Source of the DNA: a virus
Reading direction: 5' to 3' (one strand)
IMG/VR virus record: IMGVR_UViG_3300045988_105168
Location: 50,766-114,765 of that record
Length of the DNA: 64,000 nucleotides
Positions 1-64,000 of the stretch are shown here, piece after piece. Position numbers and translations under genes: made by a program. How positions within the stretch are numbered: the stretch's first letter is position 1; each line of letters starts with the position of its first letter. A model generated the notes under the pieces. It was given only the letters and a program-made list of their open reading frames with translations. It was not told the DNA's origin and made no database searches.

Positions 1-880
1 TAATATTTTGAATTTGACCTTTGTCATTCATTTCAACATCAACCCACCAAACAGATTTATCATTAGCAAAACCCATACTTCTAGCAAAAGGTGTTAAGTC
101 CTCTAAACACGAAGTTTGGAAGCAATGTGTATCATCTTGTTTCATATAAAAACTTTGATGAATATGACCTGTTTGTAATATATGAGGTCTTTCCTCTAAC
201 GGAATTGAGTCTAAATACTTTTGTACCTTATAAGATTTAGCATAAGCATTTCCACCTTTTCCGTGGAATAATCTAACTTTTAATTTACCAATCTTCATAT
301 CGGCAACATCACTACCCAAATAAACTATATCATCTCTTCTATTTGCAATAGCCTTAACTATTTCTGAACCTGTGGACTTATACCACCAATCATCGTGATT
401 GCCACTAATAACATAAGTTTTACCATCAAATGTCGGGTATTTTTCAACACAATAATCTACTTGCCCCTCATAAGACGGCTCTCTAAGTTCATAAATATGC
501 TCAGGTCTATTTGAACGACCATCTGTAAAATCTCCGCTGTGTAAAATATGTTTTACGCCTCTTTCATCAGCTTTCGCGTATAGATACCTCAAAATATCTA
601 AACGGTCATATTTACTACACAAATGTGTATCACTAATAAGCAATAAAGGTATGTGCGAACTAGACGCTTCAACTTGATATACATCATTAATTTTAGGTGG
701 CGTTTTTAATCTTACCAATTCCCCATTGATATAATCAATTAATTCACCGTCTTGTTTCATTAAGCCTATTAACCCTATCACTTCGTAATCTTTAAGTTGT
801 AATTCATTACAAATTTCAATAAAACCTTTTTTCTTCTTGACTAAATATTTTATCTTATTACAAAGTTCTTTAGTTTCCAT
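1..880 (-). CDS. metallophosphoesterase (calcineurin-like); C-terminus lies beyond the window edge
   Basis: Absent from the ORF track because it runs off the window. Own translation from ATG at 880-878 gives METKELCNKIKYL... Motifs: LLISDTHLC (DxH), HSGDFTDG (GDxxDG), VISGNHDDW (GNHD), FHGKGG, TGHIHQ (GHxH). AGGAGG SD at 887-892. Confidence 0.85.
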   Translation of the reverse strand, partial: METKELCNKIKYLVKKKKGFIEICNELQLKDYEVIGLIGLMKQDGELIDYINGELVRLKTPPKINDVYQVEASSSHIPLLLISDTHLCSKYDRLDILRYLYAKADERGVKHILHSGDFTDGRSNRPEHIYELREPSYEGQVDYCVEKYPTFDGKTYVISGNHDDWWYKSTGSEIVKAIANRRDDIVYLGSDVADMKIGKLKVRLFHGKGGNAYAKSYKVQKYLDSIPLEERPHILQTGHIHQSFYMKQDDTHCFQTSCLEDLTPFARSMGFANDKSVWWVDVEMNDKGQIQNI

Positions 881-902
881 AGACGGCCTCCTAAAAATGT
901 CA

Positions 903-1538
903 TTACATTTCTAATAACTTGTTTTCTACAAACCAAGCAAATTTTTTTACTGCATCCTTGTTTAAACTACTTATCTTATCGTTACAAAATTGTACTGCCA
1001 CAAAACCAACTGGCTCATTATTTGTGTTATAAATAACTACGTCATAAAAACCTTTAATACCCATAGTATGTTTCAAACTATAAGTAGATGGCATTGTTTC
1101 TTTTAAATCTTCTAAATCTTTCACCAATAATTCCCCTTTATCTAATAATACTTTTAGAAAGTTAGGAATAACGCTAAGAGGAATACCAGATAAAACGTTT
1201 AAACAACTAGCAACCCCATATCGACAAGTCTCATAGGTACAAGTTGTTTTTAATGCACTACGACCATTAGCATAGTGATTACCATTATGGAATTCATATA
1301 CTTGCACTCTATCAGCACCTAATAATTCTTTTAGGTGGTCTGCCTCCTTAATAATTTCATAATCCAAATCTGATTGTCTTTTAATATGTTTTGACACATC
1401 AGTCTTTTTATCTTTAAATTCCTTGTCTAGCTTGGTTTTAAAAGTTTTAAAAGACATATAGGCAGTGGCTGCAATAGCTCCACAAACTGTTCCGATAAAC
1501 TGTATATTTTCCCACGATAACAATTCTTTCCAGTCCAT
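903..1538 (-). CDS. membrane-anchored protein, possible GAF-like C-terminal domain (tentative)
   Basis: AGGAGGGG SD at 1543-1550. N-terminal TM helix IQFIGTVCGAIAATAYMSF. The pattern ADRVQVYEFHNGN...EPVGFVAVQF resembles a GAF fold. Confidence 0.55.
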   Translation of the reverse strand: MDWKELLSWENIQFIGTVCGAIAATAYMSFKTFKTKLDKEFKDKKTDVSKHIKRQSDLDYEIIKEADHLKELLGADRVQVYEFHNGNHYANGRSALKTTCTYETCRYGVASCLNVLSGIPLSVIPNFLKVLLDKGELLVKDLEDLKETMPSTYSLKHTMGIKGFYDVVIYNTNNEPVGFVAVQFCNDKISSLNKDAVKKFAWFVENKLLEM

Positions 1539-1633
1539 CTGACCCCTCCTAACATTACGTCTTTATTACGGCATAGAGCTTGGGAGTTGAACCCAATTAA
1601 TTCCCACCGAAACTCTATATAAAAATGAAGAGA

Positions 1634-1957
1634 TTAATATAAAACCTCTTCTCCTCTATGATAAGTATTCTTTTTATTAATAGTGATTTTTTCGCCATTT
1701 TTATTTATTACATAATATGAAGGTGTGGCTACTAAAACTTTGCAAGGAACCTTTGGCTCTTTCTTTTTAGTAGTACGTGTTCTTGGTGCACGAGTTGCTG
1801 TTTTAGTTTCTTCAACTAATTTATCAGCTACTACAGTAGTAACATCTTCAACAATTTTATCAACTGTTTCTTCTGTCACATTTTTTGTTGCATCTATAGT
1901 TAATTCTATAGTCTTTTCTTCAACCTTCTTATTATTTTTGTTTTTGAATATTTTCAT
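1634..1957 (-). CDS. hypothetical Lys/Thr-rich protein
   Basis: AGAGAGGAG SD upstream of the ATG at 1957; co-oriented with neighbours; no family recognised. Confidence 0.6.
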   Translation of the reverse strand: MKIFKNKNNKKVEEKTIELTIDATKNVTEETVDKIVEDVTTVVADKLVEETKTATRAPRTRTTKKKEPKVPCKVLVATPSYYVINKNGEKITINKKNTYHRGEEVLY

Positions 1958-2129
1958 ATTTTTTCTCCTCTCTTACTAATCTAGGACATTTTTCCCAGTC
2001 GTCTGTATGTATTACCTTATTCTGCTTATGGCAGAATTTTTGTTTTAAACAACAATTACCTGTCAAAGAGCAGTTTAAAAACTGCTCAAAGACACTTTTG
2101 GTAATATATTTACTATACTTGCAATACAT
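1932..2129 (-). CDS. hypothetical Cys-rich small protein (uncertain)
   Basis: Fills the gap between 1957 and 2135. No SD seen. Overlaps the next gene by 26 nt. Confidence 0.3.
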   Translation of the reverse strand: MYCKYSKYITKSVFEQFLNCSLTGNCCLKQKFCHKQNKVIHTDDWEKCPRLVREEKKYENIQKQK

Positions 2130-2134
2130 AATTA

Positions 2135-3163
2135 TTATTCAACTGTTACAATAATGTTAGCGTCGATTTCAGGAACGTCTGTGATAGTTGCTTTAATAGT
2201 AGCTGTACCAGCAGCAACACCAACAACAATTCCTCCATCAGCTGTAGCTGTAGCAGTTTTATCACTACTGAAAGTTAATCCTGAAGTAGGAGCTAAGAAA
2301 GCAGCAGAACCATCATTTTTGATTGCATAAACTTGTAACTCTTTAGAAGTTCCGTCAGCAATAGTGAAGTCTCCACCTTTGATAGCTAATGCTACAACAC
2401 CATCATACCAGTTTGCACCAGTAATCTTTTCAGTGATTGTTGCATAAACAGGTCTATTTCCGTCACATCCACCAGCATTTTCTGTAGAAGCTAAAGCTCT
2501 TACTGATAATGGAGTTTGAGCTACTGAGTCTGGTGTCATACTTAATGTAAATGCACCTGTCATAGAAGCTCTAGGTACTTCGATTTGAACTGTACCAATT
2601 TGGTTAGTTGTAGAGTCAGAACTTGCTAAAGTACCAACCATAACTAATCTAATTACTGATGGTAACATATCAGCATATACTGTAACTTGACGAGCAGCAG
2701 CATCGTTTGTATAGTATCTTACGCAAACTGTTCCATTGTAATCAGCATCAGATAAATTGAAGCTTGTACCTGTGAAAGCAACTCTTTCTACTGTTCCGTC
2801 TTCTTTAGTAACCCATCCATAAATAGTTTGAGATGAGATTGCTAATGGAGAACCAACAACATTTCCTGCACCGTTAGCGATAACAACACTTTCTTCTGTC
2901 CAAACATTAGCACCAGTTGTGATTGATGAACCAGTATTTAATGCTAAGAATTCTAAAGAGAATTGTGCTTCATTAATAGTGATATTCATTTCAGCTGTAT
3001 GATAATAGATATATTGTAATTGGTTACCTTTACCAGCTCTAACGTCAGTGTTAGATAATGTAGTTTCGATAGAACTATCTAATAAAGTTTTACCAACGAA
3101 TAATAAGTTATCGTTAGAGTCATAACCATATACATCAGCTGTACTAACTAAAAACTTTTTCAT
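2135..3163 (-). CDS. major tail (tube-like) protein with C-terminal Ig-like Big_2 domain (function tentative)
   Basis: Very strong SD (AAGAGGAGGAAAA). Own upstream AGTTTAATATAAAA motif, shared with the capsid gene. The C-terminus LTFSSDKTATATADGGIVVGVAAGTATIKATITD...IIVTVE fits the Big_2 pattern. Lies in the virion module. Confidence 0.5.
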   Translation of the reverse strand: MKKFLVSTADVYGYDSNDNLLFVGKTLLDSSIETTLSNTDVRAGKGNQLQYIYYHTAEMNITINEAQFSLEFLALNTGSSITTGANVWTEESVVIANGAGNVVGSPLAISSQTIYGWVTKEDGTVERVAFTGTSFNLSDADYNGTVCVRYYTNDAAARQVTVYADMLPSVIRLVMVGTLASSDSTTNQIGTVQIEVPRASMTGAFTLSMTPDSVAQTPLSVRALASTENAGGCDGNRPVYATITEKITGANWYDGVVALAIKGGDFTIADGTSKELQVYAIKNDGSAAFLAPTSGLTFSSDKTATATADGGIVVGVAAGTATIKATITDVPEIDANIIVTVE

Positions 3164-3194
3164 ATATATTTTCCTCCTCTTATTATTGATTTAA

Positions 3195-3208
3195 TTTTAT
3201 ATTAAACT
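3195..3208 (-). promoter_or_regulatory. candidate late-promoter motif AGTTTAATATAAAA (copy 1, upstream of the tail-tube-like gene)
   Basis: The same 14-mer occurs at 8488-8501 upstream of the major capsid gene. Both sit in the only sizeable intergenic gaps of the virion module. Confidence 0.4.
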
Positions 3209-3240
3209 ATTTTCTTTTATATCTAAATAGTAAAGATGTT

Positions 3241-3999
3241 TTATTTATTTGCGCCTTCAATTTTATTACGCATTTCTTCCATATCTACTTTTACGTCAGC
3301 GTATCTATCGTCTTTAGATAAATCATCCATCCAGTGTTTAATTACACTGTCATCTTTAAATTTAACCATACCAGACATAGATGCACTTAAATAAATTTCG
3401 TAATGGAGTTTAGCATCTACTCTTTGTAGAATTTTCTCAAACTTTCTTATAGTTAACTCGTATATGTCATTCATCTTTAAAGAAGTAGAAATTAAAACAC
3501 ATATCATTTGTTCTTCTAAAGAACACATTTTTCTTTTGTTTTGTTGCATTTTATATTGTTCTGCTTTTTCTAAAGCATCTCTGATTTCTTTTTGAATTGT
3601 CTCATCAATAGGAGTAATACAATTTTGCTCAAAAATAATCTTAGTAATCGCATCAAAATCATCTGCGTTATATTCTACATTATTAATCTTAAAAAATGCT
3701 TTGTCATTCTTGTCAACATAAAAATACATTTCAGAATTTATATCTATATGTAAAACCATACACAACAACGCTTTTATCATATATACATAAGGCTCTTCAT
3801 TAACTGCCGAGCAATAATAAAGAAAGCGTAAATAAGACATACTAATAATGTTAATGTCAGGTATACTATTCTTATCTATCAATAAACAACTTACCAACCA
3901 ATGAAATTCTATATAGTCTTTCATTGTTGCTGGATAAATCTTTAATTCTTTATATGAGATAGGCTCATCAAAATATAATTCTTTAATGTGCTCTAACAT
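3241..3999 (-). CDS. hypothetical virion-module protein (252 aa)
   Basis: Co-oriented and tightly packed in the structural module; no motif recognised. Confidence 0.6.
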   Translation of the reverse strand: MLEHIKELYFDEPISYKELKIYPATMKDYIEFHWLVSCLLIDKNSIPDINIISMSYLRFLYYCSAVNEEPYVYMIKALLCMVLHIDINSEMYFYVDKNDKAFFKINNVEYNADDFDAITKIIFEQNCITPIDETIQKEIRDALEKAEQYKMQQNKRKMCSLEEQMICVLISTSLKMNDIYELTIRKFEKILQRVDAKLHYEIYLSASMSGMVKFKDDSVIKHWMDDLSKDDRYADVKVDMEEMRNKIEGANK

Positions 4000-4001
4000 A
4001 A

Positions 4002-4550
4002 TTATCCCATATTGACAGACATTTTTAACAACTTACCTTTAAAAGGTTTTTGTCCTATTGTCTGTACTTTATCATATCTACTAGCTTGATTATCAAAAAA
4101 TAATACTCCTACACCACCAACATCAGCACCATTTAAAACTTTCAACAACGTCTGAATAATTACATCAACTCTAGTTGTATAATTAGATAAATGATTAATT
4201 TTACCGTGTGTGAACACTTCGATATTAATCGTACATATACCTGTAACTCTGTTTTGTGGATAAATTTCAGCAGGATAAATTCTAAGTAATGTTTTCATTT
4301 CATCTTCAGCATCATCCATCATATAATCAAAAAATACATTATAATTAGATAAAATTGCCTCACCGTTATAAATCAACTTAGCTTTCTCCTCTGCTGTTAA
4401 ATTTGGGCGACTATAAGCATCGGCATCATTATACTTTAATAACTTCCATATAATTTCTGCGTCTGGATTAGTCATTAAATGTTCTATAATTTTGTAAGAA
4501 AGATTAGTCATACTTTCATAAGTAGCATATTCTTTTTCAACTGTTACCAT
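4002..4550 (-). CDS. hypothetical virion-module protein (182 aa; neck/tail-completion position)
   Basis: AAGGGGG SD. TAATG stop-start overlap with the upstream gene. Confidence 0.6.
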   Translation of the reverse strand: MVTVEKEYATYESMTNLSYKIIEHLMTNPDAEIIWKLLKYNDADAYSRPNLTAEEKAKLIYNGEAILSNYNVFFDYMMDDAEDEMKTLLRIYPAEIYPQNRVTGICTINIEVFTHGKINHLSNYTTRVDVIIQTLLKVLNGADVGGVGVLFFDNQASRYDKVQTIGQKPFKGKLLKMSVNMG

Positions 4551-5839
4551 TAGTATAACCCCCTTAATTTAATTGATAGTTCTACACTATAATCTCCACA
4601 AGAGCATCTTACAATTACAGGACTACCCATATACATACCTTGATTAGTTAAAGTAAATGTATTATTATCTCCACCAGTAATTACATACTTACCACTAGGA
4701 ATACCTGTAGATAAATCTGTAAAAGTTACTTCATCCGCTTGTTTTATACCATTTTTGTATAAATTGACTGAAAATTGTTGTGATTTGTTTTGTAAAACAT
4801 AAGTGATATTTGGGTCTACAATCAATTCGTATACATCCTCTGTTGGTTCCTCTACAACACTAATATTAACACTAGACGTTATATCTGTACCTTCTATCGT
4901 TGCCGTTAAAACAACATCTCCCAAAGCCTTTGCTGTAGCAATATTATCAACTATTTCTACAACAGCCTCATCAGACGTACTCCAAACAATATTTGCCTCT
5001 GTAAGTTCTTTAGAACCTTTATAAGCAGTCGCCTCTAATACTTCACTTTCGTTAATATTTAAAGCGTTAATTGTATCACCAATATTTATTGTAACCTCAT
5101 TTAAGTATGCATTAGCAAAACCATTTTCTATATCGTCAAATAATGGATTAATTTCATAATGGTCAATATAAAACTCAGTAATAGTAGGAGAATTATCATC
5201 CATAGTTACACCGTTCATATAGTTTTTAGTACCACCACCATAAAGTCTAAAAGCAACTCTTTGTTCTGGTGTACCAAATAAAAATCTATCATTTGCTTTA
5301 ATGGTTACTGTATTCTTATTACGTTGACACCATACTTTTTGTTCACCGTTACCAACTATGATTTCCATAGTATCTTCGTTGTTTGCAAAACGTAAAGTGT
5401 AATCCATAATACAAGGTTCATAAACCTTTTGACCATTTGCGTCAAAAAATCTAAGCACGTTGTTACAACGTCTAACCTCTGCTGTTACAGTCATACTCGC
5501 ATAAGTGTTTGTATTAATAACTAACCAGTAACTTCCCTTCCAACGAAATTTCATTCCATAATAAGGTTCTACTGGAAAATCTGGTGCGAATATAAAAGTT
5601 TTATAATCGTCACCTAAAATGATACCCGTATTATAATTTAATACAGTATCTACACGAACTTTATTAATAAAGGCAAAATCATTTTCGCCATAAGTTTGTT
5701 CGTACTCAATCTCGTCATAAACGACATTTGGGGCATTATCAAAACTAAAATCTAATATTGCAGCATAATCTGCATAATACGATGCTTTTGGATTTGGCTG
5801 TCTAATCTTATTAGCAGCTTCGTAATATTTAAGACTCAT
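4550..5839 (-). CDS. virion-associated protein with Ig-like (Big_2) domains
   Basis: The segment IVWSTSDEAVVEIVDNIATAKALGDVVLTATIEGTDITSSVNISV fits Big_2 and is followed by a second Ig-like segment. Lies in the structural module. Confidence 0.6.
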   Translation of the reverse strand: MSLKYYEAANKIRQPNPKASYYADYAAILDFSFDNAPNVVYDEIEYEQTYGENDFAFINKVRVDTVLNYNTGIILGDDYKTFIFAPDFPVEPYYGMKFRWKGSYWLVINTNTYASMTVTAEVRRCNNVLRFFDANGQKVYEPCIMDYTLRFANNEDTMEIIVGNGEQKVWCQRNKNTVTIKANDRFLFGTPEQRVAFRLYGGGTKNYMNGVTMDDNSPTITEFYIDHYEINPLFDDIENGFANAYLNEVTINIGDTINALNINESEVLEATAYKGSKELTEANIVWSTSDEAVVEIVDNIATAKALGDVVLTATIEGTDITSSVNISVVEEPTEDVYELIVDPNITYVLQNKSQQFSVNLYKNGIKQADEVTFTDLSTGIPSGKYVITGGDNNTFTLTNQGMYMGSPVIVRCSCGDYSVELSIKLRGLY

Positions 5840-6197
5840 CGTTTAAAATTACATCTATCATATTGTTGATAAGCTTCGTACAATGATGAACGATGTATTT
5901 AACCCTATCGTGCTCATCTTCTGTAAAGTCTTGCATACCAACTAAGATATAAACAAGCTCTACATAGTACTGATTATCTTGCCAAATTTTACTTGCACCT
6001 GAGACTTTAGTAATTAAAAAACATAAGTGCTTTTGATAATTCTCATATGCCTCCTCACGAGAATAAACCACTTCGTTTTCTTTATTTTTACCTTCAAATA
6101 TAGGTAGAGTCTTCCAACATTGATTAATTAAGATTTTTAATGATTGAATTGTTGCATTATCATCTAATTGAAAATTACTATAATTCATAGTTGCCAT
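5829..6197 (-). CDS. hypothetical head-tail connector-region protein
   Basis: AAGGGGTGG SD; position between the capsid and tail genes. Confidence 0.55.
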   Translation of the reverse strand: MATMNYSNFQLDDNATIQSLKILINQCWKTLPIFEGKNKENEVVYSREEAYENYQKHLCFLITKVSGASKIWQDNQYYVELVYILVGMQDFTEDEHDRVKYIVHHCTKLINNMIDVILNDES

Positions 6198-6633
6198 TAG
6201 CCCACCCCTTCCAATCGGTGTGTTTTAAACTATAAACTGTTTGTTTATGTTTAACATCTTCAACCATTTGTACTCTATGGTCGGCTTTTGCTTTTAAGTT
6301 GTTAGCTTCAGAGTATCTATGTGCTTCAGTTCTATTTTGAAGCATAGAAGTAATTTGACGAGTGTCATTTATCTCTTTATCTAACCACATAATTGCAGTC
6401 CAGTCAGCAAGAATAGACTTCTCTAAATCGTCAAGTATAATATTAAATTGATGATTTTCGTCATCTCTGTCTGATAGGTCTTTTACGCAATTTTCAAAAT
6501 TGGATAAGCCCCTAATCATAAATCCCTCTAAAATCAACTTAAATTCAGCTGGCGACTCTGTAGAAAGTTTGTTTAACCTATAATCTTCAATAGAGACTAA
6601 TGCTAAGTCTAATATGTCATCATATGGTGTCAT
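6178..6633 (-). CDS. hypothetical head-tail connector-region protein
   Basis: AAGGAGGCTGG SD upstream of the ATG at 6633; position only. Confidence 0.55.
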   Translation of the reverse strand: MTPYDDILDLALVSIEDYRLNKLSTESPAEFKLILEGFMIRGLSNFENCVKDLSDRDDENHQFNIILDDLEKSILADWTAIMWLDKEINDTRQITSMLQNRTEAHRYSEANNLKAKADHRVQMVEDVKHKQTVYSLKHTDWKGWANGNYEL

Positions 6634-6647
6634 ATTTCCAGCCTCCT

Positions 6648-7262
6648 TTAATTTTCGTTAGCTAATAACTCCTTATTAAACTCAATACTCTCTAAAAGGT
6701 TTACGTTTAAAGAGTCATTGATGTATTGCACAATATTCATATCAACACTGTTCTTGTTTTTAGTCAATTTTTCTACTACAACATCTCTAAAGATTTCTTT
6801 TTGAGTTTGTGTCATAGAGTCAAAAATTGCTTGGAATTTACTACGTTCAGCAGACAATAATTCTAACAAATCATTCTTACTTAGGATTTTTTTATAATCA
6901 TTAGTTAAATGTTCTGTCTTAACGATTTCATCGTCAGCAATATAGCATTTTCCTCCCTTAATAAAACTTTTGTTGTTTTTAATAATTCTTCTAGCATCTG
7001 AATAAGGAATAGATTGTTCTTCCCCAAATTCATTAAACGTATAAATTGTTCCACCACCATTAGGTTCTGTAGATAAATTTAACGTATAATTACATAAAGA
7101 TATAAATACTACATCTCTTTCTCCAGTGTTAGCAACAGGTTGCGCTGTTCCACCTTGTTTTATTAATAATTGAACTAGGTTGTTTAATTCTTCAATGGTT
7201 TTTTCCATATCTTTAATTTTTTTAGCATCGCTACTTTTATTTGTTTGTTTTGTTTGTGCCAT
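6648..7262 (-). CDS. hypothetical protein (204 aa) downstream of the capsid gene
   Basis: AAAGGAGAG SD; follows the capsid-gene terminator. Confidence 0.6.
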   Translation of the reverse strand: MAQTKQTNKSSDAKKIKDMEKTIEELNNLVQLLIKQGGTAQPVANTGERDVVFISLCNYTLNLSTEPNGGGTIYTFNEFGEEQSIPYSDARRIIKNNKSFIKGGKCYIADDEIVKTEHLTNDYKKILSKNDLLELLSAERSKFQAIFDSMTQTQKEIFRDVVVEKLTKNKNSVDMNIVQYINDSLNVNLLESIEFNKELLANEN

Positions 7263-7287
7263 ATTTTATCTCTCCTTTTTTTCTAAA

Positions 7288-7320
7288 TTAAAATAAAGAG
7301 AGGCCTCTATGAAGCCTCTC
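7288..7320 (-). terminator. intrinsic terminator after the major capsid gene
   Basis: Stem GAGAGGC (7298-7304) / GCCTCTC (7314-7320) with a 9-nt loop. On the minus strand it is followed by UUUAUUUU (plus-strand 7290-7297). Lies 23 nt after the capsid stop codon. Confidence 0.75.
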
Positions 7321-7342
7321 CAAATAAATTCAAATGTTATAA

Positions 7343-8440
7343 TTATGCTAATTCAATAACACCTGCTAATGCAGAACTAATAGCACCTACACCATAAGAT
7401 TTGTATAATGTAGCTGTTTGTTGTAAGTTAGCATTTGCATAGTTACCTTCAACATTAGATAATGTAGAACCTTCAACGAATACTTTAACCATTTTATCAG
7501 TACCTGGGCAGATTACATAAATTTTGCTGTCATCTAATTTAACTGCAAATTCAGTTGTATAGTCTGCAACTTGTTCTAATTCAACAGTTGAGATACCCAT
7601 AAAGTCTCTCATATAACCAACTTTAACATATTCATCTCCTAATAAGATACGAGAATTAGTTGATGCTGGTAAAATTTTAGATAAAGCTAATTTAGTACCT
7701 AAGAATACTGGTTTAGCTCCACCATTCCAAGCTTGAACTTTTTGAGCTAAAGCGATAGCAGTATCTTGAGAGAAACCTGCAATTCTTAATTGGCTAGCTC
7801 CAGTTGTGTTTGGAAGTGCATTCATAGCAGCTGCAAAAGCATCGTAAATATCATATTTCATTTGAGTTTCCATAGATAATACTGCTTTAGCAACGAATTC
7901 AGCTAAAGAATAAGTTCCTTTTAATACATCATATAAAGATACTCCAACTGTAATTCCGTGAGCTTCAGGAACGATAGTTTTTTCTCCTTTGAATTGACGA
8001 GTGATGTCATAAGTTCTACGATTTCTTCCACCTTTTGAAACGATGAATAAATCTCTTGGTTTAAGTTCAACTTTTAAGCTGTCTCCCCAACCACCATTTT
8101 TGATTTCAGCAATCATTCCTAAATCTTTAATTAAAGCATCTGGGATGATTAAGTCAGTTAACATACCAACAACAGCGAAGGCTGCTTCTTTAACGTCACT
8201 GAAATTGCAGTATTGAGCTAAATCAGCACAATCTGATTGTTTCTTACCTGATAATCTTTCGATTTCATCAGAGAAGAATGTTAACATTTTTTCATTCATT
8301 TCAGAAAAACTAACACCATTGGCATTTTGAGTTTTTCCTTCTTTATATAAGCTGTAGTATTCTACAAAGTTTGTGTATCCTTCTTTTCTTTCAGCACTAT
8401 CTGCTGTAAAAGCTAAGACACTATTTGGTAATTTTGCCAT
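7343..8440 (-). CDS. major capsid protein (by position and expression signals)
   Basis: 365 aa. Consensus SD AAAGAGGAGGAAA, own upstream motif and own terminator. Follows the scaffold-like gene and lies downstream of portal/terminase. No family motif verified. Confidence 0.65.
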   Translation of the reverse strand: MAKLPNSVLAFTADSAERKEGYTNFVEYYSLYKEGKTQNANGVSFSEMNEKMLTFFSDEIERLSGKKQSDCADLAQYCNFSDVKEAAFAVVGMLTDLIIPDALIKDLGMIAEIKNGGWGDSLKVELKPRDLFIVSKGGRNRRTYDITRQFKGEKTIVPEAHGITVGVSLYDVLKGTYSLAEFVAKAVLSMETQMKYDIYDAFAAAMNALPNTTGASQLRIAGFSQDTAIALAQKVQAWNGGAKPVFLGTKLALSKILPASTNSRILLGDEYVKVGYMRDFMGISTVELEQVADYTTEFAVKLDDSKIYVICPGTDKMVKVFVEGSTLSNVEGNYANANLQQTATLYKSYGVGAISSALAGVIELA

Positions 8441-8487
8441 ATTATATTTCCTCCTCTTTCATTTAGTAATTTTGTTTTTTATTATTT

Positions 8488-8501
8488 TTTTATATTAAAC
8501 T
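8488..8501 (-). promoter_or_regulatory. candidate late-promoter motif AGTTTAATATAAAA (copy 2, upstream of the capsid gene)
   Basis: Identical 14-mer to 3195-3208. Flanks are also similar (AGAATAGAA-AGTTTAATATAAAA versus AGAAAAT-AGTTTAATATAAAA). Confidence 0.4.
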
Positions 8502-8515
8502 TTCTATTCTTCTAA

Positions 8516-9046
8516 TTAGTTAGCTACACATTCTAATAAGTAAGCAGTAACTCTTTGAGAACCAATATTGTTTGCACTAGCAACAGAGATATAAGTAGTT
8601 TCAACAACTTTGAAGCTTAATCCTTCAACAGCAGCAGCAGCGAATGATAATTTGTTGCTTCCAGCAGTTGCAACAGCGTAAGCAGCAGCTTCTCCTGTGA
8701 TACCATCAGCAGAAATTAATACTAAATCTCCTACTTGTGGTTTAAATCCACTAAATACAACTCCAGCAGTATTAGTGAATGCTCTTGGGTCTAAAGTACC
8801 AACTTTGAATTGGTTTCCTAATCCATCAGTTAATACAACATCTTCTGGACTATAAGCCATCCATAAACCAGTTAATTCTGCTGGTGCAGTTGCTTCATAT
8901 ACTTGACTTTCATTAGCATTTGCTGAAAGTTCTCCTTTTCCAAATACGTTTCCATTATCTAAATCTACTTCTCCGATGAAACTTCTATTTAAAGCATCAA
9001 CATTTTTAGCAGTAGTTAAAGTTGGAATTAAAATTGATTTTGCCAT
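8516..9046 (-). CDS. abundant head-module protein (decoration- or scaffold-like; function tentative)
   Basis: Its 5' UTR and start (AATGAAAGAGGAGGAAAAATAATATGGCAAA) is nearly identical to that of the capsid gene. Beta-rich, Ala/Gly-rich sequence. Confidence 0.45.
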   Translation of the reverse strand: MAKSILIPTLTTAKNVDALNRSFIGEVDLDNGNVFGKGELSANANESQVYEATAPAELTGLWMAYSPEDVVLTDGLGNQFKVGTLDPRAFTNTAGVVFSGFKPQVGDLVLISADGITGEAAAYAVATAGSNKLSFAAAAVEGLSFKVVETTYISVASANNIGSQRVTAYLLECVAN

Positions 9047-9090
9047 ATTATTTTTCCTCCTCTTTCATTTTTAATTTATTTTCTAATTTA

Positions 9091-10590
9091 TTACCATCCA
9101 TATTTAGATGTTTTTTGTGATACGCTTTCACTAATTGTCATTCTAGTGAAACTATATTTATCACTTTTTACTTTACTAGCAACAGCTTCAAAAGCGATTG
9201 CTTTTACTTCGTTTTCAAATACTGATAAATTATCTAATGAGAATTCAGCAGCTTTTTCACGAAGTTCTGCAACACGTTCAGCAGGAATTACTTCTACTAC
9301 TTCAGACAAAATAGCTTCAACAGATTTCTCTTTTTCTGCTGTTTCGTATGCAACAAGTTTTTCCTTTAGCTCGCAGTTTTCTTTTTCAAGAGCCTCAAAT
9401 TTATTAGCTTCTTGTTCATATACTTCAAAGTCTACATAACCACCACGCATAACTCTACCTTTTGAGTCAGAGTCGATTGTGCAAGTTGTTCCCTCTAAAG
9501 AATAAGAGTATTTGTAAGTATATCCTTCACAATAATCATAGACATATAAATATTCATCATCAAAAGACTCTAAATATCCACATCCAAGAGACTCTTTAAC
9601 GGCAGAGCGGAATACTTCATATTTTTGTTCAACAGTTAATGACTCGAAATCTTTATTTGCTTCCATATCTTCTTCTTTATCGTCACCTTCTTCATCCTCA
9701 TCGTCTTCATCTTTGTCTTCGTCTTCTTTATCAGACTCATCCTCAGATTTATCAGACTCTTCGTCTTCCATATAAGTGTCTTCGTCAGAATTAGTTTCTT
9801 CAGCAAATTCTTCAGTAGCAACTTCTTCAGTTTCAACTTCTGCATTTTCAACTGTTGTTTCAACTTCAGTTTCAGTTACAGGAGTTTCAACTGTTGCTTC
9901 TTCTTCAACAACTGTTTCTACAACTTCTTTTTCTTTTTCATCCATCTTCTCACTCTCCTCCTTTCCTGAACCTTCTGCAAGCCCCATATCTTTAACAAAA
10001 TTCTTTTTGATTTTTTCAGAATTTTTCAAACGCTTGCTATAAACTTTCAATGCATTTTCCTTACTAAACTTGATTATAGATGCATTAGCGCCTTCACAGG
10101 CAGGTGTGTGAGCTTCTCCAAGTAAAGTTACCCCATTAAAAACAAATTTAGTAATATGTTCTAAACCATCTTCATCACTAATTTCTGTCCCTAAAACAGT
10201 AATTTCCATAGATACTGCTCTTTCATTATCCTCATCCTCAACGAATACATCATAAGCCCATTTAGCATAAACCTTTGACATAATCGCTTGTGCGACAAGG
10301 TAATTTCTACCGTCTTTTTCCACAAATTTCATTTCTGAACTTTCAGGGAAAAATCCTACTATTTGTTCATCAGGTTCGTGTCCTTCAAAATCATCACCAT
10401 CAAATCCAGCTACTAAGAATTTATTTTTCAAAGTTCTTTTTGCTTTCTTGATAACTGATAAATCAATAGGCATATCGTGAGCATTATTACCATCGTGGCA
10501 TACATACACTTCTACGATAGCTAATTGATTATCTGAATAATCATCGATAACACTAAAACCTTCCACTCCAAAAGAAAGTTTCTTATCCAT
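9091..10590 (-). CDS. scaffold / prohead-maturation-like protein with an acidic low-complexity linker (tentative)
   Basis: Start moved to ATG 10590 (AAGGAGGTG SD). Has an N-terminal globular domain, an ~90-aa E/D/T/V-rich linker and a C-terminal coiled coil. Lies between portal and capsid. Confidence 0.45.
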   Translation of the reverse strand: MDKKLSFGVEGFSVIDDYSDNQLAIVEVYVCHDGNNAHDMPIDLSVIKKAKRTLKNKFLVAGFDGDDFEGHEPDEQIVGFFPESSEMKFVEKDGRNYLVAQAIMSKVYAKWAYDVFVEDEDNERAVSMEITVLGTEISDEDGLEHITKFVFNGVTLLGEAHTPACEGANASIIKFSKENALKVYSKRLKNSEKIKKNFVKDMGLAEGSGKEESEKMDEKEKEVVETVVEEEATVETPVTETEVETTVENAEVETEEVATEEFAEETNSDEDTYMEDEESDKSEDESDKEDEDKDEDDEDEEGDDKEEDMEANKDFESLTVEQKYEVFRSAVKESLGCGYLESFDDEYLYVYDYCEGYTYKYSYSLEGTTCTIDSDSKGRVMRGGYVDFEVYEQEANKFEALEKENCELKEKLVAYETAEKEKSVEAILSEVVEVIPAERVAELREKAAEFSLDNLSVFENEVKAIAFEAVASKVKSDKYSFTRMTISESVSQKTSKYGW

Positions 10591-10792
10591 TAATAACACC
10601 TCCTTTAACTAGAAGTTGTAGTAAAAAAGGCATTTCATTAATGGCCTTTTGAAGTTTCTTTGTTTTTGCAAATATCATTACACCGTCTTTATCAGACAAT
10701 AATGGTATTCCAGCCTTTATTAAATAATTACCAATCACTTTTCCACATTCATAATACCTTTTATTAGTATTATCTAAATTTGAAATATACAT
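10583..10792 (-). CDS. hypothetical small protein
   Basis: Start moved to ATG 10792 (GGAGAG SD), 1 nt after the upstream stop. Confidence 0.5.
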   Translation of the reverse strand: MYISNLDNTNKRYYECGKVIGNYLIKAGIPLLSDKDGVMIFAKTKKLQKAINEMPFLLQLLVKGGVING

Positions 10793-10793
10793 A

Positions 10794-11312
10794 TTACTCT
10801 CCAAAAACATTAAATGAAGGCATATCGTGGTCAAATTTCATCATCGCCATATCGCTATCGCCATACATTTCTGCTTTATCTACTAATAATAATATGTCTT
10901 TTGTGATAGGTATAATTTCTAATAAAAACTCTTCTAAATATACTTTAGTACTATAATCTTTGCTTTCTTGAGCTAATACAATAGAGTCCTTAATTAAAGA
11001 CTCAAGTTGTAAATTGATTTCTAGCATCTTATTAAAACAATCTAATACTGTATCGTAGTCTTGGTCTCCTGTAGGAGTTTCTCCATAAATTGTAGTACAA
11101 TCTCTACTATCCATATAATCAGAAATTTCATCTGCTAATAAAGGATAAAGATGTGCTAAATTATGATGAAGAATGTTAGACGTGATAGGCATTACGAAAG
11201 TTACAGATAAAATACTACAAATTCTATCAAGCATACGATTATTGTAAAAGCAATGAGAAATAATCTTTTCTAAAGACTCTTTCATTTCTTTTGAAATTAA
11301 TCCTTCACTCAT
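10794..11312 (-). CDS. hypothetical helical protein (172 aa)
   Basis: AAGGAGG SD upstream of the ATG at 11312; no firm motif. Confidence 0.6.
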   Translation of the reverse strand: MSEGLISKEMKESLEKIISHCFYNNRMLDRICSILSVTFVMPITSNILHHNLAHLYPLLADEISDYMDSRDCTTIYGETPTGDQDYDTVLDCFNKMLEINLQLESLIKDSIVLAQESKDYSTKVYLEEFLLEIIPITKDILLLVDKAEMYGDSDMAMMKFDHDMPSFNVFGE

Positions 11313-11324
11313 ATTCTAACCTCC

Positions 11325-12926
11325 TTATATTTTTCCGCCTTTTTCTATATTTGAAGCTTTGGCTCTCGTCTTAGCTCCACTATCTGTTAAGTCGGCGTCA
11401 TCTTTTGCTGGTCTTCCAGCGCCGTCTGGAGACATAGTATTAACGTTAAGCATCATCATTAACTTATCTGTAAATCCTGTTGCTTGCGCCTCTTCTAATT
11501 CTCTCTCTAGTTCAATTTTATTTAAACCTAAAGATGATGCAATTTTGTTAGGTAAAACAACACCTTTATCAGCATAAGTAAATGCTTCTGTTTGACGTCT
11601 ACTTCTATCAAACTGGTCATTACATCCGACAAATCTAAATTTCCATTTAAATTTCTTTGTTCTTCTATTGATGTTATATTCTAAGAAGTCCTCGAATTGT
11701 GGATATATAGACTCTGCTAATAGTTCATCTAAATTTAAAGATAATTGAGTTTCGATGGCGTTTTGATTTTCATCTGTTGAGAAAATAACTTTACCACCAC
11801 TTAATAAAGAACTTGTAATAGCCATAAAGTTTTTATAAGTATCTTTATCTGTATTTTCAAACTCAACACCTTTAATATCTTCTGTTGGTAATGCTAATAC
11901 TTTGATAGCATTTTCAATACCTTGTGTTGCTAAACCAATAAACTTACCTAATACATCTGCATCAATAGCTAATTGATTTGCTACACTTGAAGATTTCTTT
12001 TCTTTTAAATATGGAACTGAACTGACTAATAATTTTCTAGCAGCAGCCATACTTTGGTCAACTTGCAATCTTCTCATTACTGGTACTATTGCCATTTCTG
12101 GTAACATTCCACTAAAGAATGGTACTTGTAATGAATGTTTTGGGTTAAATTTAAAACACCAAAAGCCATTTTCAGGAGATGTTTGTACCCATTGTGCAAA
12201 TTTTCCAGTTCTATCATTTAATTTGTTACTTGGTCTATATTTGTTAGTATCACCATTGAATACTTCAAGATATTTCTTTTTTAACCAATCTGGATAACAA
12301 TCTAAATCAACCACACCTTGTAAAAAATAATTCATATCTATATCATATAATAGACCGTATTCAAATTTACCAGTAACCTTAGCGTATTTCCAAGGCCATT
12401 GTTGTAAAACACTTTTGGTTTCAAATTCTCTAAAGATACCATAATATGTTTCTTCCATTAATAAGTTCCATAGCACCTCTTTAAATTGCGCTCTGTAATT
12501 AAACTTATCTAAGAAGTCAGCCACTATCTTATAATCATTTTTATATTTATTACTCTTATAATCTTCTGGTGTGGCATTTATACAAGTCATCTCTAAATCA
12601 AAAGCAGGTAAATTTGCGATATATTCTAAATTACGCTTATACATTAGACTGCTAAAATAATAAGACTGACTGTATGACACTAATTGACTTTCATTATTAG
12701 AAGGATTTTTTAAAGCATCTTCGATACCTTGTCTATCAGGTACTATTGTAGATACATTTAAATTTTTCATTAATGTATTTTGTGTCATTGGACTAAATAC
12801 ACCGTCATTATATCCTTTAGCGAACTCTAACACATCAAATGCTTTTTGTACCGCTTCTAAAGTTTCAACAACTTCTTCTTCGGTTAGCTTTACTTGTTCG
12901 TCTTTCATAATACACCTGCCTTTCAT
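11325..12926 (-). CDS. portal protein (by size and position)
   Basis: 533 aa, immediately downstream of the large terminase. Alternative start at ATG 12908 (AGGTG SD). Confidence 0.6.
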   Translation of the reverse strand: MKGRCIMKDEQVKLTEEEVVETLEAVQKAFDVLEFAKGYNDGVFSPMTQNTLMKNLNVSTIVPDRQGIEDALKNPSNNESQLVSYSQSYYFSSLMYKRNLEYIANLPAFDLEMTCINATPEDYKSNKYKNDYKIVADFLDKFNYRAQFKEVLWNLLMEETYYGIFREFETKSVLQQWPWKYAKVTGKFEYGLLYDIDMNYFLQGVVDLDCYPDWLKKKYLEVFNGDTNKYRPSNKLNDRTGKFAQWVQTSPENGFWCFKFNPKHSLQVPFFSGMLPEMAIVPVMRRLQVDQSMAAARKLLVSSVPYLKEKKSSSVANQLAIDADVLGKFIGLATQGIENAIKVLALPTEDIKGVEFENTDKDTYKNFMAITSSLLSGGKVIFSTDENQNAIETQLSLNLDELLAESIYPQFEDFLEYNINRRTKKFKWKFRFVGCNDQFDRSRRQTEAFTYADKGVVLPNKIASSLGLNKIELERELEEAQATGFTDKLMMMLNVNTMSPDGAGRPAKDDADLTDSGAKTRAKASNIEKGGKI

Positions 12927-14686
12927 TAATATATATAACCTACTAAATATTTTAATGCGTCCACATCGGCACGTCCTATATCGGCTTTACCTTGTTTCTC
13001 ATATTCAAAAACAACAGATAAACCATACATTAAAGAAGTGGCGCGGTCACGCTTTGCGGATTTAACTATACGGTCATATAATATTTGACCATTTAATCCG
13101 AAATCTCTTTTTATATTACTAAGCTCCTGCATTAAATTATCGTGCTCTACGTGCATCACCTGTTCTGCCGCATCATACTTACCACTCTTATATAATTCAT
13201 CAGTTTCGTTACTATCTACCAATAGTTTTAAACTCTGGTCTTCAAAACAACTCTTCATATAAGGATAATAAGTGCTATTGAATTCAGCCGTTGCTTGCAC
13301 ACCTCTAATAATAGGTTCAGCATTAGGCAATGTTCTCATAGTTTCTTCATCGTCATCTTGAATTAAAGGTGGATATTCTTCAATATCTCCTTTTTCATTT
13401 CGATAACTCCAAGGCTCTTCTAATAAAGATAAAAGACCCTGTCCAGCACTACGAACGTCGATAACCAATTTCTCTGTATTAGGAAATTGAATATGCAATA
13501 ATTCTCTTAATAATTCCCTTTGTTCTTTTAAACTAGCCCCGTTTAAAGTTTTGGTATACACAACGTGTTTGTCAAATGTACCATTACTTTTTGGGATAAG
13601 TTTAATAACGTGAGTACACGAGTTGTCCGAACCGCTCTTAGTTGATACGGCAACGTCGTGTGTAATTATGTATGAGTATTGTGTTTTTTTAGGCTGTGAT
13701 AATTCACATCTATCTAAAACTCTACACTTATTAGTTAATGAATAAGGATAATAACTATCGTTAGAACTACCAACGAATGTTCCTTCATACTCATACGCAA
13801 ATTTATCTAAAGACATATCTGGACTTTCTTTTTCTAGTTCAATTTCTTCCATAGAAAATAGTCCAGCGTCTATACCTACTTGATAATCTAAGCTAGCAAC
13901 AAAATAATGTTTGTCACCACTTATCATCGAATGATAGAAGTTTAAAAACTTTTGATATAAGTCGCAAGTCTTTAACCACGCAGATGAAATATAAATCATT
14001 CTACCTTTTTCAATAGGATTTTCTGGGTATCTATCGTGTAAATCGATAGCGTTTTGTCTTGGAGTTTTAATCATCGGTCTAATAACTTCTGTTAAAGTGT
14101 TATCTCTAACAAGTCTGGCCTCGTCCACTAAAACTAATTGAAAACGCCAACCACGAGCATTATCACCTTTTTGGTTAGTACCTAATGTAATTGCCCTAAT
14201 TGAACTACCATTTTTTAGTTTAACTATACAGTCATCGGTACCAGCCTTAATAGAAGCAATCTCTCTTCGGATATTTTCATTCTTAGATAATTCACCTTCT
14301 ATTTTTTGTTTAATAACCATACGTGCTTGATTACCATTTCCAGATACTATACCAATAGCCATACCTGGATATAAAATAGCCATACATATCATAAATACCG
14401 CACATAGCCAAGATTTACCAAGACCACGACAACAAATTAACATTGCATTTGGGTATCTTGCCATAGCTCGCATAATTAACCTTTGAAAAGGGAATAAATT
14501 TATACCTAATATATCAACCGCAAATTTATCAATATAGTATCTATAATAAGATAAGAATTTTGTCCATTCTTCATAATCGATACTCTCCTGATTAATTGGG
14601 TCGTAACTTAATGGGTTGTCAGTGTTGTTATTACTCCAATCTTGTTCTGCTCGTCTTTTTTTACTGAAGTTTTTATATGATGCCAT
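12926..14686 (-). CDS. terL: terminase large subunit
   Basis: Walker A-like CCRGLGKSW, Walker B FQLVLVDEA, C-terminal nuclease-type acidic motif (ITHDVAVS). 586 aa, followed by the portal gene. Confidence 0.85.
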   Translation of the reverse strand: MASYKNFSKKRRAEQDWSNNNTDNPLSYDPINQESIDYEEWTKFLSYYRYYIDKFAVDILGINLFPFQRLIMRAMARYPNAMLICCRGLGKSWLCAVFMICMAILYPGMAIGIVSGNGNQARMVIKQKIEGELSKNENIRREIASIKAGTDDCIVKLKNGSSIRAITLGTNQKGDNARGWRFQLVLVDEARLVRDNTLTEVIRPMIKTPRQNAIDLHDRYPENPIEKGRMIYISSAWLKTCDLYQKFLNFYHSMISGDKHYFVASLDYQVGIDAGLFSMEEIELEKESPDMSLDKFAYEYEGTFVGSSNDSYYPYSLTNKCRVLDRCELSQPKKTQYSYIITHDVAVSTKSGSDNSCTHVIKLIPKSNGTFDKHVVYTKTLNGASLKEQRELLRELLHIQFPNTEKLVIDVRSAGQGLLSLLEEPWSYRNEKGDIEEYPPLIQDDDEETMRTLPNAEPIIRGVQATAEFNSTYYPYMKSCFEDQSLKLLVDSNETDELYKSGKYDAAEQVMHVEHDNLMQELSNIKRDFGLNGQILYDRIVKSAKRDRATSLMYGLSVVFEYEKQGKADIGRADVDALKYLVGYIY

Positions 14687-15525
14687 TATAAACTCCTCTC
14701 GATGTTAGAAAATTGTTTCAATAATTTGTCATACATATCTTCATCTGTTGGAATATGCTCTGGAACCCAGTTATGTTTTTCAACAGCATCAAATACTCTA
14801 CCAAAACAACCTAAAGCAACATCATTTGCTCCACGTTGACTTTCTGCGAATTGGGCAGATTTTGACAACATATCGAATAACTTAGTAGCTTTTTCATAAG
14901 CTACATCAGAGCCTTCTTCGTTTTTAAGCATTCTTTGATATGCTTTCATTTGAGATAAAGACGCCTGTGCTATTTTACGAGCATAGTCCTTATGGTTAGT
15001 AGTGACTATTTTAAAGTCATTTTGTAAACCCATATAATAATCATTCAAATATTTCAAATCTGATTTAGTATATACACCTTGCCAATCATCGTCCCATTTA
15101 GGGGCTTCGTCTATTGCAGTTTGTACTTCTTCACTAATTGTAGCATCTTCGCTTAATTCAAAAATACTATCTGTATATCCTAAACCTTCATATTTTCTTC
15201 TTTGTGTAAAATTTAATATTCTTAAATAATCCCCTAAATAATTGTTACTTTCGGAATTACATACCTCATTCCAAATATCCATTATAAAAGGAGTATCTAA
15301 AACTTTTAAAACATCATATACCGATTGTAAATTATTAACATCAACCATTTTGTTAACACAATCTTTACAATATGGATGGTGTGATACTGTGGCATTACGT
15401 GATTTATAGAAATCATCAAGAGTTAAATGTCTACCCATTTTGTCACAGTCTTTATTTTGGCATATAACTTTTTGTCCTTCGACCTTTTTTATAGGCTTCT
15501 TATATTTAGTAGCCACAATCCTCAC
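14686..15525 (-). CDS. zinc-finger protein, possible terminase small subunit
   Basis: Lies directly upstream of terL and overlaps it. Cys clusters CQNKDCDK...CKDC. Call rests on position only. Confidence 0.35.
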   Translation of the reverse strand: MRIVATKYKKPIKKVEGQKVICQNKDCDKMGRHLTLDDFYKSRNATVSHHPYCKDCVNKMVDVNNLQSVYDVLKVLDTPFIMDIWNEVCNSESNNYLGDYLRILNFTQRRKYEGLGYTDSIFELSEDATISEEVQTAIDEAPKWDDDWQGVYTKSDLKYLNDYYMGLQNDFKIVTTNHKDYARKIAQASLSQMKAYQRMLKNEEGSDVAYEKATKLFDMLSKSAQFAESQRGANDVALGCFGRVFDAVEKHNWVPEHIPTDEDMYDKLLKQFSNIERSL

Positions 15526-15549
15526 CTTTCTTTCATTAAAAAAACTGGA

Positions 15550-16731
15550 TTATTCCAGTTCTATAATATTATAAGACTCAACACCTTTATCTGTACAAAC
15601 ACATACCATTTGAGATGCTTTGCCCGTCAATCTTTTTTCTATGGTATAATCATCACCACTACCAGCTAGACTTCCGCCTCTAATAATCTTAATACCACCT
15701 TCATCAGACATAGCACAAGTATGTAAATGTCCAAAAGTAATTGCATAAGGAAAATATCCTAACATCATAGATAAACTAGCAACACCATTTTTAGAAAAAG
15801 CATCATAGTCTCCGTGAACATTAACATACTTTTTACCTCTTATATCCATTACAGCAAAAGTAGTATCTGGATTATTAGTAATAATATCGATGTTTTTAAC
15901 ATCGTTTAATGCTGCATCCATATACCATATTACTAAATCATCTAAACGCTCATCTTTTAAAGCGTCTTCTTTTTTATCTAAACGTGAGTGGTTACCACTA
16001 ACGCTAGTTACTATTACTCTATTGAAATGATGACTTAATTCATAAATAAATGCAGTAATCAGTTCGCTTGCAAATTTGATTTGTTGAATAACATTTTCTT
16101 GATTAGTAATCGCTATTGATTTATGTATTGAATTGCTTATTAAATCTCCTTGCAAAGAAACATAGCATTTATCAGAATTATTCTTTTTACCAATTTCAAT
16201 AATTTTATTTACATATTGTCCCATTCTTATTTGTGCAATTTTAGTGTTATACTCGCCATTAAAACTCTTAAAAGTTTGGCCAATATGCAAATCACTTAAT
16301 AAAACTAATAAATCATTATCGGCTGTATTATTATCCGAATAATTACTATCTGGAAAATTAATTTTACCGAAATCAGTGATTTTTTGTTCTAATATATCTA
16401 AACGAGTTTCTAAACGAGCGTCATTTCTTAAAGCACGATTATATGCAGTACGTTCGTCATTTAATCTAAAACGTTCTTTGATAATCTCTTGCTTCTTTTG
16501 TTCCATCTTGTTTAGTTGTTCGTTATCGAAGTATTTATCTTTTATAGAGTCAAACACCATCATAAAACTTTGATACATCTTACGATACCAAGACTCATTG
16601 TAATCGTGATGTAATTCTTCATTTAATAGGTTACACACATCCTGCCAAGTACCTATTAAATCTTTATTATCACACACGCGCCATATGTACGCATTTTCAT
16701 CTTCATTTTCTAGCCTTTTAAATGCTTCCAT
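15550..16731 (-). CDS. metallophosphoesterase (calcineurin/Mre11-like fold)
   Basis: Motifs LLSDLHIG (DxH), QGDLISN (GDxx), VSGNHSRL (GNH), VHGDYD, FGHLHT (GHxH). AAAGGAGAG SD. Confidence 0.8.
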   Translation of the reverse strand: MEAFKRLENEDENAYIWRVCDNKDLIGTWQDVCNLLNEELHHDYNESWYRKMYQSFMMVFDSIKDKYFDNEQLNKMEQKKQEIIKERFRLNDERTAYNRALRNDARLETRLDILEQKITDFGKINFPDSNYSDNNTADNDLLVLLSDLHIGQTFKSFNGEYNTKIAQIRMGQYVNKIIEIGKKNNSDKCYVSLQGDLISNSIHKSIAITNQENVIQQIKFASELITAFIYELSHHFNRVIVTSVSGNHSRLDKKEDALKDERLDDLVIWYMDAALNDVKNIDIITNNPDTTFAVMDIRGKKYVNVHGDYDAFSKNGVASLSMMLGYFPYAITFGHLHTCAMSDEGGIKIIRGGSLAGSGDDYTIEKRLTGKASQMVCVCTDKGVESYNIIELE

Positions 16732-16825
16732 ATCTTCTCTCCTTTTTTACTGTGAAATCTTATTTTTCTCTTTCATTAATAATATTTTTGTATCGAACAA
16801 GTGTTTGCCCTGTATTTATAAGGGT

Positions 16826-17611
16826 TTACGAGGTTTGGGTTTTCAAACCTCTCTTCTTTTCCCTTGTTTTTCTTAAATTTTCTTGATATGCACACATTGT
16901 GCAGTATTTTTTTGGTGAACGTGTTTTTTTAATAACTATTCCACATATAGCGCATCTTTTGTATTCTGTAGGCTTTTCGTAAATCATTAATTCGCCTAGT
17001 ACATTTTCATAATTTGAAATCTCAATCGCCACTTCGCCATTGTTTTTTGCGAATGGTATATAAATATAATTATGTGATTTAAAATTATCTATTTTATATA
17101 ACCCTTTATTAAATAATAAATTACACAATCTATATCTATCGGCCACTCTGAGTTTGGATAAACCAGCCAACTTCCATAAATCATTATTATTTTCAACAAC
17201 CATCATAATTTCATTTTTCTTACTATAGAACTGTAAGTGTCTAACTTTACAAGCCCATTTATAATATACCAAATAAATAAATAACAAATTTCTCGCAAGC
17301 TCTTCCTCTATAGCCTCAATAATTTCTAATTCCTCTTTATATATTTCAACCTTAATACCAGTCACAAACTCATACTCGTTTGCTTTTGATATAATTTTAG
17401 AGAATATCATATCTTTATCTCTGTCTGATAAATATTCACCACCAGACATAGGTATATTAGACAATACCTCTTTAATCTCAGAATGAGAATAGTTTAGAGA
17501 TGTTAGATGTCGTACCAAAATACAACGTTCTCGACCTTGTGTTTTTACAGTGCTGTATTTCTTATTAGCTATAATCTCTTCTGCATATTTCTTTTCATCG
17601 AATACTAACAT
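16826..17611 (-). CDS. hypothetical protein with C-terminal zinc ribbon and basic tail
   Basis: CAICG...CTMCAYQENLRKTREKKRG. Overlaps the end of the RNAP gene (ATGA-type coupling). Confidence 0.6.
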   Translation of the reverse strand: MLVFDEKKYAEEIIANKKYSTVKTQGRERCILVRHLTSLNYSHSEIKEVLSNIPMSGGEYLSDRDKDMIFSKIISKANEYEFVTGIKVEIYKEELEIIEAIEEELARNLLFIYLVYYKWACKVRHLQFYSKKNEIMMVVENNNDLWKLAGLSKLRVADRYRLCNLLFNKGLYKIDNFKSHNYIYIPFAKNNGEVAIEISNYENVLGELMIYEKPTEYKRCAICGIVIKKTRSPKKYCTMCAYQENLRKTREKKRGLKTQTS

Positions 17612-20355
17612 CTCTTTACCTCCTCTAAAGAATAATGATGACCTAAATACTCAAATCCATTTTCATCTTCCACAACTACCTGTGATTTGCCATACGGAAT
17701 AATATCTATAATATCATCACCTATAATATCCCAAATACAATCATAAGACCATCCATTACGCTCACATAATACTATTAAGTGGTTAAATAGTTCTTTAAAA
17801 GATGTAAATAATTCTAACATCTCATTTTTATACTCATCACGATTAGCATATAAGACATTTTTTAAAATCTCATTCATATCGTCATCTTGAATACCCTCAT
17901 TGTCTACCAACGCCTCAATACCTTTATATTTACGTTGTGCCTTATACTCTTTATATATTTGTTCTAGTTTTGCCATCTTATCTTCTTCTACTTCTATGTC
18001 TTCTGCAAACTCTGGCAATAAACTTACACAATTAGGTTTGTATTTTATATCAAACTCTACATTCTCTATTTCTTTACATAATAAATTCATAATACAATCT
18101 GTTTCTAAAACAGGAGAATACTTACGATATTTTCTTAATAAATTCATTTCGCCCTCAGTGTGGTCTTTCTTTCGTAATAAAACTTTAATAGGGACTCCAA
18201 AATGAGTTAAACTAATACTATTAAAATTCTTCTCATAATTCTTATAGTCATTCATAAGCGTATTATATAAATAAATAAAGAAATATGGTTTTTTCTTAAC
18301 TACCATCGAATTGTATTTATATTTCTCTGCTTTGGTTATATCATCGTCGTCCTTATTGATATGTACCCAATGCCTCCAAGACTTAGGAAAGTTTGGTGGG
18401 GTTGTTCCTTTGATTTTATCAATCTCAGCCCCTTGTAATTCTCTCAGTAATTTTAATCTTTTCTCAATTTCTTCTTTTTGCTCTACCTGTTTTTCGCCTC
18501 TAAACAAAGGTAACATTGCAAGCATACTTGTAGAGTAGTTTGTAATCTGCCCTACTTTTGTATCAAGTCCTTTAATATCACATCTTACTTGATTTGGTAA
18601 AGTTATCTTTTGTGTAGGCACAGCCTCTTTATCATACATAATAGGGAGTTCATCTCTTTTTGCTCCTTTTAAGAAATAAGGATTGTCTGTTGCCATACAA
18701 ATATCCCCATCAAAATCGGAGTCGGCGTGTTTTACAACACTAATATCATAGATGTTATAAATAATACCGCTATATATATATTTATACCATTTACGCATTT
18801 CCTCAGTATTAGCAAGTTGTTGTACATTAACTTCAGAATAATGTGTCAATGGACTTCTTAACAAACAAACCTCTCCAGTAATATTTCTTTCATTCCAGAA
18901 GTTACCATAAACATAATTCGCTGGCAATAAACCGTCTGGACTTAACCCAAGAGCACTTCGACATTGAGCTACTGGGTCACTAATCATAAATGAATAATTA
19001 CCCTTTACCCAAATACGACCGATTTTTGCTTGGCGTATACTTTCCTTAATAGAATTATAAATCTTTCTTTGAATAAATCCGTCTTTTAACATTTCAGGAT
19101 TTTTAATGATAGCTTTTGTAAATACACTACCACAAGAATTAATAATACTATCAATATTAAGCGCTGGATTTTTTACACCAACATTATATGTTAAAGCATA
19201 TTCAATATTTCCACTACAAATGTTTTTTATCCATTCTGTTGTATACGATACCAAACCAGCAATATCTTCTTTGGTTAAATCTAAAACTTGAATATATTGA
19301 TAATTGGTTAAAACATATTCATCGTCTGCTTCTTTGTTATAACGGGCTACTCCCCATTTTAAATTATATGCTTTGTGATAACTTAAATATCCTTCCCAAG
19401 AAGAATAATATTTCGCCATCTTAAATTGACTCTCAGATAATAAAACGTCAATATCATCAATATTGTATTCTGTACCGTATCTATCTTTAATAGTTAAAAC
19501 CCCGTGTTCTTTAGCATATGCTTTAAAATCAAAAGGAACCAAGTTACCTTTAACAAACGCTGTTCTTACAACAAACGAACAAGGTGTATAATTTAAATGC
19601 ATATCCTCCGCCCAACATTTTGCCATTTCTGGACTTATTAAACCTTGACCATCGGCACTATTTAATTTTATATCTTTATAAATTTGTTCTACTGTATTAC
19701 CATCTTCTGTCTTATTAATCCAGTTTAACTTTTGTTGAGGGATTACAGTATCAAAATCTTTAATGACACACACTCTTGGTTCTCTTACCCATAATACAGA
19801 TGAAAAAGATAAAGCATAATAAGCGGATAATTTTGCTAGATTAATTGTCTTAATCTTTCCGTTAAGACCACACATCAATCTCTCTTGCATATAATCAAAT
19901 AATTCTTCATTGATAAAAGAAACAGTATTTCTTCTCATTTGTCCTGAACCAACCATAAACCTAACATAATGTTTACCATTTAAATCAAAACCATTACGTC
20001 CCAATTCTCTATATTCTTTTTTTGTGACAACTTTTATATTAATAATATCGTCTACAAATAATAAGTCGTCTAATTGTGATTGTAGGTCTTTAATCTGATT
20101 TAAACTATCTGGAGTTGTTGGTTGTTTTCTTATTTCTTTCATTTCTTTACGAATTGATTGAACTTGATTATATAAAGACACGTGGTCTCTATCGTCATTA
20201 TAATACTCCCTAATTTTAGCGAGTACTAAATTATCACCAATAGAAACAACATTCCCGTCTCTTGATGCCTCTTTAAATGAATAATGTGTCATTTTGCCAA
20301 TCTTGTTTGATGGTATCTTATAGATATAATAAGAATTTTGTAAAACCTTTGCCAC
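17605..20355 (-). CDS. single-subunit two-barrel RNA polymerase, YonO / eukaryotic-RdRP-like family
   Basis: Three family hallmarks in the right order: NSADGQGLISPEMA (DGxGxIS), CLLRSPLTHYSEV (RxPxxH) and HADSDFDGDICMATDNPYF (DxDGD metal site, compare beta-prime NADFDGD). 916 aa. Confidence 0.7.
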   Translation of the reverse strand: MAKVLQNSYYIYKIPSNKIGKMTHYSFKEASRDGNVVSIGDNLVLAKIREYYNDDRDHVSLYNQVQSIRKEMKEIRKQPTTPDSLNQIKDLQSQLDDLLFVDDIINIKVVTKKEYRELGRNGFDLNGKHYVRFMVGSGQMRRNTVSFINEELFDYMQERLMCGLNGKIKTINLAKLSAYYALSFSSVLWVREPRVCVIKDFDTVIPQQKLNWINKTEDGNTVEQIYKDIKLNSADGQGLISPEMAKCWAEDMHLNYTPCSFVVRTAFVKGNLVPFDFKAYAKEHGVLTIKDRYGTEYNIDDIDVLLSESQFKMAKYYSSWEGYLSYHKAYNLKWGVARYNKEADDEYVLTNYQYIQVLDLTKEDIAGLVSYTTEWIKNICSGNIEYALTYNVGVKNPALNIDSIINSCGSVFTKAIIKNPEMLKDGFIQRKIYNSIKESIRQAKIGRIWVKGNYSFMISDPVAQCRSALGLSPDGLLPANYVYGNFWNERNITGEVCLLRSPLTHYSEVNVQQLANTEEMRKWYKYIYSGIIYNIYDISVVKHADSDFDGDICMATDNPYFLKGAKRDELPIMYDKEAVPTQKITLPNQVRCDIKGLDTKVGQITNYSTSMLAMLPLFRGEKQVEQKEEIEKRLKLLRELQGAEIDKIKGTTPPNFPKSWRHWVHINKDDDDITKAEKYKYNSMVVKKKPYFFIYLYNTLMNDYKNYEKNFNSISLTHFGVPIKVLLRKKDHTEGEMNLLRKYRKYSPVLETDCIMNLLCKEIENVEFDIKYKPNCVSLLPEFAEDIEVEEDKMAKLEQIYKEYKAQRKYKGIEALVDNEGIQDDDMNEILKNVLYANRDEYKNEMLELFTSFKELFNHLIVLCERNGWSYDCIWDIIGDDIIDIIPYGKSQVVVEDENGFEYLGHHYSLEEVKRC

Positions 20356-20365
20356 ATTATCCCTC

Positions 20366-20920
20366 CTAAACTATTTTTTCTAATAAAACCTCTTTTATTT
20401 GATGTTCTAATGAACCTATACTTGCAGCGGCAATAGTATAATCAAACTCAAAATCATCTAAAGCCACCTCGCTTAAATGTTGTTTTTGCTCTTCTGTTAA
20501 TGAAGAACTATATTGGCTCCAATCTGCGTTTAATCTATTAACCCTAATAGCCATTACTTTATCCCCAAACATTGCTTTTGGATAATATATTTCATTTGGG
20601 AAGCGCGCATCATCGATAATAACAAAATCAACATAATCTTGACATATCTCTACATCTTCGCATATTCTTCCTACGTGAAAGTTTGGCTTATTAAGTTTTT
20701 GTCTAATAATATCAGTACCTAATTGTTGCAATAATTCTCTGCCGCCATTATCTTTTTGACCATTCCAACCGCAATATCTTGTAGCTAAATCTTTTAAGTA
20801 ATAAGCATATCGAGTAATCACAACCTTATACCCTAATTCCTCTAATTGTTTTTTTAAAATCTCAGAGGCAGTAGTTTTTCCGTGCTCTGCTTTGCCACTA
20901 AATAAAATCATTCTTCTCAT
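20366..20920 (-). CDS. P-loop kinase, dNMP-kinase-like
   Basis: Walker A FSGKAEHGKTT and IIDDARFPNE (DxRFxNE-like). Confidence 0.55.
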   Translation of the reverse strand: MRRMILFSGKAEHGKTTASEILKKQLEELGYKVVITRYAYYLKDLATRYCGWNGQKDNGGRELLQQLGTDIIRQKLNKPNFHVGRICEDVEICQDYVDFVIIDDARFPNEIYYPKAMFGDKVMAIRVNRLNADWSQYSSSLTEEQKQHLSEVALDDFEFDYTIAAASIGSLEHQIKEVLLEKIV

Positions 20921-20924
20921 TTTT

Positions 20925-21515
20925 CTATTCTCCTTTTTTACTTAACGTCTTATAATCATATGACGAATAAAACGATAATATGTCATCTATTTCTAGCCAA
21001 GTATTTACGACCAAAATATCTGTATTGTTATAATTAGACTGCCAATTAAAATTATGATTATCTTTGTACAATATTTTAATATCGGCATTTGTGTCTAAAG
21101 CCGCTGTACAATCATCAATTTGAATTCCATTAGTCATATCTACTTGTTTTTTGCTTAAACTATTATTAGTGATGCCTACAAAGCTGACATTACCTGGGAT
21201 ATTTTCTTTTACCCACTGTTCTTTCTTTTTTAAATTCTCCGCTGTCCCTTTTGTAGTAATAATAAATTTTACTTTACCATCGTATTTATTTAAAACTTTT
21301 AAAAAGTCGCTCTTAAATTTTAAATTAGAAAAGAACTCATCACTTTCAAAAATACCTAATTTTTCTTCCTCGGTGATGGGGGCTATAGAAGTATAACCGT
21401 AATCTTCAAGGTCGTCTTCGCTTTTATTTAATCCATACTTGTCATTTAAGATTTCTATAACCTTCTGATTACTCTCGACTATCGTATTATCAAAATCTAC
21501 ATAAACGGTTGTCAC
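20925..21515 (-). CDS. HAD-superfamily 5'(3')-deoxyribonucleotidase-like (NT5C-type)
   Basis: N-terminal VYVDFDNTIV (DxDxT), GTA..K, and DD near the C-terminus. GTG start with AAAGGAGG SD. Confidence 0.65.
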   Translation of the reverse strand: MTTVYVDFDNTIVESNQKVIEILNDKYGLNKSEDDLEDYGYTSIAPITEEEKLGIFESDEFFSNLKFKSDFLKVLNKYDGKVKFIITTKGTAENLKKKEQWVKENIPGNVSFVGITNNSLSKKQVDMTNGIQIDDCTAALDTNADIKILYKDNHNFNWQSNYNNTDILVVNTWLEIDDILSFYSSYDYKTLSKKGE

Positions 21516-21552
21516 TTAACGAGCCTCCTTTCTCTATCCTATTTACATATAC

Positions 21553-21581
21553 ATTATAACAAAAAAAAATGAATTTGTCAA
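21553..21581 (-). promoter_or_regulatory. consensus sigmaA-type promoter (TTGACA-17-TGtTATAAT) for the minus-strand block
   Basis: -35 is the reverse complement of 21576-21581. -10 is the reverse complement of 21553-21558. Spacer is 17 nt, with a TG extension. Confidence 0.75.
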
Positions 21582-21588
21582 CAAAGAT

Positions 21589-21617
21589 TTGACAAAAACA
21601 AAGTTATATGATAGAAT
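21589..21617 (+). promoter_or_regulatory. sigmaA-type promoter (TTGACA-17-TGaTAGAAT) for the plus-strand cassette
   Basis: -35 at 21589-21594, -10 at 21612-21617. Back-to-back with the minus-strand promoter. Confidence 0.7.
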
Positions 21618-21633
21618 AAGGACGGTGATAATT

Positions 21634-22350
21634 ATGAACAATTTTACAAGAGAGGAAATAAGAATAGGAGATAAAATAATAGACAGACTTACTGATGAAG
21701 AAGGAATGAATTGGTATCCTTTAAAAACATTTTTGTTTTCTATTTTATGTAAATCAGATAAAGTATCGTCTTTTAGAGATAGTGCTATGGCGCGTTATAT
21801 GCAAGTTATAGAATATCAAACTGAAAGACCTGGTATGAAAAGACCAATTAAAACCTGGTGTATTAATGAGTTAGGTATTAAATATTTACTAAGACATATG
21901 AAAGTTAATCGCACACAAAATAAAGCGTTATATGAAGCGAGAGAAAAGGGTTTTTATGAGGCGTGTTTATATTTTAAAGTAAGAACGCCCGACGAACTAG
22001 ACCCATTATATATAAATACACCACCTAAAATTACCGACTACGACATCTGGTCTGTTACTTGTTTAGAAAACGACTTTAAACTTAAAGGTAATGATAGATG
22101 GAAGAAGTGTTCGGAGTGTGGATATTATTATCCAGATAAAATAAGATATTTTGGAAGCGATACAAAAAAGAAAGCCAAGTGTCTACAATGTCAAGGAAAA
22201 GATTTTAAATGTAGAAATAAAGTGATACAATTTATATATGAAAACGATGGCTTAGATTTATTATATAAGTTATCTTTAAATAAAAATGATGATACGGTAG
22301 AAGCTCTTAAAGTTTTTATAAACAAAGGAGGAAAGAATAATGAGAATTAA
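21634..22350 (+). CDS. Bro-N-like DNA-binding protein with C-terminal Cys4 zinc ribbon (tentative)
   Basis: Start moved to ATG 21634, because the track's TTG at 21589 is the -35 box. CINELGIKYLLRHMK resembles the Bro-N core. CSECG...CLQCQ zinc ribbon. Confidence 0.45.
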   Translation: MNNFTREEIRIGDKIIDRLTDEEGMNWYPLKTFLFSILCKSDKVSSFRDSAMARYMQVIEYQTERPGMKRPIKTWCINELGIKYLLRHMKVNRTQNKALYEAREKGFYEACLYFKVRTPDELDPLYINTPPKITDYDIWSVTCLENDFKLKGNDRWKKCSECGYYYPDKIRYFGSDTKKKAKCLQCQGKDFKCRNKVIQFIYENDGLDLLYKLSLNKNDDTVEALKVFINKGGKNNEN

Positions 22351-23554
22351 TGTGGTTGATGCAGGATGTGGTATTGGTAAAACAACAGCACTAATAAATA
22401 AAATGAATGATGATATGACCGAACAAAAATATTTGTTTGTTACACCATTCCTTAGTGAAGTAGAAAGAATAAAAAAGGCTTGCCCTGATAAACATTTTGT
22501 CGACCCTCAAGAAGGACAAAACAAAAATAAACTACTAGATTTATCTAAACTGATTGAAGAAGGGCAGAATATAGTTACAACACACGCCTTATTTAAAAAG
22601 TTAGATAAAGATATTGTCGATGTCACCCTACTAAGAGATTATATATTAGTAATGGATGAAGTTGCCGATTTAGTTGAAGAATTACCTATATCAAAATCGG
22701 ACTTAAAAAATATATCTGAAAACTATATATCTGTGCATCCTAAAAGTCATATGGCAGAATGGCTAGATAATGATTATAGTGGAAAATTTGATGAATATAT
22801 GCGTATGGTACAGAAGAATAATGTATTCTCTTATGTAGATAAAAATAATAAAGTGGTGTCTTTAATGTGGTTATTCCCTTATGTTATATTTGAGTCATTT
22901 AAACAAGTATTTGTTTTAACTTATATGTTTGATGGCCAAATTCAAAAGAAGTATTTTGACCACTTCGGAGCAACTTATGCAAATTGGTATGTTAAAGATT
23001 TTCACTTAACCCCAACACCACAAAAATATGATTATAGTAAAACTAAACAGTTAATAACTGTATGTAAAGTAGAACGCTTAAATCTTATAGGATGGAAGAA
23101 AACAGCACTGTCAATGTCGTGGTTTAATACAAATAAAAATACTTATAAAATGTTAGAATTGCAAAATAATATACGTAGTTTCTTTAGGAGCCACGTAAAA
23201 ACAACCAGTGATAAATCCTTATGGACTACATTTAAAGAATATAAAAAGTATATCAAACGACACGGTTTCACTGGCGGGTTTGCCCCTATTAATTCAAGAG
23301 CAACTAACGAGTATGGTGATAAAACAGCAATAGCATATATCGGTAATAGATATTTCAAACCTACGGTTAAAAATTTCTTTACATTTAATAATATACCAGT
23401 CAATCAAGAATTTGAAGATAAATTTGCTCTTTCAGAGCTAGTACAATTTGTATATAGAAGTGCAATTAGAAATGGTAAACCGATAGATGTGTACATACCA
23501 TCCAAGAGGATGAGAGATTTATTCCTTGAATGGTTAAAAAAACCAAACATTTAA
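22340..23554 (+). CDS. SF2 helicase-like P-loop NTPase
   Basis: Walker A DAGCGIGKTT, DEAD-like LVMDEVAD, TTH (motif III-like), and C-terminal QFVYRSAIRNG (motif VI-like). Confidence 0.55.
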   Translation: MRINVVDAGCGIGKTTALINKMNDDMTEQKYLFVTPFLSEVERIKKACPDKHFVDPQEGQNKNKLLDLSKLIEEGQNIVTTHALFKKLDKDIVDVTLLRDYILVMDEVADLVEELPISKSDLKNISENYISVHPKSHMAEWLDNDYSGKFDEYMRMVQKNNVFSYVDKNNKVVSLMWLFPYVIFESFKQVFVLTYMFDGQIQKKYFDHFGATYANWYVKDFHLTPTPQKYDYSKTKQLITVCKVERLNLIGWKKTALSMSWFNTNKNTYKMLELQNNIRSFFRSHVKTTSDKSLWTTFKEYKKYIKRHGFTGGFAPINSRATNEYGDKTAIAYIGNRYFKPTVKNFFTFNNIPVNQEFEDKFALSELVQFVYRSAIRNGKPIDVYIPSKRMRDLFLEWLKKPNI

Positions 23555-23566
23555 GTTTGGTTTTTT
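23536..23566. terminator. bidirectional intrinsic terminator shared by convergent genes
   Basis: AAAAAAACCAAAC-ATTTAA-GTTTGGTTTTTT. The loop contains both stop codons. There is an A-run on one side and a T-run on the other. Confidence 0.75.
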
Positions 23567-24789
23567 GTTTGTTCTTCTAAATTATCAAAATTATCTTCTG
23601 TCCACACAAAGTCTTCTGGTATATATTTTCTAATGTAGCTCATATCAGATGGTTCCATTCTATTCATTATTTTTGCGAATTGTTCTTTACCCTCTTTAGA
23701 TATACGTTTGCAATATTTATCAAACCAGCACTTCAACGACATCCAATTAGAATTTCTTACATATTGCCAAGCATCATCTTCATCGTCTTTTTTAGATGCC
23801 GCCTCTTTGGCTTCGTATATTAAACCTAATTTATCATTAGCTTTGGCAACCAAATAGCTTTCTATCTCTGTACCTTTAACTATCGGCATATCTACATCCA
23901 TTTGTTGTAATTGTCGCATTACTGACTCTGTTGCTACTAATGTATTTTCTTCCAACCCTTTTTCTTCATAAAGCATATCTCTATATTGTTTTAAGAAATC
24001 GTCACTTGCTTCATCCAATACATCTGTAATATCTCTAACATCTGTATAACTATCACTAATAGCCTTAAATAATTCTGGACAACAAGTCTCTGCTGTTACA
24101 ACAGATGCAGCCGTTAATTTTCTTAACTCATAATAATTAATTGCTTTTCTATCTCTGTCTAAATCAACGACGTCTGAATTAAAATTATATCCATATTTAA
24201 AATTATCGTCAGATTGAATATATAATCCTTCAACATACATTTTACCTTTAAACTTTGGTTCTAATAAAATATAACCATTTTCAGACTCAACCATATTACC
24301 ATAGTCGCCATCTATACAAGGAAAGTATGTTAATAATTCATCGTATAAATCTTTATCTACACCAGAAATAGAAAAACATAAATCTGTCTCCGCGCGCTCT
24401 AAATTATTAACCTCTATATTTAATACTTGCGTACCGAATTTTTCACTAATAGTAAAGTTTGGTATCCACTCTTCGTCAGCATTAATAATATTAACCGTGA
24501 AACCCTTTCTTAATAAAACTATTAACGCTAATTTATACCCTTCTCCAAACTTACCAATCATTCCTTCAATACTGTCTTTACTTGAACAACCAAGTACTAA
24601 TGATGATTTAGGTAATTTGGTGTTTTTGTTTCTTATATATAGAACTCTTTCCGACTCACTATATTCAATTTCTTTCGGATGACCACAATTTTCGCCATCA
24701 ATAGCATTTTGTAATAATTCTCTAATCGCTTCTCTTATTCCCCAATTACAAACGTAATTAGGAGATAGAGGTAATTCATAATTTTCCAT
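23551..24789 (-). CDS. GHKL-superfamily (Hsp90/MutL/MORC-type) ATPase-like protein
   Basis: N-box IRELLQNAIDG and G2-box GKFGEGYKLA. The G1 box is degenerate. 412 aa, no Toprim seen. Confidence 0.5.
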   Translation of the reverse strand: MENYELPLSPNYVCNWGIREAIRELLQNAIDGENCGHPKEIEYSESERVLYIRNKNTKLPKSSLVLGCSSKDSIEGMIGKFGEGYKLALIVLLRKGFTVNIINADEEWIPNFTISEKFGTQVLNIEVNNLERAETDLCFSISGVDKDLYDELLTYFPCIDGDYGNMVESENGYILLEPKFKGKMYVEGLYIQSDDNFKYGYNFNSDVVDLDRDRKAINYYELRKLTAASVVTAETCCPELFKAISDSYTDVRDITDVLDEASDDFLKQYRDMLYEEKGLEENTLVATESVMRQLQQMDVDMPIVKGTEIESYLVAKANDKLGLIYEAKEAASKKDDEDDAWQYVRNSNWMSLKCWFDKYCKRISKEGKEQFAKIMNRMEPSDMSYIRKYIPEDFVWTEDNFDNLEEQTKNQT

Positions 24790-24808
24790 TTTATAATCCC
24801 TTTCTTCC

Positions 24809-25276
24809 TTAGTAATCTGCTAGCATCTCTTGATATTCTTCTTCGTTTTGAACGCACATAAAGTTTCTAATATAATCATCTTTAATTCTTTCCATTAGCT
24901 CAGCATATTCCCTTTTAAACTTATCAAACGGGAATTGCATTATAGTATGGTGTTCATCGTCTTTACTATAAATACGTTGCCAAACTATATTAAGTATGAA
25001 ACCAAAATTTTCTGGGGCGTATTCTTCTTCAAATCGATTAAGGTCTCCGTATGTTAAGTATGCCACTAAAGTTAAATCTCCTTGCCCCTCGCCCTCTAAT
25101 ATTATTTTATTAACGGCGCTTTCATCATCTCGTTCTTCTAAATCAAATAACATATCAAGTTCTGTTTTTAAATAAGATAAATAACTAACTGAAAATGTAC
25201 AATATCCTAAATGTAGGTCTGCCCATCCAGCACTAATATTATCAATATTAATCACTCCACACCACTCCTGTTCCAT
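24809..25276 (-). CDS. hypothetical acidic protein
   Basis: Co-oriented and tightly packed. Confidence 0.6.
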   Translation of the reverse strand: MEQEWCGVINIDNISAGWADLHLGYCTFSVSYLSYLKTELDMLFDLEERDDESAVNKIILEGEGQGDLTLVAYLTYGDLNRFEEEYAPENFGFILNIVWQRIYSKDDEHHTIMQFPFDKFKREYAELMERIKDDYIRNFMCVQNEEEYQEMLADY

Positions 25277-25496
25277 TGCAACTTCTACAAGTCTCTGGCG
25301 CGGTCGTTGTTGTTACCCAACTATTACCTGTCGAACTATAAAATCCACCAGATACAAAACCACGTCCCATACACACTGGGCACGTAAACGGCTTCTTTGT
25401 ATTTAATATACGATAAGCATTACCACCATTATTTTCTAGCATTGGTATTTGTATTGTTTCTTTTTTCATATTTTCTGGTATTTGAATAAAATCCAT
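25248..25496 (-). CDS. small protein with DnaJ-type CxxCxGxG zinc-finger repeats
   Basis: CPVCMGRG and CRSCNGTG. Confidence 0.55.
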   Translation of the reverse strand: MDFIQIPENMKKETIQIPMLENNGGNAYRILNTKKPFTCPVCMGRGFVSGGFYSSTGNSWVTTTTAPETCRSCNGTGVVWSD

Positions 25497-26092
25497 TATT
25501 CCACCTCCTTAAATACTGATATTGTATTATTACCCCTATATCCTCTGTCTATAGAAGAACTTTTTCCACTAACAAATAAATCTATGCGTTGCTCATTATT
25601 AACATACATACACGCGCCACAACTATCCAAGATAATTCCCTCGTATTCAACGCCATCTATAATAAGTTCAATAGTATCACGATAATGATAATATGTTTTA
25701 TCACTACGAGCAACATTCCATTTTCCGCAAACACCACTTTTTGCATTTAAACATTCATAAGTGGCGGCCGCTAATACAAGTTTACCATCATATGTGTACC
25801 AACCTTTGTTATTGATTTGAAAATCATCTTCACATAAACCCGAACCAGTACACGCGCCTGTACCATATCCATCATTATTCCAAAAACTTGTTAATCGATA
25901 TTGCACATATTGTTTTGGCTCTTCTTCAATTATTTCTTCAACTATCTCAATTTCCACCTTTTCGGAGGGCGGAATATTTTCTTCTACTTTTACTTCATTT
26001 TCTGTAGGTTTTTGATGGTTTTGACCGTTAAATCGTATAAAAACTAAACAAAATAACATAAAATAAAGTGCTAAAATACATACTTTTTTCAC
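25496..26092 (-). CDS. secreted/anchored DPBB (3D / RlpA-like) domain protein, possible cell-wall-active
   Basis: Signal/anchor MKKVCILALYFMLFCLVFI. C-terminus GIILDSCGAC...EQRIDLFV resembles the 3D-domain end A.DtGgaI.G..iDlF. Has its own promoter. Confidence 0.45.
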   Translation of the reverse strand: MKKVCILALYFMLFCLVFIRFNGQNHQKPTENEVKVEENIPPSEKVEIEIVEEIIEEEPKQYVQYRLTSFWNNDGYGTGACTGSGLCEDDFQINNKGWYTYDGKLVLAAATYECLNAKSGVCGKWNVARSDKTYYHYRDTIELIIDGVEYEGIILDSCGACMYVNNEQRIDLFVSGKSSSIDRGYRGNNTISVFKEVE

Positions 26093-26117
26093 GTCTTTCA
26101 GACCTCCTATTATATAT

Positions 26118-26146
26118 ATCTTAGCACATTATATTGTTTTTGTCAA
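26118..26146 (-). promoter_or_regulatory. sigmaA-type promoter (TTGACA-17-TAAGAT)
   Basis: -35 is the reverse complement of 26141-26146. -10 is the reverse complement of 26118-26123. Confidence 0.55.
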
Positions 26147-26147
26147 C

Positions 26148-26552
26148 CTATACTTCGCGTCTTGGATTGTATTGTGGTGGAGTCCAGTCGCTCAACTCTT
26201 TTTCTAAGAAGTAAATCTCATTAATAAGTTCGTCTTTTGACATATTTTCTAATTCTTCACGACGCTCTTCTTCTCCCCAGTCTACTGGTTGATAATTTCC
26301 ATACTCGTCTCTTAATAAACAAGCGTGATTATAATTTTGTGTAACCATCACGTCAATTTCGCCATCTTGTTCCCATTTTACACCAGCAACTAAAGTATCG
26401 CCTGTAGCAGAAAAAGTAAAGTCAGTTTCTTTTTCTTTAGATTTAACTAATTTTTCAATAACCTCATCAATCATTTTTTGTACATATGCATCTTTAACGT
26501 GTACTGCATCTTTTTGAGTGTCAAAATATTTACCTTTGAACTTTATTTGCAT
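26148..26552 (-). CDS. hypothetical protein
   Basis: Start moved to ATG 26552 (GAGGAGGA SD). Confidence 0.6.
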   Translation of the reverse strand: MQIKFKGKYFDTQKDAVHVKDAYVQKMIDEVIEKLVKSKEKETDFTFSATGDTLVAGVKWEQDGEIDVMVTQNYNHACLLRDEYGNYQPVDWGEEERREELENMSKDELINEIYFLEKELSDWTPPQYNPRREV

Positions 26553-26802
26553 TATCGATTTCCTCCTCATCCCAAGTATCGTCACCATAATTTAAAACTT
26601 GCATCATTCGAGCAACATTAACAATGCTTAATTTATCTTGAACTTCGTCATCTGTTATAATGCCTTTTTCTACTAATAATTCACAAAGTAATAATAACCT
26701 TGCTAAAATTTCAGCAGAACACTGATGTTCATAATGAAATACTTCTTTTATATAAGCTTCTATAGCTTTAAGCTCCTGGTTGGTCACAAGCAGCACCTCC
26801 AT
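26530..26802 (-). CDS. hypothetical protein (start uncertain; GTG 26787 has the better SD)
   Basis: GGAGGTG lies 6 nt upstream of the GTG at 26787. Confidence 0.55.
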   Translation of the reverse strand: MEVLLVTNQELKAIEAYIKEVFHYEHQCSAEILARLLLLCELLVEKGIITDDEVQDKLSIVNVARMMQVLNYGDDTWDEEEIDNANKVQR

Positions 26803-27055
26803 TTTCTGCGCAATCTACAAATAGTTCATACGTTTCTTCATAAAGCATTTTATATCTGTTGGCTTCATATATCCAATAATCACGTGCCTTCTCTAAATCA
26901 ACAATTTCTTGGTTGTTTGTTTCAATAACTCCTACAAGGTCATCTGAAATAACCATAAGCATCCAACTAAATAAAATAAGCATTACCGATAAACACAAAC
27001 CAGCAACCATTCCTGTAAAATATACAGCCTCTCTTTTTCTTCCAAATTCATCCAT
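26768..27055 (-). CDS. small membrane protein
   Basis: TM helix AVYFTGMVAGLCLSVMLILFSWMLMVI. Confidence 0.6.
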   Translation of the reverse strand: MDEFGRKREAVYFTGMVAGLCLSVMLILFSWMLMVISDDLVGVIETNNQEIVDLEKARDYWIYEANRYKMLYEETYELFVDCAENGGAACDQPGA

Positions 27056-27056
27056 A

Positions 27057-27299
27057 CTATTTACCTCCCATATAAAAGTCTAACGCAAACGCACGAACAA
27101 TCTGTATTTCAGGATTACGGTTGTGTTTTAGTTCGTCATCATATGTTTGCAAATAATAATCTAACTTATTATCTATACTGGCGTTTTTGTTAATAATAAA
27201 TTCGGTATCTTTTTGACCAGGTATAGTTATTTCAACTCCAACGTCCGCTTTATTTTTCTTAGCGTCCATAAAGATAATTGTCAATTCCTTCTTCGTCAT
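27057..27299 (-). CDS. hypothetical protein (start uncertain)
   Basis: Co-oriented; overlaps the upstream ORF by 41 nt. Confidence 0.5.
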   Translation of the reverse strand: MTKKELTIIFMDAKKNKADVGVEITIPGQKDTEFIINKNASIDNKLDYYLQTYDDELKHNRNPEIQIVRAFALDFYMGGK

Positions 27300-27522
27300 A
27301 ATCTTCCTCCTCTACATCATCAAACATTCCCAAACGATAATCGTCGTAAATAGCATCAACATCTTCTTCATACACATCTACAAGCTCTACATCTACAACT
27401 TCTTCGTCTCTAGTATCAATAAGACTATTTTCTTCGGCTAATTCATAAGCGTCTTCTTTATTAGTAGCAGACACTTTAATATATTGCTCCTTGGTTACTT
27501 TAAATAAATATTCTTTTATCAT
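27259..27522 (-). CDS. hypothetical highly acidic protein
   Basis: Co-oriented; D/E-rich. Confidence 0.6.
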   Translation of the reverse strand: MIKEYLFKVTKEQYIKVSATNKEDAYELAEENSLIDTRDEEVVDVELVDVYEEDVDAIYDDYRLGMFDDVEEEDYDEEGIDNYLYGR

Positions 27523-28067
27523 ACTTCTTCCATCTCCTCAAAATCAGATTGTTTAACTTTAGAAAGAAATAATCTTACACCACAGATAGTTAAATCTATA
27601 TTGGTTGCTAATGCCTTTGCAACAATTTCTGCAAAATTATCATCCTCGTCCTCATCAACAATAGCGCCAATTTCATATAATACTGGTTTTACGTGGTTAT
27701 AAATCATATCGTCTAGCGTTTCGCCATCCTCAATAGCTTCAACGTCTGTAAAATCTCCATAATCTACACATAAGCAAAGTAGGTCTGGGTCACTTAGGAA
27801 ATAATCAATAGTTTCTCTCATATCTTCTTCGCCATTTTCTTCTAATAATTTTTGTTCAAATGTTTGCATTTCTAACTCTACAGTTAAATCATCATCTTGC
27901 GGTTTCACATCAAAACATTTTGAGTTCCAAATAAACACACTCTTACCATCGCCCTTTGGCATAATCTCAATCGATACTAAAACACCACAATCATATGTTT
28001 TAGCAATTTCATAATTACTTTCATAATATCTGTCAATAAAACTTTCAACTAATCTTTTTGTTCTCAT
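27519..28067 (-). CDS. hypothetical highly acidic protein (182 aa)
   Basis: AGGAGGATAA SD. D/E-rich throughout, so a DNA-mimic candidate by composition only. Confidence 0.6.
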   Translation of the reverse strand: MRTKRLVESFIDRYYESNYEIAKTYDCGVLVSIEIMPKGDGKSVFIWNSKCFDVKPQDDDLTVELEMQTFEQKLLEENGEEDMRETIDYFLSDPDLLCLCVDYGDFTDVEAIEDGETLDDMIYNHVKPVLYEIGAIVDEDEDDNFAEIVAKALATNIDLTICGVRLFLSKVKQSDFEEMEEV

Positions 28068-28076
28068 ATTATCCTC

Positions 28077-28265
28077 CTATTCCCATTCAAATGTAACGTT
28101 GTTACCTTCTCCTAATAACGTCCAATTTCTATCTGGAGAAACCTTACATTCTGGGCACTCTGTCTTTAGTAATTTTTTCATCTTTTCTTTTTCTACAAAT
28201 ATTAAGTGTCCGCACTTTTTACACTCAAACACTAAACAATTAAACTTTACTTTTTTGGCTGTCAT
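28077..28265 (-). CDS. zinc-ribbon miniprotein
   Basis: CKKCGH...CPECK. Confidence 0.6.
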   Translation of the reverse strand: MTAKKVKFNCLVFECKKCGHLIFVEKEKMKKLLKTECPECKVSPDRNWTLLGEGNNVTFEWE

Positions 28266-28546
28266 TCACACACCTTCTTCACACTGTTAACTTTAAACGC
28301 TTCAGAGCTATTTCCGCAATATAAAGTCCCATATCTTGATAAACACTCTTGAGCTATACCAGTATTACCGTTATAATCAACATATTCATAATGACATACT
28401 GGCGGCTTATACTCTTTTATATATGTTATGATACCACCTATAAATTTAAAACCTAAAACAATGGCAGCTATAAGAAGAACCCCTGTTATAAGTACACCAA
28501 TAAACTCTAATACAGCCTGTACTTTATTCCAATATTTATTTCCCAC
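28262..28546 (-). CDS. small membrane protein
   Basis: TM helix VLEFIGVLITGVLLIAAIVLGFKFIGGII. Confidence 0.6.
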   Translation of the reverse strand: MGNKYWNKVQAVLEFIGVLITGVLLIAAIVLGFKFIGGIITYIKEYKPPVCHYEYVDYNGNTGIAQECLSRYGTLYCGNSSEAFKVNSVKKVCE

Positions 28547-28802
28547 TAAATATTACTCCTTCATCAATTAAAGTAAATTCGTGAATTTCCATTCTTTTCT
28601 TTAAATCGTCAAGATACGACTGAATATCTTGCTCTGTATATCGGCGGTCTCTATTACAATACATATCCCACGGTAAAGCCTTACGGCTTGTCGCGTGTTG
28701 AAATGCTTTCTTGGCTCCAGCTGGCGTGTCATAAAAAGGAACATTTTGTTTATAAGAAACCTTATATAATTCGCCGTCTTTATATAATGCATATAATTTC
28801 AT
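28536..28802 (-). CDS. hypothetical protein
   Basis: Start moved to ATG 28802 (TAGGAGGTT SD). Confidence 0.6.
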   Translation of the reverse strand: MKLYALYKDGELYKVSYKQNVPFYDTPAGAKKAFQHATSRKALPWDMYCNRDRRYTEQDIQSYLDDLKKRMEIHEFTLIDEGVIFSGK

Positions 28803-28804
28803 AA

Positions 28805-29095
28805 TTAACCTCCTATCACCCAACATTTAAACGCACCCTTATCATCAGGTTCGCACTCTAAGAATAATTGCATTGAGCCGTCCTCGTAACCCATAATCTC
28901 TTCCCAGTCGCCGTCGTCAATAACTTCTTGTTTGGTCTTGTATCTATACCACGTTACAAAAGGTTCCCAGTCATCAAGTTCGCGGTCGTAATTTGATTTA
29001 TACTCGGCAATGGCAGCTTCCTTTGTATAATTATTGTAATTGAAGGCCATACCCTCATCACCAAGAAGTAGAAAATCAGCTGTTACTTTCGCCAT
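28805..29095 (-). CDS. hypothetical protein
   Basis: Co-oriented and tightly packed. Confidence 0.6.
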   Translation of the reverse strand: MAKVTADFLLLGDEGMAFNYNNYTKEAAIAEYKSNYDRELDDWEPFVTWYRYKTKQEVIDDGDWEEIMGYEDGSMQLFLECEPDDKGAFKCWVIGG

Positions 29096-29417
29096 TTAAA
29101 CCATCCCATAATATAGACTTTGCCTTCTCAACATTTCCAAACTCTAATTCTTTTAAAGCGACGTTTATCCTTTTTAAAAGTGCGTCCGTCGTTTCCGCCA
29201 TAGCTTTCTGATTACTAATTAACGCCTCGTTCGTCTCTGCCAACTCACGCAGACATTCTTCCATCGCGGCAAGTAATTTATATGTCCCGCCACTTCCACG
29301 TCCGCCATAATAAATTTGTATAGGCGCGGCCTCTTTACGCATACAGGCTTTAATGTGGTCTTTGATTTCTTGTATAGTCGGTTCTAACTCTTCAATTCTT
29401 TCTACGCCAATCTCCAT
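29076..29417 (-). CDS. hypothetical protein
   Basis: Start moved to ATG 29417 (GAGAGGTGA SD). Confidence 0.6.
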   Translation of the reverse strand: MEIGVERIEELEPTIQEIKDHIKACMRKEAAPIQIYYGGRGSGGTYKLLAAMEECLRELAETNEALISNQKAMAETTDALLKRINVALKELEFGNVEKAKSILWDGLNGESNS

Positions 29418-29421
29418 AGTA

Positions 29422-29724
29422 TCACCTCTCAAATATTATATTTTTAAACTTATGCCCAGGCAGCCAAGGTGGCAACATCATTATTGGATGCACGTATATA
29501 TTTAAACCATCTGGCGTCTCAATTCGGCGCTGGTTCTTACTTATCTTCGACTCTAAACAGCCACGGGCAATATCTGAGAACACTTCATCAGCTGCCTTGG
29601 CCGTTGAACATATATACAACACATCTTTGGCCGCGCTGTCCTTACGCGACATTATATTGTAAAAATGTGTAAATGCTTCCTGTGACGTTTCTGCTAGGGC
29701 ACGCACCTCATTAAATAAAACCAT
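29422..29724 (-). CDS. hypothetical protein
   Basis: Co-oriented and tightly packed. Confidence 0.6.
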   Translation of the reverse strand: MVLFNEVRALAETSQEAFTHFYNIMSRKDSAAKDVLYICSTAKAADEVFSDIARGCLESKISKNQRRIETPDGLNIYVHPIMMLPPWLPGHKFKNIIFER

Positions 29725-29954
29725 TATTGTGACGAACCCTCCTTATATTCAGCCAGCTTTCTTTCTGCCTGTTCTCGCTTCGTCTTTTGAACGAGCTCGA
29801 TATTCTTCGTAAGATTTTCGGGTGTAAATGTGGCTGCCACATCTTCATTAGTTATGACGCCTTTAGCAATCAGCAACTCTAATATCAACATATCCCTAGC
29901 AATAAATTCATCTGAGTTAGAGTAGCCCTTAAATAATTCATCAAAATCAAACAT
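29724..29954 (-). CDS. hypothetical protein
   Basis: Start moved to ATG 29954 (GGGAGGT SD). Confidence 0.6.
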   Translation of the reverse strand: MFDFDELFKGYSNSDEFIARDMLILELLIAKGVITNEDVAATFTPENLTKNIELVQKTKREQAERKLAEYKEGSSQ

Positions 29955-29955
29955 A

Positions 29956-30156
29956 TTAATACCTCCCAATTAATTGATAGTTGGTTACGCCAACATTCGT
30001 AATTCCTTCGTTAGTTTCCATAATATAATTTTGAAGCTCCTTAATATCATCAACGGTCTTAATCTTGCGTTTTAACTCTAATGTTATAATTCCAGTGCCG
30101 CCCTTAAATATATAAGCCACTAAGTAATGATAAAACCTCTTCTTTCTCTTAAACAT
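29956..30156 (-). CDS. hypothetical protein
   Basis: Start moved to ATG 30156 (GGAGGTTGG SD; TAATG overlap). Confidence 0.55.
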   Translation of the reverse strand: MFKRKKRFYHYLVAYIFKGGTGIITLELKRKIKTVDDIKELQNYIMETNEGITNVGVTNYQLIGRY

Positions 30157-30434
30157 TAATACGTCCAACCTCCAAACGCCCAATGGGCAACAATTTCATC
30201 GCAGTCTTCACAAACTACATCAAATTCACACAAGCAACCATCTGGAATATTATCTCCTCCAAAATCCCGATTAGCTTCCTTCAAGTGTTGGCCGTCACAA
30301 TGCGGACAACGTACTGGTGTACCGTCATAATCAATGTAGCCATCATCAACCAATCTAGTTACCATATCTTCATATACGGCATCGTTTAAAGCATCTAACT
30401 CAAAATCCCCACTGAATTCAAATAACTCTTCCAT
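30156..30434 (-). CDS. acidic zinc-ribbon protein, first gene of the minus-strand block
   Basis: CPHCDG...CEDCD. TAGGAGAATAAG SD. Promoter lies immediately upstream. Confidence 0.6.
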   Translation of the reverse strand: MEELFEFSGDFELDALNDAVYEDMVTRLVDDGYIDYDGTPVRCPHCDGQHLKEANRDFGGDNIPDGCLCEFDVVCEDCDEIVAHWAFGGWTY

Positions 30435-30459
30435 ATCTTATTCTCCTATCTTTATATAT

Positions 30460-30488
30460 ATGATACCATATTATATTACATATGTCAA
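30460..30488 (-). promoter_or_regulatory. sigmaA-type promoter (TTGACA-17-TGgTATCAT)
   Basis: -35 is the reverse complement of 30483-30488. -10 is the reverse complement of 30460-30465. Confidence 0.7.
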
Positions 30489-30507
30489 TAAAGTTTTCGC
30501 AAAAAGC

Positions 30508-30536
30508 TTGACAGATTTCCTAAATAGTAGTATAGT
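30508..30536 (+). promoter_or_regulatory. sigmaA-type promoter (TTGACA-17-TATAGT)
   Basis: -35 at 30508-30513, -10 at 30531-30536. Divergent from the promoter at 30460-30488. Confidence 0.65.
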
Positions 30537-30575
30537 ATATACATCAAAGGCGCATAATAGAGTAAGGAGGGAATT

Positions 30576-30686
30576 ATGTTTAATTTATTATTAAGTATGT
30601 TATGTTGGAATGCCTTTAAGGCAACACCTGAGAGCAATGCAAAAAGGAGACGTTATAACTTATCTACCAATTTCAGTAGACGTTAA
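30576..30686 (+). CDS. 36-aa peptide MFNLLLSMLCWNAFKATPESNAKRRRYNLSTNFSRR (below the ORF-track cutoff)
   Basis: TAAGGAGGG SD 5 nt upstream of the ATG. Own promoter, and a hairpin plus T9 right after the stop. Confidence 0.4.
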   Translation: MFNLLLSMLCWNAFKATPESNAKRRRYNLSTNFSRR

Positions 30687-30700
30687 GCGTCTTTTTTTTT
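30678..30700 (+). terminator. short hairpin plus T-run (terminator or attenuator)
   Basis: AGACG-TTAAG-CGTCT followed by TTTTTTTTT. The stem is only 5 bp. Confidence 0.45.
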
Positions 30701-31509
30701 GTTGTAATGCCGACAACAGTTCTATACTAAATCATAAAAGCAGGCATTACACTGTTGTGACGAACCCGCGGTTTGCAAGGTTTGGTTTTCCCTATGGCAG
30801 AACTATGGCTGTCCTATTGCTTTTTTATATATTCTATACTCTCTTATTCTTTAAGGACTACCCTTTTTAGCCCTTATAAATAAAGGCCTTTTAGAGCATA
30901 TGGTGCAAAAAAATTTTAAAATTGAACCAAATGCGTCTTAGAGGTCTAAAAATGGTTTGCTATGGCAGCCTATAATGTATTAATAAGTAGGTGTGTATAA
31001 TAAGTTGCCATAGAGTCTAGTCTATAAGCTAAGACTGCCTATATACGAGCAAAGGCTACTAAGAGTCCTCGCGTCCCAAGTATTATTGTAAAGACTACCC
31101 CTACTAAATGTAAAAATGTAAAGAAAGCCATTATTTGTAAAGGAATTTTGGCTGTCCGTGTGTTCAGATGAGACGTATGTCTCTTTTTTGTTTAGTGGCT
31201 GTATAAGGTAAGACAAGTGCTGCCTGTGTGTGAGGGAAGATTTCCTGGCAGTGTAAAGAGTAAGGAAGACTTTTTGGCTGGAAAAGTGTGATTTTCTGGG
31301 GGTTTTGGGCTGGAAAAATGTGAGAGCTGTGTGTTGACGTGGGAGATGGGTGTAGTTGCGTGACTACGTGGATGAGTGGAAATTCGTAAGGCGGCCTTCC
31401 GAAAAGAGCAGCTACATTATAAAGTGGGGGTTTTTTGCCTTTTTAATTGTAAAATACCCCCATAATGTAGTATAAATGTATATTTTAACCACATAAACCA
31501 CCAAACCAC
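30701..31509. other. ORF-free, GC-richer, repeat-word-rich region (candidate genome terminus / pac-cos / origin / ncRNA locus)
   Basis: No SD-preceded ORF on either strand. About 40% or more GC by eye against ~30% in the flanks. Recurring words: CTATGGCAG (twice, plus an inverted copy), GGCTGTCC (twice), GGCTGGAAAA[AG]TGTGA (twice, at 31276 and 31308), [AG]GACTACCC (twice), TGTAAAG (at least 4 times). Orphan hairpin plus T6 at 31170-31189. Confidence 0.5.
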
Positions 31510-31543
31510 CAAAAAAAGCCGACTACTTAACAAGTAGCCGACT
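31510..31543 (-). terminator. intrinsic terminator of the AT-rich island genes
   Basis: In the minus-strand RNA, AGUCGGCUACUU-GUU-AAGUAGUCGGCU forms a 12-bp stem with 2 G-U pairs, followed by U7. The G-U pairs make it strand-specific. Confidence 0.65.
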
Positions 31544-31559
31544 TCACAAGTATTTTTTT

Positions 31560-32141
31560 TTATGCTGTTATCTCTTCAAGTGTTATTTTATCACTAATTA
31601 AAATATAATCTTGATAATCTTTTAACCTCTTTTCATAATGTTTAAAACTTTTATATATAATATTATCTATTGTTTTTATACTTGCTTTTATCTCTTCTTT
31701 TATCTCTTCTTTTTTATCATATTGTTTAATTAGTTTATAATCAATTATTTTATTATCTTGTTTTATAACCTTATATAAATTATAATATTTTATATAATGT
31801 AAATAGATGCTATTATTATTTTTTAAATCAAATATAGCGAGTTGCTTGTTATCTCTTCCAACTTCTAACGCTTCCAAATAATCTATAATATGTATAGATA
31901 TATCAATATACATTATATCATTATCAACCCATAAACCAATATAAACATTATCAATATTTTTTATTTTTTCTTTTTTCTTTTCTATCTCTTTTTTAATCTC
32001 TTCTATATTGTTTATATCTGTTTTTATCTCTTCCCCGTATAAACTAACCATAAAACCATTATTATATGATATATTATTATAGTTTTTGTCTAGTGTAGCC
32101 CCCTTGTTTTCTATTATTTCAATTATTTTTTTATTATCCAT
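31560..32141 (-). CDS. hypothetical Lys/Asn/Ile-rich protein (193 aa) in a very AT-rich island
   Basis: About 20% GC by eye. AAAGGAACGG SD-like upstream. No family recognised. Confidence 0.6.
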   Translation of the reverse strand: MDNKKIIEIIENKGATLDKNYNNISYNNGFMVSLYGEEIKTDINNIEEIKKEIEKKKEKIKNIDNVYIGLWVDNDIMYIDISIHIIDYLEALEVGRDNKQLAIFDLKNNNSIYLHYIKYYNLYKVIKQDNKIIDYKLIKQYDKKEEIKEEIKASIKTIDNIIYKSFKHYEKRLKDYQDYILISDKITLEEITA

Positions 32142-32236
32142 TTTTTACCGTTCCTTTACTTTTCTATTATATTTTTTTAACCTTAACCCCTTATATTCTT
32201 ATTATATGTAATATATCTTTTTTTATACTCTTTTTT

Positions 32237-32479
32237 TTACTCTTCCCCCTCTTCCTCTTCTCTTTTTACTATTGCTTTTATATTCTTTTTAATTAATGAT
32301 ATAAAAGCCGTAAACATTATATAATTAATAATATCACTATTAAAATATAAGTTAACTCCATCACTAGCCATTAAGTTAAGCCCATATAATAGAGCCATAA
32401 AGCCACCTAATAAAGCCATAAACCCCACATATAAAACCCACTTTTTAAATCTCCATTTTTTAATTTTTTTTACTTTCAT
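32237..32479 (-). CDS. small two-TM membrane protein in the AT-rich island
   Basis: TM segments WVLYVGFMALLGGFMALLYGL and IINYIMFTAFISLI. AAAGAGG SD. Confidence 0.6.
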   Translation of the reverse strand: MKVKKIKKWRFKKWVLYVGFMALLGGFMALLYGLNLMASDGVNLYFNSDIINYIMFTAFISLIKKNIKAIVKREEEEGEE

Positions 32480-32496
32480 TTTTTTAACCTCTTTTC

Positions 32497-32531
32497 TAGT
32501 TAAGGACTTTTTTATTATCTCCCCTTAACTA
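32497..32531 (-). other. 9-bp-stem hairpin in the 5' UTR of the membrane-protein gene
   Basis: TAGTTAAGG (32497-32505) pairs with CCTTAACTA (32523-32531) around a 17-nt loop. It sits between the promoter and the SD. Confidence 0.4.
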
Positions 32532-32536
32532 ATATA

Positions 32537-32565
32537 ATTATATCAAATAAAAAAAAATAATACAA
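32537..32565 (-). promoter_or_regulatory. sigmaA-type promoter (TTGTAT-17-TGaTATAAT) for the AT-rich island
   Basis: -10 is the reverse complement of 32537-32542. -35 is the reverse complement of 32560-32565. Confidence 0.55.
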
Positions 32566-32637
32566 GCATTTTTTTACATTTTAACATTATTTTTTTACAT
32601 TTTACATTTTTTTGTAAAGTGCTTTTTTTTTGCCTTG

Positions 32638-32670
32638 TTTTTCTACTATATAAAAAAGCCGTGCTATAAT
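32638..32670 (+). promoter_or_regulatory. phage promoter module P0 (TTCTAC box + 18 nt + TGcTATAAT)
   Basis: TTCTAC at 32641-32646; -10 at 32665-32670. Same architecture as 10 further copies. Reads into an ORF-free repeat region. Confidence 0.65.
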
Positions 32671-32727
32671 GTTTATAGATAAAAAAAGCAAGTATAAAAA
32701 AGCCGTTTTTATCATATAATATTAATA

Positions 32728-32763
32728 GAGCCGACACGAGCCACGAGCCGAACGAGCCGACAC
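32728..32763. repeat. four tandem GAGCC(N2-5)C units
   Basis: GAGCCGACAC, GAGCCAC, GAGCCGAAC, GAGCCGACAC. Confidence 0.8.
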
Positions 32764-32832
32764 GAACGAATGTTCACACGAACAAGTGTTTGTCAACCAA
32801 AAAAGGTTGACAGACTAACACGAACGAATGTT
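32760..32832. repeat. 15-bp direct repeat ACACGAACGAATGTT (2 copies) flanking an 8-bp-arm palindrome
   Basis: Repeat copies at 32760-32774 and 32818-32832. Palindrome TGTCAACC-AAAAAA-GGTTGACA at 32791-32812. Confidence 0.8.
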
Positions 32833-32844
32833 TGACACGAATAC

Positions 32845-32960
32845 ATAACACGGCATAGAGTTTTTGTGGGGAATTTTGCACGAGAGCATAACACGGCATA
32901 AAAAAGTTGTGGGGGAAATCGGCAGAATATAACACGAATTTAAAAAATCGTGGGGAAATT
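32845..32960. repeat. three ~42-bp direct repeats of the bipartite motif ATAACACG-N13-GTGGGG(G)AA
   Basis: ATAACACG at 32845, 32888 and 32929. GTGGGG at 32866, 32909 and 32950. The internal offset is 21 nt in all three. Lies immediately upstream of P1. Confidence 0.8.
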
Positions 32961-32966
32961 TCAAAA

Positions 32967-32999
32967 TTTTTCTACTATATGCAATTTATATGGTATAAT
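32967..32999 (+). promoter_or_regulatory. phage promoter module P1 (TTCTAC + 18 + TGgTATAAT)
   Basis: TTCTAC at 32970-32975; -10 at 32994-32999. Confidence 0.7.
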
Positions 33000-33058
33000 T
33001 AAAGCAGAAAAGGACATAATATAAGTAGAGCAACAAAAAAATAAAAAAAAGTTAAAAA

Positions 33059-33091
33059 AATTTCTACTATATCAAAAAGTTGTGGTATACT
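33059..33091 (+). promoter_or_regulatory. phage promoter module P2 (TTCTAC + 18 + TGgTATACT)
   Basis: TTCTAC at 33062-33067; -10 at 33086-33091. Confidence 0.65.
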
Positions 33092-33124
33092 AGAAGTGTA
33101 AAAAGCAAGGAAGAGGTGTTAAAA

Positions 33125-33340
33125 TTGTATAAAAACGAGATTAAAAAAGAATTACAAGCCATTTATAATAGCAATAAAAACATTGATAATGAATTAGTGA
33201 ATATTAAGGTTGCTATACATAATTTGGAGAAATTAGGTTGTAATACAAAAGACCTTGAAAAAATGCTTGATAACATTGGAATTGAATTTTATAAATTTAA
33301 AGTTGAGAATAAAGAAGTATTAAAGAATTGGAGAGTGTAA
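33125..33340 (+). CDS. hypothetical protein (first early-arm gene)
   Basis: Start moved to TTG 33125 (AAGGAAGAGG SD), because the track start at 33080 lies inside the P2 -10 region. Confidence 0.55.
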   Translation: MYKNEIKKELQAIYNSNKNIDNELVNIKVAIHNLEKLGCNTKDLEKMLDNIGIEFYKFKVENKEVLKNWRV

Positions 33341-33343
33341 ACT

Positions 33344-33628
33344 ATGAATAATAAAGAATATAGAACAAACTATGCTAAAAAATATAAATTAGAATTTGAG
33401 GACTATAACGGGTGGTGTAATAGGGACACTTGGTTAGTTATGCTATGGTTGAATAACGACCAAAACAACTACGAGGGTATAACAAGAATTATTAATAACA
33501 CGCACGAGTTAAAAGATTTGAGTGATATGCAATTATACGGCATTTTAAAAGACTTTCACTATGGGGACAAAATCAATTTTAATAGGGTTGATTTGGACGA
33601 GGTTAGATTTGGTTTAACTGAAAATTAA
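33344..33628 (+). CDS. hypothetical protein
   Basis: GGAGAG SD; co-oriented. Confidence 0.7.
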   Translation: MNNKEYRTNYAKKYKLEFEDYNGWCNRDTWLVMLWLNNDQNNYEGITRIINNTHELKDLSDMQLYGILKDFHYGDKINFNRVDLDEVRFGLTEN

Positions 33629-33646
33629 GCCAAAATCTAGCAGAAC

Positions 33647-33725
33647 GGAAAGAAATCACACACTATAAGGTTTTTGAAATACCTATAACGGAAAGCAATG
33701 GAAAGAAATCACGGAATATAAGGTT
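33647..33725. repeat. two 26-bp direct repeats GGAAAGAAATCAC..A.TATAAGGTT in a GGA-rich ORF-free gap
   Basis: Copies at 33647-33672 and 33700-33725 (period 53). The gap 33629-33781 has at least 7 GGA motifs and no promoter box. Confidence 0.75.
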
Positions 33726-33781
33726 ATGGAAAGCAGAGCCATAACACGAGCCGTGAAAAAGAACGGAAACGAGGGAAAATT

Positions 33782-33988
33782 ATGTTTGAAGATAAAAAAA
33801 TCACTATTGAAAAAGTAAAAGATTTAATTTATGCACTACAAAATGAATTTGATAATGAATTGGACTATGATTATACGAGTGAATATAAGGCAGAATTTAC
33901 GGAAACGGACTTTAATATTATGCTTGAATTTTTAGAAAGATTTGTTGGAAAATTTGAATTATCTATTGTAGAAGAATTAGAAGATTAA
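33782..33988 (+). CDS. hypothetical acidic protein
   Basis: GAGGGA SD. Confidence 0.7.
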   Translation: MFEDKKITIEKVKDLIYALQNEFDNELDYDYTSEYKAEFTETDFNIMLEFLERFVGKFELSIVEELED

Positions 33989-34001
33989 GAGGTGGAAAAC
34001 T

Positions 34002-34283
34002 ATGTTTGATTTAACTATAACACAAGAGGTTAACAAGTTATTAAAAGACATTAGAAAAGAATTAAAAAACAAGGGTTATAACAAAAGCACGAGCCGTACT
34101 AATAGATATATAGGCACAATGCACTTGAATTATACGACTGAATATTTTATTAAAGGCAACTTATTATTTGAAATTGAAAGAGATTTGAATAATAGCACTA
34201 TAACAACAAGACTATTCTATAACGGCACAAACGGAAAAGAAACAAAAGAAATAAGACTAGCAGACATTTTAAGTCTAGCATAA
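34002..34283 (+). CDS. hypothetical protein
   Basis: GAGGTGG SD. Confidence 0.7.
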   Translation: MFDLTITQEVNKLLKDIRKELKNKGYNKSTSRTNRYIGTMHLNYTTEYFIKGNLLFEIERDLNNSTITTRLFYNGTNGKETKEIRLADILSLA

Positions 34284-34300
34284 CAAAAGAGGTGGAAATT

Positions 34301-34729
34301 ATGATAGAAAGCAGATTAATGGAAATTTACGAGGGAATTTTTAAAGATAGCAAAATTGCAATAACAAAAAATAGTTTTAGTGGAGATAATGTTTTATGGG
34401 TACAACTATATCTAGCACAAAACGAGCAAGAAGAAATCAATGGTTATTTTGACAACGATATGTTCGGCATTATATTTAAAATAACAAAAACGGCAGAAGA
34501 TAACTATATAATGGAAAATAAACAAAATAGATACCTTGTAAAGCCGACAAATAAATATTTAGTATATGAAAGCAAAAAAGTTGCTTTTAGAAAAACACAA
34601 GGCAACGAGGACAAAATTATAACAACATTTAAAAAGTATGTGGAAAATCTACACAAGGCACTTGTAGAAGATTTAAAACAAGGCAACATACACGAAAATC
34701 ATATAACACTTTTAGAAAAAAAGATTTAG
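34301..34729 (+). CDS. hypothetical protein
   Basis: Start moved to ATG 34301; the track's GTG at 34292 is part of the GAGGTGG SD. Confidence 0.7.
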   Translation: MIESRLMEIYEGIFKDSKIAITKNSFSGDNVLWVQLYLAQNEQEEINGYFDNDMFGIIFKITKTAEDNYIMENKQNRYLVKPTNKYLVYESKKVAFRKTQGNEDKIITTFKKYVENLHKALVEDLKQGNIHENHITLLEKKI

Positions 34730-34731
34730 AA

Positions 34732-34764
34732 TTTTTCTACTATATCAATTTTATATGGTATAAT
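34732..34764 (+). promoter_or_regulatory. phage promoter module P3 (TTCTAC + 18 + TGgTATAAT)
   Basis: TTCTAC at 34735-34740; -10 at 34759-34764. Starts 2 nt after the upstream stop. Confidence 0.7.
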
Positions 34765-34796
34765 AATATTAAGAAAAAGGAAAAGAGGAACGGAAA

Positions 34797-34985
34797 ATGA
34801 AGATAGAAGAAATTAAAAACACAATAAAATCATTAGCAAGTAGTCAAGGGTTTTACGGCAGATTATTAGCAAGTATGGAAACAATGGAAGAAATGTTCCC
34901 ACAAGACTATGAAGAAGTTGTAAAAGAGTTAGAAAGCCAAAATTTTCAAAATGCAGTTGATTTAGTAATGTATTTTGAGTGTTAG
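34797..34985 (+). CDS. hypothetical protein
   Basis: AGAGGA SD. Confidence 0.7.
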   Translation: MKIEEIKNTIKSLASSQGFYGRLLASMETMEEMFPQDYEEVVKELESQNFQNAVDLVMYFEC

Positions 34986-34998
34986 GAGAGTGAAAACT

Positions 34999-35394
34999 AT
35001 GGAAAAATTTATTGAAGATATGACAAAAAGTTTAGAAAATATTGGAGCAACAAACATTAGTTTTAACACACACGAAATGAAAAAACATTTTAAAGCAGAT
35101 ACTATTGGAGCATTATTTGAAAGCACAAACGACTACTATATAACAATATCTTTAACGGACAACTATTGCTTATATATAGAGGGTTTAAACGAGGACTATG
35201 TATCATTAGTTAACAATTTTAAAGTAGAAGATATAAGACATTTAATGATAGAATTAAACGACTATAACGGCAACATTTGTATAACAATACAACATTATGC
35301 AGAATTACAAGGTGTAGGACTTGAAACAACTATTAACGACCTAAAAGAAAAAGTTTTAGACCTTGCAATTAATAAAAGTATTTTAAATGATTAA
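34999..35394 (+). CDS. hypothetical protein
   Basis: Start moved to ATG 34999 (AGGAGAG SD). Confidence 0.7.
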   Translation: MEKFIEDMTKSLENIGATNISFNTHEMKKHFKADTIGALFESTNDYYITISLTDNYCLYIEGLNEDYVSLVNNFKVEDIRHLMIELNDYNGNICITIQHYAELQGVGLETTINDLKEKVLDLAINKSILND

Positions 35395-35406
35395 TGGGGT
35401 GGAAAT

Positions 35407-35619
35407 ATGTATGTAATTTTTAATGAATATACGGACATTTACGACCATTTACAACTTGTAGACAACATTTGTTTTACAACCTATGAGAAAGCAGAAGAGT
35501 ATTTATTAAAAGGTGTAGAAAAATGGAAACACGGAGAATTAAAAAACGAGTATATAATATATAATTGTTATGTAGGCACAAGTACTTATATTATTGAAAA
35601 ACTTGAAATAATTTCATAA
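35407..35619 (+). CDS. hypothetical protein
   Basis: GGGGTGG SD. Confidence 0.7.
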   Translation: MYVIFNEYTDIYDHLQLVDNICFTTYEKAEEYLLKGVEKWKHGELKNEYIIYNCYVGTSTYIIEKLEIIS

Positions 35620-35652
35620 TTTTTCTACTATACGAAAATCTTATGATATAAT
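35620..35652 (+). promoter_or_regulatory. phage promoter module P4 (TTCTAC + 18 + TGaTATAAT)
   Basis: TTCTAC at 35623-35628; -10 at 35647-35652. Confidence 0.7.
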
Positions 35653-35678
35653 ATAGGTGTAAAGAGGAGGAAAGACCT

Positions 35679-35855
35679 ATGGAAAAATTAAAAGAATTAT
35701 TATTTGATTTATTTGATAACTACGAGGAATACGAGGACATTAGAGATAGTTTAAGAAGTTTAGCAAGTGATAACGAAATCACGGAGCAAGAATACGACAT
35801 AATTTTAGATAACTATGATAAATGGTTAGCAGAGTATGAAGAAAAAGAGGTGTAA
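35679..35855 (+). CDS. hypothetical acidic 58-aa protein (below the track cutoff)
   Basis: AGAGGAGG SD. Own translation: MEKLKELLFDLFDNYEEYEDIRDSLRSLASDNEITEQEYDIILDNYDKWLAEYEEKEV. Confidence 0.65.
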   Translation: MEKLKELLFDLFDNYEEYEDIRDSLRSLASDNEITEQEYDIILDNYDKWLAEYEEKEV

Positions 35856-35857
35856 AT

Positions 35858-36229
35858 ATGGAAATTAAAAAAATCATTTGTAAAAGTGGAAGAGAATATA
35901 ATATAGTAAATGAATATTGGGAAACAAGCCGTGCTTGGGGACATAAAAGCACACTTGTAGCACAATGGGGAGATATGGGGAGCAGAAAAGTAACATATCA
36001 AAATAGAACTTGGGAAAGTTATAAATATCAAACTTGTATGTATGGTTTATTAAGTAGCATTTTAGAAAATGATTTAAAAGACTATATAACACGAGAAAAA
36101 GAAAACAAGGGTATAACAAGACTTTCAAAAGAGATTAGAGCAGAATTAGAGCAAGAGTGGAATAACAACTCTTATACACAAGATTTAAAAGAAATACAAG
36201 AAAGAATTAGTAATAGAAATTTTGATTAA
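35858..36229 (+). CDS. hypothetical protein
   Basis: AGAGGTG SD. Confidence 0.7.
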   Translation: MEIKKIICKSGREYNIVNEYWETSRAWGHKSTLVAQWGDMGSRKVTYQNRTWESYKYQTCMYGLLSSILENDLKDYITREKENKGITRLSKEIRAELEQEWNNNSYTQDLKEIQERISNRNFD

Positions 36230-36241
36230 TGAGGTGTAAAT

Positions 36242-36463
36242 ATGAAAGACATTTACGATAACGGAGAAAAAGTTTTAGGTAGAATTTACGACCTAAAAGA
36301 ATATATATGCAGAAATTGTGAGGACTACGAGGAAGTCAAGGAAATAATTGAAGAATTAGAAAACTATGACGAGGACACAATAGCAGTAATTAATTATAGT
36401 AATGGTATGGGTTATTTAATAGATTATTTTACTATTAAAGATAAAATGGAAAAAGAGGTGTAA
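36242..36463 (+). CDS. hypothetical acidic protein
   Basis: GAGGTG SD. Confidence 0.7.
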   Translation: MKDIYDNGEKVLGRIYDLKEYICRNCEDYEEVKEIIEELENYDEDTIAVINYSNGMGYLIDYFTIKDKMEKEV

Positions 36464-36465
36464 TT

Positions 36466-36657
36466 ATGAGTGTAAAAGATTTAACAAGAGAGCAATTAAT
36501 TGAATTAAAGCAAAAATATTATACTGAAAGAAACGAAAATGTTAGTTATGGAGAATTAGCCGATATTGATAATTTAGTTAGTGATAATGAAATTTTTGAG
36601 GAATACGGACATATAACATTTGTAGAAGAGGACTTCTTTTGTATATGCAACAATTAA
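36466..36657 (+). CDS. hypothetical acidic protein
   Basis: AGAGGTG SD. Confidence 0.7.
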   Translation: MSVKDLTREQLIELKQKYYTERNENVSYGELADIDNLVSDNEIFEEYGHITFVEEDFFCICNN

Positions 36658-36917
36658 AAAATATTATGTATTTATTTGATACGAGCAATTTATACCTTGA
36701 ATTTAAATATAATAAAAGAGTGGCAAGGGCAAAAGGTACGACCGAAAAAATTATTACTTGTGATTATTATATTGTACCATTTAACAAGGAATTTGTGAGA
36801 TTTAACAATAGTATAAAATCATACGATACTATCAAGAATTTAAGAGCCGAAAAAGTATATTATCATACTGAATTAGAGGGTGTTGTTATTAGAATAAGAG
36901 AGTATTGGGAGAGGTAA
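36639..36917 (+). CDS. hypothetical protein (start uncertain)
   Basis: No clear SD; overlaps the upstream gene. Confidence 0.5.
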   Translation: MYMQQLKNIMYLFDTSNLYLEFKYNKRVARAKGTTEKIITCDYYIVPFNKEFVRFNNSIKSYDTIKNLRAEKVYYHTELEGVVIRIREYWER

Positions 36918-36919
36918 TT

Positions 36920-37261
36920 ATGAAAGCAAAAGACAAGTTTTTACTTAATTGTGATATATTTAAAAGAGAATTGGCAGATTTACAAGCCGAAATTGATTAT
37001 GCAGAAGATACGGAAATACACGGCACACTAGCATATATTGGAGCAAATTATAGTTATGAATTGGCAAACATTTGTTTTGGACTTGGTTATGCAACTTGGT
37101 TTTTTATGATAGGAGAGTATATTGGAGAGCCATTTGACTATGAAACATTAAAACAAGGTGTTTGTGATACTATTATATCAAACGAAGAAATTTGCAAGGA
37201 ATACACGGCAGAAGAAATTAATAAAATAAAAAATGAAATTTTAAATGCAAAAATTAATTAA
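36920..37261 (+). CDS. hypothetical protein
   Basis: Start moved to ATG 36920 (GGGAGAGG SD). Confidence 0.7.
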   Translation: MKAKDKFLLNCDIFKRELADLQAEIDYAEDTEIHGTLAYIGANYSYELANICFGLGYATWFFMIGEYIGEPFDYETLKQGVCDTIISNEEICKEYTAEEINKIKNEILNAKIN

Positions 37262-37294
37262 TTTTTCTACTATATCAAAAATATATGTTATAAT
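37262..37294 (+). promoter_or_regulatory. phage promoter module P5 (TTCTAC + 18 + TGtTATAAT)
   Basis: TTCTAC at 37265-37270; -10 at 37289-37294. Confidence 0.7.
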
Positions 37295-37323
37295 ATAGGT
37301 GTAAAGACAAAGGAGGACTATGT

Positions 37324-37671
37324 ATGAATAGTAAAGAAATAAAAGAGCAACAAACATTTTTAAATTGTTATAAGACATTAACCGACGAACAAAAACTAAA
37401 ATTAAAAGAGTTGAGTTTACGAGAAATGATTATGAGTTGTTTGGTATATGGAGAAGATATTTTTACAAGTGTTTGTATTAATGCTTGTAGTGAATATTAT
37501 CATAGACCTTATGCAGAAGAATATATTGATATATTGGGTTATGATAGGGTTATGGAAATCTATAACGACCAAAAAAATTATTTTGATACAAAATGCAGAG
37601 TTGAGAAAAATGTTTATACCGATTATGAGGGTTTAACATATAATAGTTTAATTGAGGAGGAATTGTTATGA
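37324..37671 (+). CDS. hypothetical protein
   Basis: AAGGAGGA SD. Confidence 0.7.
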   Translation: MNSKEIKEQQTFLNCYKTLTDEQKLKLKELSLREMIMSCLVYGEDIFTSVCINACSEYYHRPYAEEYIDILGYDRVMEIYNDQKNYFDTKCRVEKNVYTDYEGLTYNSLIEEELL

Positions 37672-38762
37672 GTTATGAAAAAGTAAAATGTATAACAAGA
37701 AAGCCAAAAGAGAATAAAATAATTATAACAAGTGCTTGTAATAATGTACGACCATTAACATTTGGAAAATGGGAATACGGAAAAGCAGATATGAGTTATA
37801 AAGAAAAAATGTTTTATTTATTAAAAGATATTAGTGGTGGAAATTTACAACTTAACAATAGTTGTTATGAGTGGAATTATGCAGTACTAAAAACAAGAGA
37901 TTATATGCAAGAAAAATATGGCAAGGAATATCATTTATACGATTTAGCCACTATGAAATATACTTCTTATTGTTTAGGAGAGCAAATAAGTAGCCGATAC
38001 ACTCCTATAACACAAACTGAAATAGAGAGTGGCAACTATAACTATATTTTAGAGTGGGAGAGTAAAGATAATAAAAGTAAAGTATATTATAGAGCCGAAG
38101 AATATAACAACGAGAAAGCAAGAGTTATGGAAGTATTGGAAGAATATTATAATGTATTTATTGGTTATTTAGAAGAAAAACACGAGGGAAAATACTATTT
38201 ATATAGTGAAACTTATGGTTATGTTAAGCCAAAAGGTACAAACGGCAGTTTTTACTATAATATGAGTAGCAGTTTAGTTGAAAATATGGACTACAAAAAA
38301 GCATATTGTTTAGCAAGAACTATTGGCAGAGATATTGAAATTGTAGCCGTTCCTAAAAGAGAATACAAGCCGACACAAAAACAAGTGGAAGAAAGCAAAC
38401 AAAGAATTGAATTGTTAGGTTTAGAGCCACGATTTAGTGAAAAATTATATATGAGTGATAGATATATGATAAGAGAGGTAAAAGATAAGGAAAAAGAACT
38501 AATCAAGGCAATAAATGAATTTGAGAAAGAATATAATGCTTATGTTTATCACATTGTGTATAATGATACTAATATAGGGCAATTATATACTATGTTATAT
38601 GTTAGTAGCCACGAAGAAGAGTGGGCAAGTGATAGAGCAGATATAAAAGAAAAACAATTATATGCTTATGTATGGAATAGAACTGATAATTATTGCAGTG
38701 AAATTGGTTTAGTAGGAATAGAACAAGTAGAACATTGCAATTTGTTAAAAAGAATTTTCTAA
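37668..38762 (+). CDS. hypothetical protein (364 aa)
   Basis: GAGGAGGA SD; no family recognised. Confidence 0.7.
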   Translation: MSYEKVKCITRKPKENKIIITSACNNVRPLTFGKWEYGKADMSYKEKMFYLLKDISGGNLQLNNSCYEWNYAVLKTRDYMQEKYGKEYHLYDLATMKYTSYCLGEQISSRYTPITQTEIESGNYNYILEWESKDNKSKVYYRAEEYNNEKARVMEVLEEYYNVFIGYLEEKHEGKYYLYSETYGYVKPKGTNGSFYYNMSSSLVENMDYKKAYCLARTIGRDIEIVAVPKREYKPTQKQVEESKQRIELLGLEPRFSEKLYMSDRYMIREVKDKEKELIKAINEFEKEYNAYVYHIVYNDTNIGQLYTMLYVSSHEEEWASDRADIKEKQLYAYVWNRTDNYCSEIGLVGIEQVEHCNLLKRIF

Positions 38763-38763
38763 A

Positions 38764-38795
38764 ATTTCTACTATACAAAATTGTTATGATATAAT
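38764..38795 (+). promoter_or_regulatory. phage promoter module P6 (TTCTAC + 18 + TGaTATAAT)
   Basis: TTCTAC at 38766-38771; -10 at 38790-38795. Confidence 0.7.
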
Positions 38796-38821
38796 TAGTA
38801 TGTAATGAGGAAGTGATAGTT

Positions 38822-39070
38822 ATGATTATGGAAATAAGAGCCATAAACACACTAAAATTAATTGATACACAAGAAATCAAAAGCAGAAGAAAATTTGATA
38901 AAATGTGTAAAAAATTAACAAAATTAGTACTAAAACACGACAAAAAGAGCCAAAAAGAGGGTAAAAACGAGGAATTTTTAATTAGAGTAAAAAAGAACTC
39001 TTATATAGTAAAAAGTGGCAGATATGGTTTTGTCGTAGGTATTAAGAAGGCAGAGAGCCGTTGGTTATAA
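38822..39070 (+). CDS. hypothetical basic protein
   Basis: Start moved to ATG 38822 (GAGGAAGTG SD). Confidence 0.65.
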   Translation: MIMEIRAINTLKLIDTQEIKSRRKFDKMCKKLTKLVLKHDKKSQKEGKNEEFLIRVKKNSYIVKSGRYGFVVGIKKAESRWL

Positions 39071-39078
39071 CACGGCAA

Positions 39079-39138
39079 ACAAAACTCTTATGAGTTTTGT
39101 GAGTAGCATTATGCTCCGTTCCGTGTAGTGCTATTCAC
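39079..39138 (+). other. structured ORF-free segment (stem-loops) inside the operon
   Basis: Perfect 9-bp stem ACAAAACTC-TTAT-GAGTTTTGT at 39079-39100. An imperfect 11-bp inverted repeat follows: GTGAGTAGCAT (39099-39109) / GTGCTATTCAC (39128-39138). No T-run and no promoter box. Confidence 0.4.
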
Positions 39139-39179
39139 AAAGCCCATAAGGGTAATATAACACGAGGAGGAATAAAGAA

Positions 39180-39440
39180 ATGATTAAGGAAGTTAAAACA
39201 AAGAAAAATGTAATTATGGTAAATAAAAATCACGAAAGAGGTTATGAAAGTAAACAAGGTGTAATGATTATAGAGGAAGAAAATGGCAAAAAACATATTC
39301 TTGACCTTACAAGTAATACCGATATATCTACAAGTGATTATATTGATATAGCAGATACTAAAAAGACAAAAGAAGAAATATTATTTAAAAACATTATGTT
39401 AGATACTGAACGATTAAAAAAGTTAAGTGAGGGGAAATAA
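39180..39440 (+). CDS. hypothetical protein
   Basis: GAGGAGGA SD. Confidence 0.7.
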   Translation: MIKEVKTKKNVIMVNKNHERGYESKQGVMIIEEENGKKHILDLTSNTDISTSDYIDIADTKKTKEEILFKNIMLDTERLKKLSEGK

Positions 39441-39441
39441 T

Positions 39442-39771
39442 ATGAATAGAGATTATTGTATTGTTATTGATAATGGTGGTAATGTTTATAAAGTAAAGCA
39501 ACAAGCAATGATACAATGTTTTGATAAAATAATTGCACCATTAGATATAATTAGTCAAGTTGGCAATGAAAGTGAAATGGAGATAGCACACGAAATTGGT
39601 TTAGATTATGTAAAACAACTTGAAAGTGGTTTAATGAGTGCATTAGACGAATTATCTATATCAAGTGGTGGAGAATTTGATTATTATGATAAATTACGAG
39701 AATTAACGGGTTTTGGAAATTATCAAGCATTAGACTTTTTAGATATGTTTAGTGATAACGAGGGAGAATAA
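39442..39771 (+). CDS. hypothetical protein
   Basis: Start moved to ATG 39442 (GAGGGG SD). Confidence 0.7.
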   Translation: MNRDYCIVIDNGGNVYKVKQQAMIQCFDKIIAPLDIISQVGNESEMEIAHEIGLDYVKQLESGLMSALDELSISSGGEFDYYDKLRELTGFGNYQALDFLDMFSDNEGE

Positions 39772-39773
39772 CT

Positions 39774-40013
39774 ATGTATAATGGTAATATGCAGATATTA
39801 ATATATGAAAATGTAAATTATACAAAAGTAGGAAGTATGCAGTCAATTTCATTAGCACCGATAGGGGCAACATTAGAATTAAATGGCAAGGCATATAGAA
39901 TAATTGATTATATTATATTAGAGCAATGTACTACTTTATATATGGTTGTAAAACTTATTTCAAAGCACGAATATAGTGCATACGAGGGTTTAAAGAATAG
40001 AGGTGTAATATAA
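39774..40013 (+). CDS. hypothetical protein
   Basis: GAGGGAGA SD. Confidence 0.7.
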   Translation: MYNGNMQILIYENVNYTKVGSMQSISLAPIGATLELNGKAYRIIDYIILEQCTTLYMVVKLISKHEYSAYEGLKNRGVI

Positions 40014-40183
40014 TGACAAAAGAACAATTAATGAATAATTTATATGAGATTATAGCAGAACATATTGAGGAATTGGCATACGAAAACGGAGCAAGTATTT
40101 ATTTGACTGATAAAAACGAATTATATATTGATTTGAACGATACCGAACAAGTGTTCGTGTTGAAAGCAGAGGTGGAAAAGTAA
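40013..40183 (+). CDS. hypothetical acidic 56-aa protein (below the track cutoff)
   Basis: TAATG overlaps at both ends. Own translation: MTKEQLMNNLYEIIAEHIEELAYENGASIYLTDKNELYIDLNDTEQVFVLKAEVEK. Confidence 0.6.
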   Translation: MTKEQLMNNLYEIIAEHIEELAYENGASIYLTDKNELYIDLNDTEQVFVLKAEVEK

Positions 40184-40431
40184 TGAATACACAATTAACT
40201 ATGCAAAGCATTTTAGATTTAGCATTAAAATTAGAAGAACAAGGACTAAATCTATCTAAATTAAAGGTATATTTAGGGGACGACGACGAATTAAATGGGG
40301 TACACAATGCTTGGTATTGTGAACTTGTTGAAAACGACGGAGAAGAAGAAAATAATTGTATAGTTGACTTAATTAATGAAAATATAGGCAACTATGTAGA
40401 AGATAACGAAAAATTTATTTTAATTAGTTAG
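40183..40431 (+). CDS. hypothetical acidic protein
   Basis: GAGGTGG SD. Confidence 0.7.
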   Translation: MNTQLTMQSILDLALKLEEQGLNLSKLKVYLGDDDELNGVHNAWYCELVENDGEEENNCIVDLINENIGNYVEDNEKFILIS

Positions 40432-40445
40432 AAGAAATTTTCAAA

Positions 40446-40478
40446 TTTTTCTACTATATGAGATTTATGTGTTATAAT
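40446..40478 (+). promoter_or_regulatory. phage promoter module P7 (TTCTAC + 18 + TGtTATAAT)
   Basis: TTCTAC at 40449-40454; -10 at 40473-40478. Conserved ATAAGTGTAAAAAG follows the -10. Confidence 0.7.
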
Positions 40479-40521
40479 ATAAGTGTAAAAAGAAAGAAAG
40501 ACTTTTTATAGGAGGTATATT

Positions 40522-41070
40522 ATGGAAACACTAAATCAAAAATTAAAAAGATTAGTAAAAGAAAGTGAAAAAGAATTACAAGCCATTGGACTTGGAGATA
40601 AGTTAAAAAGTGATATTAAATACACAATTAACTATAAAGCCAAAAAGAGATTAGGACAATGTTGTAATAAGAATAGTATTAATATTTCAAGTTGGTTATT
40701 AGAAATAGGGTTAGACCACGATATAAAAAATACTATTATTCACGAAATTCTACATAGTTTTGAGGACACGATAGGACATAAAGAAAAGTGGCAATATTAT
40801 GCTAGATATGTTAACAATAGAACTGATTATCATATAACAAGATTAGCAAATGTTGACGGCATTTATGCAAGAGCAAATAAAACTAGACCACGAAGAGAAG
40901 TGAGTTATAAATATGAGATAACTTGTGAAAAATGTGGTAAAGTATTTTATAGACAAAAAATGACAAAAAGAATATTTAATAGTTTTACACAAGGAACTAT
41001 GGTACATAAATCTTGTGGAGGACACGACTTTAAAATAGTTGACATTAAAAATTGTGAAGTGTTATGGTAA
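40522..41070 (+). CDS. SprT-like zinc metalloprotease domain protein
   Basis: RLGQCCNKNSINISSWLLE context, HExxH (TIIHEILHS), and a C-terminal zinc ribbon CEKCGK...HKSCGG. Confidence 0.65.
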   Translation: METLNQKLKRLVKESEKELQAIGLGDKLKSDIKYTINYKAKKRLGQCCNKNSINISSWLLEIGLDHDIKNTIIHEILHSFEDTIGHKEKWQYYARYVNNRTDYHITRLANVDGIYARANKTRPRREVSYKYEITCEKCGKVFYRQKMTKRIFNSFTQGTMVHKSCGGHDFKIVDIKNCEVLW

Positions 41071-41086
41071 AAGAGGAGGTAATTTT

Positions 41087-42637
41087 ATGGAAACTAATTA
41101 TTTAAGAGATTATTATAAAAAAGAAACACACGACTTAACAAGTTTAATTAATGCAAATTCAAAGAACGAAGAAAAGATACAAGCAATTAAAAAAGAAATA
41201 ACAAAATTGCAAAAGAGTATTGAATTAAAAAGTGAAGAATTGCATAAAGAAGTAGAAAGAGTGTATACAAGTAATTTTATACCTTTATCAAAAAGAGTTG
41301 TTGTGAGATATGACGGAAGAAGTAATGAAAGTTTATTTGATATTGCTACGGGGTTAGAAGTTGATAATATAGAAGAGGACGATATTGTTTATACTATATA
41401 TAACAAAAGTGATATTATCTCCGTAGTAGTTGGGTATAGTTATGAGTTAGCAAGTATTATCACAAAAAAATATAAATATAATATTAATAGAGATAACACA
41501 AAATTTAACACAAAACTATTAGAAGAACGAGTAATTAGTTTTATGGACGGCAAACAAGCAAGATTTGTTGCAGAAACTGAACAAGTTATTGAAGAAAACA
41601 CTTCTTGGAGCGAATTACAACCTCTTGAAAGAATAAAAGACGGAGAGTTTGTTAACACTCTATATGGTGTAAATTATGAGGGAAGATATGATTTAAGAGA
41701 ATTAAGAGAAAGAAATTTATGTAATAAATCTTTTGAAATTATTTTAAAAACATCTCCAAAAGAAATATTAGACGACTTATTAAAGTTAAATTTAGAACAA
41801 GCACAACCTATTCACAAGATTATAGGTGTATCACTAGAAACATATAATAAAGCCGTTGAAAGAGGTGTTATTAGAACATTATTTGATAATAGAGATTATA
41901 TTGGTGGTAAAAAGAACGAAACTTATGGTATAAATAAAACTGAAAGTGAGTGGTTTGAAACTATTGACGAAATGAAACACTACGAAGAAGATTTACAATT
42001 TTATAACATAGATTATAGTGGAGCATATTATTATCAAAGAAATGGAAGTTTATTAGAAACTTTATTAACAAGTTATGCAGACGAAGAAGTATTTAAAGAT
42101 AATTATTCATTTGGTAAATTCTCAAATTATGTAATTAATGAAACAATAAATCAAGGTTATAATAGAGTTAGAGATTTTGTAAGTGAATTAAGAGATTATC
42201 TTCGTATGTGTAAACAAGACGATATTAAGCCGACATTATATTCAAGTTATTTAAAACAAACACACGATATAACAAGTAGAAATCATAATGTTAGAGTGGA
42301 AAAAGAAAACGAAGAAACATTTAAGAGCAGATATAAAGACTTTAAAGAATATAAAGGAAAAGTTTATAGTGTAGTAGCACCAAAAGATAGTAATGACTTG
42401 AAAAAAGAGGGAGATACATTAAATCATTGTGTAGCAAGTTATATTAAAAGAGTTATTGACGGAGAGTGTTTAATTTACTTTTTAAGAAAAGACAAAGAAG
42501 AAAGTTTAATAACATTTGAAGTTAGACATAACACAATAGTACAAGTAAGAGGACTACACAATAGAAAGCCGACTGAAAACGAACAACAAGCATTAAAAGA
42601 GTTTGCTAAATATAGAAAAATGGAGGTAAATTTCTAA
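41087..42637 (+). CDS. large protein with C-terminal PcfJ-like domain (tentative)
   Basis: Start moved to ATG 41087 (AGAGGAGG SD). The C-terminus GDTLNHCVASYIKRVIDGECLIYFLRK...ITFEV resembles the PcfJ-like core. Confidence 0.5.
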   Translation: METNYLRDYYKKETHDLTSLINANSKNEEKIQAIKKEITKLQKSIELKSEELHKEVERVYTSNFIPLSKRVVVRYDGRSNESLFDIATGLEVDNIEEDDIVYTIYNKSDIISVVVGYSYELASIITKKYKYNINRDNTKFNTKLLEERVISFMDGKQARFVAETEQVIEENTSWSELQPLERIKDGEFVNTLYGVNYEGRYDLRELRERNLCNKSFEIILKTSPKEILDDLLKLNLEQAQPIHKIIGVSLETYNKAVERGVIRTLFDNRDYIGGKKNETYGINKTESEWFETIDEMKHYEEDLQFYNIDYSGAYYYQRNGSLLETLLTSYADEEVFKDNYSFGKFSNYVINETINQGYNRVRDFVSELRDYLRMCKQDDIKPTLYSSYLKQTHDITSRNHNVRVEKENEETFKSRYKDFKEYKGKVYSVVAPKDSNDLKKEGDTLNHCVASYIKRVIDGECLIYFLRKDKEESLITFEVRHNTIVQVRGLHNRKPTENEQQALKEFAKYRKMEVNF

Positions 42638-42972
42638 TGAGTAGTTTACATAATATTGAAATTAAATTATATGATTTGCAAGACGAGTTTGAAAATTGTG
42701 AGAGTGATAACAATTACAAGAAAATTTGTGAGGAACTTATCACTCTTGCAAGTGAACTTGTAGAGAAATTAGATAGACATTATGATAAACTTAATGAAAT
42801 TGACGAATATATAGGAGAAAATATTAACGACCAAAACTTAATAGATTATGAAAGTTTAGTTTGGGAATTAAAGAAAGATAATTTATATACTGACGAAGTT
42901 GAAAGTTGGTTAGATAGATATATGAAATTCTATAACAAAAAAGTTGTGGAGGAGATTAATATATGGAATTAA
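42637..42972 (+). CDS. hypothetical acidic protein
   Basis: GGAGGT SD. Confidence 0.7.
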   Translation: MSSLHNIEIKLYDLQDEFENCESDNNYKKICEELITLASELVEKLDRHYDKLNEIDEYIGENINDQNLIDYESLVWELKKDNLYTDEVESWLDRYMKFYNKKVVEEINIWN

Positions 42973-43235
42973 AAAATTGTGTAGATTATCATATTTTAAA
43001 AGCAGAATTAACAAACGAACAATTAGATATGATAGATAAGGTAATAAAACATTATATTGCTTATGCAGAAAAGTATGACGACGGAGAAATTGACATTATA
43101 GGAGATTATACTAGGTTATATGGCAATGGTTATGTATTAAATTGGTATGAGGGTTTAATGACGACCGAAGAGTTTATAGCAGAAGTAAAAGACGGCAATG
43201 TATATGTTGGAATATTAGATTTTAGGAGGTTATAA
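42963..43235 (+). CDS. hypothetical protein
   Basis: GGAGGAG SD. Confidence 0.7.
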   Translation: MELKNCVDYHILKAELTNEQLDMIDKVIKHYIAYAEKYDDGEIDIIGDYTRLYGNGYVLNWYEGLMTTEEFIAEVKDGNVYVGILDFRRL

Positions 43236-43237
43236 TT

Positions 43238-43513
43238 ATGAGTATATTAAAAAGTAAATTTATAGAAAATTTTAATATGGAACGAATAGCACTTGATTTA
43301 ATGGACTTAATTGAAGATATTGATATGACTTGTGAAGTATTAGATAATTTTGTTTACGAAAAATTTAACGAAGAATTTATGTATGGAGAAATTTATGACA
43401 TATTTAAAGACGAAATGAGTAAAGAAGATTTACAATGTTTGTTAGAAGATATGGGACACGATTTTGTTGATTTAGACGAATTAGACGAAGAAGAACGAGA
43501 AAAATATTATTAG
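43238..43513 (+). CDS. hypothetical acidic protein
   Basis: AGGAGGT SD. Confidence 0.7.
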   Translation: MSILKSKFIENFNMERIALDLMDLIEDIDMTCEVLDNFVYEKFNEEFMYGEIYDIFKDEMSKEDLQCLLEDMGHDFVDLDELDEEEREKYY

Positions 43514-43524
43514 GAGGTGTAATA

Positions 43525-44424
43525 ATGAATAAAGAAATATGCTTTAATTGTGGAAAAACAAAAGAGGACTATGAAAGTGCATATTGTGATAAATGTTGGG
43601 AAGAGGAACAAAAAAGACTTAATACTAGGAAATTAACAATTAAAAATAAAGATAATAACAAATCAATAGAATTAGATTTTGATAGTTTAGATTTTGGTTT
43701 TGGAATTGGAGATTATTTTTATAATGGAAATTGTACGGGTAGCCAAATAGGTTTTTGTTGGAACGAAGAACTAGGGCAAGAATATGTAGACCATATTTTT
43801 ATGACCTTATATGTAGGCAATGAAGAAGAAAGCGACTTATACAATTTAAATACTACATTAAAGAATTTAGATTTAAGTAAGCCATTAGAAATAGTTTTAT
43901 CAAATATGGACTATGCAATATTTACAATGTGGTATGACGAAACACATTGGGTTGGTTTTCATTATTATACTGACGAAGAAATAGCAGAAAGAGAAAAATT
44001 AAAAGATAGTGTAATTATTACATTAGACAAATCATTACTAAATAATCAAGATATGGACTTCTTTCATTATGGTTATAGTTATGAACTAGGTGTATGCAAA
44101 TATGGTAGCATTTGGTGTTGTAGCCGTGGAGAGTTAAAATGTGAGTATACTGACGGAGATATAAATACACGAAACTATGACGATATAATTAGATACTATG
44201 TTAGAAATAACGACGAATACTATAAAGCAGTTGAAAGTGGTAAATTATACTTTATGCTAGGTAATTGGTTTGAAATTGAATTTATTGATAATGAGGGTAA
44301 TTATGTAGATAATATTTATGACGATACATTTGGAAGTATTGGAGAGTGCATTGATACATTACTACACGACCTACATAATGACGAAAAATTTATTGAAAAG
44401 TTTTTAGAAAATTCTACCATATAA
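43525..44424 (+). CDS. hypothetical protein with N-terminal zinc finger
   Basis: AGGAGGTG SD; CFNCGK...CDKC. Confidence 0.7.
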   Translation: MNKEICFNCGKTKEDYESAYCDKCWEEEQKRLNTRKLTIKNKDNNKSIELDFDSLDFGFGIGDYFYNGNCTGSQIGFCWNEELGQEYVDHIFMTLYVGNEEESDLYNLNTTLKNLDLSKPLEIVLSNMDYAIFTMWYDETHWVGFHYYTDEEIAEREKLKDSVIITLDKSLLNNQDMDFFHYGYSYELGVCKYGSIWCCSRGELKCEYTDGDINTRNYDDIIRYYVRNNDEYYKAVESGKLYFMLGNWFEIEFIDNEGNYVDNIYDDTFGSIGECIDTLLHDLHNDEKFIEKFLENSTI

Positions 44425-44441
44425 AAATCTTATGGTATAAT
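44409..44441 (+). promoter_or_regulatory. phage promoter module P8 (TTCTAC + 18 + TGgTATAAT; box overlaps the upstream stop codon)
   Basis: TTCTAC at 44412-44417 (box variant TTCTACCATAT); -10 at 44436-44441. Confidence 0.65.
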
Positions 44442-44488
44442 ATAATTGTAAAACAAAGAAACATTAATAAAATTAAGGAGGAAAAGAA

Positions 44489-44980
44489 ATGTTTAAAGTT
44501 TATTACAAAGGCAATGTAGTTGCAGAATATGAAACAAAAGAAAGTTGTGGTACTTATATTCAAGAAGAGTTAAGATACAACAAAGAAATGAGAAGAGAAG
44601 ATTTTGAGGTGTATGAGTTAGTAGAAAATACTTATGGAGATAATATTAACGATTACTACGAAGAAGAAGTTGAAGAGTTGTTTGACGAAGAATATGAAGA
44701 TAACGACGATAATGAAGAAGATTATGAGCCATTGGCAACATTAGTTGGTGTTGGTGTTAAAGATACCGAAAATGGTTTAAAGATTATGTTAGTAGGTACT
44801 GACGATAATGTATTAGGAGAATATGAATTAGTAATGAATATTAGTGGTTATAAAGAAATACAATTATTCAATATTTGTTATGAAATTTCTAAAAATGTTA
44901 AAGATTTATATTATAATGTTAGAAGAATACCTACACAAGAAGAAGTGTTAAATGTAGTTAGAGAAGTAATGGTAAAATAG
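44489..44980 (+). CDS. hypothetical highly acidic protein
   Basis: AAGGAGGA SD; D/E/Y-rich central segment. Confidence 0.7.
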   Translation: MFKVYYKGNVVAEYETKESCGTYIQEELRYNKEMRREDFEVYELVENTYGDNINDYYEEEVEELFDEEYEDNDDNEEDYEPLATLVGVGVKDTENGLKIMLVGTDDNVLGEYELVMNISGYKEIQLFNICYEISKNVKDLYYNVRRIPTQEEVLNVVREVMVK

Positions 44981-45016
44981 CCATTACTCTCTATTACAAT
45001 AATAAGGAGGAAAATT

Positions 45017-45622
45017 ATGTATCAAGAACTTATAGATAAATGCAGACAAGCATATAAGAATAACAATATAGTTAGTGCATATCATTATTGGGAGCAAATT
45101 CACGAGTTGTTATCTAATAAACTAGAAGAGTGTAAAGAGGACGGAGAACAAAGGTGGAAGATATATGCAGAATATCACGATAGTATAATGCAAATTCCTA
45201 ATCAAGAAGTATATGATATTACTGATTATGGAAAAAGAATAGCATACGAACAAATGTTTAGAGAAAAATTTGAAAATATTAGTTTAAGCAAATTAAGTGG
45301 TGGCGAAGATTTAGAAGTATTAGAAGAGTTTTGTAATTTTTATGAGTGGCAACCCGTCAATACGGGAAGTGGGTTTAATATATTAGACCTACAATTAAAT
45401 CAACTTGTAGAGGACGAAGATTATCAAACATTTAGTGAACTTGTAAATAGAATAGTAGGGAGAGCCATAGATTATTTTAGGGACGAGCAAGAGTGGGAAA
45501 ATGACGACGACGCAATTAATTATGGTTTAGAATTATATAATATAGCAGTTAGATATAAAGACGGCACAAAATGGGAAGAAAGTTGGTTAGAAACTTTCAA
45601 AAAAGAATTAGAAAATTTTTAA
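45017..45622 (+). CDS. hypothetical protein
   Basis: AAGGAGGA SD. Confidence 0.7.
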   Translation: MYQELIDKCRQAYKNNNIVSAYHYWEQIHELLSNKLEECKEDGEQRWKIYAEYHDSIMQIPNQEVYDITDYGKRIAYEQMFREKFENISLSKLSGGEDLEVLEEFCNFYEWQPVNTGSGFNILDLQLNQLVEDEDYQTFSELVNRIVGRAIDYFRDEQEWENDDDAINYGLELYNIAVRYKDGTKWEESWLETFKKELENF

Positions 45623-45623
45623 A

Positions 45624-45656
45624 TTTTTCTACTATATGAGATTTGTGTGATATAAT
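45624..45656 (+). promoter_or_regulatory. phage promoter module P9 (TTCTAC + 18 + TGaTATAAT)
   Basis: TTCTAC at 45627-45632; -10 at 45651-45656. ATAAGTGTAAAAAG follows the -10. Confidence 0.7.
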
Positions 45657-45681
45657 ATAAGTGTAAAAAGGAGGAAGAACT

Positions 45682-45909
45682 ATGAATTGGTTATACGATT
45701 TAACACAAGACGAATTAGTAGATTATGTTTTAGTATTATTGGACGAAATTGATAGTTTGGAATTAAAATTAAAACAAGAGCAACAAAGATTAACCGATAA
45801 AATTAACAAAGATTTTGAGGACAACAAGAAAATGGTGGCAAATATATTTAAGGAGGTAGTTAAAAATGACACCGAGAGAAAAATTACAAGTAATAGAAGA
45901 GAAGATTAA
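45682..45909 (+). CDS. hypothetical coiled-coil protein
   Basis: AAGGAGGA SD. Confidence 0.65.
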   Translation: MNWLYDLTQDELVDYVLVLLDEIDSLELKLKQEQQRLTDKINKDFEDNKKMVANIFKEVVKNDTERKITSNRRED

Positions 45910-46135
45910 ATTACTTAATGAAAGTGTATTAAAGTATAAGAATTGGAAACTTGCATATATTAATAGAGGGGCAAATAATTATTGTTTAACTATTGTATTA
46001 AAGAAAAAGGAATTATTTAGTGGAAAATTCAATACATACGATAGTGTATTAAGTGCATTAGAATTATTAGAATTTATGTTTAGCAGAGCATTAGACGAAT
46101 TAGATAAGTCAAGTGTTAAGAGCAAGAAAGATTAG
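45866..46135 (+). CDS. hypothetical protein
   Basis: AAGGAGGT SD; overlaps the upstream ORF by 44 nt. Confidence 0.65.
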   Translation: MTPREKLQVIEEKIKLLNESVLKYKNWKLAYINRGANNYCLTIVLKKKELFSGKFNTYDSVLSALELLEFMFSRALDELDKSSVKSKKD

Positions 46136-46146
46136 GAGGGAATATT

Positions 46147-46521
46147 ATGAAATATAAATACGAAGATATTAACAACCTAGAAGAGTTAAAAGATATTTTA
46201 TTAAAAGAGATTAACGAAAAAGCAGATAATAAGAAGTTTATAAAAATGGCATTAAGTTATCTACAAGAGGTATTAGAAGAATTAAGCGACCCTAACGAAC
46301 ATATTGCAAAATGTAATGAAATAATAGCAGAAGTAGTTGAATTTCTTAATGCTAGTCAATGTGATATGATTTGTCCTATGTGTCAAGAAAGTTGTATGAT
46401 ACACGAAGAATATAACGGAACACACATTTATATTTGTGAACCTTGTCCGTTTGTTGGTTTTGAACTTGTTGAAACAAAAGACCGAGAAAATATGATTAAA
46501 TGGTTGGAGGAAAGAAAATAA
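46147..46521 (+). CDS. hypothetical zinc-binding protein
   Basis: AGGAGGGA SD; CPMCQESC...CEPCPF. Confidence 0.7.
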   Translation: MKYKYEDINNLEELKDILLKEINEKADNKKFIKMALSYLQEVLEELSDPNEHIAKCNEIIAEVVEFLNASQCDMICPMCQESCMIHEEYNGTHIYICEPCPFVGFELVETKDRENMIKWLEERK

Positions 46522-46751
46522 TGAAAGTTAAAAGTAATAATATAGGTAAGTGTCCGTTTTGTAATAACGAGGGGACATTAGATTATGGAGCAGTACAATT
46601 TGAGGGAGAAATGTGCTACTTCCCGTGGCAATGTTTAGAGTGCAAACACGAGGGAGAAGAGTGGTACTCTATGGAATTTATAGGACATAATGTTATAGGC
46701 GAAAACGGAGATAATATTGAAATAGAAGATAAAATGATAGAGGAGGAATAG
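46521..46751 (+). CDS. zinc-ribbon miniprotein
   Basis: Start moved to ATG 46521 (GGAGGA SD; TAATG overlap). CPFCNN...CLECKH. Confidence 0.7.
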   Translation: MKVKSNNIGKCPFCNNEGTLDYGAVQFEGEMCYFPWQCLECKHEGEEWYSMEFIGHNVIGENGDNIEIEDKMIEEE

Positions 46752-46754
46752 TTT

Positions 46755-47063
46755 ATGTATATATTATATGAAAGTTATACTGACGAGTGTATGAATAGCA
46801 AAGATTTAACAATGAATACTAAAATCATTGCTTTATATAACACGGAAGAACAAGCAGTTGAGGGGTATAATAATCATTTAGACAAAACTATAACACAAAG
46901 TGATAAAGAGTACGACTGGTTTACACAAGAAATTAGTGTAGACTTGTTAGAAAATGCAAACATAATTAATGCTTGTAGAGTTTATAATGGTGGCATTGAG
47001 GTTTGCGAAGATTGTTATTTAATAGCATTAGAAAAAATGGAGGTGTTTGATAATGCAGAATAA
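46755..47063 (+). CDS. hypothetical protein
   Basis: GAGGAGGA SD. Confidence 0.7.
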   Translation: MYILYESYTDECMNSKDLTMNTKIIALYNTEEQAVEGYNNHLDKTITQSDKEYDWFTQEISVDLLENANIINACRVYNGGIEVCEDCYLIALEKMEVFDNAE

Positions 47064-47232
47064 TATTATAATACAAAATGTTTTAAATGATATTTGCAAG
47101 ATTATTGCAGATATTAATAAATTACAAGAAGATAATTTTATTGAAGATTTAGATTATATTAAATTATATTTAGAGGACGCAGTAAATTATAAAGAAATTC
47201 AAGCAGAAAAAGAGGTGGTAAATAATGACTGA
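47053..47232 (+). CDS. hypothetical small protein
   Basis: Start moved to ATG 47053 (GGAGGTG SD). Confidence 0.65.
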   Translation: MQNNIIIQNVLNDICKIIADINKLQEDNFIEDLDYIKLYLEDAVNYKEIQAEKEVVNND

Positions 47233-47596
47233 TAAGGAAATATTAGCAGAATTAAAAAGAAGTTGGGAATATTTATATGATATTAGAGAAAATGGTTGTA
47301 TAGACCATTGTACGGGGCAAATGAAAAAGAACTTAATTGATAAGTTAGAAATTGCTAAATATAATATTGAAGATATTTATTATGAGTTTTACAAAACACT
47401 AAATAAAGAAGATTTAAGAGTTAAATCATTAGAGCATAAAGTTGACGGAGATAAAGTATATATTTGTCGTTGTGTTGACGGAGATTACGAAGTAGGAGAA
47501 GAATTACATTGTATGACTTGTTGCGACCTAGAATATTATTGGTATGAAGATAGCGATTTTTTAGACGAATATGAGGAGGACGACGACAATGAATAA
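47225..47596 (+). CDS. hypothetical Cys-rich acidic protein
   Basis: AGAGGTGG SD. Confidence 0.7.
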   Translation: MTDKEILAELKRSWEYLYDIRENGCIDHCTGQMKKNLIDKLEIAKYNIEDIYYEFYKTLNKEDLRVKSLEHKVDGDKVYICRCVDGDYEVGEELHCMTCCDLEYYWYEDSDFLDEYEEDDDNE

Positions 47597-47867
47597 TATG
47601 ACCGAAGAATATAAGAAAGCAGTCAATGATTATGTTAGGAAAGATTTTAACTCTATGAGTTTTGATAATTGTGCATTTTGTTATGATTTAAAGGAAATTT
47701 GTGGAGAAAAAGAGCAGTTAGAAACGGCAATGACTTGTTTACAAGGACTTATAGGTTGGTGTGAAGTATGTTTTAATAATGAAATTGAAGTAGAAGACTA
47801 TAAATCATTAAAACAAGCATACAATTTATTAGAAAAAGTACACGAAAGTTATGAAAAAAATTACTAA
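47589..47867 (+). CDS. hypothetical Cys-rich protein
   Basis: Start moved to ATG 47589 (GAGGAGGA SD). Confidence 0.65.
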   Translation: MNNMTEEYKKAVNDYVRKDFNSMSFDNCAFCYDLKEICGEKEQLETAMTCLQGLIGWCEVCFNNEIEVEDYKSLKQAYNLLEKVHESYEKNY

Positions 47868-47900
47868 AATTTCTACTATATAGGAATTATGTGATATAAT
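47868..47900 (+). promoter_or_regulatory. phage promoter module P10 (TTCTAC + 18 + TGaTATAAT)
   Basis: TTCTAC at 47871-47876; -10 at 47895-47900. ATAAGTGTAAGGAG follows the -10. Confidence 0.7.
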
Positions 47901-47928
47901 ATAAGTGTAAGGAGAAAGGAAGATTAAA

Positions 47929-48387
47929 ATGGAAGAAACAAGAAAATATTTTGATTACGAATTAGCATACGAGGGTTATAAAAAAGTAAAAGAATTACTT
48001 GAAAATGGTGGAATACAAGCAGTAGTTGATAACGACGAGTTTGATATAAGTGGTGGAGGTGTAGACTACATTGGAAGTATAAAACAATGGGCTTGTAATG
48101 GTTATATACCTATTGTCGCTAGTGGTTATAATGCTACTATATATATTAACGATAGAAATTTTGATACTGATAACGAAGAAAATGAGTGGTATGTAAGTGG
48201 AGAAGTTGATATTTATAGTTATGACGGGGGCGACGATACTATTTATATTAATGATAATCTTTCTATTACTGATAGGGTAATGGGTTTAGTAGATTTTGCT
48301 AGAGCAAATGATTATGCTTTAAGTGATTTATATGCAGAGTATGATAGTTTAATAAGTGTACTAAAAAGAATAGCAGAGGAGGAATAG
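47929..48387 (+). CDS. hypothetical acidic protein
   Basis: AAGGAGAAAGGA SD region. Confidence 0.7.
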   Translation: MEETRKYFDYELAYEGYKKVKELLENGGIQAVVDNDEFDISGGGVDYIGSIKQWACNGYIPIVASGYNATIYINDRNFDTDNEENEWYVSGEVDIYSYDGGDDTIYINDNLSITDRVMGLVDFARANDYALSDLYAEYDSLISVLKRIAEEE

Positions 48388-48388
48388 T

Positions 48389-48745
48389 ATGAAGAATAAA
48401 ATATTTGAAAAAATGCAAGAGTATGGTTGGAATTTAGGAGATAACACATATAAAGATTTTGCAGATGTATATGATATTCATTATGGGTTTATTGATAGTT
48501 TGTACGATTATTTTAGAGAGCAAGAAGAAATTGGCAAAAGTATTGATTTAAATGATATTAGTGAAGAGGGTTTGTTTGAAACAATAGTATTTATGAGCGA
48601 CTTTTTAAGAGCATTAAATGATATTGATACCCCAAAAACAAAGGAAGATAAAATTAGAGAATATATAATGAGAAGAAATATTCAATTTGATTTAGTAGGG
48701 GAAGACCTATTAGCAATATTAGACGATAAATACGAGGAGGAATAG
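48389..48745 (+). CDS. hypothetical acidic protein
   Basis: GAGGAGGA SD. Confidence 0.7.
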   Translation: MKNKIFEKMQEYGWNLGDNTYKDFADVYDIHYGFIDSLYDYFREQEEIGKSIDLNDISEEGLFETIVFMSDFLRALNDIDTPKTKEDKIREYIMRRNIQFDLVGEDLLAILDDKYEEE

Positions 48746-48747
48746 TT

Positions 48748-49245
48748 ATGAATTTTACAAAGGAAATAACTGATAAGATTTGTTATTTATATAACGAAGT
48801 AGGAGATATATGTATGCTACAATATATTAACAAGTTAGATTTAAAAGACGGCAAAGCAAAAAATATGCTTAACAATATGATAGAACTTAATGATAAAATG
48901 TTAGATACTGATATTTACTACAAAAGCAGAAAAGAGTTCTTAACTTATTTAGGTTTTAGTTGGAACGACGATAATGGTTTACTAGAATATACGGCAGATA
49001 AATTAGCAGAAGATAGTTATTATTATGTTGTGTTTGCATTAGGTAGAGATTTAATTAAAGGTATATTACCATATTATACTGACGACGCATACGATTTTTG
49101 TAAGAGAGTAGCAAATGATTTTGAAAAAAGTGCTTATAATGTTAACACAAAAGGTTTGTACGAATGTTTAGAAGAATATATAAAAGATAATTTCTATTTA
49201 AAAGACGGAGAAATTACTTGGAAAGGGAGAAAAATAAATGATTAA
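48748..49245 (+). CDS. hypothetical protein
   Basis: GAGGAGGA SD. Confidence 0.7.
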   Translation: MNFTKEITDKICYLYNEVGDICMLQYINKLDLKDGKAKNMLNNMIELNDKMLDTDIYYKSRKEFLTYLGFSWNDDNGLLEYTADKLAEDSYYYVVFALGRDLIKGILPYYTDDAYDFCKRVANDFEKSAYNVNTKGLYECLEEYIKDNFYLKDGEITWKGRKIND

Positions 49246-49747
49246 TATACATAAAGGTTTAGAAGATTTTAACGAATTAAGAACAATAATTAAAGGTGTA
49301 AAAGATATAAATTCATTAGTGGAATTAATCTACGATAACCCTAAATACAATATAACAAACGATTTAAGAGCAGATAGAGGTGTTATAGATTTAAATTTTA
49401 AAAGCATTTGTGCTACAATACAACAAAGAGATAACGATTTAGAAGTATTAGACGAGGTAGAAGTTTGGGACGATAACGGAGGTTTAGATTTTGTATTAGT
49501 GAATATGTATAGTTATAGAAGATATGACACAAGCATTAGAGAAGACGGCAGAATACAAATTAGTTCTTCGCACCCATACGACGAACAAGAATACCATTAT
49601 GCAATAGGAAATAAAATTTATAGAAATGGCAAGTATGTAGAAACAATAAAAGAAAGCGAAGAGCATTTTATTGACGGACTTGACGAAATAATTTTAAGAT
49701 TAATAGAATTAGATAGACCATTAAAATCAATAATGTGTCATAATTAA
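49238..49747 (+). CDS. hypothetical protein
   Basis: AAGGGAGA SD. Confidence 0.7.
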   Translation: MINIHKGLEDFNELRTIIKGVKDINSLVELIYDNPKYNITNDLRADRGVIDLNFKSICATIQQRDNDLEVLDEVEVWDDNGGLDFVLVNMYSYRRYDTSIREDGRIQISSSHPYDEQEYHYAIGNKIYRNGKYVETIKESEEHFIDGLDEIILRLIELDRPLKSIMCHN

Positions 49748-49756
49748 GGAGGAAAT

Positions 49757-50008
49757 ATGAATATAGAAGATTATAGAGCAATTAGAATAAAAGATTGTGA
49801 AGATAACAATGTAGATTATGGTATAATTATGTTGAATAACAAACATAGTGTTAAAGATTTTCAACAAGCAATTAATAAAGTTAAAAATAGATATTACGAC
49901 GAGGGAAATTTAGAGTGGCAAATTAACGATATACTAATGGAAAAAGAATTAGAAGAGTTAGAGTGGTTTGAAATTCCTAGTGATATTTATGATTATGTGG
50001 AGGTGTAA
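49757..50008 (+). CDS. hypothetical acidic protein
   Basis: AAGGAGGA SD. Confidence 0.7.
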   Translation: MNIEDYRAIRIKDCEDNNVDYGIIMLNNKHSVKDFQQAINKVKNRYYDEGNLEWQINDILMEKELEELEWFEIPSDIYDYVEV

Positions 50009-50013
50009 AGAGT

Positions 50014-50505
50014 ATGAAAGAAGAAAGAAAAACAATTCAAATTGAGGACGCAGTATATTTAACTGACCCGTGTTATGATATAACAACTTGGTGTCAAGAC
50101 TTATTACACAATGTTAAAAGTGGTACTTGGGTTATTGATTATGAATATAATGAATACGAAGACGGAACTGAACAAGAAGTGATTTTAAGTTTAGCACACG
50201 AAGATTATGGTATGACTATATTTGAAGATTATATAGAAAAATTTGATAGTGCAGATTTAGGTGTTGATAGTGGCACTATTGGTATATTTGATAAAAAATA
50301 TTATGAAGAATACCATTATGCTAATAATATAAACGACGAGTGGTATGAAAAGAACATTTGTGATTTTACACATACTTTACGAAGAGGGGTAAATATAACT
50401 GACGGCAAAGGTGTATGGGTAAATACAAGTCGTGGCGACGGAGAATATTATGCTACCTTATATGTTAGGGACGAAAAGATTTGTGGAATAGAAATTATTT
50501 GTTAG
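50014..50505 (+). CDS. hypothetical protein, possibly DUF4241-like
   Basis: GGAGGTG SD. GVDSGTIGIFD and SRGDGEYY resemble DUF4241 motifs, recalled from memory. Confidence 0.5.
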   Translation: MKEERKTIQIEDAVYLTDPCYDITTWCQDLLHNVKSGTWVIDYEYNEYEDGTEQEVILSLAHEDYGMTIFEDYIEKFDSADLGVDSGTIGIFDKKYYEEYHYANNINDEWYEKNICDFTHTLRRGVNITDGKGVWVNTSRGDGEYYATLYVRDEKICGIEIIC

Positions 50506-50515
50506 GAGGTACTTT

Positions 50516-50980
50516 ATGAAAGAAAAAGTAATAAAACAATTATATGATTTTTGGTCAAAAACTGACGACGATAACACAAAATTGTTAGAAGAAATTACTA
50601 ACAATGTAAATAACGGACTAGACGGAGCAGAAGTGTTATTAGATTGGTGTAGAAGTGATTATGACGGAATTAGAAGTCAATATCAAATATTGCACAATTT
50701 AAGTGAAGACGAAATGGAAAGAGTTATGGAGGAACATTTTGGTTGTTATGAATTTATGTATGAGGAAATACCTTATGCAGAAGAATTAGACGAAATTTGG
50801 GACATTTGTAATGAATATTTAGATTATTGTTATGAAGAATTAGAGAAGTTAATTGAAACCAAAGAAAAAGAACTAAAATATTTAAATGATAAAATTAAAG
50901 TGTGTGCTTATGGTAAGCAAGAACTTTATGAAATTACGGCACTAGAAAATGAAATAGAAGATTTGAAAAGTAAATTATAG
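50516..50980 (+). CDS. hypothetical acidic protein
   Basis: AGGAGGT SD. Confidence 0.7.
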   Translation: MKEKVIKQLYDFWSKTDDDNTKLLEEITNNVNNGLDGAEVLLDWCRSDYDGIRSQYQILHNLSEDEMERVMEEHFGCYEFMYEEIPYAEELDEIWDICNEYLDYCYEELEKLIETKEKELKYLNDKIKVCAYGKQELYEITALENEIEDLKSKL

Positions 50981-50989
50981 GAGGTACTT

Positions 50990-51259
50990 ATGAAAAATTA
51001 TACTATTATATGTGTTGATTTAGATATAAAAGAGGACGCACCCGTTATTGTGCAAAATTATGGTTTAATGACAAAAGAACAAGCACAAGCAAAACTTATG
51101 GAAATCTATGAAAGCGAAAAAGACTATGTTAAAAATCTTGGTATGCAAGATACAATAGTTGAGTGGACGGGTGTATATGTTGGTGTTCTTTTTGATAATA
51201 ATTATGAAAGCGAATTAAATAGAAGAGAATATTATTTGCAAGAATTGGAGGTAAAATAA
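50990..51259 (+). CDS. hypothetical protein
   Basis: AGGAGGT SD. Confidence 0.7.
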   Translation: MKNYTIICVDLDIKEDAPVIVQNYGLMTKEQAQAKLMEIYESEKDYVKNLGMQDTIVEWTGVYVGVLFDNNYESELNRREYYLQELEVK

Positions 51260-51260
51260 T

Positions 51261-51434
51261 ATGGAATACGAAAAAGAATTAATAGATATTTTAAATATAT
51301 ATAGCGAATTTACTTGGAAGAAAGAACCATTAGACGGCGACGAAGTTGATAGATTAGTAGAGCATTTAAGAAATCAATTAAATTTAATTAATGGAAATAT
51401 TACACAAGAAGAATATGATAAATTGGAGGGATAA
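51261..51434 (+). CDS. hypothetical 57-aa protein (below the track cutoff)
   Basis: GGAGGT SD. Own translation: MEYEKELIDILNIYSEFTWKKEPLDGDEVDRLVEHLRNQLNLINGNITQEEYDKLEG. Confidence 0.6.
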   Translation: MEYEKELIDILNIYSEFTWKKEPLDGDEVDRLVEHLRNQLNLINGNITQEEYDKLEG

Positions 51435-51436
51435 AT

Positions 51437-52039
51437 ATGGAATTAAATGTATGTATTTGGGACTTGGCTAGAAAAGAAAACGACGATAATATTATGATAG
51501 TTGATATTGAAATTAGCGATAGTGATACAATTATGGAAACTATGTTAGTAGAATTAGATATGAACTATATGGGAATTAATTGGGACGGAGAATTTGAATA
51601 TGAGTTAGCAAGAGATTTTCAAAAAGCAGTTAACGAATATTATGAAGAGCATAACAAATTGCCTAATTCACAACAATTACAAAGATTAGTGCAACAAAAT
51701 TATTATGGTATGTTAGATAACACGGAAGACGAAGAGTGTGGGGAAATTGAAACTGACGAAATCGTTTACAATGAACTACCTATCAAAAATCTAGCACAAT
51801 TAAGTTATTCTATATATCAAGACGATAGTTTAATTGAGAGTGAAGATAAGGCAAATGAGTGTTTAGAATATTTAAAAGAAAATCTACAAAAAGTTTATGA
51901 GTTAATTGATATGTTAGACGACGGAGAATATTTTGAAGACGAAGAAAAAGAAGTGTCTAAAAAGAGAAACGAAGTAGATTTATATCAAATTGGCGACATT
52001 ATTAATTTTATAGAAACTATTAAAATAAAGAAGGTGTAA
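51437..52039 (+). CDS. hypothetical highly acidic protein (200 aa)
   Basis: GGAGGGA SD. Confidence 0.7.
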   Translation: MELNVCIWDLARKENDDNIMIVDIEISDSDTIMETMLVELDMNYMGINWDGEFEYELARDFQKAVNEYYEEHNKLPNSQQLQRLVQQNYYGMLDNTEDEECGEIETDEIVYNELPIKNLAQLSYSIYQDDSLIESEDKANECLEYLKENLQKVYELIDMLDDGEYFEDEEKEVSKKRNEVDLYQIGDIINFIETIKIKKV

Positions 52040-52041
52040 AT

Positions 52042-52314
52042 ATGGCAAAGAACGAGGAAAAATTAACAAAGGTTGAGTTGGCAAAAAAAATGGGCATTTC
52101 AAGACCTACACTAGATAAATATTTACGAGAGGGTTTTCCTCAACAAGGCGATGAACAAGCAATTAAAATGATGAAAAAAATTGATTTGGGACGCAGACAA
52201 ATTGAAATAGAAAATGCAATAAGGTTGCATAACTACGAAATAACACAACTACAAGCAGAGTTGGTGGTTGTTAATGAAATGTTAGCAGAATTTAAGGAGG
52301 GAAATAATGAATAA
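52042..52314 (+). CDS. helix-turn-helix DNA-binding protein
   Basis: LTKVELAKKMGISRPTLDKYLREG is a classic HTH. Confidence 0.55.
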   Translation: MAKNEEKLTKVELAKKMGISRPTLDKYLREGFPQQGDEQAIKMMKKIDLGRRQIEIENAIRLHNYEITQLQAELVVVNEMLAEFKEGNNE

Positions 52315-52630
52315 TGTATATGTGGTGTATGAAAGTTATTCACTAGATTGTAAAAATATAAATGACGAAAAGTATCGTGAAAGAATTTTAAAAGTATTTG
52401 CAGATAAAGATTGTGTAAGAACGGCACAATATATATTAGATAGGGTAAAAGAGCAATGTGATATTGTAATAGACCCTAATGAAAAATGTTTAAAAGAAAC
52501 GGAAAAAAGTAGTGATATTTGGGAGGGCAGACTTTTTGAGGACGACGAAGAAAATATGCTTATAGCCGATATTTACTACGAAAATGAATATCAATACTCT
52601 ATATATAGTAAGTATATGGAGGTGGAATAA
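52307..52630 (+). CDS. hypothetical protein
   Basis: AAGGAGGGA SD. Confidence 0.7.
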   Translation: MNNVYVVYESYSLDCKNINDEKYRERILKVFADKDCVRTAQYILDRVKEQCDIVIDPNEKCLKETEKSSDIWEGRLFEDDEENMLIADIYYENEYQYSIYSKYMEVE

Positions 52631-52710
52631 TGTTAGACCTATTATTAATTTGGGGTTTGAGAGGTATTTTTGGAACTATAACACAAGAAAATAATAAGAA
52701 AAAGAGGTAA
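52630..52710 (+). CDS. possible 26-aa hydrophobic/basic peptide MLDLLLIWGLRGIFGTITQENNKKKR
   Basis: GGAGGTGG SD; exactly fills the gap between neighbouring genes. Confidence 0.35.
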   Translation: MLDLLLIWGLRGIFGTITQENNKKKR

Positions 52711-52715
52711 TGTTT

Positions 52716-52955
52716 ATGAGTAATGCCGAATTTATTAAAGAATATGGCAAATTTGAGTTTAGAGAAATGTGTAAAAATATCTCACAAGATTTAGCCATAG
52801 CAAAAGCAATGAAGAAAATCGGGGGTTATAAAGTAAACAATACTAAAAAGATAGTAAAGTTTTATAGAAAAGATAAAGAGAGTGTAAATGTTGATTTTGC
52901 AATAGTATTTACACTTGGGGTTGATAAATTAAAGAAATACATTGAAAATAAATAA
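52716..52955 (+). CDS. hypothetical basic protein
   Basis: Start moved to ATG 52716 (AAGAGGT SD). Confidence 0.65.
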   Translation: MSNAEFIKEYGKFEFREMCKNISQDLAIAKAMKKIGGYKVNNTKKIVKFYRKDKESVNVDFAIVFTLGVDKLKKYIENK

Positions 52956-52973
52956 CATAAGGGAGAGAAAATA

Positions 52974-53468
52974 ATGAGAAAGGTTGAATTATGGGGTTAT
53001 ACCATTTACGAGGACGGGCGAATTATTGGTTTGCACGGCAAGGAAATAAATTATAACAGGCAAATAAAAGTACAATGGGGAAATAAAAAGAAAGCCAAAA
53101 TGGTTTATTATGCTAGATTTGTATATTATGCTTTTAACTACAAAAATTTTAATTTTAACGATAAAACGATTGTGGTACAACATATTAACGGCGACAATAA
53201 AGATTGTCATATAAATAATTTAGTAGCAGTCAAAAGAAAATTCATTAGTCAAGGGCAAAACAACGGACTAGCAAAATTAACTGATGCAGAAGTAGAAGAA
53301 ATTAAACTATTGTATAAACAAGGTAAAGAAGATAATTTAAAAGATAATGACCCTACAACAAAAGTTAGTTATCGTAAACTTGCAGAACGATATGGTGTTA
53401 GCCATACTTTAATCAAAGACATTATTGATGGCAAACATAGAAATAAAGATAATTATATTATGAAATAA
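52974..53468 (+). CDS. HNH homing endonuclease (HNH_3-type) with C-terminal HTH
   Basis: VVQHINGDNKDCHINNLVAV. C-terminal VSYRKLAERYGVSHTLIKDII. Confidence 0.75.
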   Translation: MRKVELWGYTIYEDGRIIGLHGKEINYNRQIKVQWGNKKKAKMVYYARFVYYAFNYKNFNFNDKTIVVQHINGDNKDCHINNLVAVKRKFISQGQNNGLAKLTDAEVEEIKLLYKQGKEDNLKDNDPTTKVSYRKLAERYGVSHTLIKDIIDGKHRNKDNYIMK

Positions 53469-53478
53469 GGAGATTTTT

Positions 53479-53673
53479 ATGGTAGAAACTATTGAGGAAA
53501 ACACATACTTTAAAAATGTGGTAAAAGACGCAATAAAAGATTTAAAAAGTAATAAGGCAACTTATGTATTCTTTCAAGAACAAGTTGACGCAATAAAAGA
53601 AATTATGAAATGCGATTTAGATATAAGTTATGACGGCACTTTCTATAAGGTGTCTATAAAGAGAGGTAAATAG
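53479..53673 (+). CDS. hypothetical protein
   Basis: AAGGAGA SD. Confidence 0.7.
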   Translation: MVETIEENTYFKNVVKDAIKDLKSNKATYVFFQEQVDAIKEIMKCDLDISYDGTFYKVSIKRGK

Positions 53674-53674
53674 T

Positions 53675-53989
53675 ATGAAAATTAAAGATTATAAAATTAT
53701 AAGTATTGAAATAAATAATTACACTAGCAATGGTAACACGGCAATAAGCCTAATATGTTTAGACGATAATGTACCAAGCCCATTTGCGACTATAACGGTC
53801 AACTTTGACGAGAAATTGGAAAAAGATATGGCTTATATAGATACAAATAATTGTCCTTGGGCAGAAAGTATATTAACGGAAAATAATTGGGGTGTGCCGA
53901 CGGGAAAACAAATGGCTAGTGGTTTTTGCATTTATCCTTTATATAAATTAAATTTAGAAGAAATTTCAAAGTATAACTTGACAAGATAA
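53675..53989 (+). CDS. hypothetical protein
   Basis: AGAGAGGT SD. Confidence 0.7.
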   Translation: MKIKDYKIISIEINNYTSNGNTAISLICLDDNVPSPFATITVNFDEKLEKDMAYIDTNNCPWAESILTENNWGVPTGKQMASGFCIYPLYKLNLEEISKYNLTR

Positions 53990-54006
53990 AAAAAATATAG
54001 TATTCT
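53978..54006 (+). promoter_or_regulatory. sigmaA-type promoter (TTGACA-17-TATTCT) ahead of the recombinase gene
   Basis: -35 at 53978-53983; -10 at 54001-54006 (4/6 match). Confidence 0.45.
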
Positions 54007-54031
54007 ATATACATAAGATAGGAGGGAAAAT

Positions 54032-54910
54032 ATGAATATAGAGAAACTTTTACAAGAATTTACCACATACAAGGTTAATGTTGAGGGTAGAAATATTGAT
54101 AGTATCACACTATATATAAAACATATCAAAGAATTTTGTGCCGATATGAATATAGACGAATATAACACATTTATTAATGCAAACGCACAAATAATCAAAG
54201 ATTGGCTCACTATCTTAGTTGACAAAGGTAATGGGGCGACGACTAGAAATAACAAATTAAGTGCAATAAAACAAATCTATTTATTTTTAGAAGACGAAAA
54301 AATGATAGATGTAGACCGAAGAATTGACAAAATTAAATATGCAAAGGCAGTACAAAAAGAAACAAAGTGTGCAGATAGAACTCAAGTTGAGCAATTATTA
54401 CAAGCCACTAATAATCAACGAACTCGTGCTATGATTTCGGTTATACATTCTACGGGTGTTCGTTTTAAAGAATTAATACAAATCACTTGTACTGATATTG
54501 AAAATGGCTTTGCAGTAGTTTTAGGGAAAGGTAATAAGGAAAGAACCATTTGGTTTGACCCCGCTTGTACAAAAATATGTAAAGATTATATTAATGGCAA
54601 AAGGGCAAAAATCATAGAAAAAACTAATATAAAGACAGACTTATTATTTTTAAGTGATGGTGGAAAGATTATTAGACAAAATAGTTTTGATAGAACATTA
54701 AAAACTTTAGGTGTTAAAATAGGTTTATATTGGGGTAATGAAATGTCCCCACACAAAATACGCCACGGGTTTGTTACCGATAGTCTTGACGACGGAATAC
54801 CTATTCAAACCGTTAGGGACGCCGTAGGACACGCAAATATTGCAACCACAAATAGATATGCCCATACCAATAAAAATGCGATTAAGGACGCAATGTTAAG
54901 AGAGAAATAA
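54032..54910 (+). CDS. int: tyrosine recombinase / integrase (XerC/D-like)
   Basis: N-terminal SAM-like core-binding domain. Catalytic set: STGVRFKE (R), GKGNKER (K), HKIRHGF (HxxR), GHANIATTNRYAH (H...Y). Confidence 0.85.
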   Translation: MNIEKLLQEFTTYKVNVEGRNIDSITLYIKHIKEFCADMNIDEYNTFINANAQIIKDWLTILVDKGNGATTRNNKLSAIKQIYLFLEDEKMIDVDRRIDKIKYAKAVQKETKCADRTQVEQLLQATNNQRTRAMISVIHSTGVRFKELIQITCTDIENGFAVVLGKGNKERTIWFDPACTKICKDYINGKRAKIIEKTNIKTDLLFLSDGGKIIRQNSFDRTLKTLGVKIGLYWGNEMSPHKIRHGFVTDSLDDGIPIQTVRDAVGHANIATTNRYAHTNKNAIKDAMLREK

Positions 54911-54921
54911 GGAGGTATGTT

Positions 54922-55422
54922 ATGGCAACATTAGAAGATTTAGCAGAAATAGTTGTAGAAGACGAGGAAATTAATAATGAGAGTACGGAAAGTGAGATAG
55001 ATTACACACCCGTAACTCTCCAAATTTTAGGTATAGCGGAGCAGTTAAAAGATTTGGACGATTATTTTAATGAACTTCCTAACCTACAATCACAAGTTGA
55101 CGAAGAATTAAGTGATTTATTACATTATATTGAAAGTAATGATTTAACACCAAAACAATCAGTCAAAATGATTAAATTATTACAACAAAAAAGATTGGTT
55201 AGAAGAGGTCTTTGTAATGACTATGAAATAAAAAGGGTATATAATACTCATAGAAACAAATTAGCAATAGACACACAAAGACAATTCTTTTTAAGCGAAG
55301 TATGTAAGAAAGCAAAAGAATTAAATTCACAATATAGGTATCGTCAATTTGGTGTCAACGAAAATGACACAATGCAAAGAAAAATAGTAGCCGAAGACGA
55401 AATTAAGGCACTATTAAAGTAA
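54922..55422 (+). CDS. hypothetical protein
   Basis: AAGGAGGT SD. Confidence 0.7.
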   Translation: MATLEDLAEIVVEDEEINNESTESEIDYTPVTLQILGIAEQLKDLDDYFNELPNLQSQVDEELSDLLHYIESNDLTPKQSVKMIKLLQQKRLVRRGLCNDYEIKRVYNTHRNKLAIDTQRQFFLSEVCKKAKELNSQYRYRQFGVNENDTMQRKIVAEDEIKALLK

Positions 55423-55436
55423 AGAGAGGAATTATT

Positions 55437-55769
55437 ATGGAATTTTTAAGAAATTTATTTAGTGGCGACGACAACGATATTGAAGAGGAAAATAAGCAGT
55501 TAAGAAGAAAACGCAAACATACTCAAGAAGAGTTGGACGAAACTAAAGAAAAACTTGAAGATATTACAAATAAATATATTGAAATATTGGAAGAAAAAGC
55601 AAAAGGTTTTGACCAATATTTACATTATCAAGAGTTGTATGGGGAAACCTATACACAAATGAAAGAATATAAAAAGGAATTAGCCGAAGTTAAAATGCAA
55701 TTAAAATCGGCACAAGAAGAGTTGGAAAAGAAATCTAAAAGAAAGGGGAAGAAAAATGAGGACGATTAG
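55437..55769 (+). CDS. hypothetical Lys/Glu-rich coiled-coil protein
   Basis: AGAGAGGA SD. Confidence 0.7.
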   Translation: MEFLRNLFSGDDNDIEEENKQLRRKRKHTQEELDETKEKLEDITNKYIEILEEKAKGFDQYLHYQELYGETYTQMKEYKKELAEVKMQLKSAQEELEKKSKRKGKKNEDD

Positions 55770-56265
55770 AAAAGGCACATTTGAAACCAATTCAAGTTCT
55801 ACTCATAGTATAACGGTCGCTCGTAAAAACGTGGCAATTCCTATAACAGAACAAAATATTTTTGTGGAGATTGGAGAGTTTGGTTGGGAATTTGAAACCT
55901 ATGACACACCACAAGAAGTATTAAGTTATTTATATACGGCAATTTGTTGTAATTATAAACAAGATTATAAAAAATATACCGATAAAATTGATAAGATATT
56001 AGCAGAAAACACTAAAACTAAGGTTGAATGGCAAGAGCCAAAATTTGACGAGTATGGCTATTTAAATGATGGTTATATAGACCACGGCTATGAATTAGCA
56101 GAATGGTTAGAAACACTATTTGAAAATGAAGAATTGTTATTACGCACAATATTCTTTGGTGTTGTAGAAACTGGCAACGACAATGCTGGCTGGGAAGATG
56201 GAATGTATTGTGGTCAAGGTTGGTTTAATAATGCGGTTGAAGATGTTTTTTATAAGGGGAATTAA
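55756..56265 (+). CDS. FETNSSSTH-motif family protein, paralogue 1 (169 aa)
   Basis: MRTIRKGTFETNSSSTHSITV; also GYIDHGYE and VETGNDN. AAGGGGAAG SD. Confidence 0.8.
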   Translation: MRTIRKGTFETNSSSTHSITVARKNVAIPITEQNIFVEIGEFGWEFETYDTPQEVLSYLYTAICCNYKQDYKKYTDKIDKILAENTKTKVEWQEPKFDEYGYLNDGYIDHGYELAEWLETLFENEELLLRTIFFGVVETGNDNAGWEDGMYCGQGWFNNAVEDVFYKGN

Positions 56266-56267
56266 CT

Positions 56268-56654
56268 ATGGAAGATAGAACAAATTTTTACGCAGACGAG
56301 TTAAATATGGACAGAGTAAATGAAACATTAGAATATGTAGCAAGTCATTTAACTCTAAAAGAAATTCTTAAAATGGTGCGTGAGATAAGTTATGATATGG
56401 TTTGTTATTATAACGAAGACGCCAAAGGTATTATTTATAATGGCGAATATAATGACAATCATAGATGGCAAGCGTGTCAATTACAAAGATTATTAAGTTC
56501 GGCTTGTGATTTATTTGAACAATCAGTTGTGGGTCATAGAGAATTTGATAATGACTATTTGAGCAAATGGCTCGACGGTGGGGTAATGGAAAGAAAAATA
56601 GCCGATTTAGAAGAAAAAATCAGGCTATTAACGGAAAGAAATGAGGAGGAATAG
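56268..56654 (+). CDS. hypothetical protein
   Basis: AAGGGGA SD. Confidence 0.7.
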   Translation: MEDRTNFYADELNMDRVNETLEYVASHLTLKEILKMVREISYDMVCYYNEDAKGIIYNGEYNDNHRWQACQLQRLLSSACDLFEQSVVGHREFDNDYLSKWLDGGVMERKIADLEEKIRLLTERNEEE

Positions 56655-56657
56655 TAA

Positions 56658-56891
56658 ATGGAAAGAAATGAGTGGATTGTAAATTATTTAAAAGGAAAAG
56701 AAGTAAAGAAAGTTGATTTGGAAGATTTCTTTACTATTGAAAACGGAGAAAAGCCGATTAATATTAAACAAGCTGGAGATTACACATACACTTATACAAC
56801 CGACTTATACGCTTATACAGTAACAATTAACCCACTTAAACCATATATCACAACTTATACAGTTGCCGATGTAGTTGTTACAGTATTATAA
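56658..56891 (+). CDS. hypothetical protein
   Basis: GAGGAGGA SD. Confidence 0.7.
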   Translation: MERNEWIVNYLKGKEVKKVDLEDFFTIENGEKPINIKQAGDYTYTYTTDLYAYTVTINPLKPYITTYTVADVVVTVL

Positions 56892-56932
56892 TGTACAGTT
56901 TATTTAAAAATATACATAAATAAGGAGAAAAT

Positions 56933-57721
56933 ATGAAAACAATTAGATATGGAAGTTTTGAAACTAATTCTAGTTCTACTCACGCAATAGTAATTCCGCA
57001 CAAAGTAAGTGAAGATAGTTACGATTTGTATGATAGTTTAGACCACGATTATGCTTTTGGTAGAGAAGAATGTCGCTTATGTGAGCATTGGGACGAAAAA
57101 CTAGCCTACGCATATATGTTATTAACTACTAATTGTGATTGGTCGCAGAACGATAATGGGTGGAAACCAAATAATACCACTACAAAAGAAGACGTTGATA
57201 TGTTAAAAAAACGTATAACAGCAATGTGGGAAGTTGTGGAGTCTAAATTACAAAGAAAATATGACCCCACACCACAAGATGTATTTAATTATATAGATAG
57301 AGATGGCACTGATGGAAACTTAACAGGCGATGATAGTTTTATGGTGTTAAAAGAACGTTGGGGAAACTATATTGACCACGCAAATAATTTAGACCACACC
57401 GATATTATTGAACGACTAAAAACCGACGACGAATTTGTTAAGAGATTTATTTTTAGCAGAGAAAGTTATATTACTGTTGGTGGCGATGAATATCGTGGTT
57501 ATAATATTAAAACAATAGGTTTTGAATATGATTATAGCGGTCATTATTGCGTTAACAGTAAGGGCGAAAGACCTCCTAAAGAATGGTTTGATGAAGACGG
57601 AAGAATAAAAGATAAGTATTGGGATAAATATTACGAAGAATATAATATTGACGCAGGTGGCTTTTGGGATAAGTTGAGAGAATACGAAAAAAATAATGAT
57701 GTATATTTGAAAGGAAATTAG
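56933..57721 (+). CDS. FETNSSSTH-motif family protein, paralogue 2 (262 aa)
   Basis: MKTIRYGSFETNSSSTHAIVI; also NYIDHANN and ITVGGDEY. AAGGAGA SD. Confidence 0.8.
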   Translation: MKTIRYGSFETNSSSTHAIVIPHKVSEDSYDLYDSLDHDYAFGREECRLCEHWDEKLAYAYMLLTTNCDWSQNDNGWKPNNTTTKEDVDMLKKRITAMWEVVESKLQRKYDPTPQDVFNYIDRDGTDGNLTGDDSFMVLKERWGNYIDHANNLDHTDIIERLKTDDEFVKRFIFSRESYITVGGDEYRGYNIKTIGFEYDYSGHYCVNSKGERPPKEWFDEDGRIKDKYWDKYYEEYNIDAGGFWDKLREYEKNNDVYLKGN

Positions 57722-57722
57722 T

Positions 57723-58199
57723 ATGAAGAAGATTAGAAATAAAACATTTGAAACTAATAGTAGTAGCACACATAGTTTGTCATATTGTGGCAATGTAAAT
57801 TTAGACACATATACACCAGTTGGCGATAAAATTGTCATAGATTTTATTAACACAGACGACGGTGGTACATTCACTACACTAAAAAGAAAAGTATCATATT
57901 TAGTATCGCATATTGTTAACAATTATAAATATAATTGTTTAGATTATGAAGACTTAGTAGAACAAGTTAGTAATTCTTATGATTTTAAAAGAATTTCAAA
58001 CTATGTAAAAAATAAGTATGGGAAAGAAGTAGTGTTCCCAAAAGAATATAAAGGAGATATTGAGGAAATAGTGTATATTAATCATCAATTATTGGAAAGA
58101 GATTTAGATAGTGTTTTAGAAGATTTAATAACAGAAGAAAGAGATTACTTGGCAGAAGTATTAGACCCAACACAAGTTATTGAATTAGGACACGATTAG
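57723..58199 (+). CDS. FETNSSSTH-motif family protein, paralogue 3 (158 aa)
   Basis: MKKIRNKTFETNSSSTHSLSY; also VYINHQLL and IELGHD. Confidence 0.8.
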   Translation: MKKIRNKTFETNSSSTHSLSYCGNVNLDTYTPVGDKIVIDFINTDDGGTFTTLKRKVSYLVSHIVNNYKYNCLDYEDLVEQVSNSYDFKRISNYVKNKYGKEVVFPKEYKGDIEEIVYINHQLLERDLDSVLEDLITEERDYLAEVLDPTQVIELGHD

Positions 58200-58208
58200 G
58201 AGGTAATT

Positions 58209-58568
58209 ATGAGAACGGTAAGATATAATACGTTTGAAACGAATTCTAGTAGTACACACGCATTGGTAATTTTATCTAAAGAAGATTACAAAGCGTGGCA
58301 AAATAATGAAAAAACATTAAATCTTTATTCTGGAGAAGTGCAAGAGTTAACAGATTATGATAAAAAAATCATAAGAAATACAGACGGTTCGATTGATTAC
58401 GAAGGAAAGCATTTTGAGAGCGAATATGATTTTATGGAAGGCGATTATTACGACGTAATTGACGATAGCAATGCGTCGGCAGAATATATTGAACATTATG
58501 CCGAAGTAGAACAAAAAGAACTTGGCGATAATGTTATTATGAGTATTTATCGTGGGGATAGATGGTAA
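58209..58568 (+). CDS. FETNSSSTH-motif family protein, paralogue 4 (119 aa)
   Basis: MRTVRYNTFETNSSSTHALVI; also EYIEHYAE and IYRGDRW. AGGAGGT SD. Confidence 0.8.
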   Translation: MRTVRYNTFETNSSSTHALVILSKEDYKAWQNNEKTLNLYSGEVQELTDYDKKIIRNTDGSIDYEGKHFESEYDFMEGDYYDVIDDSNASAEYIEHYAEVEQKELGDNVIMSIYRGDRW

Positions 58569-58569
58569 T

Positions 58570-58839
58570 ATGAATTTAAAATGGCGTTGGTTTAGATTTA
58601 AACAAAGGCTTATGAAAAACTTTGAAACCCAAGATTTAAGGGTGGGTGTCAAAATAGAATGGTTTAAAGGCGTGTCAACGATAACAGAAGTATCAACAGC
58701 GTTAATGTTTGATGTAGAAGACGCAGAATGTAAACCTATTGAAGTGACGTATTATATTTTAGACACCAATTATTATTTTAAAGACGAGCCAGATGGCATT
58801 ATGGAAGAAGATATATTAAGAGTTATAAAGGAGAGATAA
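58570..58839 (+). CDS. hypothetical protein (start uncertain)
   Basis: Start moved to ATG 58570; weak SD. Confidence 0.55.
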   Translation: MNLKWRWFRFKQRLMKNFETQDLRVGVKIEWFKGVSTITEVSTALMFDVEDAECKPIEVTYYILDTNYYFKDEPDGIMEEDILRVIKER

Positions 58840-58840
58840 T

Positions 58841-59227
58841 ATGAGAACAGTAAGAAGAGGAACTTTTGAAACAAATAGTTCAAGTACGCACTCAATAACA
58901 ATGTGTATGGAGAGTGACTATGAAAAATGGAAAAATGGTGAAATGTATTGGCACAGATGGAATGATGAATTAGTATCTAAAGAAGAAGTAGAAAAAGAAA
59001 TGGCTAAATTACGTGAGGAATTTATTGCCGATAATCCAGACTTTGATGAAAATAATGAGGAATGGAAAGAAGAATTAGACCAATATATTAATGAAGATAA
59101 AATGTATTACACTTATGAAGAGTTTAACGATTACGATTATATAGAGTATGAAACATTTGTAGATACATTTGAAACACCACAAGGAGAAAAAGTAGTAAGT
59201 TTTGGTTATTACGGAAGTGATTATTAA
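58841..59227 (+). CDS. FETNSSSTH-motif family protein, paralogue 5 (128 aa)
   Basis: MRTVRRGTFETNSSSTHSITM; also DYIEYETF and YYGSDY. AAGGAGAG SD. Confidence 0.8.
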   Translation: MRTVRRGTFETNSSSTHSITMCMESDYEKWKNGEMYWHRWNDELVSKEEVEKEMAKLREEFIADNPDFDENNEEWKEELDQYINEDKMYYTYEEFNDYDYIEYETFVDTFETPQGEKVVSFGYYGSDY

Positions 59228-59245
59228 AAACTAGGAGGAAATGAA

Positions 59246-60148
59246 ATGAAACTATTAGCAAGGTATAAAAATGGTAATTATACTGTAACAATTTTTGATG
59301 ATGGAACTAAAATTAGAGAAAACGATTTAGACTTTCTTGATGCCGAATTCCCTGAGTCAATGGATTGTAAAATAACAAATAGATGTCCAATGGGTTGCCC
59401 TATGTGTCACGAGAAATCAACACCAGACGGAGACCACGGAGATATTATGAACGCAGAGTTTGTAAATAAATTGCGTAAAGGTACGGAAATGGCTATTGGG
59501 GGAGGAGCTGTGACTTCTCACCCTGACCTAGTACCATTTTTAAGAAAATTAAAAGAAATAGGTGTGTTGCCTAGTATTACAGTACACCAAAAAGAATTTA
59601 TTGGAAATTATGATTTAATCGATATGTTAGTGAAAGAAAAATTAATTTATGGTTTAGGCGTATCATTTAGTTCGTTTGACGACGAATTTTGGGATAAGGT
59701 AACAAAAGCCAATCCTAATCTAGTAGTTCATTTAATCGCTGGTATACACGGCGGAGATGTATTTAAATATTTTGCAGATAAAAAAGTCAAGATATTGGTA
59801 TTAGGATATAAAGATTTTGGTAGAGGTCATAATTTACTAGAAAAGGCTGGCGGAATTATAAATGCTCAATTAACTTGGTTAAAAAATAATTTACAAGACT
59901 TATTAAGTAAGTATGCTGTCATCTCTTTTGACAATCTAGCTATTGAGCAATTAGATGTTAAAAGTGTATTAACAGACGAGCAATGGAAAGAGTTCTATCA
60001 AGGTAATGACGGTACACATACTATGTATGTTGATTTAGTAAAGAAACAATTTGCTAAAACATCGACTTCAACAGAACGCTACCCATTACTAAGTAATATT
60101 GATGATATGTTTAAAATTATAAAAGGAGATGATAATAATGGCGAATAA
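59246..60148 (+). CDS. radical SAM enzyme (small, 300 aa; subfamily not recognised)
   Basis: C47-x3-C51-x2-C54 (NRCPMGCPMCH; Cys codons span 59384-59407). GGE-like MAIGGGAVTSHP. AGGAGGA SD. Confidence 0.7.
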   Translation: MKLLARYKNGNYTVTIFDDGTKIRENDLDFLDAEFPESMDCKITNRCPMGCPMCHEKSTPDGDHGDIMNAEFVNKLRKGTEMAIGGGAVTSHPDLVPFLRKLKEIGVLPSITVHQKEFIGNYDLIDMLVKEKLIYGLGVSFSSFDDEFWDKVTKANPNLVVHLIAGIHGGDVFKYFADKKVKILVLGYKDFGRGHNLLEKAGGIINAQLTWLKNNLQDLLSKYAVISFDNLAIEQLDVKSVLTDEQWKEFYQGNDGTHTMYVDLVKKQFAKTSTSTERYPLLSNIDDMFKIIKGDDNNGE

Positions 60149-60908
60149 GAAAAAGACTGTGGAAGTCAACACTGATGAGTTAAATGCAACTCAATACTTT
60201 AATTACCTAAAAAAGAAGAGACAAACTGTCACAGATAAAGATTTGGAAGATTTATATAATGGTTATTTGTCATTAGTAGAAAAATATAGTGTGACAGGAC
60301 AAAAGCGTGTTATTGAAAAATTAAGATTTCTTGCAGACAATATAGAGAAAGAAAGACAAATTGTTGCTTTAGGTATTAACTCGTTTGTGTATAGAGATGA
60401 TATTGAAGATTATATTGATAACATTGCTAAAAATGTGGTTAAAATTATCGAATTAGAAAACTATCCTAGAGATATACCAGACCATATTGTAGAAATTATA
60501 GCAAAAACTAAAGATATATTCGATAAAATGTATGTTGTATTTACAGATTATACTGGTAAAGTGGAAAAAGAAGTTGCTAAAGAACGCAAAGAAAAAGACC
60601 CAATATTATTTGGTACATTTCAAAAACCTCGTGAAGAAGAACGTAGAAATAGTGGTATAGTGTTAAATGACCGTTTCTATTTTTTAGGAGATTGGGAAGA
60701 CGAATATTGTGATTTAACTATGGATAAATTTTTACAAGAGGCAGGAAAAGAAAAATTACAAAAAATTATTATCCCAATTAATACAGAAAAAATGATAGAA
60801 GAATTGGAAAGACTAGACGATAATTTAAGACGTTTGAATGATGTAGAGTTTGATAAATTAAAAGGAAATAAAAAGTTCTCACTGAAGAATTTATTTAAAA
60901 GAAAATGA
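60138..60908 (+). CDS. hypothetical protein (256 aa)
   Basis: Start moved to ATG 60138 (AAGGAGA SD). Confidence 0.65.
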   Translation: MANKKKTVEVNTDELNATQYFNYLKKKRQTVTDKDLEDLYNGYLSLVEKYSVTGQKRVIEKLRFLADNIEKERQIVALGINSFVYRDDIEDYIDNIAKNVVKIIELENYPRDIPDHIVEIIAKTKDIFDKMYVVFTDYTGKVEKEVAKERKEKDPILFGTFQKPREEERRNSGIVLNDRFYFLGDWEDEYCDLTMDKFLQEAGKEKLQKIIIPINTEKMIEELERLDDNLRRLNDVEFDKLKGNKKFSLKNLFKRK

Positions 60909-61264
60909 AAGAAAATGTAGATTTAACGGAAAATAGAGATTTTCGTATTAAGGCTTTAGAAGCCCAAAATGGTTCTCATTTTATAGGTTTTATGACCAAT
61001 ATGACACCAATGACAGAAGTTTTTCATCAAGATAGATTTGGAGTTCCTCAAGACGATTATTATATTGGTGTCGATAACGGTGTTATTATACAAGGTAATG
61101 CTCTTGAAAGATGTTCAAAAAATTTATGTAAAGAATTTAATATGGGAAACTATTGTGATTGTTGTGGAAAAGAAATTAAGCCTTATTATAACGATTGTTT
61201 ATGCCCAGATTGTGATAACAGAATGTCAAATATTACTGAAACACCTTTTAGAAATTTTATATGA
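60905..61264 (+). CDS. hypothetical Cys-rich protein
   Basis: ATGA overlap with the upstream gene. CDCCGKE...CLCPDCDN. Confidence 0.6.
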   Translation: MKENVDLTENRDFRIKALEAQNGSHFIGFMTNMTPMTEVFHQDRFGVPQDDYYIGVDNGVIIQGNALERCSKNLCKEFNMGNYCDCCGKEIKPYYNDCLCPDCDNRMSNITETPFRNFI

Positions 61265-61265
61265 A

Positions 61266-61293
61266 AAATGTATTGACAAAATACATTTTTTTT
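61266..61293 (+). terminator. intrinsic terminator closing the recombinase-led unit
   Basis: AAATGTATT-GACAA-AATACATTT followed by a T-run. The loop contains the -35 of the next promoter. Confidence 0.65.
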
Positions 61294-61301
61294 GTTAGAA
61301 T
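61273..61301 (+). promoter_or_regulatory. sigmaA-type promoter (TTGACA-17-TGtTAGAAT)
   Basis: -35 at 61273-61278; -10 at 61296-61301. Confidence 0.65.
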
Positions 61302-61325
61302 AAAACTAAGATAGGAGAGGGTTAT

Positions 61326-62297
61326 ATGGCAGCATTAAATATAATGATTGGGTTCCCTGGTAGTGGAAAATCAAGTTACGCTAAAAAATACTTATTAACA
61401 AATAATTCAGTTTATTTGTCAAGCGACCAAATACGAATAGATATGTATGGTTTTGAAGACCAAACTCATAACGGCGAAGTTTTTGAAAGAATGAAACGAG
61501 AAACTATTTTAGCTTTACAAAATGGTTTTGATGTTATATATGACGCAACAAATCTTGTTAGAAAACGTCGTGAGGCATTAATAAAAGATATTAAAAATAG
61601 AGTACCAAATATTGAAATTAATGCTTATCTATGTTGTACACCAATAAACATTGTTTTAGAAAGAAATATGACACGCACAGAAAGGCATCTTCCTTGGGAT
61701 AAATTAGAACAAATGATAAAAAGTATTGAGGTACCGATGTATTATGAAGGTTATGATAATATTGCACTAATCGACGGTGGAATGTATAATGACGTTTACG
61801 ATTATAACTTTTTAATCAAAGATTGTGAAGGATATTCACAAGACAATCCACATCATAATGAAACATTAGCAGAACATATCAAAGCCGTTACTAAGTATGC
61901 AATAGAATTAGGAGAAGATTTACATCTAAGTATTGATAAAGAGATTTTACGTCAAGCAGCTCGTTATCACGATTTTGGAAAGTTATATACAAGATTATTT
62001 AATGAGAAAAAGGGGCATTATGTATATTATGGACACGAAAGAATTTCGGCATATATGTTTTTATGCCATATTAGAAAACAACGTATGCTTGATGATTTAA
62101 ACCGAGTTAGATTATGTGATAGTGATTACCAAATAGCCGCCCTAATATTAAATCATATGGAGTGGTATCGCAGAGAAGATATGAGTGTAGTTAAAGAATG
62201 GTTTAAGGACGATGATTTATATAAAATGCTAGAATTATTACACGAAGCCGACCTACAAGGTAGAAATGAATACGCAAGGAGCGTGGAATTATGGTAA
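61326..62297 (+). CDS. P-loop polynucleotide-kinase-like domain fused to an HD-domain phosphohydrolase
   Basis: N-terminus IMIGFPGSGKSSYAKKY (Walker A), LSSDQIR, YDATN..RKRR. C-terminus HHNETLAEH...ARYHDFGK (HD). Confidence 0.65.
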   Translation: MAALNIMIGFPGSGKSSYAKKYLLTNNSVYLSSDQIRIDMYGFEDQTHNGEVFERMKRETILALQNGFDVIYDATNLVRKRREALIKDIKNRVPNIEINAYLCCTPINIVLERNMTRTERHLPWDKLEQMIKSIEVPMYYEGYDNIALIDGGMYNDVYDYNFLIKDCEGYSQDNPHHNETLAEHIKAVTKYAIELGEDLHLSIDKEILRQAARYHDFGKLYTRLFNEKKGHYVYYGHERISAYMFLCHIRKQRMLDDLNRVRLCDSDYQIAALILNHMEWYRREDMSVVKEWFKDDDLYKMLELLHEADLQGRNEYARSVELW

Positions 62298-62770
62298 AGA
62301 AAAAAGACAGACAAGTTGAATATATAGATATTGTTTTCGAGAATTGTGATGTGTATAGAGTTACACCTGATATGATTGTAATGTTTAGTGTTGACCATTT
62401 ATATTCTAGTTTAGGTGTTAATTGTTTTCAATACACACAAGGCGAAGTTTATAACTCTTTACATTGCAAACACGCGTTATTAGTATTAAATAAAAAAGCA
62501 TTTAATGTACAAGGTGTGTTTGAAGACAGCGCACTAGAAGAAAGACTAAAATGGAGGGATATTACACATTTTGATGTAATATATACCGATAAAACTAATG
62601 ACTACATCACAGTACCTTGGCAAGATTATAACGGTAACGAATATATTAATGCTTTACAAAACAATTTATATCAAGATTTTTGGTACGAAGACGATGAATG
62701 TTTGATGATTATCATTAAAGAAACACCATTAACTTTTGGTGAAATGGAGGAAGAATATGGAGTCTGTTGA
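62291..62770 (+). CDS. hypothetical protein
   Basis: AAGGAG SD. Confidence 0.7.
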   Translation: MVKKKDRQVEYIDIVFENCDVYRVTPDMIVMFSVDHLYSSLGVNCFQYTQGEVYNSLHCKHALLVLNKKAFNVQGVFEDSALEERLKWRDITHFDVIYTDKTNDYITVPWQDYNGNEYINALQNNLYQDFWYEDDECLMIIIKETPLTFGEMEEEYGVC

Positions 62771-62963
62771 ATTAGAATTAATGAAATTTAATAAAGAAAA
62801 TGTCTATGTTGATTTAAATGACGTATTAGATATTTTTGAGACAGAACAAAAAGGACACTACACAGTTGTATTTGACGCAGGAGAAATTTGGTTTAACGTA
62901 ACAATGCGTAAGACTGTGTTTAATAAATTTGAAAAACTAAAAAAGAAAAGAGGACAAATATAA
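62757..62963 (+). CDS. hypothetical protein
   Basis: Start moved to ATG 62757 (GGAGGAAG SD). Confidence 0.65.
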   Translation: MESVELELMKFNKENVYVDLNDVLDIFETEQKGHYTVVFDAGEIWFNVTMRKTVFNKFEKLKKKRGQI

Positions 62964-63391
62964 TGGAAGTGTTTGAAGGAAAAATACCAAGTAATGTTGA
63001 ATTAGGACAAATGTGTTTCTCACCTAATACTATACATCATTATGATTGTCCTGATTATGTAGTGGCTTTATTAAGAGATATTGCTAGAAAATTAAATATA
63101 GTAATGTGGAATTCTAAACAAAAAGAATATGACAGCCCTTTTGAGAATACTGGAAATGATTTTATGTGTGATACTTTTGAAGTTCACGCATATAATTGGA
63201 ATGAAGATATAAACCAACCCTATAATTTTAAATGTGGTGATATAGAAATAAGTTGGTATAAATATCTTGGTCGTGGATGCACAATGAATAATAGGTGGTC
63301 ACCAAATGTTATAATTGAAATGTATGACGAATGTATGAAAGCGTTAGATAAAATAAATAAGGAGGCGTTAGAGGATGAGGGTTTCTGTTAA
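62963..63391 (+). CDS. hypothetical protein
   Basis: AAGAGGA SD. Confidence 0.7.
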   Translation: MEVFEGKIPSNVELGQMCFSPNTIHHYDCPDYVVALLRDIARKLNIVMWNSKQKEYDSPFENTGNDFMCDTFEVHAYNWNEDINQPYNFKCGDIEISWYKYLGRGCTMNNRWSPNVIIEMYDECMKALDKINKEALEDEGFC

Positions 63392-63734
63392 ACTAGGAGA
63401 ATGTATACAATGTGGCGACGTTACTAATGTTCAATTAGATAACGGCAAATATGCTTGTATGAGTTGTTTGAATATAATAGGAAAACAAACTAAAAATGTT
63501 AGAGAATATGTTGAGAATATGCAATTTGAGTTGCCTTGGTATTCTACACAAGAAAGATGCGACGGTTTAATCAAACTATTAGAGACACTAAAAAACAATG
63601 AAATAACATCTATAGACAACGCAATTAAGACTTTAGAAGCAATAAACATCTATAATGAGTACAAATTAGGGCTTTTAGATGAAGAAAAAGTTGAATTTAT
63701 CGAAAAACAGCTTGACATTTTTGACATTTTATGA
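63375..63734 (+). CDS. hypothetical protein with N-terminal zinc ribbon
   Basis: AAGGAGG SD; CIQCGD...CMSCLN. Confidence 0.7.
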   Translation: MRVSVKLGECIQCGDVTNVQLDNGKYACMSCLNIIGKQTKNVREYVENMQFELPWYSTQERCDGLIKLLETLKNNEITSIDNAIKTLEAINIYNEYKLGLLDEEKVEFIEKQLDIFDIL

Positions 63735-63740
63735 TATAAT
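63712..63740 (+). promoter_or_regulatory. consensus sigmaA-type promoter (TTGACA-17-TGaTATAAT) reading into the tRNA region
   Basis: -35 at 63712-63717; -10 at 63735-63740. Overlaps the last codons of the upstream gene. Confidence 0.7.
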
Positions 63741-63944
63741 GTATTTACGTTAAGATAAAGAAGGCGCTTAGAGAAGTGTGAAAAGCGAAGAACTTGTAAG
63801 TCGCCTATTCTACGCAGTCGCCCATTCTAGTTGGTAGATGCGTGTGTTCAATGAGCATTAAGGCTATACAAATGCGACACAAAGATAGTTTTATATATAT
63901 TTATTAATAACTAGATAATATAGATATGTAGCTCATTGCTTCTT

Positions 63945-64000
63945 AGGGGCGTAGTTCAATGGTAGAATAACGGTCTCCAAAACCGCTGATGTGGGTTCAA
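63945..64000 (+). tRNA. tRNA-Trp (anticodon CCA), 3' part cut by the window end
   Basis: AGGGGCG acceptor, GTTCAATGGTAGAA D-arm, anticodon loop CTCCAAA, and the start of a GTGGGTTCAA T-arm. Closely resembles Bacillus-type tRNA-Trp. Confidence 0.85.

Follow-up and report, generated by a model that had tools for sequence, protein, structure and literature searches.

Gene organization of the locus

The window, by which we mean the whole 64,000-nt stretch of viral DNA that was analyzed, contains a gut-phage gene for a protein of 916 residues. Its open reading frame (ORF) starts with GTG, preceded about 6 nt upstream by the ribosome-binding site AGGAGGG. The gene and its neighbors are arranged as follows.

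21589–21617, plus strand: host-type promoter, TTGACA-17-TAGAAT with TG, divergent and directed towards the opposite gene pair (11/12 match)
21553–21581, minus strand: host sigma-A-type promoter, TTGACA-17-TATAAT with extended −10 TG (12/12 match)
20925–21515, minus strand: NT5C-type 5′(3′)-deoxyribonucleotidase, at the head of the putative operon (Pfam PF06941, E 6.2e-11, above cut-off)
20366–20920, minus strand: deoxynucleoside monophosphate (dNMP) kinase (phrog_139, E 1.2e-22; weak match to Pfam DNMK)
17605–20355, minus strand: YonO-family two-barrel single-subunit RNA polymerase, split subtype, 916 aa, without a zinc ribbon of its own (ORF, Pfam, YonO homology, AF2/Foldseek, RDR2 profile alignment)
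16826–17611, minus strand: conserved polymerase partner, 261 aa (ORF, homology, overlap with the polymerase stop codon)
15550–16731, minus strand: YonJ-like exonuclease or metallophosphoesterase, opening the putative late block (phrog_284, E 1.4e-62; position as SPbeta yonJ)
14686–15525, minus strand: YonG homologue, preceding the terminase gene (blastp to SPbeta YonG, E 3e-13; phrog_3314, E 6e-47)
12926–14686, minus strand: terminase large subunit (phrog_2, E 2.4e-29; Pfam Terminase_6N, E 6e-9)
11325–12926, minus strand: portal protein (phrog_2739, E 1.1e-53)
7343–8440, minus strand: major capsid protein (38% identity, E 5e-74, to the capsid protein annotated in Enterocloster phage PMBT24)

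A sequence-only reading of this DNA had placed the polymerase gene downstream of a consensus host-type promoter, next to nucleotide genes, and upstream of terminase, portal and capsid genes on the same strand. All of these assignments are borne out by the matches above, and the promoter (read from 21581 to 21553) is the sole perfect one between 9 and 24 kb of the window. From its position, it would drive the nucleotidase, the dNMP kinase, the polymerase and the partner as one operon. The polymerase gene heads a same-strand YonJ-YonG-terminase-portal-capsid block, with the gene order of SPbeta.

Family and fold of the polymerase

Three motifs mark the putative active site, and their order along the chain (starting at aa 232, 498 and 544) is the one that had been read from the sequence.

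19633–19662, minus strand: NSADGQGLIS, aa 232–241, beta-like barrel motif with D235 (conservation in relatives and RDR2 alignment)
18829–18864, minus strand: LLRSPLTHYSEV, aa 498–509, start of the beta′-like barrel with R500 and P502 (conservation in relatives)
18673–18726, minus strand: ADSDFDGDICMATDNPYF, aa 544–561, catalytic aspartate triad D547/D549/D551 (conservation and RDR2 alignment)

[quoted passage not shown] Three independent lines of evidence now confirm both family and fold. The Pfam RdRP profile PF05183 scores 64.6 bits (cut-off 23.8; E 9.9e-18), with aa 108–663 covering model positions 51–555 of 582. Homology to SPbeta YonO is directly detectable by blastp (E 4.2e-46, 29% identity, aa 116–611 aligned to YonO aa 127–602) and by tblastn (E 6e-36). 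Finally, the AF2 model (pLDDT 92.9, pTM 0.91) retrieves only RDR2 or QDE-1 among its 21 significant Foldseek matches in the PDB (probability 1.00; E 2.3e-18 to 8.9e-12), so that the structural comparison with QDE-1 suggested earlier assigned no different fold. These matches to QDE-1 (2J7N, 7Y7x) and plant RDR2 (7W82, 7EU1, 7ROZ) extend over 730–950 aligned columns and show the same overall fold, although at 11–14% sequence identity and with TM-scores of only 0.37–0.49. Related clusters of the polymerase number 1,683.

Conservation of individual residues agrees with this assignment. Eight residues are universal to two-barrel enzymes and correspond in QDE-1 to D709, R738, K743, R962, P964, D1007, D1009 and D1011 (PMC2919709). 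Their equivalents here are D235, R264, K269, R500, P502, D547, D549 and D551, and the same eight are found in YonO, whose homologous catalytic core spans about 500 aa. D235 is the counterpart of both QDE-1 D709 and Rpb2 D837; R500 and P502 are the counterparts of R962 and P964. The spacings equal those of QDE-1 (29 residues from D to R and 5 from R to K in the first barrel; 2 from R to P). Among 89 relatives (mean identity 28%), D235, G236, K269, R500, P502 and all three aspartates of the triad show no variation, and R264 is kept in at least 90%. In a profile alignment to maize RDR2, the motifs DG.G.IS, R....KG and D.DGD of the two proteins coincide, the triad falling on GGDLDGD of RDR2; QDE-1 shares the DG.G.IS, R.P and D.DGD motifs as well. 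In YonO, whose RNA synthesis is DNA-templated and processive, the equivalent of the aspartate triad is essential (PMC5467207).

Two other assignments were considered and rejected. The sequence-only reading had included crAss-like virion polymerases in the lineage. That link stands at the level of the superfamily and fails as closer kinship: crAss-like entries in BFVD match the model at E 4e-4 or worse, and no gp66 chain occurs among the significant PDB matches. The phi14:2 gp66-type enzymes are phage-encoded and belong to the two-barrel superfamily, but they are huge, are packaged in the virion and transcribe early genes, whereas the present gene lies behind a host promoter and would be expressed from it after infection. 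A beta or beta′ subunit of a multi-subunit polymerase, which would show homology outside the barrel motifs, for instance in the clamp, the flap (SBHM insert) or the trigger loop, is likewise rejected, as beta′ chains match only at E 0.02 or worse with TM-scores below 0.1 (Foldseek, PDB), and no Pfam match to beta or beta′ was obtained.

The 916-aa protein is best explained as a YonO-family RNA polymerase, presumably DNA-dependent, which carries both double-psi beta-barrels of the cellular active site on a single chain. It is very improbable that it acts instead as an RNA-dependent RNA polymerase, making double-stranded or small RNAs rather than late mRNA. Eukaryotic RNA-dependent enzymes do provide the best Pfam and PDB matches, and the homologues of PMBT24, TR-TP1 and Perkons are labeled "RNA-dependent RNA polymerase" in GenBank. 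However, these labels most likely derive from the name of the Pfam family, and QDE-1 also uses DNA templates, with 7y7r, 7y7s and 7y7t among the PDB matches. Moreover, YonO, the sole characterized member of the phage family, strongly prefers DNA and is needed for late mRNA; it is a strict DNA-dependent RNA polymerase, essential for the phage (PMC5467207). The conserved place of the gene at the head of the late block also fits a transcriptase. QDE-1, a dimer, and RDR2 use RNA or single-stranded DNA as templates in RNA silencing, and have neither a role in phage late-gene expression nor a zinc-ribbon partner.

The partner protein

YonO (839 aa) ends in a zinc ribbon and a basic tail of its own, and no partner ORF accompanies it. 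The present polymerase, which belongs to a different clade, has no CxxC pair in its C-terminus, which ends in EYLGHHYSLEEVKRC, and thus lacks an on-chain ribbon of the YonO type; instead it ends in an extra hairpin (IP..G..EYLG..Y) that YonO does not have. Its ribbon lies on a separate protein of 261 aa, encoded by the next gene and containing about 215 additional residues. This is the small zinc-ribbon/basic protein that had been seen to overlap the 3′ end of the polymerase gene and been proposed as a candidate specificity factor, and indeed its ATG overlaps the polymerase stop codon by 7 nt (ATGTTAG). We infer that its translation is coupled to that of the polymerase.

16892–16954, minus strand: zinc ribbon of the partner, C220, C223, C237 and C240 (hhalign to the YonO C-terminus; cysteines conserved)

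The four cysteines, in the pattern C220-x2-C223...C237-x2-C240 and followed by the basic tail, are invariant in 32 sequences. Ribbon and tail together align to the extreme C-terminus of YonO (aa 795–834; hhalign probability 92%, E 6.6e-7) and to aa 808–851 of the Perkons polymerase. The partner of TR-TP1 is entirely without a zinc ribbon, which indicates that the ribbon is not universally required. The protein is predicted (model pLDDT 92.2) to begin with a helical domain, which is followed by a winged-helix-like part, the C4 zinc ribbon and, at the end, a basic helix. The best Foldseek match has an E value of only 0.12 and is not significant; the list consists mostly of winged-helix DNA binders (ArsR/BigR, Fur/PerR, RepA), and the Pfam matches, to zinc-ribbon and MerR-HTH families, are weak.

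The partner family is conserved over large distances. The BUCT082 partner matches that of c-st with E 1.7e-14 and that of the window, over its full length, with 1.4e-5; hmmsearch finds overlapping partners behind polymerases 27% and 33% identical to ours (E 1e-23 and 3e-28). Every polymerase of the split clade that we examined, down to 27% identity, has a partner, and in nearly every split locus its start overlaps the polymerase stop. In YonO, Perkons and L010–L015, the ribbon and tail are found on the polymerase chain itself. There is also a natural end-to-end fusion of polymerase and partner, P0275 (1,173 aa), which occurs in at least two samples. None of the 23 arrangements checked combined the fused with the split form, and the fused and split polymerases make up two separate clades.

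Given this conservation, the apparent coupling, the homology of the ribbon to the YonO C-terminus, the natural fusion and the exclusivity of the two forms, the partner almost certainly works together with the polymerase. Homology, natural fusions and the phyletic pattern show that the ribbon is retained in the system, with the partner supplying in trans what YonO carries in cis; the two proteins would presumably form a physical complex. An alternative, which we regard as unlikely, is that the partner merely travels with the polymerase gene and serves as an independent DNA-binding regulator (for instance one through which the host polymerase is repressed or activated) or as an accessory of packaging or replication. 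Its weak structural neighbors are indeed stand-alone winged-helix regulators, an operator-like dyad element directly follows its gene and is found again at 32.8 kb, the ribbon is absent in TR-TP1, and YonO is active in elongation assays without an added factor (PMC5467207). Nevertheless, such independence is hard to square with ribbons and tails built into polymerase chains, with a whole-length fusion, with the recurrent start/stop overlap and with the mutual exclusion of fused and split forms in the 23 arrangements.

What a partner acting with the polymerase contributes is the least certain step; most likely, it helps in DNA binding or initiation. The protein is a good candidate for the missing start-site factor. 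It is conceivable, though we put this forward tentatively, that it is a dedicated initiation and promoter-recognition subunit of a minimal two-protein two-barrel machine, of which the ribbon and tail of YonO are a fused remnant. Archaeal TFE and eukaryotic TFIIE-alpha are initiation factors that combine a winged helix with a zinc ribbon. The predicted winged-helix-like domain and C4 ribbon of the partner, alongside a two-barrel polymerase, may be analogous, even though Foldseek and Pfam give no sequence match or significant structural match to these factors. If the partner is such a subunit, this would show where the promoter or DNA-handling function resides that the 2017 study of YonO (Forrest et al. 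2017, PMC5467207) left open, and the simplest known relative of the cellular RNA polymerases would have a sigma- or TFE-like factor. While the polymerase is a member of a known family, the split two-gene form is what is new; we found no description of such a variant of the YonO family in the literature searched.

Proposed transcription of the late block

In SPbeta, yonO occupies the same place, upstream of yonJ, yonG and the terminase and portal genes; experiments showed that YonO transcribes 37 late genes there, from a single start site that lies downstream of yonO (PMC5467207). The yonP-yonO promoter is bound by the master repressor (PMC10516654), which implies that it is read by the host polymerase. 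The logic there is that of a host-transcribed polymerase gene followed by a late operon, and the same logic can be proposed here. The order polymerase, YonJ, YonG, TerL, portal is common to SPbeta, BUCT082, PMBT24, TR-TP1, c-st, Perkons and one metagenome contig. Within the 17-kb late block of the window (1–17.6 kb), we found no strong intergenic host-type promoter. This absence, the consensus host promoter upstream of the polymerase, the SPbeta gene order and the YonO experiment (PMC5467207) all fit a two-step scheme in which the host polymerase makes the phage polymerase, which in turn transcribes the late genes.

In this scheme, host RNA polymerase would read the promoter at 21581–21553 to give one transcript for the deoxynucleotidase, the dNMP kinase, the polymerase and the partner. 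The partner, whose translation would be coupled to the polymerase stop codon, would lend the polymerase its C4 ribbon and basic tail in trans, together with its helical and winged-helix-like part. The polymerase would then transcribe the late block, comprising the genes for the YonJ-like exonuclease, YonG, terminase, portal, capsid and tail. Most likely, the polymerase is what switches on the late genes of the phage. We consider the two-step scheme, combined with joint action of polymerase and partner, to be a probable account of the locus and the best one as a whole.

If SPbeta is taken as a guide, with its one late operon that YonO starts downstream of yonO, the late start probably lies in the 94-nt spacer between the partner and exonuclease genes (16732–16825). 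Two elements stand out in this spacer.

16769–16789, minus strand: block AAAAATATTATTAATGAAAGA, candidate late start region (nearly invariant in relatives)
16793–16809, minus strand: dyad-symmetric element GGCAAAC-N4-GTTCGA (related copies at 32778–32794 and 32820–32836)

The block contains a 20-nt core, AAAATATTATTAATGAAAGA, which is unchanged in 8 relatives save for one variable position near its 3′ end, while the flanking spacer varies. No second copy of the block was found in the window, and comparison with the P_YonO bracket of SPbeta revealed no convincing similarity. We regard the block as a candidate start region for late transcription. The dyad element (6 matches, against 1.05 expected) is kept at this position among relatives, its central N4 varying, and is probably an operator for a dimeric regulator.

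It is also possible, but quite improbable, that the host polymerase reads through from the promoter at 21581 into the late genes, and that the phage polymerase serves another purpose, such as priming replication, making a regulatory non-coding RNA or transcribing only part of the late genes. The stretch from the partner gene to the late block (16826 to 16732) yielded no intrinsic terminator, and a candidate hairpin in the spacer failed the covariation test, which leaves room for such read-through. The presence of nucleotide-metabolism genes in the polymerase operon would also agree with it. On the other hand, deletion of yonO in SPbeta silences exactly those late genes that are syntenic with the present block (PMC5467207), and the gene order is held across very distant relatives. 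One caveat to transcription of the block by the phage polymerase concerns how its start is chosen. BUCT082 has a polymerase of the split type, yet its late-promoter region is 94% identical to that of SPbeta. At least for this pair of phages, this argues against a simple read-out of the promoter by polymerase type or by the partner.

Relatives with the split arrangement

The polymerases of Bacillus phage BUCT082, Enterocloster phage PMBT24, Clostridium phage c-st and Thomasclavelia phage TR-TP1 belong to the same split clade as the present one (23–31% identity over nearly the full length), and these phages have the same downstream partner ORF and the same late-gene order. Several of these four polymerases are annotated as "RNA-dependent RNA polymerase" or "hypothetical". 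In contrast to the present phage, all four keep an HU gene after the partner; compared with SPbeta, the window lacks the HU-like yonN, yonK and the 1.7-kb non-coding spacer. In c-st, a probable group I intron splits the polymerase gene at its DFD|GD motif.

A split YonO-type polymerase

The polymerase in the window clearly belongs to the YonO family. This family is already known, and the polymerase in itself is no surprise. What is new is the split architecture of the locus: a piece that is fused to the polymerase in YonO is carried here by a separate, conserved and co-translated partner protein. We found no description of such an architecture for YonO-type polymerases in the searchable literature. 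To our knowledge, YonO-type enzymes are the smallest relatives of the active site of cellular RNA polymerase, and YonO is the only phage member of the family that has been studied. These enzymes serve as a model for the single-chain ancestor of cellular RNA polymerase. The relevant features are as follows.

21581..21553 (−): host-type promoter
5′ of the polymerase, after this promoter: NT5C nucleotidase gene (PF06941, E 6e-11)
5′ of the polymerase: dNMP kinase gene (phrog_139, E 1e-22)
17605..20355 (−): polymerase, 916 aa, GTG start
16826..17611 (−): partner, 261 aa
16732-16825: 94-nt spacer
After the partner: YonJ-like exonuclease (phrog_284, E 1e-62)
After the exonuclease: YonG homologue (E 3e-13 to YonG)
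After the YonG homologue, in this order: large terminase, portal, capsid and further virion proteins

Identification of the polymerase rests on profiles, homology and structure, three independent lines that agree. The ORF, preceded by an AGGAGGG ribosome-binding site, matches the Pfam RdRP family PF05183 (E 9.9e-18; 64.6 bits, cut-off 23.8; aa 108-663) and PHROG 8308, for which no function is annotated (E 3e-103). Among 50,697 phage records, 43 were matched by tblastn, including SPbeta yonO and its relatives (29% identity, E 6e-36), Bacillus phage BUCT082, Clostridium phage c-st, Enterocloster phages, Thomasclavelia phages and Psychrobacillus phage Perkons; direct blastp against YonO gave E 4e-46. 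A complete HMMER pass over 1.84 billion representative proteins recovered 1,683 clusters of the family at E <= 1e-3, of which 422 reach E <= 1e-30. The window polymerase belongs to a large sister clade of YonO, with hundreds of metagenomic clusters.

An AF2 model, computed from 89 diverse relatives, has a mean pLDDT of 92.9 and a pTM of 0.91. When this model was compared with the PDB by Foldseek, all 21 significant matches were eukaryotic cell-type RdRPs, either RDR2 (maize and Arabidopsis, E 2e-18 to 4e-14) or QDE-1 (E about 1e-13 to 9e-12), in alignments spanning 730-950 columns. Bacterial beta′ chains did not reach significance in the same search (E 0.02 or worse). A phmmer search of PDB sequences returned no match, so that a profile or structure search is needed to see the relationship, and our PDB search found no solved structure of YonO. 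The three motifs picked out by the sequence-only reading are present in the same order: NSADGQGLIS begins at aa 232, LLRSPLTHYSEV at aa 498 and ADSDFDGDICMATDNPYF at aa 544. Eight residues are invariant across two-barrel polymerases, namely D709, R738, K743, R962, P964, D1007, D1009 and D1011 of QDE-1 (Ruprich-Robert and Thuriaux, PMC2919709). Their equivalents here, with matching spacing, are D235, R264, K269, R500, P502, D547, D549 and D551; across 89 relatives of 28% mean identity, all but one of these are invariant, the exception being at least 90% conserved. A profile alignment with maize RDR2 pairs the DG.G.IS, R....KG and D.DGD motifs. The sequence-only reading of this ORF as a YonO/RdRP-like polymerase of the two-barrel lineage is thus supported. 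Its further proposal, kinship with the polymerases of crAss-like virions, fares less well: matches exist, but they are marginal.

In two relatives, c-st and MT835481, the polymerase gene is split exactly between D549 and G550 (DFD|GD). The inserts measure 317 nt in c-st (11672-11988) and 948 nt in MT835481 (2088-3035), with a 229-aa, HTH-containing ORF inside the latter. U is the last base of the upstream exon and G that of the insert, and the c-st insert aligns full-length with the Rfam group I intron model, at a sub-threshold score (25.4 bits, E 1.6e-4). Because about 20 of 150 representative proteins also stop near residue 547, these gene sequences suggest a recurrent intron homing site within the active-site codons. 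The window gene is uninterrupted.

The partner protein

As the sequence-only reading had noted, a small ORF for a zinc-ribbon, basic protein overlaps the 3′ end of the polymerase gene. Its ATG overlaps the polymerase stop (AGATGTTAG) and lies 9 nt downstream of GAGGAGG which, judging from the sequence, is the classic arrangement for translational coupling. The family to which the partner belongs is conserved and unassigned in Pfam; searches of Pfam and PHROG for known domains gave only sub-threshold zinc-ribbon and HTH matches. Members of the family find each other by blastp: BUCT082 matches c-st (E 1.7e-14), the window (E 1.4e-5, full length) and PMBT24 (E 1.2e-4), and TR-TP1 matches c-st (E 1.9e-6). 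A family HMM also matches, along its whole length, the overlapping ORFs downstream of two distant polymerases, one 27% (E 1e-23) and the other 33% (E 3e-28) identical to that of the window. Cysteines C220, C223, C237 and C240 do not vary among 32 sequences; the TR-TP1 partner, checked in all reading frames, has no ribbon. In the AF2 model (pLDDT 92.2), a four-helix N-terminal domain is followed by a helix and beta-hairpin, the ribbon and a long basic helix. No structural neighbour of the model is significant (best E 0.12). Winged-helix DNA-binding proteins dominate the list of neighbours below significance (BigR/ArsR, SqrR, Fur/PerR, RepA, ScpB, ORC), which makes a role for the modelled partner in DNA binding or initiation plausible.

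Where a polymerase has no partner, its extreme C-terminus aligns with the ribbon and basic tail of the partner protein. In SPbeta YonO (839 aa) they match residues 795-834 (hhalign 92%, E 6.6e-7), and in the Perkons polymerase (857 aa) residues 808-851 (86%, E 5.2e-6). The original annotation of c-st had already called CST177 "YonO homolog (C-ter only)". Our survey of the arrangement took in the window, 21 related loci and two more contigs from metagenomes. Eight polymerases (SPbeta, Perkons and loci L010-L015) end in CxxC...CxxC and a basic tail, without a partner ORF. Every intact polymerase lacking this ribbon end has the partner next to it, starting anywhere from 23 nt upstream to 3 nt downstream of the polymerase stop, a count that leaves out MT835481, where the polymerase gene is interrupted. 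These split loci are the window, its contig matches L001-L007 and L009, BUCT082, PMBT24, TR-TP1, L038 and L039. The c-st partner, CST177, overlaps the stop codon of CST178, the downstream half of the interrupted polymerase gene.

One 1,173-aa metagenomic protein, P0275, is a full fusion of polymerase and partner in a single chain, in which residues 921-1172 correspond to the BUCT082 partner (E 1.2e-17). Five contigs encode it, and they come from two samples or more. In a neighbour-joining tree, which carries no bootstrap support, the ribbon-fused clade stands apart from the split clade, and P0275 nests within the latter. We infer that P0275 is a secondary fusion. Taken together, fusion, fission and strict adjacency in these sequences provide strong evidence that polymerase and partner act together. 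In the split clade, then, a piece of the YonO C-terminus is encoded as a co-translated protein of its own, along with an additional domain of DNA-binding appearance. This bears on initiation and promoter finding by YonO-type enzymes, which was left open by Forrest et al. (PMC5467207). The interest of the locus is moderate, and lies in the two-component system rather than in the polymerase.

Layout of the operon and the late programme

YonO is a strict, processive DNA-dependent RNA polymerase that requires its aspartate triad and is needed by the phage; starting downstream of yonO, it transcribes a single operon of 37 late genes (PMC5467207). Because this characterised member is DNA-dependent, the label "RNA-dependent RNA polymerase" given to homologues in GenBank (OQ326496, PMBT24; PQ571309/10, TR-TP1/2; MT325768, Perkons) is probably a misleading mis-annotation, which probably stems from the name of the Pfam family. 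In SPbeta, the master repressor MrpR has a site in the yonP-yonO promoter (PMC10516654), which is thus read by host polymerase and silent in the lysogenic state.

In the window, the promoter at 21581..21553 (−) reads TTGACA-17-TATAAT with an extended -10 TG. Earlier put forward as a consensus host-type promoter, it is the sole 12/12 match within 9-24 kb. Promoter-like sites overall are no commoner there than in shuffled sequence, and it is therefore as a single site that this one stands out. The nucleotidase and kinase genes account for the nucleotide-salvage functions described beside the polymerase, and the gene assignments bear out its position upstream of terminase, portal and capsid. The capsid protein is 38% identical to that of PMBT24 (E 5e-74). 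The same gene order is found in SPbeta, BUCT082, PMBT24, TR-TP1, c-st and Perkons, as well as in one metagenome contig with a polymerase 27% identical to that of the window. In most relatives examined (SPbeta, BUCT082, PMBT24, c-st, TR-TP1, Perkons, L038) an HU-like gene lies just after the polymerase module. Homologues of this gene (yonN) and of yonK, yonP, yonH and yonI are absent from window positions 1-64000.

A scan of the whole window placed strong intergenic host-type promoters at 21.5, 30.5, 39.8, 61.3 and 63.7 kb, and none in the intergenic regions of the 17-kb late block. This layout fits a two-step programme, inferred by analogy with SPbeta, in which host polymerase would make the phage polymerase and the phage polymerase would then make late mRNA. 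A second back-to-back pair of near-consensus promoters, at 30460-30536 (30488..30460 (−), 11/12 with TG; 30508..30536 (+), 11/12), resembles the divergent pair at 21553-21617.

Candidate sites for late initiation

By analogy with SPbeta, late transcription in the window would be expected to start downstream of the polymerase module, in the 94-nt spacer. Within it, a 20-nt core, AAAATATTATTAATGAAAGA, is the same in eight relatives except at one position close to its 3′ end. In the window the whole block, of 21 nt, spans 16769-16789; its flanks vary among relatives. On account of its conservation, we propose this block as a candidate late start region. The window contains no second copy of the 21-mer, which fits a single late start and gives no statistical support.

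Several other elements were considered. Ten bases upstream of TATTAT in the block lies a dyad, GCAAAC-N4-GTTC, that recurs at 32.78 and 32.82 kb (6 matches, 1.05 expected). GCAAAC-N4-GTTCG was rejected as a promoter for the polymerase: it is dyad-symmetric, and in the single paired relative contig (L023/L024) its centre shows no co-variation between the two sites. For the same reasons, the motif is more likely an operator. A stem 3′ of the partner, GAGGTTTG/CAAACCTC at 16830-16851, looked conserved and was considered as a terminator; this was rejected, since RNAalifold does not predict the stem and the pair counts of the stem equal those of shuffled controls. The 9-mer AATGAAAGA has 12 copies in the whole window (1.8 expected), nine of them on the minus strand at 3.9-20.1 kb. 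Since several copies overlap ribosome-binding sites, adjoin start codons on the 5′ side or fall in coding sequence, we set it aside as a promoter; it probably reflects ribosome-binding-site, composition or coding bias.

In SPbeta, published primers bracket the P_YonO start to about 210 nt. The likeness of this bracket to the window is limited to T-W-ATGA-R-R-G, too short to count. BUCT082 has a polymerase and partner of the split type, about 25% identical to YonO, whereas SPbeta YonO is of the fused type; yet the yonN-yonK spacers of the two phages, which include the bracket, are 94% identical (BUCT082 7447-8996, SPbeta 14850-16383). Polymerase type and promoter sequence are therefore not simply matched, and it looks as if the polymerase module was exchanged while the late-promoter region downstream of it stayed the same. 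SPbeta also has a 25-nt direct repeat, TCGRMTAATRKTCATTTATGARGGT, at 14884-14908 and 15041-15065, 157 nt apart. Both copies are kept in BUCT082, and the second lies within the bracket. It is possible that this repeat is a YonO promoter element; we found no mention of it in the literature consulted on SPbeta and YonO.

Other features of the window

A dense repeat cluster occupies 32740-32990 (−), within a non-coding strand-switch region at about 32.5-33.1 kb. It comprises three TTCCCCAC(G/A)A...CCGTGTTATG elements (DnaA-box-like), three copies of CRAACAYTYGTTCG, a run of GGCTCGT-like units and a palindrome, TGTCAACC-TTTTTT-GGTTGACA, and has an exact 14-mer in common with the site at 16793-16809. 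The cluster may serve as an origin of replication, or it may be a group of operators. Three further genes were assigned.

54032-54910 (+): tyrosine recombinase (PF00589, E 3e-32), possibly an integrase or an MrpR-like repressor
60129-60908 (+): transposase-like protein (phrog_10081, E 4e-82)
63945-64000 (+): tRNA gene, cut by the end of the window

Rfam found nothing in the window beyond this truncated tRNA at the 3′ edge. The phage collection holds no near-identical DNA, so the window is not a deposited phage. Its phage, of roughly 110 kb, is common in gut metagenomes. Near-identical contigs (L001-L009) sit in MAGs labelled Candidatus Coprovivens, Proteobacteria, Clostridia, Bacilli and Methanobrevibacter; they are evidently phage contigs that have been mis-binned. 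The recurring "Bacilli" labels are a hint, and the sole clue, to the host.

Follow-up and report, generated by a model that had tools for sequence, protein, structure and literature searches.

Middle promoters of phage T4 that carry a MotA box combine a good −10 element, often extended, with a conserved box near −30 at fixed spacing, and they have no −35; the MotA box itself reads (a/t)(a/t)(a/t)TGCTT(t/c)A. T4-type phages are also said, in work by Arbiol and colleagues from 2010, to carry mobile promoter cassettes (PeSL), for which we know of no description of a type-specific box. In Bacillus phage SPβ, about 10 early promoters carry an asymmetric element, SPBRE, that is bound by the master repressor MrpR (PMC10516654). 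Cluster A mycobacteriophages have motif sets that are "similar but not identical" and that track the repressor (PMC6550527), and stoperators are described as sites throughout the genome at which elongation is terminated (PMC9283540).

We analyzed a 64-kb stretch of DNA, referred to as the window, in which a promoter module built around TTCTAC recurs. The window is from an uncultivated human-gut phage of the SPβ/c-st kind. The yonO, yonF, yonG, yonJ and yonV genes of SPβ were matched by window genes in tblastn searches, with the yonF/yonG/yonJ/yonV set and YonO in SPβ order next to a divergent early arm, and the terminase is 53% identical to that of c-st. The YonO-like single-subunit RNA polymerase that marks the phage as SPβ/c-st-like is encoded at 17605–20355 on the minus strand and has a Pfam RdRP match at 1e-17. 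By analogy with SPβ, this enzyme would transcribe the late genes and leave the plus-strand arm to the host polymerase. All sources were free-standing metagenomic contigs of 100–118 kb, and the early arm is strongly mosaic. The TTCTAC modules head the small-gene early arm: they start right at the divergent control region and span the small-ORF arm, which in SPβ is host-transcribed and early. An initial annotation of this DNA had likened the modules to activator-dependent middle promoters of the MotA kind, a label that finds no support in their position, where SPβ-like phages have their host-RNAP early arm.

A scan of the window for TTCTAC-N18-TATAAT returned 10 exact plus-strand matches (modules 1, 2 and 4 to 11, each starting at the first coordinate given below) and one extra match at 33062, so that the −10 hexamer is TATAAT in 10/11 copies and TATACT in 1/11. 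With one mismatch allowed there were 15 matches, compared with 2.0 expected from 100 shuffles and a shuffle maximum of 6. The initial annotation had listed eleven modules, and all 11 were recovered where it placed them, on the plus strand; in every one the gap is 18 nt and TG occupies −15/−14. Module 1 (32641–32670; box TTCTACTATA, N, TGC-TATAAT) is part of the divergent control region and is directed into non-coding DNA that contains LexA-like boxes, and the small ORF found behind module 2 (32970–32999) in relatives is absent here. Module 3 (33062–33091), the copy with TATACT, heads ORFs 33080–34729, and is followed by module 4 (34735–34764) before ORFs 34797–35619, module 5 (35623–35652) before ORFs 35679–37261, module 6 (37265–37294) before ORFs 37324–38762 and module 7 (38766–38795) before ORFs 38813–40431. 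Module 8 (40449–40478) heads SprT-like and PcfJ-like genes in a row of ORFs reaching 44424. Module 9 (44412–44441) has the box variant TTCTACCATA, module 10 (45627–45656) heads ORFs 45682–47867, and module 11 (47871–47900), the final copy, stands before about 13 kb of genes in a nearly unbroken row, as far as 61.3 kb.

The modules are fitted tightly between genes. Seven of the 11 begin 3–17 nt past a stop codon, the distance from the upstream ORF end to TTCTAC being 3–5 nt at modules 4, 5, 6, 7, 10 and 11 and 17 nt at module 8. At module 9, ORF 43525–44424 extends into the box, which bears out the overlap that had been claimed for one copy. A simple scan found no plus-strand terminator-like sites between 32.6 and 48 kb, as the initial annotation had also held for the spaces between units. 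The boxes are confined to 32.6–47.9 kb, which is the early arm's first 15 kb, and no further module copy occurs in the 10 kb beyond the window's right end, for which an identical contig was read.

The module consists of two halves and reaches from an A/T tract of about 14 nt upstream to an initial transcribed sequence of about 12 nt downstream. The box lies at approximately −40 to −26, where it replaces the −35, and its length can be given as 11 bases or as an asymmetric 10–13 bp. The exact 10-mer TTCTACTATA is restricted to modules in a search of the window, where each box lies 18 nt from a −10 and orphan boxes outside promoters showed no excess. Across 21 copies (11 from the window and 10 from its closest relative), T-15 and G-14 were invariant, T-17 was present in 20/21 and position −16 was A or G in all. 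Because −36 to −27 is also invariant save one base in these copies while the spacer from −25 to −18 varies freely, the box is, on this pattern, under selection and not merely shared by descent. In about two thirds of copies the −10 is followed by ATA(A/G)GTGTAAA, a motif reported earlier for several. We also aligned the box with TTGACA as a degenerate −35 and rejected both placements: TTCTAC at 18 nt fits 2/6 positions, and TCTACT at 17 nt fits 3/6 and lacks the TG of TTG. Box types B and C of the relatives, described below, resemble TTGACA no better.

We found that the downstream half has a far wider distribution than the box. The TATAAT −10 also holds in about 100 modules of relatives, and the −10 half with ATAAGTGTAAA is joined to canonical TTGACA in dozens of unrelated IMG/VR phage contigs. 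The −10 half with TTGACA occurs in this window as well and in a distant relative (L111), whose early promoters have canonical TTGACA. By its distribution, T(A/G)TGnTATAAT with ATAAGTGTAAA behind it is a host sigma-A signal of a generic kind. With a perfect extended −10 in essentially every copy, together with the A/T tract, the core promoter looks as if it could function unaided. Gut Firmicute phages have ordinary strong early promoters for sigma-A (TTGACA-17-TRTGnTATAAT-ATAAGTGTAAA) with an identical −10, TRTG, start region and upstream A/T tract, and like the modules they stand in multiple uniform copies before small early genes; however, they have a canonical −35 whereas the modules have a private box. 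A strong host-RNAP class with a conserved start, which the initial annotation offered as an alternative, thus accounts for the −10 half, which is generic with TTGACA in many unrelated gut-phage contigs, but leaves the box unexplained.

As that annotation had also noted, the same phage has textbook TTGACA-17 promoters, located near 21.55 kb and 30.5 kb (both strands), at 61273 and at 63712. Those at 21553–21617 are back-to-back sigma-A promoters without a box, one on each strand: the minus-strand promoter is TTGACA-17-TGTTATAAT and leads the NT5C/dNMP kinase/YonO operon, and the plus-strand promoter is TTGACA-17-TGATAGAAT. On the plus strand, a TTGACA-17-TAGAAT promoter with TG (61273–61301) precedes a kinase/HD gene, and a perfect TTGACA-17-TGnTATAAT promoter (63712–63740) precedes a tRNA array. 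Since perfect TTGACA joined to an extended −10 of this kind occurs both in this window and in the distant relative, the earlier proposal that the modules form a promoter class of their own, and are not promoters with a degenerate −35, is supported by these comparisons.

Among relatives, the box changes while its place does not. A tally of about 100 unique modules from 16 loci yielded at least six box types: type A (TTCTACTATA) in 26 modules, type B (TACTTCCC) in 39, type C (AAGTCCTAGAT) in 25, types E, F and G in 3–4 each, and type D in one. Related phages thus have differing invariant boxes at the same register; spacing is constant within each type, the diagnostic word starting at a single coordinate, and T-35, C-34 and, a few bases further downstream, a TA are found in every type. 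Across the 16 loci most genomes have one box type and a few are mosaic, one of them (L173/L174) with five modules of type A, one of B and one of C, and another (L114) with eight of B and one of D. Because the box at this site differs between related phages, it is probably read by a phage-made protein and not by the host polymerase. The box types recombine into one genome, which indicates shared hosts and so a reader that would not be a host protein.

We next consider which protein this might be. Pfam and PHROG scans of the 118 ORFs of the 64-kb window, outside which about 40% of the genome lies, detected no homologue of a sigma factor, MotA/AsiA or MrpR, and tblastn against SPβ and c-st found no homologue of YopR (MrpR) or YopQ in the window. 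The ORF at 52042–52314 encodes its only clear helix-turn-helix protein, and a divergent gene of 193 aa gave a confident model without a DNA-binding match. A XerD-like recombinase at 54032–54910 is the sole recombinase-fold protein of the window; it is an intact enzyme and unrelated to YopR.

Starting from the observed module anatomy, host-type −10 half, type-specific selected box and early-arm location, we infer that a protein binds the box, that it is of phage origin and that it represses. We tentatively favor a reading in which the box serves as operator for a type-specific repressor and is set into early promoters that lack a −35. Each module would be an early promoter for the host primary sigma factor, working through the Gram-positive extended −10 (T-R-T-G-n-TATAAT), the upstream A/T tract and the generic start region, with the −35 hexamer swapped for an asymmetric 10–13 bp box. 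A phage-encoded protein is predicted to bind this box, with a specificity that would vary by phage type. Bound at −40 to −26, this protein would take the place that sigma region 4 needs and shut all early operons together, which could serve to keep a carrier or lysogenic state or to turn early genes off. Such a system would be a functional counterpart of SPBRE/MrpR of SPβ.

The two systems share a YonO late polymerase, a divergent early arm and an asymmetric element that recurs about 10 times at the promoters of early operons (11 copies here), always oriented with transcription. They differ in that the SPBRE sequence, AAATACAAAAAATATGTAT, is unrelated to the box, and in that MrpR (YopR, a repressor that has the recombinase fold but lacks the catalytic residues) has no homologue in the window. 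SPBRE also varies in its position relative to the −10 and leaves the −35 in place, whereas the box replaces the −35 at one register; among the SPBRE copies that we read from SPBc2, those of yonP and yorE lie inside the core promoter. Stoperators resemble the box copies as many asymmetric sites in short intergenic gaps, with one orientation to transcription and a motif that varies among related phages. However, stoperators occur on both genome arms and mostly outside promoters while the boxes are all in promoters, and a repressor of the gp71 type of Cluster A phages was not found in the window. PeSLs are similar in arrangement, being repeated early-promoter cassettes on either side of small variable ORFs where the genome is mosaic, but have a stem-loop terminator and a normal promoter.

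Several findings count against a repressor. The window searches identified no repressor, the sources are all free-standing contigs, and the YonO operon has a perfect box-less promoter, so that a box-binding repressor alone would not silence that operon. In addition, about 100 copies keep one exact register and orientation, which an activator or sigma-like reader would need and a simple occluding repressor would not, although the upstream A/T tract could instead hold the register; SPBRE positions vary in SPβ, and here there is no excess of orphan boxes outside promoters. Positive control is the main alternative, possible but doubtful, in which a phage activator, a MotA/AsiA-like sigma-remodelling pair or a sigma-like subunit would replace the missing −35 contact, and the modules would be a delayed-early or middle class, turned on by something made from the canonical promoters that have no box. 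The good −10, the lack of a −35 and the box near −30 at fixed spacing are as in T4 middle promoters, and in about 100 copies the box, centered near −31 in fixed register and orientation, lies exactly at the place expected for sigma region 4 or MotA. A usable −35 is absent from every type, and an immediate-early factor could come from the perfect box-less promoters (21.55 kb on both strands and 30.5 kb). In a mosaic genome, a promoter with a foreign box could also stay silent without harm, since no terminators block read-through. The likeness of the box to that of T4 is one of position alone, since TTCTACTATA, TACTTCCC, AGTCCTAGAT and other box words differ from the MotA box, and here the host is Gram-positive and the location is the early arm, which in SPβ is host-transcribed and early. 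MotA boxes are conserved among T4 relatives, whereas these boxes diversify between close relatives, and six or more specificities among close relatives are known behavior of immunity operators; to us the rapid diversification looks more like the latter. The core promoter is also near-optimal already. The initial annotation had proposed a phage specificity factor or sigma appropriation: a factor is still the best reading of related phages with other boxes at the same register, but the 64 kb showed no MotA, AsiA or sigma domain by Pfam or PHROGs. That the boxes form a promoter code of a phage factor family retargeting host sigma-A polymerase, with at least six orthogonal specificities, strikes us as rather unlikely. 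If true, T4 sigma appropriation would have its Gram-positive equivalent here, and each phage type in a widespread human-gut lineage would own a private early/middle promoter set.

Readings without a dedicated factor must explain why the box is so fixed. Firmicute promoters can manage with an extended −10 that has TRTG, together with an A/T tract, and the modules might be strong −35-less extended −10 host promoters whose box is kept for DNA shape or weak sigma/alpha contacts, the differences between phages reflecting different hosts or drift with homogenization. The T-35, C-34 and downstream TA common to all types, and the nearness of type G (GCGACAA) to a real −35, are consistent with this. 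We nevertheless hold it to be improbable, because 10–13 invariant positions reach −26, where sigma makes no base contacts, beside free spacers, because differing types occur within one genome and in recombining phages, and because the same phage uses canonical TTGACA elsewhere. Modules that act mainly as recombination linkers shuffling small-gene cassettes, or a box that acts as RNA in read-through transcripts, would suit the highly mosaic early arm and the foreign-type modules of mosaic genomes, for example the type B module of L173, which heads the same gene row as such modules do in type B phages. Every module but the first is also transcribed from upstream, as there are no terminators. Yet recombination or gene conversion would homogenize the spacers too, and only the box, TRTG and −10 are fixed; module 1 has a box although no plus-strand transcription reads into it; and the constant distance to the −10 points to a promoter role at the DNA level. 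This makes such explanations scarcely credible, and a linker role is best seen as a side effect and not the function.

The divergent control region holds further conserved elements. Three LexA (Cheo-box)-like sites, CGAACnnnnGTTYG, lie at 32763–32834, 90–160 nt downstream of module 1, and are kept in relatives of every box type. Together with the intact XerD-like recombinase, these conserved sites are hints of a non-lytic state. The LexA-like stretch includes the inverted repeat TTGTCAACC-N6-GGTTGACA (32790–32812). Between modules 1 and 2, three direct repeats of the form ATAACACGr...GTGGGGAAAT (32845–32962, plus strand) are likewise conserved in relatives.

The pattern TTCTAC-N18-TATAAT has 10 exact matches on the plus strand, and with the copy at 33062, whose -10 reads TATACT, these make up the eleven promoter modules (box, 18-nt gap and TG-extended -10) that the initial annotation placed from 32641 to 47871, with every coordinate correct. 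Allowing one mismatch gives 15 matches where 2.0 are expected and shuffles (n = 100) reach at most 6, and the 10-mer TTCTACTATA is found nowhere in the 64 kb outside the modules. We compared the 11 copies in an alignment that also included 10 copies of the closest relative (n = 21). The box TTCTACTATA occupies -36 to -27 and does not vary in these 21 copies except for a single base at 44412, where the box variant is TTCTACCATA. Position -26 is T or C, positions -24 to -20 are A-rich, and the spacer varies freely at -25 and -19/-18. Further downstream, T-15 and G-14 are fixed, as had been described, 20 of 21 copies have T-17, a purine fills -16, and TATAAT is fixed in the aligned copies, 33062 apart; the reported continuation ATA(A/G)GTGTAAA follows the -10 in about two-thirds of them. 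Upstream of the box T-46, T-45, A-41 and A-40 are almost constant, and this A/T tract falls within the end of the preceding ORF. The stop codon lies 3-5 nt from TTCTAC in six copies and 17 nt from it at 40449, and one ORF overlaps the box. A simple scan of the plus strand from 32.6 to 48 kb found no terminators, in agreement with the earlier description, and a search of the 10 kb to the right of the window, on an identical contig, found a tRNA array and no additional modules.

The modules had been proposed to be a distinct promoter class. They are real and form such a class; because they differ from canonical sigma-A promoters in having no qualifying -35, they are not full members of the canonical class. 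The canonical promoters that had been reported alongside them are present as well, box-less and with an extended -10: back-to-back promoters on both strands at 21.55 kb, one of which heads the NT5C / dNMP kinase / YonO operon, promoters on both strands at ~30.5 kb, and single promoters at 61273 and at 63712, the last a perfect match that precedes the tRNAs. We therefore conclude that TTGACA is read by the polymerase of this phage's host.

The downstream half of the module, the -10 and start region, is generic and not peculiar to this phage. Searching IMG/VR with TGnTATAAT-ATA(A/G)GTGTAAA returned 55 stretches on ~45 contigs of varied sizes and GC contents, most with a canonical TTGACA 17 nt 5′ of the unit, and a single locus often has 5-18 uniform copies. 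The unit formed by the -10 and ATAAGTGTAAA is thus a general signature of strong promoters in gut Firmicute phages, and it includes T-R-T-G-n-TATAAT, the known Gram-positive '-16' extended -10. Several unrelated IMG/VR phage contigs (L143, L121/L135/L162 and L160/L141) carry early promoters in multiple uniform copies that share this -10 and start region and have odd upstream words of their own, among them ACAGCAAGAC (11 copies), AGTG(C/A)AATATA and, in a further set, TTTACA preceded by TTTCAT. It may be that private boxes at the -35 position are widespread.

Its genes show that the window is phage DNA. Among the minus-strand genes at 1-21.5 kb are those for a portal and a large terminase, the latter with 53% identity to that of Clostridium phage c-st and 30% to SPbeta YonF. 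The ORF at 17605-20355 (minus strand; Pfam RdRP, 1e-17) encodes a 916-aa homologue of YonO, the RdRP-related single-subunit RNA polymerase of SPbeta; it aligns with SPbeta YonO and with the split YonO of c-st, and homologues of YonG, YonJ and YonV are present in SPbeta order. The modules occupy the plus-strand arm of dozens of small ORFs that begins at a divergent control region at ~32.5 kb. In SPbeta the late operon is transcribed by YonO and the other induced genes are YonO-independent (PMC5467207); by its position, the module-bearing arm would be the host-transcribed early arm.

A near-identity search of GenBank phages with the 16.5-kb region gave no matches, and the comparison with c-st was too distant to help, its matches being limited to terminase, YonG, YonO and a weak one for ORF 16826-17611. 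Searches for relatives with the YonV-like protein and with the recombinase alignment also returned nothing useful. ENA and Logan assemblies contain hundreds of variants of the YonO protein (81-99% identity) on contigs of 100-118 kb, indicative of a widespread lineage of uncultivated YonO phages of ~110-118 kb; two contigs of 231,820 and 235,477 bp, about twice that length, may be two-genome assemblies. The samples with a named source (the OPCO contig, a Hadza sample and a 'gut metagenome' record) are all human-gut. With its hundreds of YonO variants the lineage is common in human-gut metagenomes, and it has no cultured member.

Relatives retrieved through homologues of a 364-aa early protein (37668-38762) and a 193-aa protein (31560-32141) have an identical module skeleton and another box. 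Our tally of ~100 unique modules over 16 loci contains at least six box types, each with a fixed register. Type A, that of the window, is TTCTACYATA starting at -36 (26 unique modules), type B is ACTTCCS at -38 (39) and type C is AGTCCTA at -37 (25). The rarer types are D (GTTCTAAATA, -37, one module), E (TTTACACCT, -39, four), F (TTTCTCRWA with an upstream TTTAG, -38, four) and G (GCGACAA, -36, three). The diagnostic word has a single start coordinate in each type, with zero spacing variants across the tally. Most genomes carry one type throughout, and some are mosaic: in L173 and L174, which come from two samples, a B and a C module accompany five of type A; L114 adds a single D to eight B modules; and F and G occur together in L184, four and three times respectively. 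A more distant relative from a Hadza gut sample, L111 (49% identity in the 364-aa protein), is box-less, and TTGACA promoters head its early arm. Its region 2235-4278, 5′ of a canonical early promoter, is 2 kb of non-coding DNA crowded with ~20-nt repeats (aaccgttagtaattacaaacgat...) and a C/A-rich tract. The exact module pattern gave 26 single matches in 185,579 reference genomes, all chance or coding, with no multi-copy genome, and revealed no host or prophage; in IMG/VR and metagenomes the only true relative it found was the human-gut contig OPCO01000028.1. A literature search on the box words yielded nothing relevant.

Because the adjoining spacer has diverged and the box has not, the box is under purifying selection within each genome. 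Phages that differ in their box recombine and therefore have hosts in common. No box type keeps the TTG of the -35, and the box reaches -26, past all that sigma region 4 reads. Taken together, a selected box, different words in host-sharing phages and the reach to -26 make a phage-encoded sequence-specific protein, co-diversified with its sites, the simplest candidate for what recognizes the box (hereafter the reader). That the box has no dedicated factor at all is improbable, and that the modules serve mainly as recombination linkers or RNA elements seems to us more improbable still.

We tentatively favor the box as the operator of a type-specific phage repressor acting on early host sigma-A promoters. 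The modules would run as host sigma-A promoters on the extended -10 and the A/T tract, and a putative repressor bound to the box, from -40 to -26, would exclude polymerase from all early operons at once. We lean to this reading because SPbeta has a homologous architecture, because the boxes have diversified, because there are hints of a non-lytic state and because the core promoter is strong, apparently near-optimal without help. SPbeta carries its asymmetric repeated operator element, SPBRE, at approximately ten early promoters, where it is bound by the master repressor MrpR (PMC10516654), and at SPbeta yonP and yorE SPBRE sits between a TAGACA -35 and the -10. The boxes of close relatives are similar and not identical, and such diversification is documented for immunity operators, for example Cluster A stoperators (PMC6550527). 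The hints of a non-lytic state are conserved LexA-like boxes and an intact recombinase. Against a repressor, none was found among the 118 ORFs of the window, we saw no evidence of lysogeny, and the promoter of the YonO operon is box-less. The absolutely fixed register is also what an activator or sigma-like reader would demand, although the A/T tract upstream could hold the box in place equally well. That register suits the main competing explanation, on balance an unlikely one, of positive control by a factor that is made from the box-less promoters and supplies the missing -35 contact, as T4 MotA does. The initial annotation had drawn this parallel, and its interpretation is supported in part: its distinct promoter class stands, and Pfam and PHROG scans of the 118 window ORFs found no sigma domain, MotA or AsiA.

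Our search for the reader used Pfam and PHROG scans of these 118 ORFs, with ~40% of the genome lying outside the window. Besides the absence of sigma domain, MotA and AsiA, no MrpR-like or Cro/CI-type repressor was detected in them, the sole exception being a 90-aa protein with an N-terminal helix-turn-helix (52042-52314) within the operon of the last module. YopR (MrpR) and YopQ have no homologues in the window; c-st has both. The 118-aa protein at 36905-37261 is a weak lead as a candidate reader: a homologue occurs in L011, a type A locus, but not in the type B and C loci compared, the protein has no domain match, and L170 and L173 each carry a 117-aa gene at the corresponding position. A 58-aa protein seen only with type A (35679-35855) was rejected because L173, with mostly type A modules, does not have the gene. 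There was no support for the 193-aa gene divergent from module 1, whose product is ~50% identical between types A and B and whose AlphaFold model (pLDDT 90) matches only uncharacterized viral-protein domains and nothing in the PDB. Host factors such as Spo0A were rejected because the box differs among recombining phages. On L185, ~9.5 kb to the right of the window, a 152-aa protein (19835-20293, minus strand) has a weak Ros/MucR zinc-finger match and is a possible DNA-binding regulator.

A XerD-like tyrosine recombinase is encoded at 54032-54910 (plus strand) behind a TTGACA promoter of its own (53978). The enzyme is intact, with every catalytic residue aligned to XerD, is unrelated to YopR and is kept even in the box-less L111; its role is likely dimer resolution or integration. 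Box types B and C are similar to the left dif arm of B. subtilis, ACTTCCTAGAA, and we considered the boxes as Xer/dif-like arms read by this recombinase. This was rejected, as the window has no dif-like site and L111 has the intact recombinase without the boxes.

The module system belongs to none of SPBRE/MrpR, stoperators, P1-type dispersed operators or MotA boxes, because the sequences differ and the defining proteins were not found in the window. Under the repressor reading the box would work like the first three of these, and under positive control it would resemble the MotA boxes of T4. Unlike both SPBRE and stoperators, every box here is fixed to a -10 in one register and replaces the -35. 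Newly added here are the phage group, the generic and private halves of the module, the at least six fixed-register box types, the mosaics and the LexA-like boxes. The result is a readable regulatory code, an early arm under a class of promoters whose -35 has been exchanged for a phage-private word, and the SPBRE/MrpR idea would be extended beyond Bacillus. Association of box type with gene alleles across hundreds of contigs should point to the reader. Whether repressor or activator acts on them, at least six naturally orthogonal boxes on an identical core promoter could serve Firmicute synthetic biology.

The control region holds three LexA (Cheo-box)-like sites, CGAACnnnnGTTYG, at 32763-32834, 90-160 nt 3′ of module 1, and this cluster is conserved among relatives of every box type. 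A perfect site at 40144-40157, inside ORF 40013-40183, is likewise conserved, and another, at 16794-16807, occupies the intergenic gap 3′ of the YonO gene, a gap that might contain a late promoter. Together these sites suggest that the SOS response feeds into phage control. The non-coding DNA that separates modules 1 and 2 contains, at 32845-32962, three ~40-nt direct repeats (ATAACACGr ... GTGGGGAAAT) with related repeats in all relatives; they could act as iterons or a partition site, or belong to an RNA.

To the left of the control region, a conserved 36-aa ORF (MFNLLLSMLCWNAF..., with a basic C-terminus) at 30576-30686 (plus strand) has a canonical promoter of its own (TTGACA-17-TATAGT, 30508), a terminator at 30678 and, in relatives, a 36-37 aa gene call; its product could be a small toxin or signaling peptide. 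From this gene to a bidirectional terminator (31515-45), ~0.8 kb of G-rich non-coding DNA (30700-31520) has a counterpart in L011 and no Rfam match. On the minus strand, ~20 small genes at 24800-30434 stand behind a canonical promoter at 30488, with a GC content of 0.33-0.37 against 0.27-0.30 around them, and the cluster looks like an exchangeable module whose gene content differs between relatives. Rfam on the window called a single tRNA at its end and nothing else. The window stops within the first member of a tRNA array, which comprises 16 tRNA genes and a tmRNA-like call (63945-64000 and L185 10571-19712) and lies behind the perfect sigma-A promoter and the gene for a polynucleotide kinase/HD protein (61326-62297).

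Follow-up and report, generated by a model that had tools for sequence, protein, structure and literature searches.

Linkage of a phage radical SAM enzyme to proteins with an invariant N-terminal cassette points to a probable protein modification system

Results

Genes of the cassette array

The window analyzed here is a 64-kb stretch of viral DNA, in which positions are counted from the first letter. The DNA of the window is AT-rich. Five genes whose products share an N-terminal sequence, here referred to as the cassette, lie upstream of a gene for a radical SAM (rSAM) enzyme, as follows.

55756..56265, + strand: cassette protein 1, 169 aa, A-type, domain class I; cassette (codons 1-18) at 55756-55809
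56268-56654: first interleaved ORF
56658-56891: second interleaved ORF
56933..57721, + strand: cassette protein 2, 262 aa, B-type, domain class I; cassette at 56933-56986
57723..58199, + strand: cassette protein 3, 158 aa, C-type, domain class I; cassette at 57723-57776
58209..58568, + strand: cassette protein 4, 119 aa, E-type, domain class II; cassette at 58209-58262
58552/58570-58839: third interleaved ORF
58841..59227, + strand: cassette protein 5, 128 aa, D-type, domain class II; cassette at 58841-58894
59246..60148, + strand: rSAM enzyme, 300 aa; C47-x3-C51-x2-C54 at 59384-59407

An earlier, sequence-only reading of this DNA had described the same five ORFs and the three small ORFs interleaved with them, and both descriptions were borne out, as was the placement of the 300-aa rSAM gene, which begins 18 nt past the last cassette gene and whose product contains the CPMGCPMC sequence and matches PF04055. 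The shared start M-[RK]-[TK]-[IV]-R-x-x-[TS]-F-E-T-N-S-S-S-T-H-[SA] was likewise seen in all five products. A six-frame scan of the 64 kb detected FETNSSSTH exactly five times, always on the same strand and at the N terminus of an ORF, with no sixth copy in any frame of the whole window. The position and the count of the motif rule out its occurrence by chance. Only 16 to 24 of the 27 nt in the nine motif codons were common between copies, and the serine codons alternated between the TCN and AGY classes; the motif is kept at the protein level, and this synonymous turnover is, as read from the codons, a sign of selection on the protein. The codon divergence also rules out a recent DNA duplication of the copies.

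Beyond the cassette, the proteins carry motifs of their own. Cassette protein 1 contains GEFGWE, GYIDH, and TGNDN and ends in YKGN; protein 2 contains FGREECRL..WDEKLAY, YIDH, and ITVGGDEYRGYNIK, with YLKGN at its C terminus; and protein 3 contains VSYLVSHI and YINHQL and a C-terminal LGHD. The C-terminal motif of protein 4 is IMSIYRGDRW, while protein 5 contains TMC..DYxKWxNGE and a C-terminal VVSFGYYGSDY. With five members, of which three belong to class I and the other two to class II, the putative client set of the window is unusually large.

Invariance and portability of the cassette

The cassette follows the consensus M-K/R-x-I/V-R-x-x-x-F-E-T-N-S-S-S-x-H. Across 405 distinct cassette proteins, R(-4) and H(+8) were 100% conserved, although both residues lay outside the search pattern used to collect these proteins, and the motif was located 8 to 9 residues from the initial Met in 371 of them. 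The invariant positions of the A-type alignment were R5, E10, N12, S13-15, H17, W44, Y58, D109, D142, and N143.

Domain classes were defined on cassette-trimmed proteins by community detection and hhalign, which were used instead of single-linkage clustering, as the latter merged most classes. The trimmed proteins formed three groups, with hhalign probabilities of 69 to 99% within groups and below 1.5% between groups. With the cassette removed, the B-type and C-type proteins matched the A-type with probabilities of 97.7% and 96.3%, respectively; the E-type matched the D-type with a probability of 85.8% over the 29 columns that follow the cassette and class I with a probability below 0.5%. As judged from these profile comparisons, at least three domain classes without detectable homology bear the same cassette, and the cassette is therefore portable rather than part of one fold. 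The client proteins span about 90 to 330 aa and have conserved folded domains, and their C-terminal glycines vary by class (KGN, GHD, and GYYGxD), with none common across classes.

These groupings lend no support to the proposal of the sequence-only reading that the copies share one small metal-binding-type fold with diversified surfaces: once trimmed, the five proteins split between two unrelated domain classes, and the wider family contains at least three such classes. The same reading had assigned a Y-I-[DEN]-[HY] and a G-x-D motif to all five copies. For paralogues 1 to 3 this stood, and the two motifs correspond to D109/H110 and G140/D142, which are conserved family-wide in the A-type alignment; it failed for paralogues 4 and 5, in which the likeness is probably due to chance, because homology to the class I domain was not found (probability below 1.5%).

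The AlphaFold2 (AF2) model of paralogue 1 reached a pLDDT of 85.8 overall, whereas residues 1-10 scored 47 and residues 11-20 scored 73. The weak values in the cassette would fit a segment that needs a partner.

Linkage of the cassette family to the rSAM gene

At least one cassette gene was present within 8 kb in 161 of 166 dereplicated rSAM loci. All 347 cassette ORFs near an rSAM gene shared its strand and 325 of them lay upstream, the median gap between the rSAM gene and the closest upstream cassette ORF being 18 nt. In 114 of 155 loci the D-type supplied the nearest upstream ORF, and here too the gap had a median of 18 nt. Searches seeded on either partner gave concordant results: the cassette family was present in 79 of 81 viral loci seeded on the rSAM, and the rSAM in 73 of 79 loci seeded on the cassette family. 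The cassette family occurred without an rSAM gene within 10 kb at L097, L104, L106, and L112, and the rSAM without the cassette family at L077 and L202. Other gene clusters accompanied the rSAM gene in at most 35 of 156 loci (22%), and between one and six cassette proteins per genome were served by one rSAM.

Among 50,697 GenBank phage records, the rSAM was limited to 15 Lak and 9 Ma-LMM01-like records; the cassette family was found only in these two groups and adjoined the rSAM gene in every case inspected. The pair is carried by gut phages of the Firmicutes type, by Lak megaphages, and by the Microcystis phage Ma-LMM01, and the system is overwhelmingly located on phage contigs. The sequence-only reading had tied the invariant N terminus to the adjacent rSAM and had named in advance a loss of synteny in other phages as the observation that would speak against it; in the phages surveyed here the pairing was kept, which upholds that link.

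The module usually sits among genes of DNA and nucleotide metabolism. In the window, the head and protease genes are on the opposite strand, roughly 25 to 55 kb from the array. In Ma-LMM01, the named late genes gp086, gp087, and gp091 are structural, and the gp128-130 region, whose own expression class is presumed, adjoins the middle-class primase gene gp134.

Features of the rSAM enzyme

Both the CX3CX2C motif and the profile score place the enzyme in the radical SAM superfamily, the PF04055 score of 30.6 bits (E value of 4.5e-7) exceeding the gathering cutoff of 29.5 by a small margin. The three cysteines of the cluster motif C47-PMG-C51-PM-C54 were fully or almost fully conserved in 56 homologues, and in one relative of the rSAM an intein is inserted precisely where the third cluster cysteine lies, a kind of position at which functionally essential residues are typically found. 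There are only four cysteines in the protein (41, 47, 51, and 54), and no cysteine column past C54 was conserved in the rSAM alignments; therefore, the enzyme has no auxiliary cluster. Accordingly, the C-terminal cysteine motif for auxiliary [4Fe-4S] clusters that defines SPASM/twitch proteins is absent from it. No Pfam match to RRE/PqqD was obtained for the rSAM or its neighbors, and the NrdG NCBIfam score was 17.8 against a cutoff of 131. Along its entire length, the enzyme shares 39% identity with Ma-LMM01 gp128.

The AF2 model of the rSAM, made from a narrower alignment, had a pLDDT of 93.8 and consisted of alternating beta and alpha elements preceded by an N-terminal three-stranded beta sheet (YxNGN...DGT). 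A Foldseek search of this model against the PDB returned a probability of 1.00 for several rSAM structures, and the top neighbors were the peptide- or protein-modifying enzymes SuiB, SkfB, EpeE, and PqqE, although such likeness among rSAMs mostly reflects the common barrel and separates functions weakly. SuiB with bound precursor matched with an E value of 5e-7 and a TMq of 0.59.

Homology searches with the cassette proteins

Clustering at 50% identity divides the cassette family into about 3,500 clusters, and clustering at 90% identity divides the rSAM family into about 5,000. Paralogue 1 is a full-length match to phrog_28997 (function unknown; E value of 1e-21), and the rSAM matches phrog_16999 ("Fe-S oxidoreductase"; E value of 4e-40). 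The profile and structure searches that the sequence-only reading had suggested recovered no characterized family for the paralogues. Profile searches with the five paralogues gave no meaningful match in Pfam, NCBIfam, PADLOC, or PDB sequences; the A-type profile found nothing below an E value of 0.09 in PDB sequences; and Pfam scans of 64 family members yielded no recurring family. None of the defense and anti-defense families in PADLOC-DB matched any of the five paralogues or the rSAM. By Foldseek, the paralogue 1 model matched no solved fold in the PDB (best E value of 0.63; TM below 0.25), and the sole match in BFVD was an uncharacterized homologue.

Candidate motifs of known enzymes, namely HAD DxDxT, SGNH GDS/GxND, 2H HxT/S, metallophosphoesterase, and DnaQ ExoI, had no fold or profile support. 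The same applied to pyruvoyl- or Ntn-type self-processing at N-S or S-S, which is conceivable from the sequence but would leave the rSAM linkage unexplained. Literature searches on the motif string, phage rSAMs, RiPPs, and anti-defense systems found no description of the system, and neither PHROGs nor the literature found recorded the linkage of phrog_28997 to phrog_16999, two families that lack functional characterization, or a cassette shared across domain classes.

Discussion

Our results point to an undescribed phage system of an rSAM enzyme and cassette-bearing clients, which most likely serves protein modification. In particular, we regard the chances as about even that the rSAM installs a post-translational modification in the cassettes of several clients. 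Two phage-borne components would act together, a small rSAM without auxiliary clusters and a set of variable clients that share only the invariant N-terminal cassette. The rSAM would bind the cassette segment at the N terminus of a client, the 5′-deoxyadenosyl radical would abstract a hydrogen atom within E-T-N-S-S-S-x-H, and the resulting post-translational modification would be needed for client activity. The covalent modification, its target residue, its chemistry, and the later action of the clients are what we infer here; that the clients act as early-expressed effectors or, as the sequence-only reading had also considered, in counter-defense is only a guess. In a more specific and more tentative version, to which we give somewhat less than even chances, the single-cluster rSAM would provide a phage-specific maturation by installing a new modification in a portable ETNSSSxH cassette that phages fuse to unrelated effector domains, and a diversifiable set of early proteins would be armed in this way. 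Candidate modifications would then be a Ser-, Asn-, or His-derived crosslink, an electrophile, or a protein-derived cofactor.

The proposed action would resemble that of anSME on sulfatases, of glycyl-radical activases, and of RiPP maturases on precursor arrays. The maturases of the SuiB/SuiA, SkfB/SkfA, EpeE/EpeX, and PqqE/PqqA pairs are the best structural neighbors of the phage rSAM. As in RiPP systems, one rSAM gene is immediately preceded on its own strand by several client genes, and the otherwise variable clients have a short invariant sequence element in common; this order, with the clients first and the enzyme last, is that of precursor-maturase operons. However, the phage clients are folded acidic proteins of about 90 to 330 aa rather than short leader-core peptides, the cassette lies at the extreme N terminus and looks like a reaction site rather than a leader, and the phage rSAM lacks SPASM/twitch cysteines and a recognized RRE. 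The pair thus differs from RiPP precursors and maturases in precursor form and in having no recognized RRE, although the N-terminal beta sheet of the rSAM may conceivably fill that role.

Conceptually, anSME and the sulfatases are the closest, since there an rSAM converts a Ser or Cys in a short invariant motif of many client enzymes. The residue made by anSME is required for sulfatase activity, and the phage cassette has three invariant serines. Unlike sulfatases, the phage clients have no C/S-x-P-x-R motif, no Sulfatase Pfam match, and no alkaline-phosphatase fold detectable by Foldseek, and the phage rSAM lacks the two auxiliary clusters that anSME has. Because the auxiliary-cluster cysteines on which its closest structural relatives (SPASM/twitch enzymes and anSME) rely for oxidative chemistry are missing, an anSME-like or crosslinking reaction would need another electron route. 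PflA and NrdG, which activate enzymes or the spare part GrcA/YfiD, are similarly small single-cluster rSAMs dedicated to protein clients, of which some are small, and one activase can serve several. In contrast to glycyl-radical clients, the cassette is N-terminal instead of C-terminal and has no invariant glycine or RVxG[FWY], and glycyl-radical activases were absent among the top 50 structural matches of the rSAM.

It is rather unlikely, but the best of the alternatives, that the cassette proteins are autonomous enzymes or binders, with the N-terminal motif as a catalytic or ligand-binding loop, and that the rSAM acts on a small molecule or nucleic acid in the same pathway, for example in nucleotide or DNA/RNA modification. 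The class I invariants W44, Y58, D109-H110, G-N-D142-N143, and K167-G-N169 are typical of active sites, and the D-H, G-N-D-N, and K-G-N residues would fit autonomous enzymes in which the N-terminal motif is part of the active site; the usual location of the module amid genes of DNA and nucleotide metabolism is also in line with such a pathway. Yet the 18-residue motif heads at least three classes without detectable homology, some of them of roughly 90 to 130 aa without the class I residues, and portability of this kind is unlikely for a catalytic loop. Furthermore, no known enzyme was matched by fold or profile, and no further pathway gene is conserved with the pair. Phage rSAMs acting on DNA modifications do exist, but the example of M6 gp53 (PMC8989533), involved in thymidine hypermodification, is an SPL-like protein from a separate rSAM family and has its cluster motif at residue 125.

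We find it still more doubtful that the cassette recruits the rSAM noncovalently, with the C-terminal domains acting as interchangeable specificity or regulatory subunits for different host or phage targets. The provision of one rSAM for up to six different cassette proteins, the portability of the cassette between domain classes, and its low AF2 confidence, as in a partner-dependent segment, all speak for docking of this kind, and the three-stranded N-terminal sheet of the rSAM could take up a beta strand. On the other hand, 100% invariance over at least 8 consecutive positions, including three Ser, Asn, and His, is rare in docking motifs and more like a reaction site, and few rSAMs that use exchangeable specificity subunits are known.

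Finally, a capsid-targeting, ejection, or processing signal with only incidental linkage to the rSAM, also raised in the sequence-only reading as a virion or ejection targeting peptide, is very improbable: despite the strict N-terminal position of the motif, the tandem arrays of small acidic proteins (pI 4.2 to 4.8), and an F-E|T site in the cassette that presumably resembles protease sites cut after Glu, as the targeting sequence of T4 internal proteins is, the cassette genes are located among early or DNA-metabolism genes, and their linkage is to the rSAM rather than to the distant, oppositely oriented head and protease genes, the Ma-LMM01 gene order, with the class of gp128-130 presumed, also separates them from the structural late genes, and the 97% same-strand adjacency to the rSAM would be left unexplained.

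If the cassette is modified by the rSAM, the system would represent a widespread virus-encoded radical post-translational modification acting on full-length proteins. Its chemistry would lie beyond prediction from the known rSAM classes, because the enzyme is without auxiliary clusters and its target abounds in Ser, Asn, and His. Despite their size, the two families are annotated only as "hypothetical" or "Fe-S oxidoreductase," and their carriers are ecologically prominent, comprising abundant phages of the human gut, phages of the animal gut, Lak megaphages, and Microcystis phages, among them a bloom-controlling cyanophage. The pairing offers a testable route to function for thousands of dark-matter phage genes and may yield a new enzymatic protein-tagging chemistry.

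Results

Between 55.7 and 60.2 kb, six genes lie on one strand, each with a good Shine-Dalgarno sequence. Five of them begin with an invariant N-terminal element of about 18 residues, here called the cassette (M-[RK]-x-[IV]-R-x-x-x-FETNSSSxH, numbered from F as position 0), and the sixth encodes a 300-aa CX3CX2C radical-SAM protein (rSAM) that begins 18 nt past the last copy.

Genes of the array
55756-56265, + strand, paralogue 1, ORF with cassette start
56933-57721, + strand, paralogue 2, ORF with cassette start
57723-58199, + strand, paralogue 3, ORF with cassette start
58209-58568, + strand, paralogue 4, ORF with cassette start
58841-59227, + strand, paralogue 5, ORF with cassette start
59246-60148, + strand, rSAM

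This arrangement agrees with the sequence-only reading, which had described five ORFs starting M-[RK]-[TK]-[IV]-R-x-x-[TS]-FETNSSSTH-[SA], three unrelated interleaved ORFs and the rSAM gene. A six-frame scan found FETNSSSTH exactly five times, each at an ORF start, and nowhere else in the 64 kb. The nine motif codons have 16 to 24 of 27 nucleotides in common between copies, and the serine codons alternate between the TCN and AGY classes. This divergence rules out a recent duplication of the array copies and demonstrates that the motif is under long-standing protein-level selection, as had been proposed. The third interleaved ORF can be called from GTG (58552-58839, 95 aa) or from ATG (58570-58839, 89 aa); the latter call, which does not overlap paralogue 4, is used in identical metagenomic contigs. 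The only DNA match of 55000-61000 to GenBank phages (45 bp, 91% identical to the megaphage Lak-C1, window 55765-55809) is the cassette coding sequence itself.

None of the five paralogues matched a family in Pfam, NCBIfam or PADLOC, and neither the single proteins nor a 64-member profile matched PDB sequences. No family recurred when 64 members of type A, the subfamily of paralogue 1, were scanned against Pfam, and PHROGs recognized paralogue 1 only (phrog_28997, with no function assigned there). The AlphaFold2 model of paralogue 1, built from a diverse alignment, was confident (pLDDT 85.8, pTM 0.84); it had no neighbor among PDB structures (best E value of 0.63, TM below 0.25), and its sole match in BFVD was an uncharacterized homologue. 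We found no description of the motif or of phage rSAM systems in the literature. The profile searches and, for paralogue 1, the structure searches suggested by the earlier reading thus assigned no characterized family, and the finding is real and unaccounted for by known families.

A profile built from the five copies retrieved 3,429 clusters at the 90% identity level and 3,542 at the 50% level, with the motif essentially always at protein residue 1. The exact proteins of the window were found again on dozens of human-gut contigs of up to about 115 kb. Since the structural genes show only distant likeness to large Enterocloster, Thomasclavelia and C. difficile phages, the host is probably a gut Firmicute; MAG binning, which is unreliable for phage contigs, points to Bacilli or Clostridia. 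Contigs binned with Methanobrevibacter and Methanomassiliicoccaceae MAGs carry the module too (loci L172, L210, L219 and L228, of which L210 has the variant FETNSSSEH); these may be archaeal viruses or binning errors.

The rSAM belongs to phrog_16999, scores just over the threshold for PF04055 and shows 39% full-length identity to gp128 of the Microcystis phage Ma-LMM01, in which gp130, a member of the A-type family, is encoded two genes upstream. Of 81 IMG/VR loci seeded with the rSAM profile, 79 had one or more cassette ORFs. Reciprocally, the rSAM was found within about 3 kb downstream in 73 of 79 loci seeded with the A-type family; two of the six remaining loci are contig ends. In the combined set (n = 166 after dereplication by rSAM sequence, each locus with 3 kb or more on either side), 161 loci carried one or more cassette ORFs no farther than 8 kb from the rSAM. 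All 347 cassette ORFs of this set lie on the strand of the rSAM and 325 are upstream of it, the nearest at a median gap of 18 nt. There are usually two copies per locus, and just nine loci have at least five. Clustering of all neighboring ORFs yielded no third partner, the next commonest neighbor occurring in 35 of 156 loci. Among 50,697 GenBank phage records, the rSAM was restricted to 15 records of Lak megaphages and 9 of Ma-LMM01-like cyanophages, the same two groups that gave family matches, and a search of 185,579 reference genomes gave only 131 matching stretches, most of them phage-sized contigs within gut MAG bins. Collectively, the rSAM and cassette genes are a self-contained, essentially phage-borne module of two gene families, and the suggested tie between the invariant N terminus and the adjacent rSAM holds in synteny.

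The gene order is reversed in Lak phages, where the rSAM is followed by cassette genes of differing domain classes (five in Lak-C1, L247 7523-10900; four in Lak-B5, L248 8001-11000). A solo rSAM copy (47% identical; L202 5992-6879) lies on a bacterial-looking Christensenellaceae contig of 220 kb, beside an ATP-grasp protein, a hydrolase and a BirA-like protein; as no cassette gene is nearby, it may be domesticated or orphaned.

We then trimmed about 645 distinct family proteins at the N terminus, up to and including H+3, grouped what was left into clusters and aligned the cluster profiles against each other (hhalign).

Domain classes of the cassette-trimmed proteins
Class I: types A, B, C and F; paralogues 1, 2 and 3; within-class hhalign 93-98% over about 100 columns
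Class II: types D, E and one further type; paralogues 5 and 4; within-class hhalign 69-86%
Class III: two Cys-rich types; no window paralogue; within-class hhalign 98.7%

Between classes, the hhalign probability was below 1.5%. The idea of a single fold for all five copies therefore had to be abandoned, with paralogues 1-3 separating from 4-5; the YIDH and GxD motifs once ascribed to every copy are real in class I (invariant D109/H110 and G140/D142) but do not extend as shared motifs to paralogues 4 and 5. The cassette itself was near-invariant across 405 distinct proteins: R(-4) and H(+8) were 100% conserved, although they lay outside the search pattern, F and T were conserved in 98% and 99%, respectively, and in 371 proteins the phenylalanine lay at a distance of 8 or 9 residues from the start Met. 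It was also the weak part of the otherwise confident paralogue 1 model (pLDDT 47 for residues 1-10 and 73 for residues 11-20). In sum, domains with no relation to one another carry the same short, invariant element, strictly at the N terminus, and that element goes with a single enzyme.

The rSAM model was very confident (pLDDT 93.8) and comprises an N-terminal three-stranded sheet (YxNGN...DGT region), a partial barrel, one long helix and, at the C terminus, a small beta/alpha unit. Its closest PDB neighbors were the peptide-modifying rSAMs SuiB, SkfB, EpeE and PqqE (SuiB bound to its precursor: E value of 5e-7, TMq 0.59), followed by the small-molecule twitch enzymes AbmM, BlsE and SpeY; glycyl-radical activase, SPL, QueE and viperin were not in the top 50 structure matches. 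In contrast to its structural neighbors, the rSAM has no cysteine beyond CX3CX2C and none is conserved in its homologues, indicating that it lacks an auxiliary cluster. A relative 78% identical to the rSAM (P0334) contains a mini-intein of ~147 aa exactly at the third CX3CX2C cysteine (Cys54, equivalent to window 59405-59407; precomputed Pfam matches Hom_end_hint and Intein_splicing), which speaks for a functionally critical cluster site.

Several further features were observed. A XerC/XerD-type tyrosine recombinase (54032-54910, NCBIfam E value about 1e-44) belongs to the block of early genes that directly precedes the array. The rSAM stop is overlapped by 20 nt by a 259-aa ORF (60129-60908; phrog_10081 'transposase', E value of 4e-82) that lacks Pfam support and is not kept beside the rSAM in other phage groups. 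It is followed by a 119-aa ORF (60905-61264) for a probable zinc-ribbon protein, whose eight cysteines include paired CxxC motifs, and by a 323-aa ORF (61326-62297) in which a P-loop polynucleotide-kinase-like domain (AAA_33/KTI12) is fused to an HD/HDIG phosphohydrolase domain, a combination that points to an enzyme of RNA or nucleotide repair or processing. A tRNA gene (63945-64000; Rfam RF00005, 40 bits) is truncated by the window end to its 5' part, and ARAGORN found no complete tRNA within the 64 kb. At about 31000-34500, where long ORFs are few, coding strand (- before about 32 kb, + after about 34 kb) and GC/AT skew both change sign; the stretch may contain divergent promoters or an origin. 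In the same phage, about 7-8 kb past the array and outside the window (L001 17031-18426), a family-2 glycosyltransferase is directly followed by a second radical-SAM protein (237 aa), unrelated to that of the array.

Discussion

An enzyme-client relationship between the rSAM and the cassette proteins is the best-supported reading, and we hold it with about even confidence. The rSAM would recognize the N-terminal cassette, perform radical chemistry within ETNSSSxH and thereby mature several different client proteins. Among the possible products are a crosslink, an adduct, a dehydro-residue and a formylglycine-like aldehyde. Simple oxidative chemistry of the anSME or SuiB kind is disfavored, as the enzyme lacks an auxiliary cluster. 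The closest functional analogies are anSME, which targets a serine or cysteine motif found in many sulfatases, glycyl-radical activases, one of which acts on several enzymes, and RiPP maturases, which act on tandem precursor genes. However, defining features of each of the three are lacking, and hence an rSAM with dedicated protein clients would be a member of none of them.

That the cassette proteins are autonomous enzymes in one pathway with the rSAM would fit the additional polar residues that are invariant in class I, but the portability of the cassette renders this rather unlikely. We doubt still more that the cassette serves non-covalently, as a docking or adaptor peptide. A role as a signal for capsid targeting or processing is highly improbable given the genomic context and, indirectly, expression in Ma-LMM01, in which the named late genes are structural and the neighboring primase gp134 is middle-class.

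All five cassette proteins of the window, the putative clients of the rSAM, are acidic (pI 4.2-4.8). Their genes are located with early or DNA-metabolism genes, and phages differ in the number of copies and in domain content. These features would be compatible with a putative role as host-directed effectors or in counter-defense. The system is widespread, wholly uncharacterized and immediately testable.
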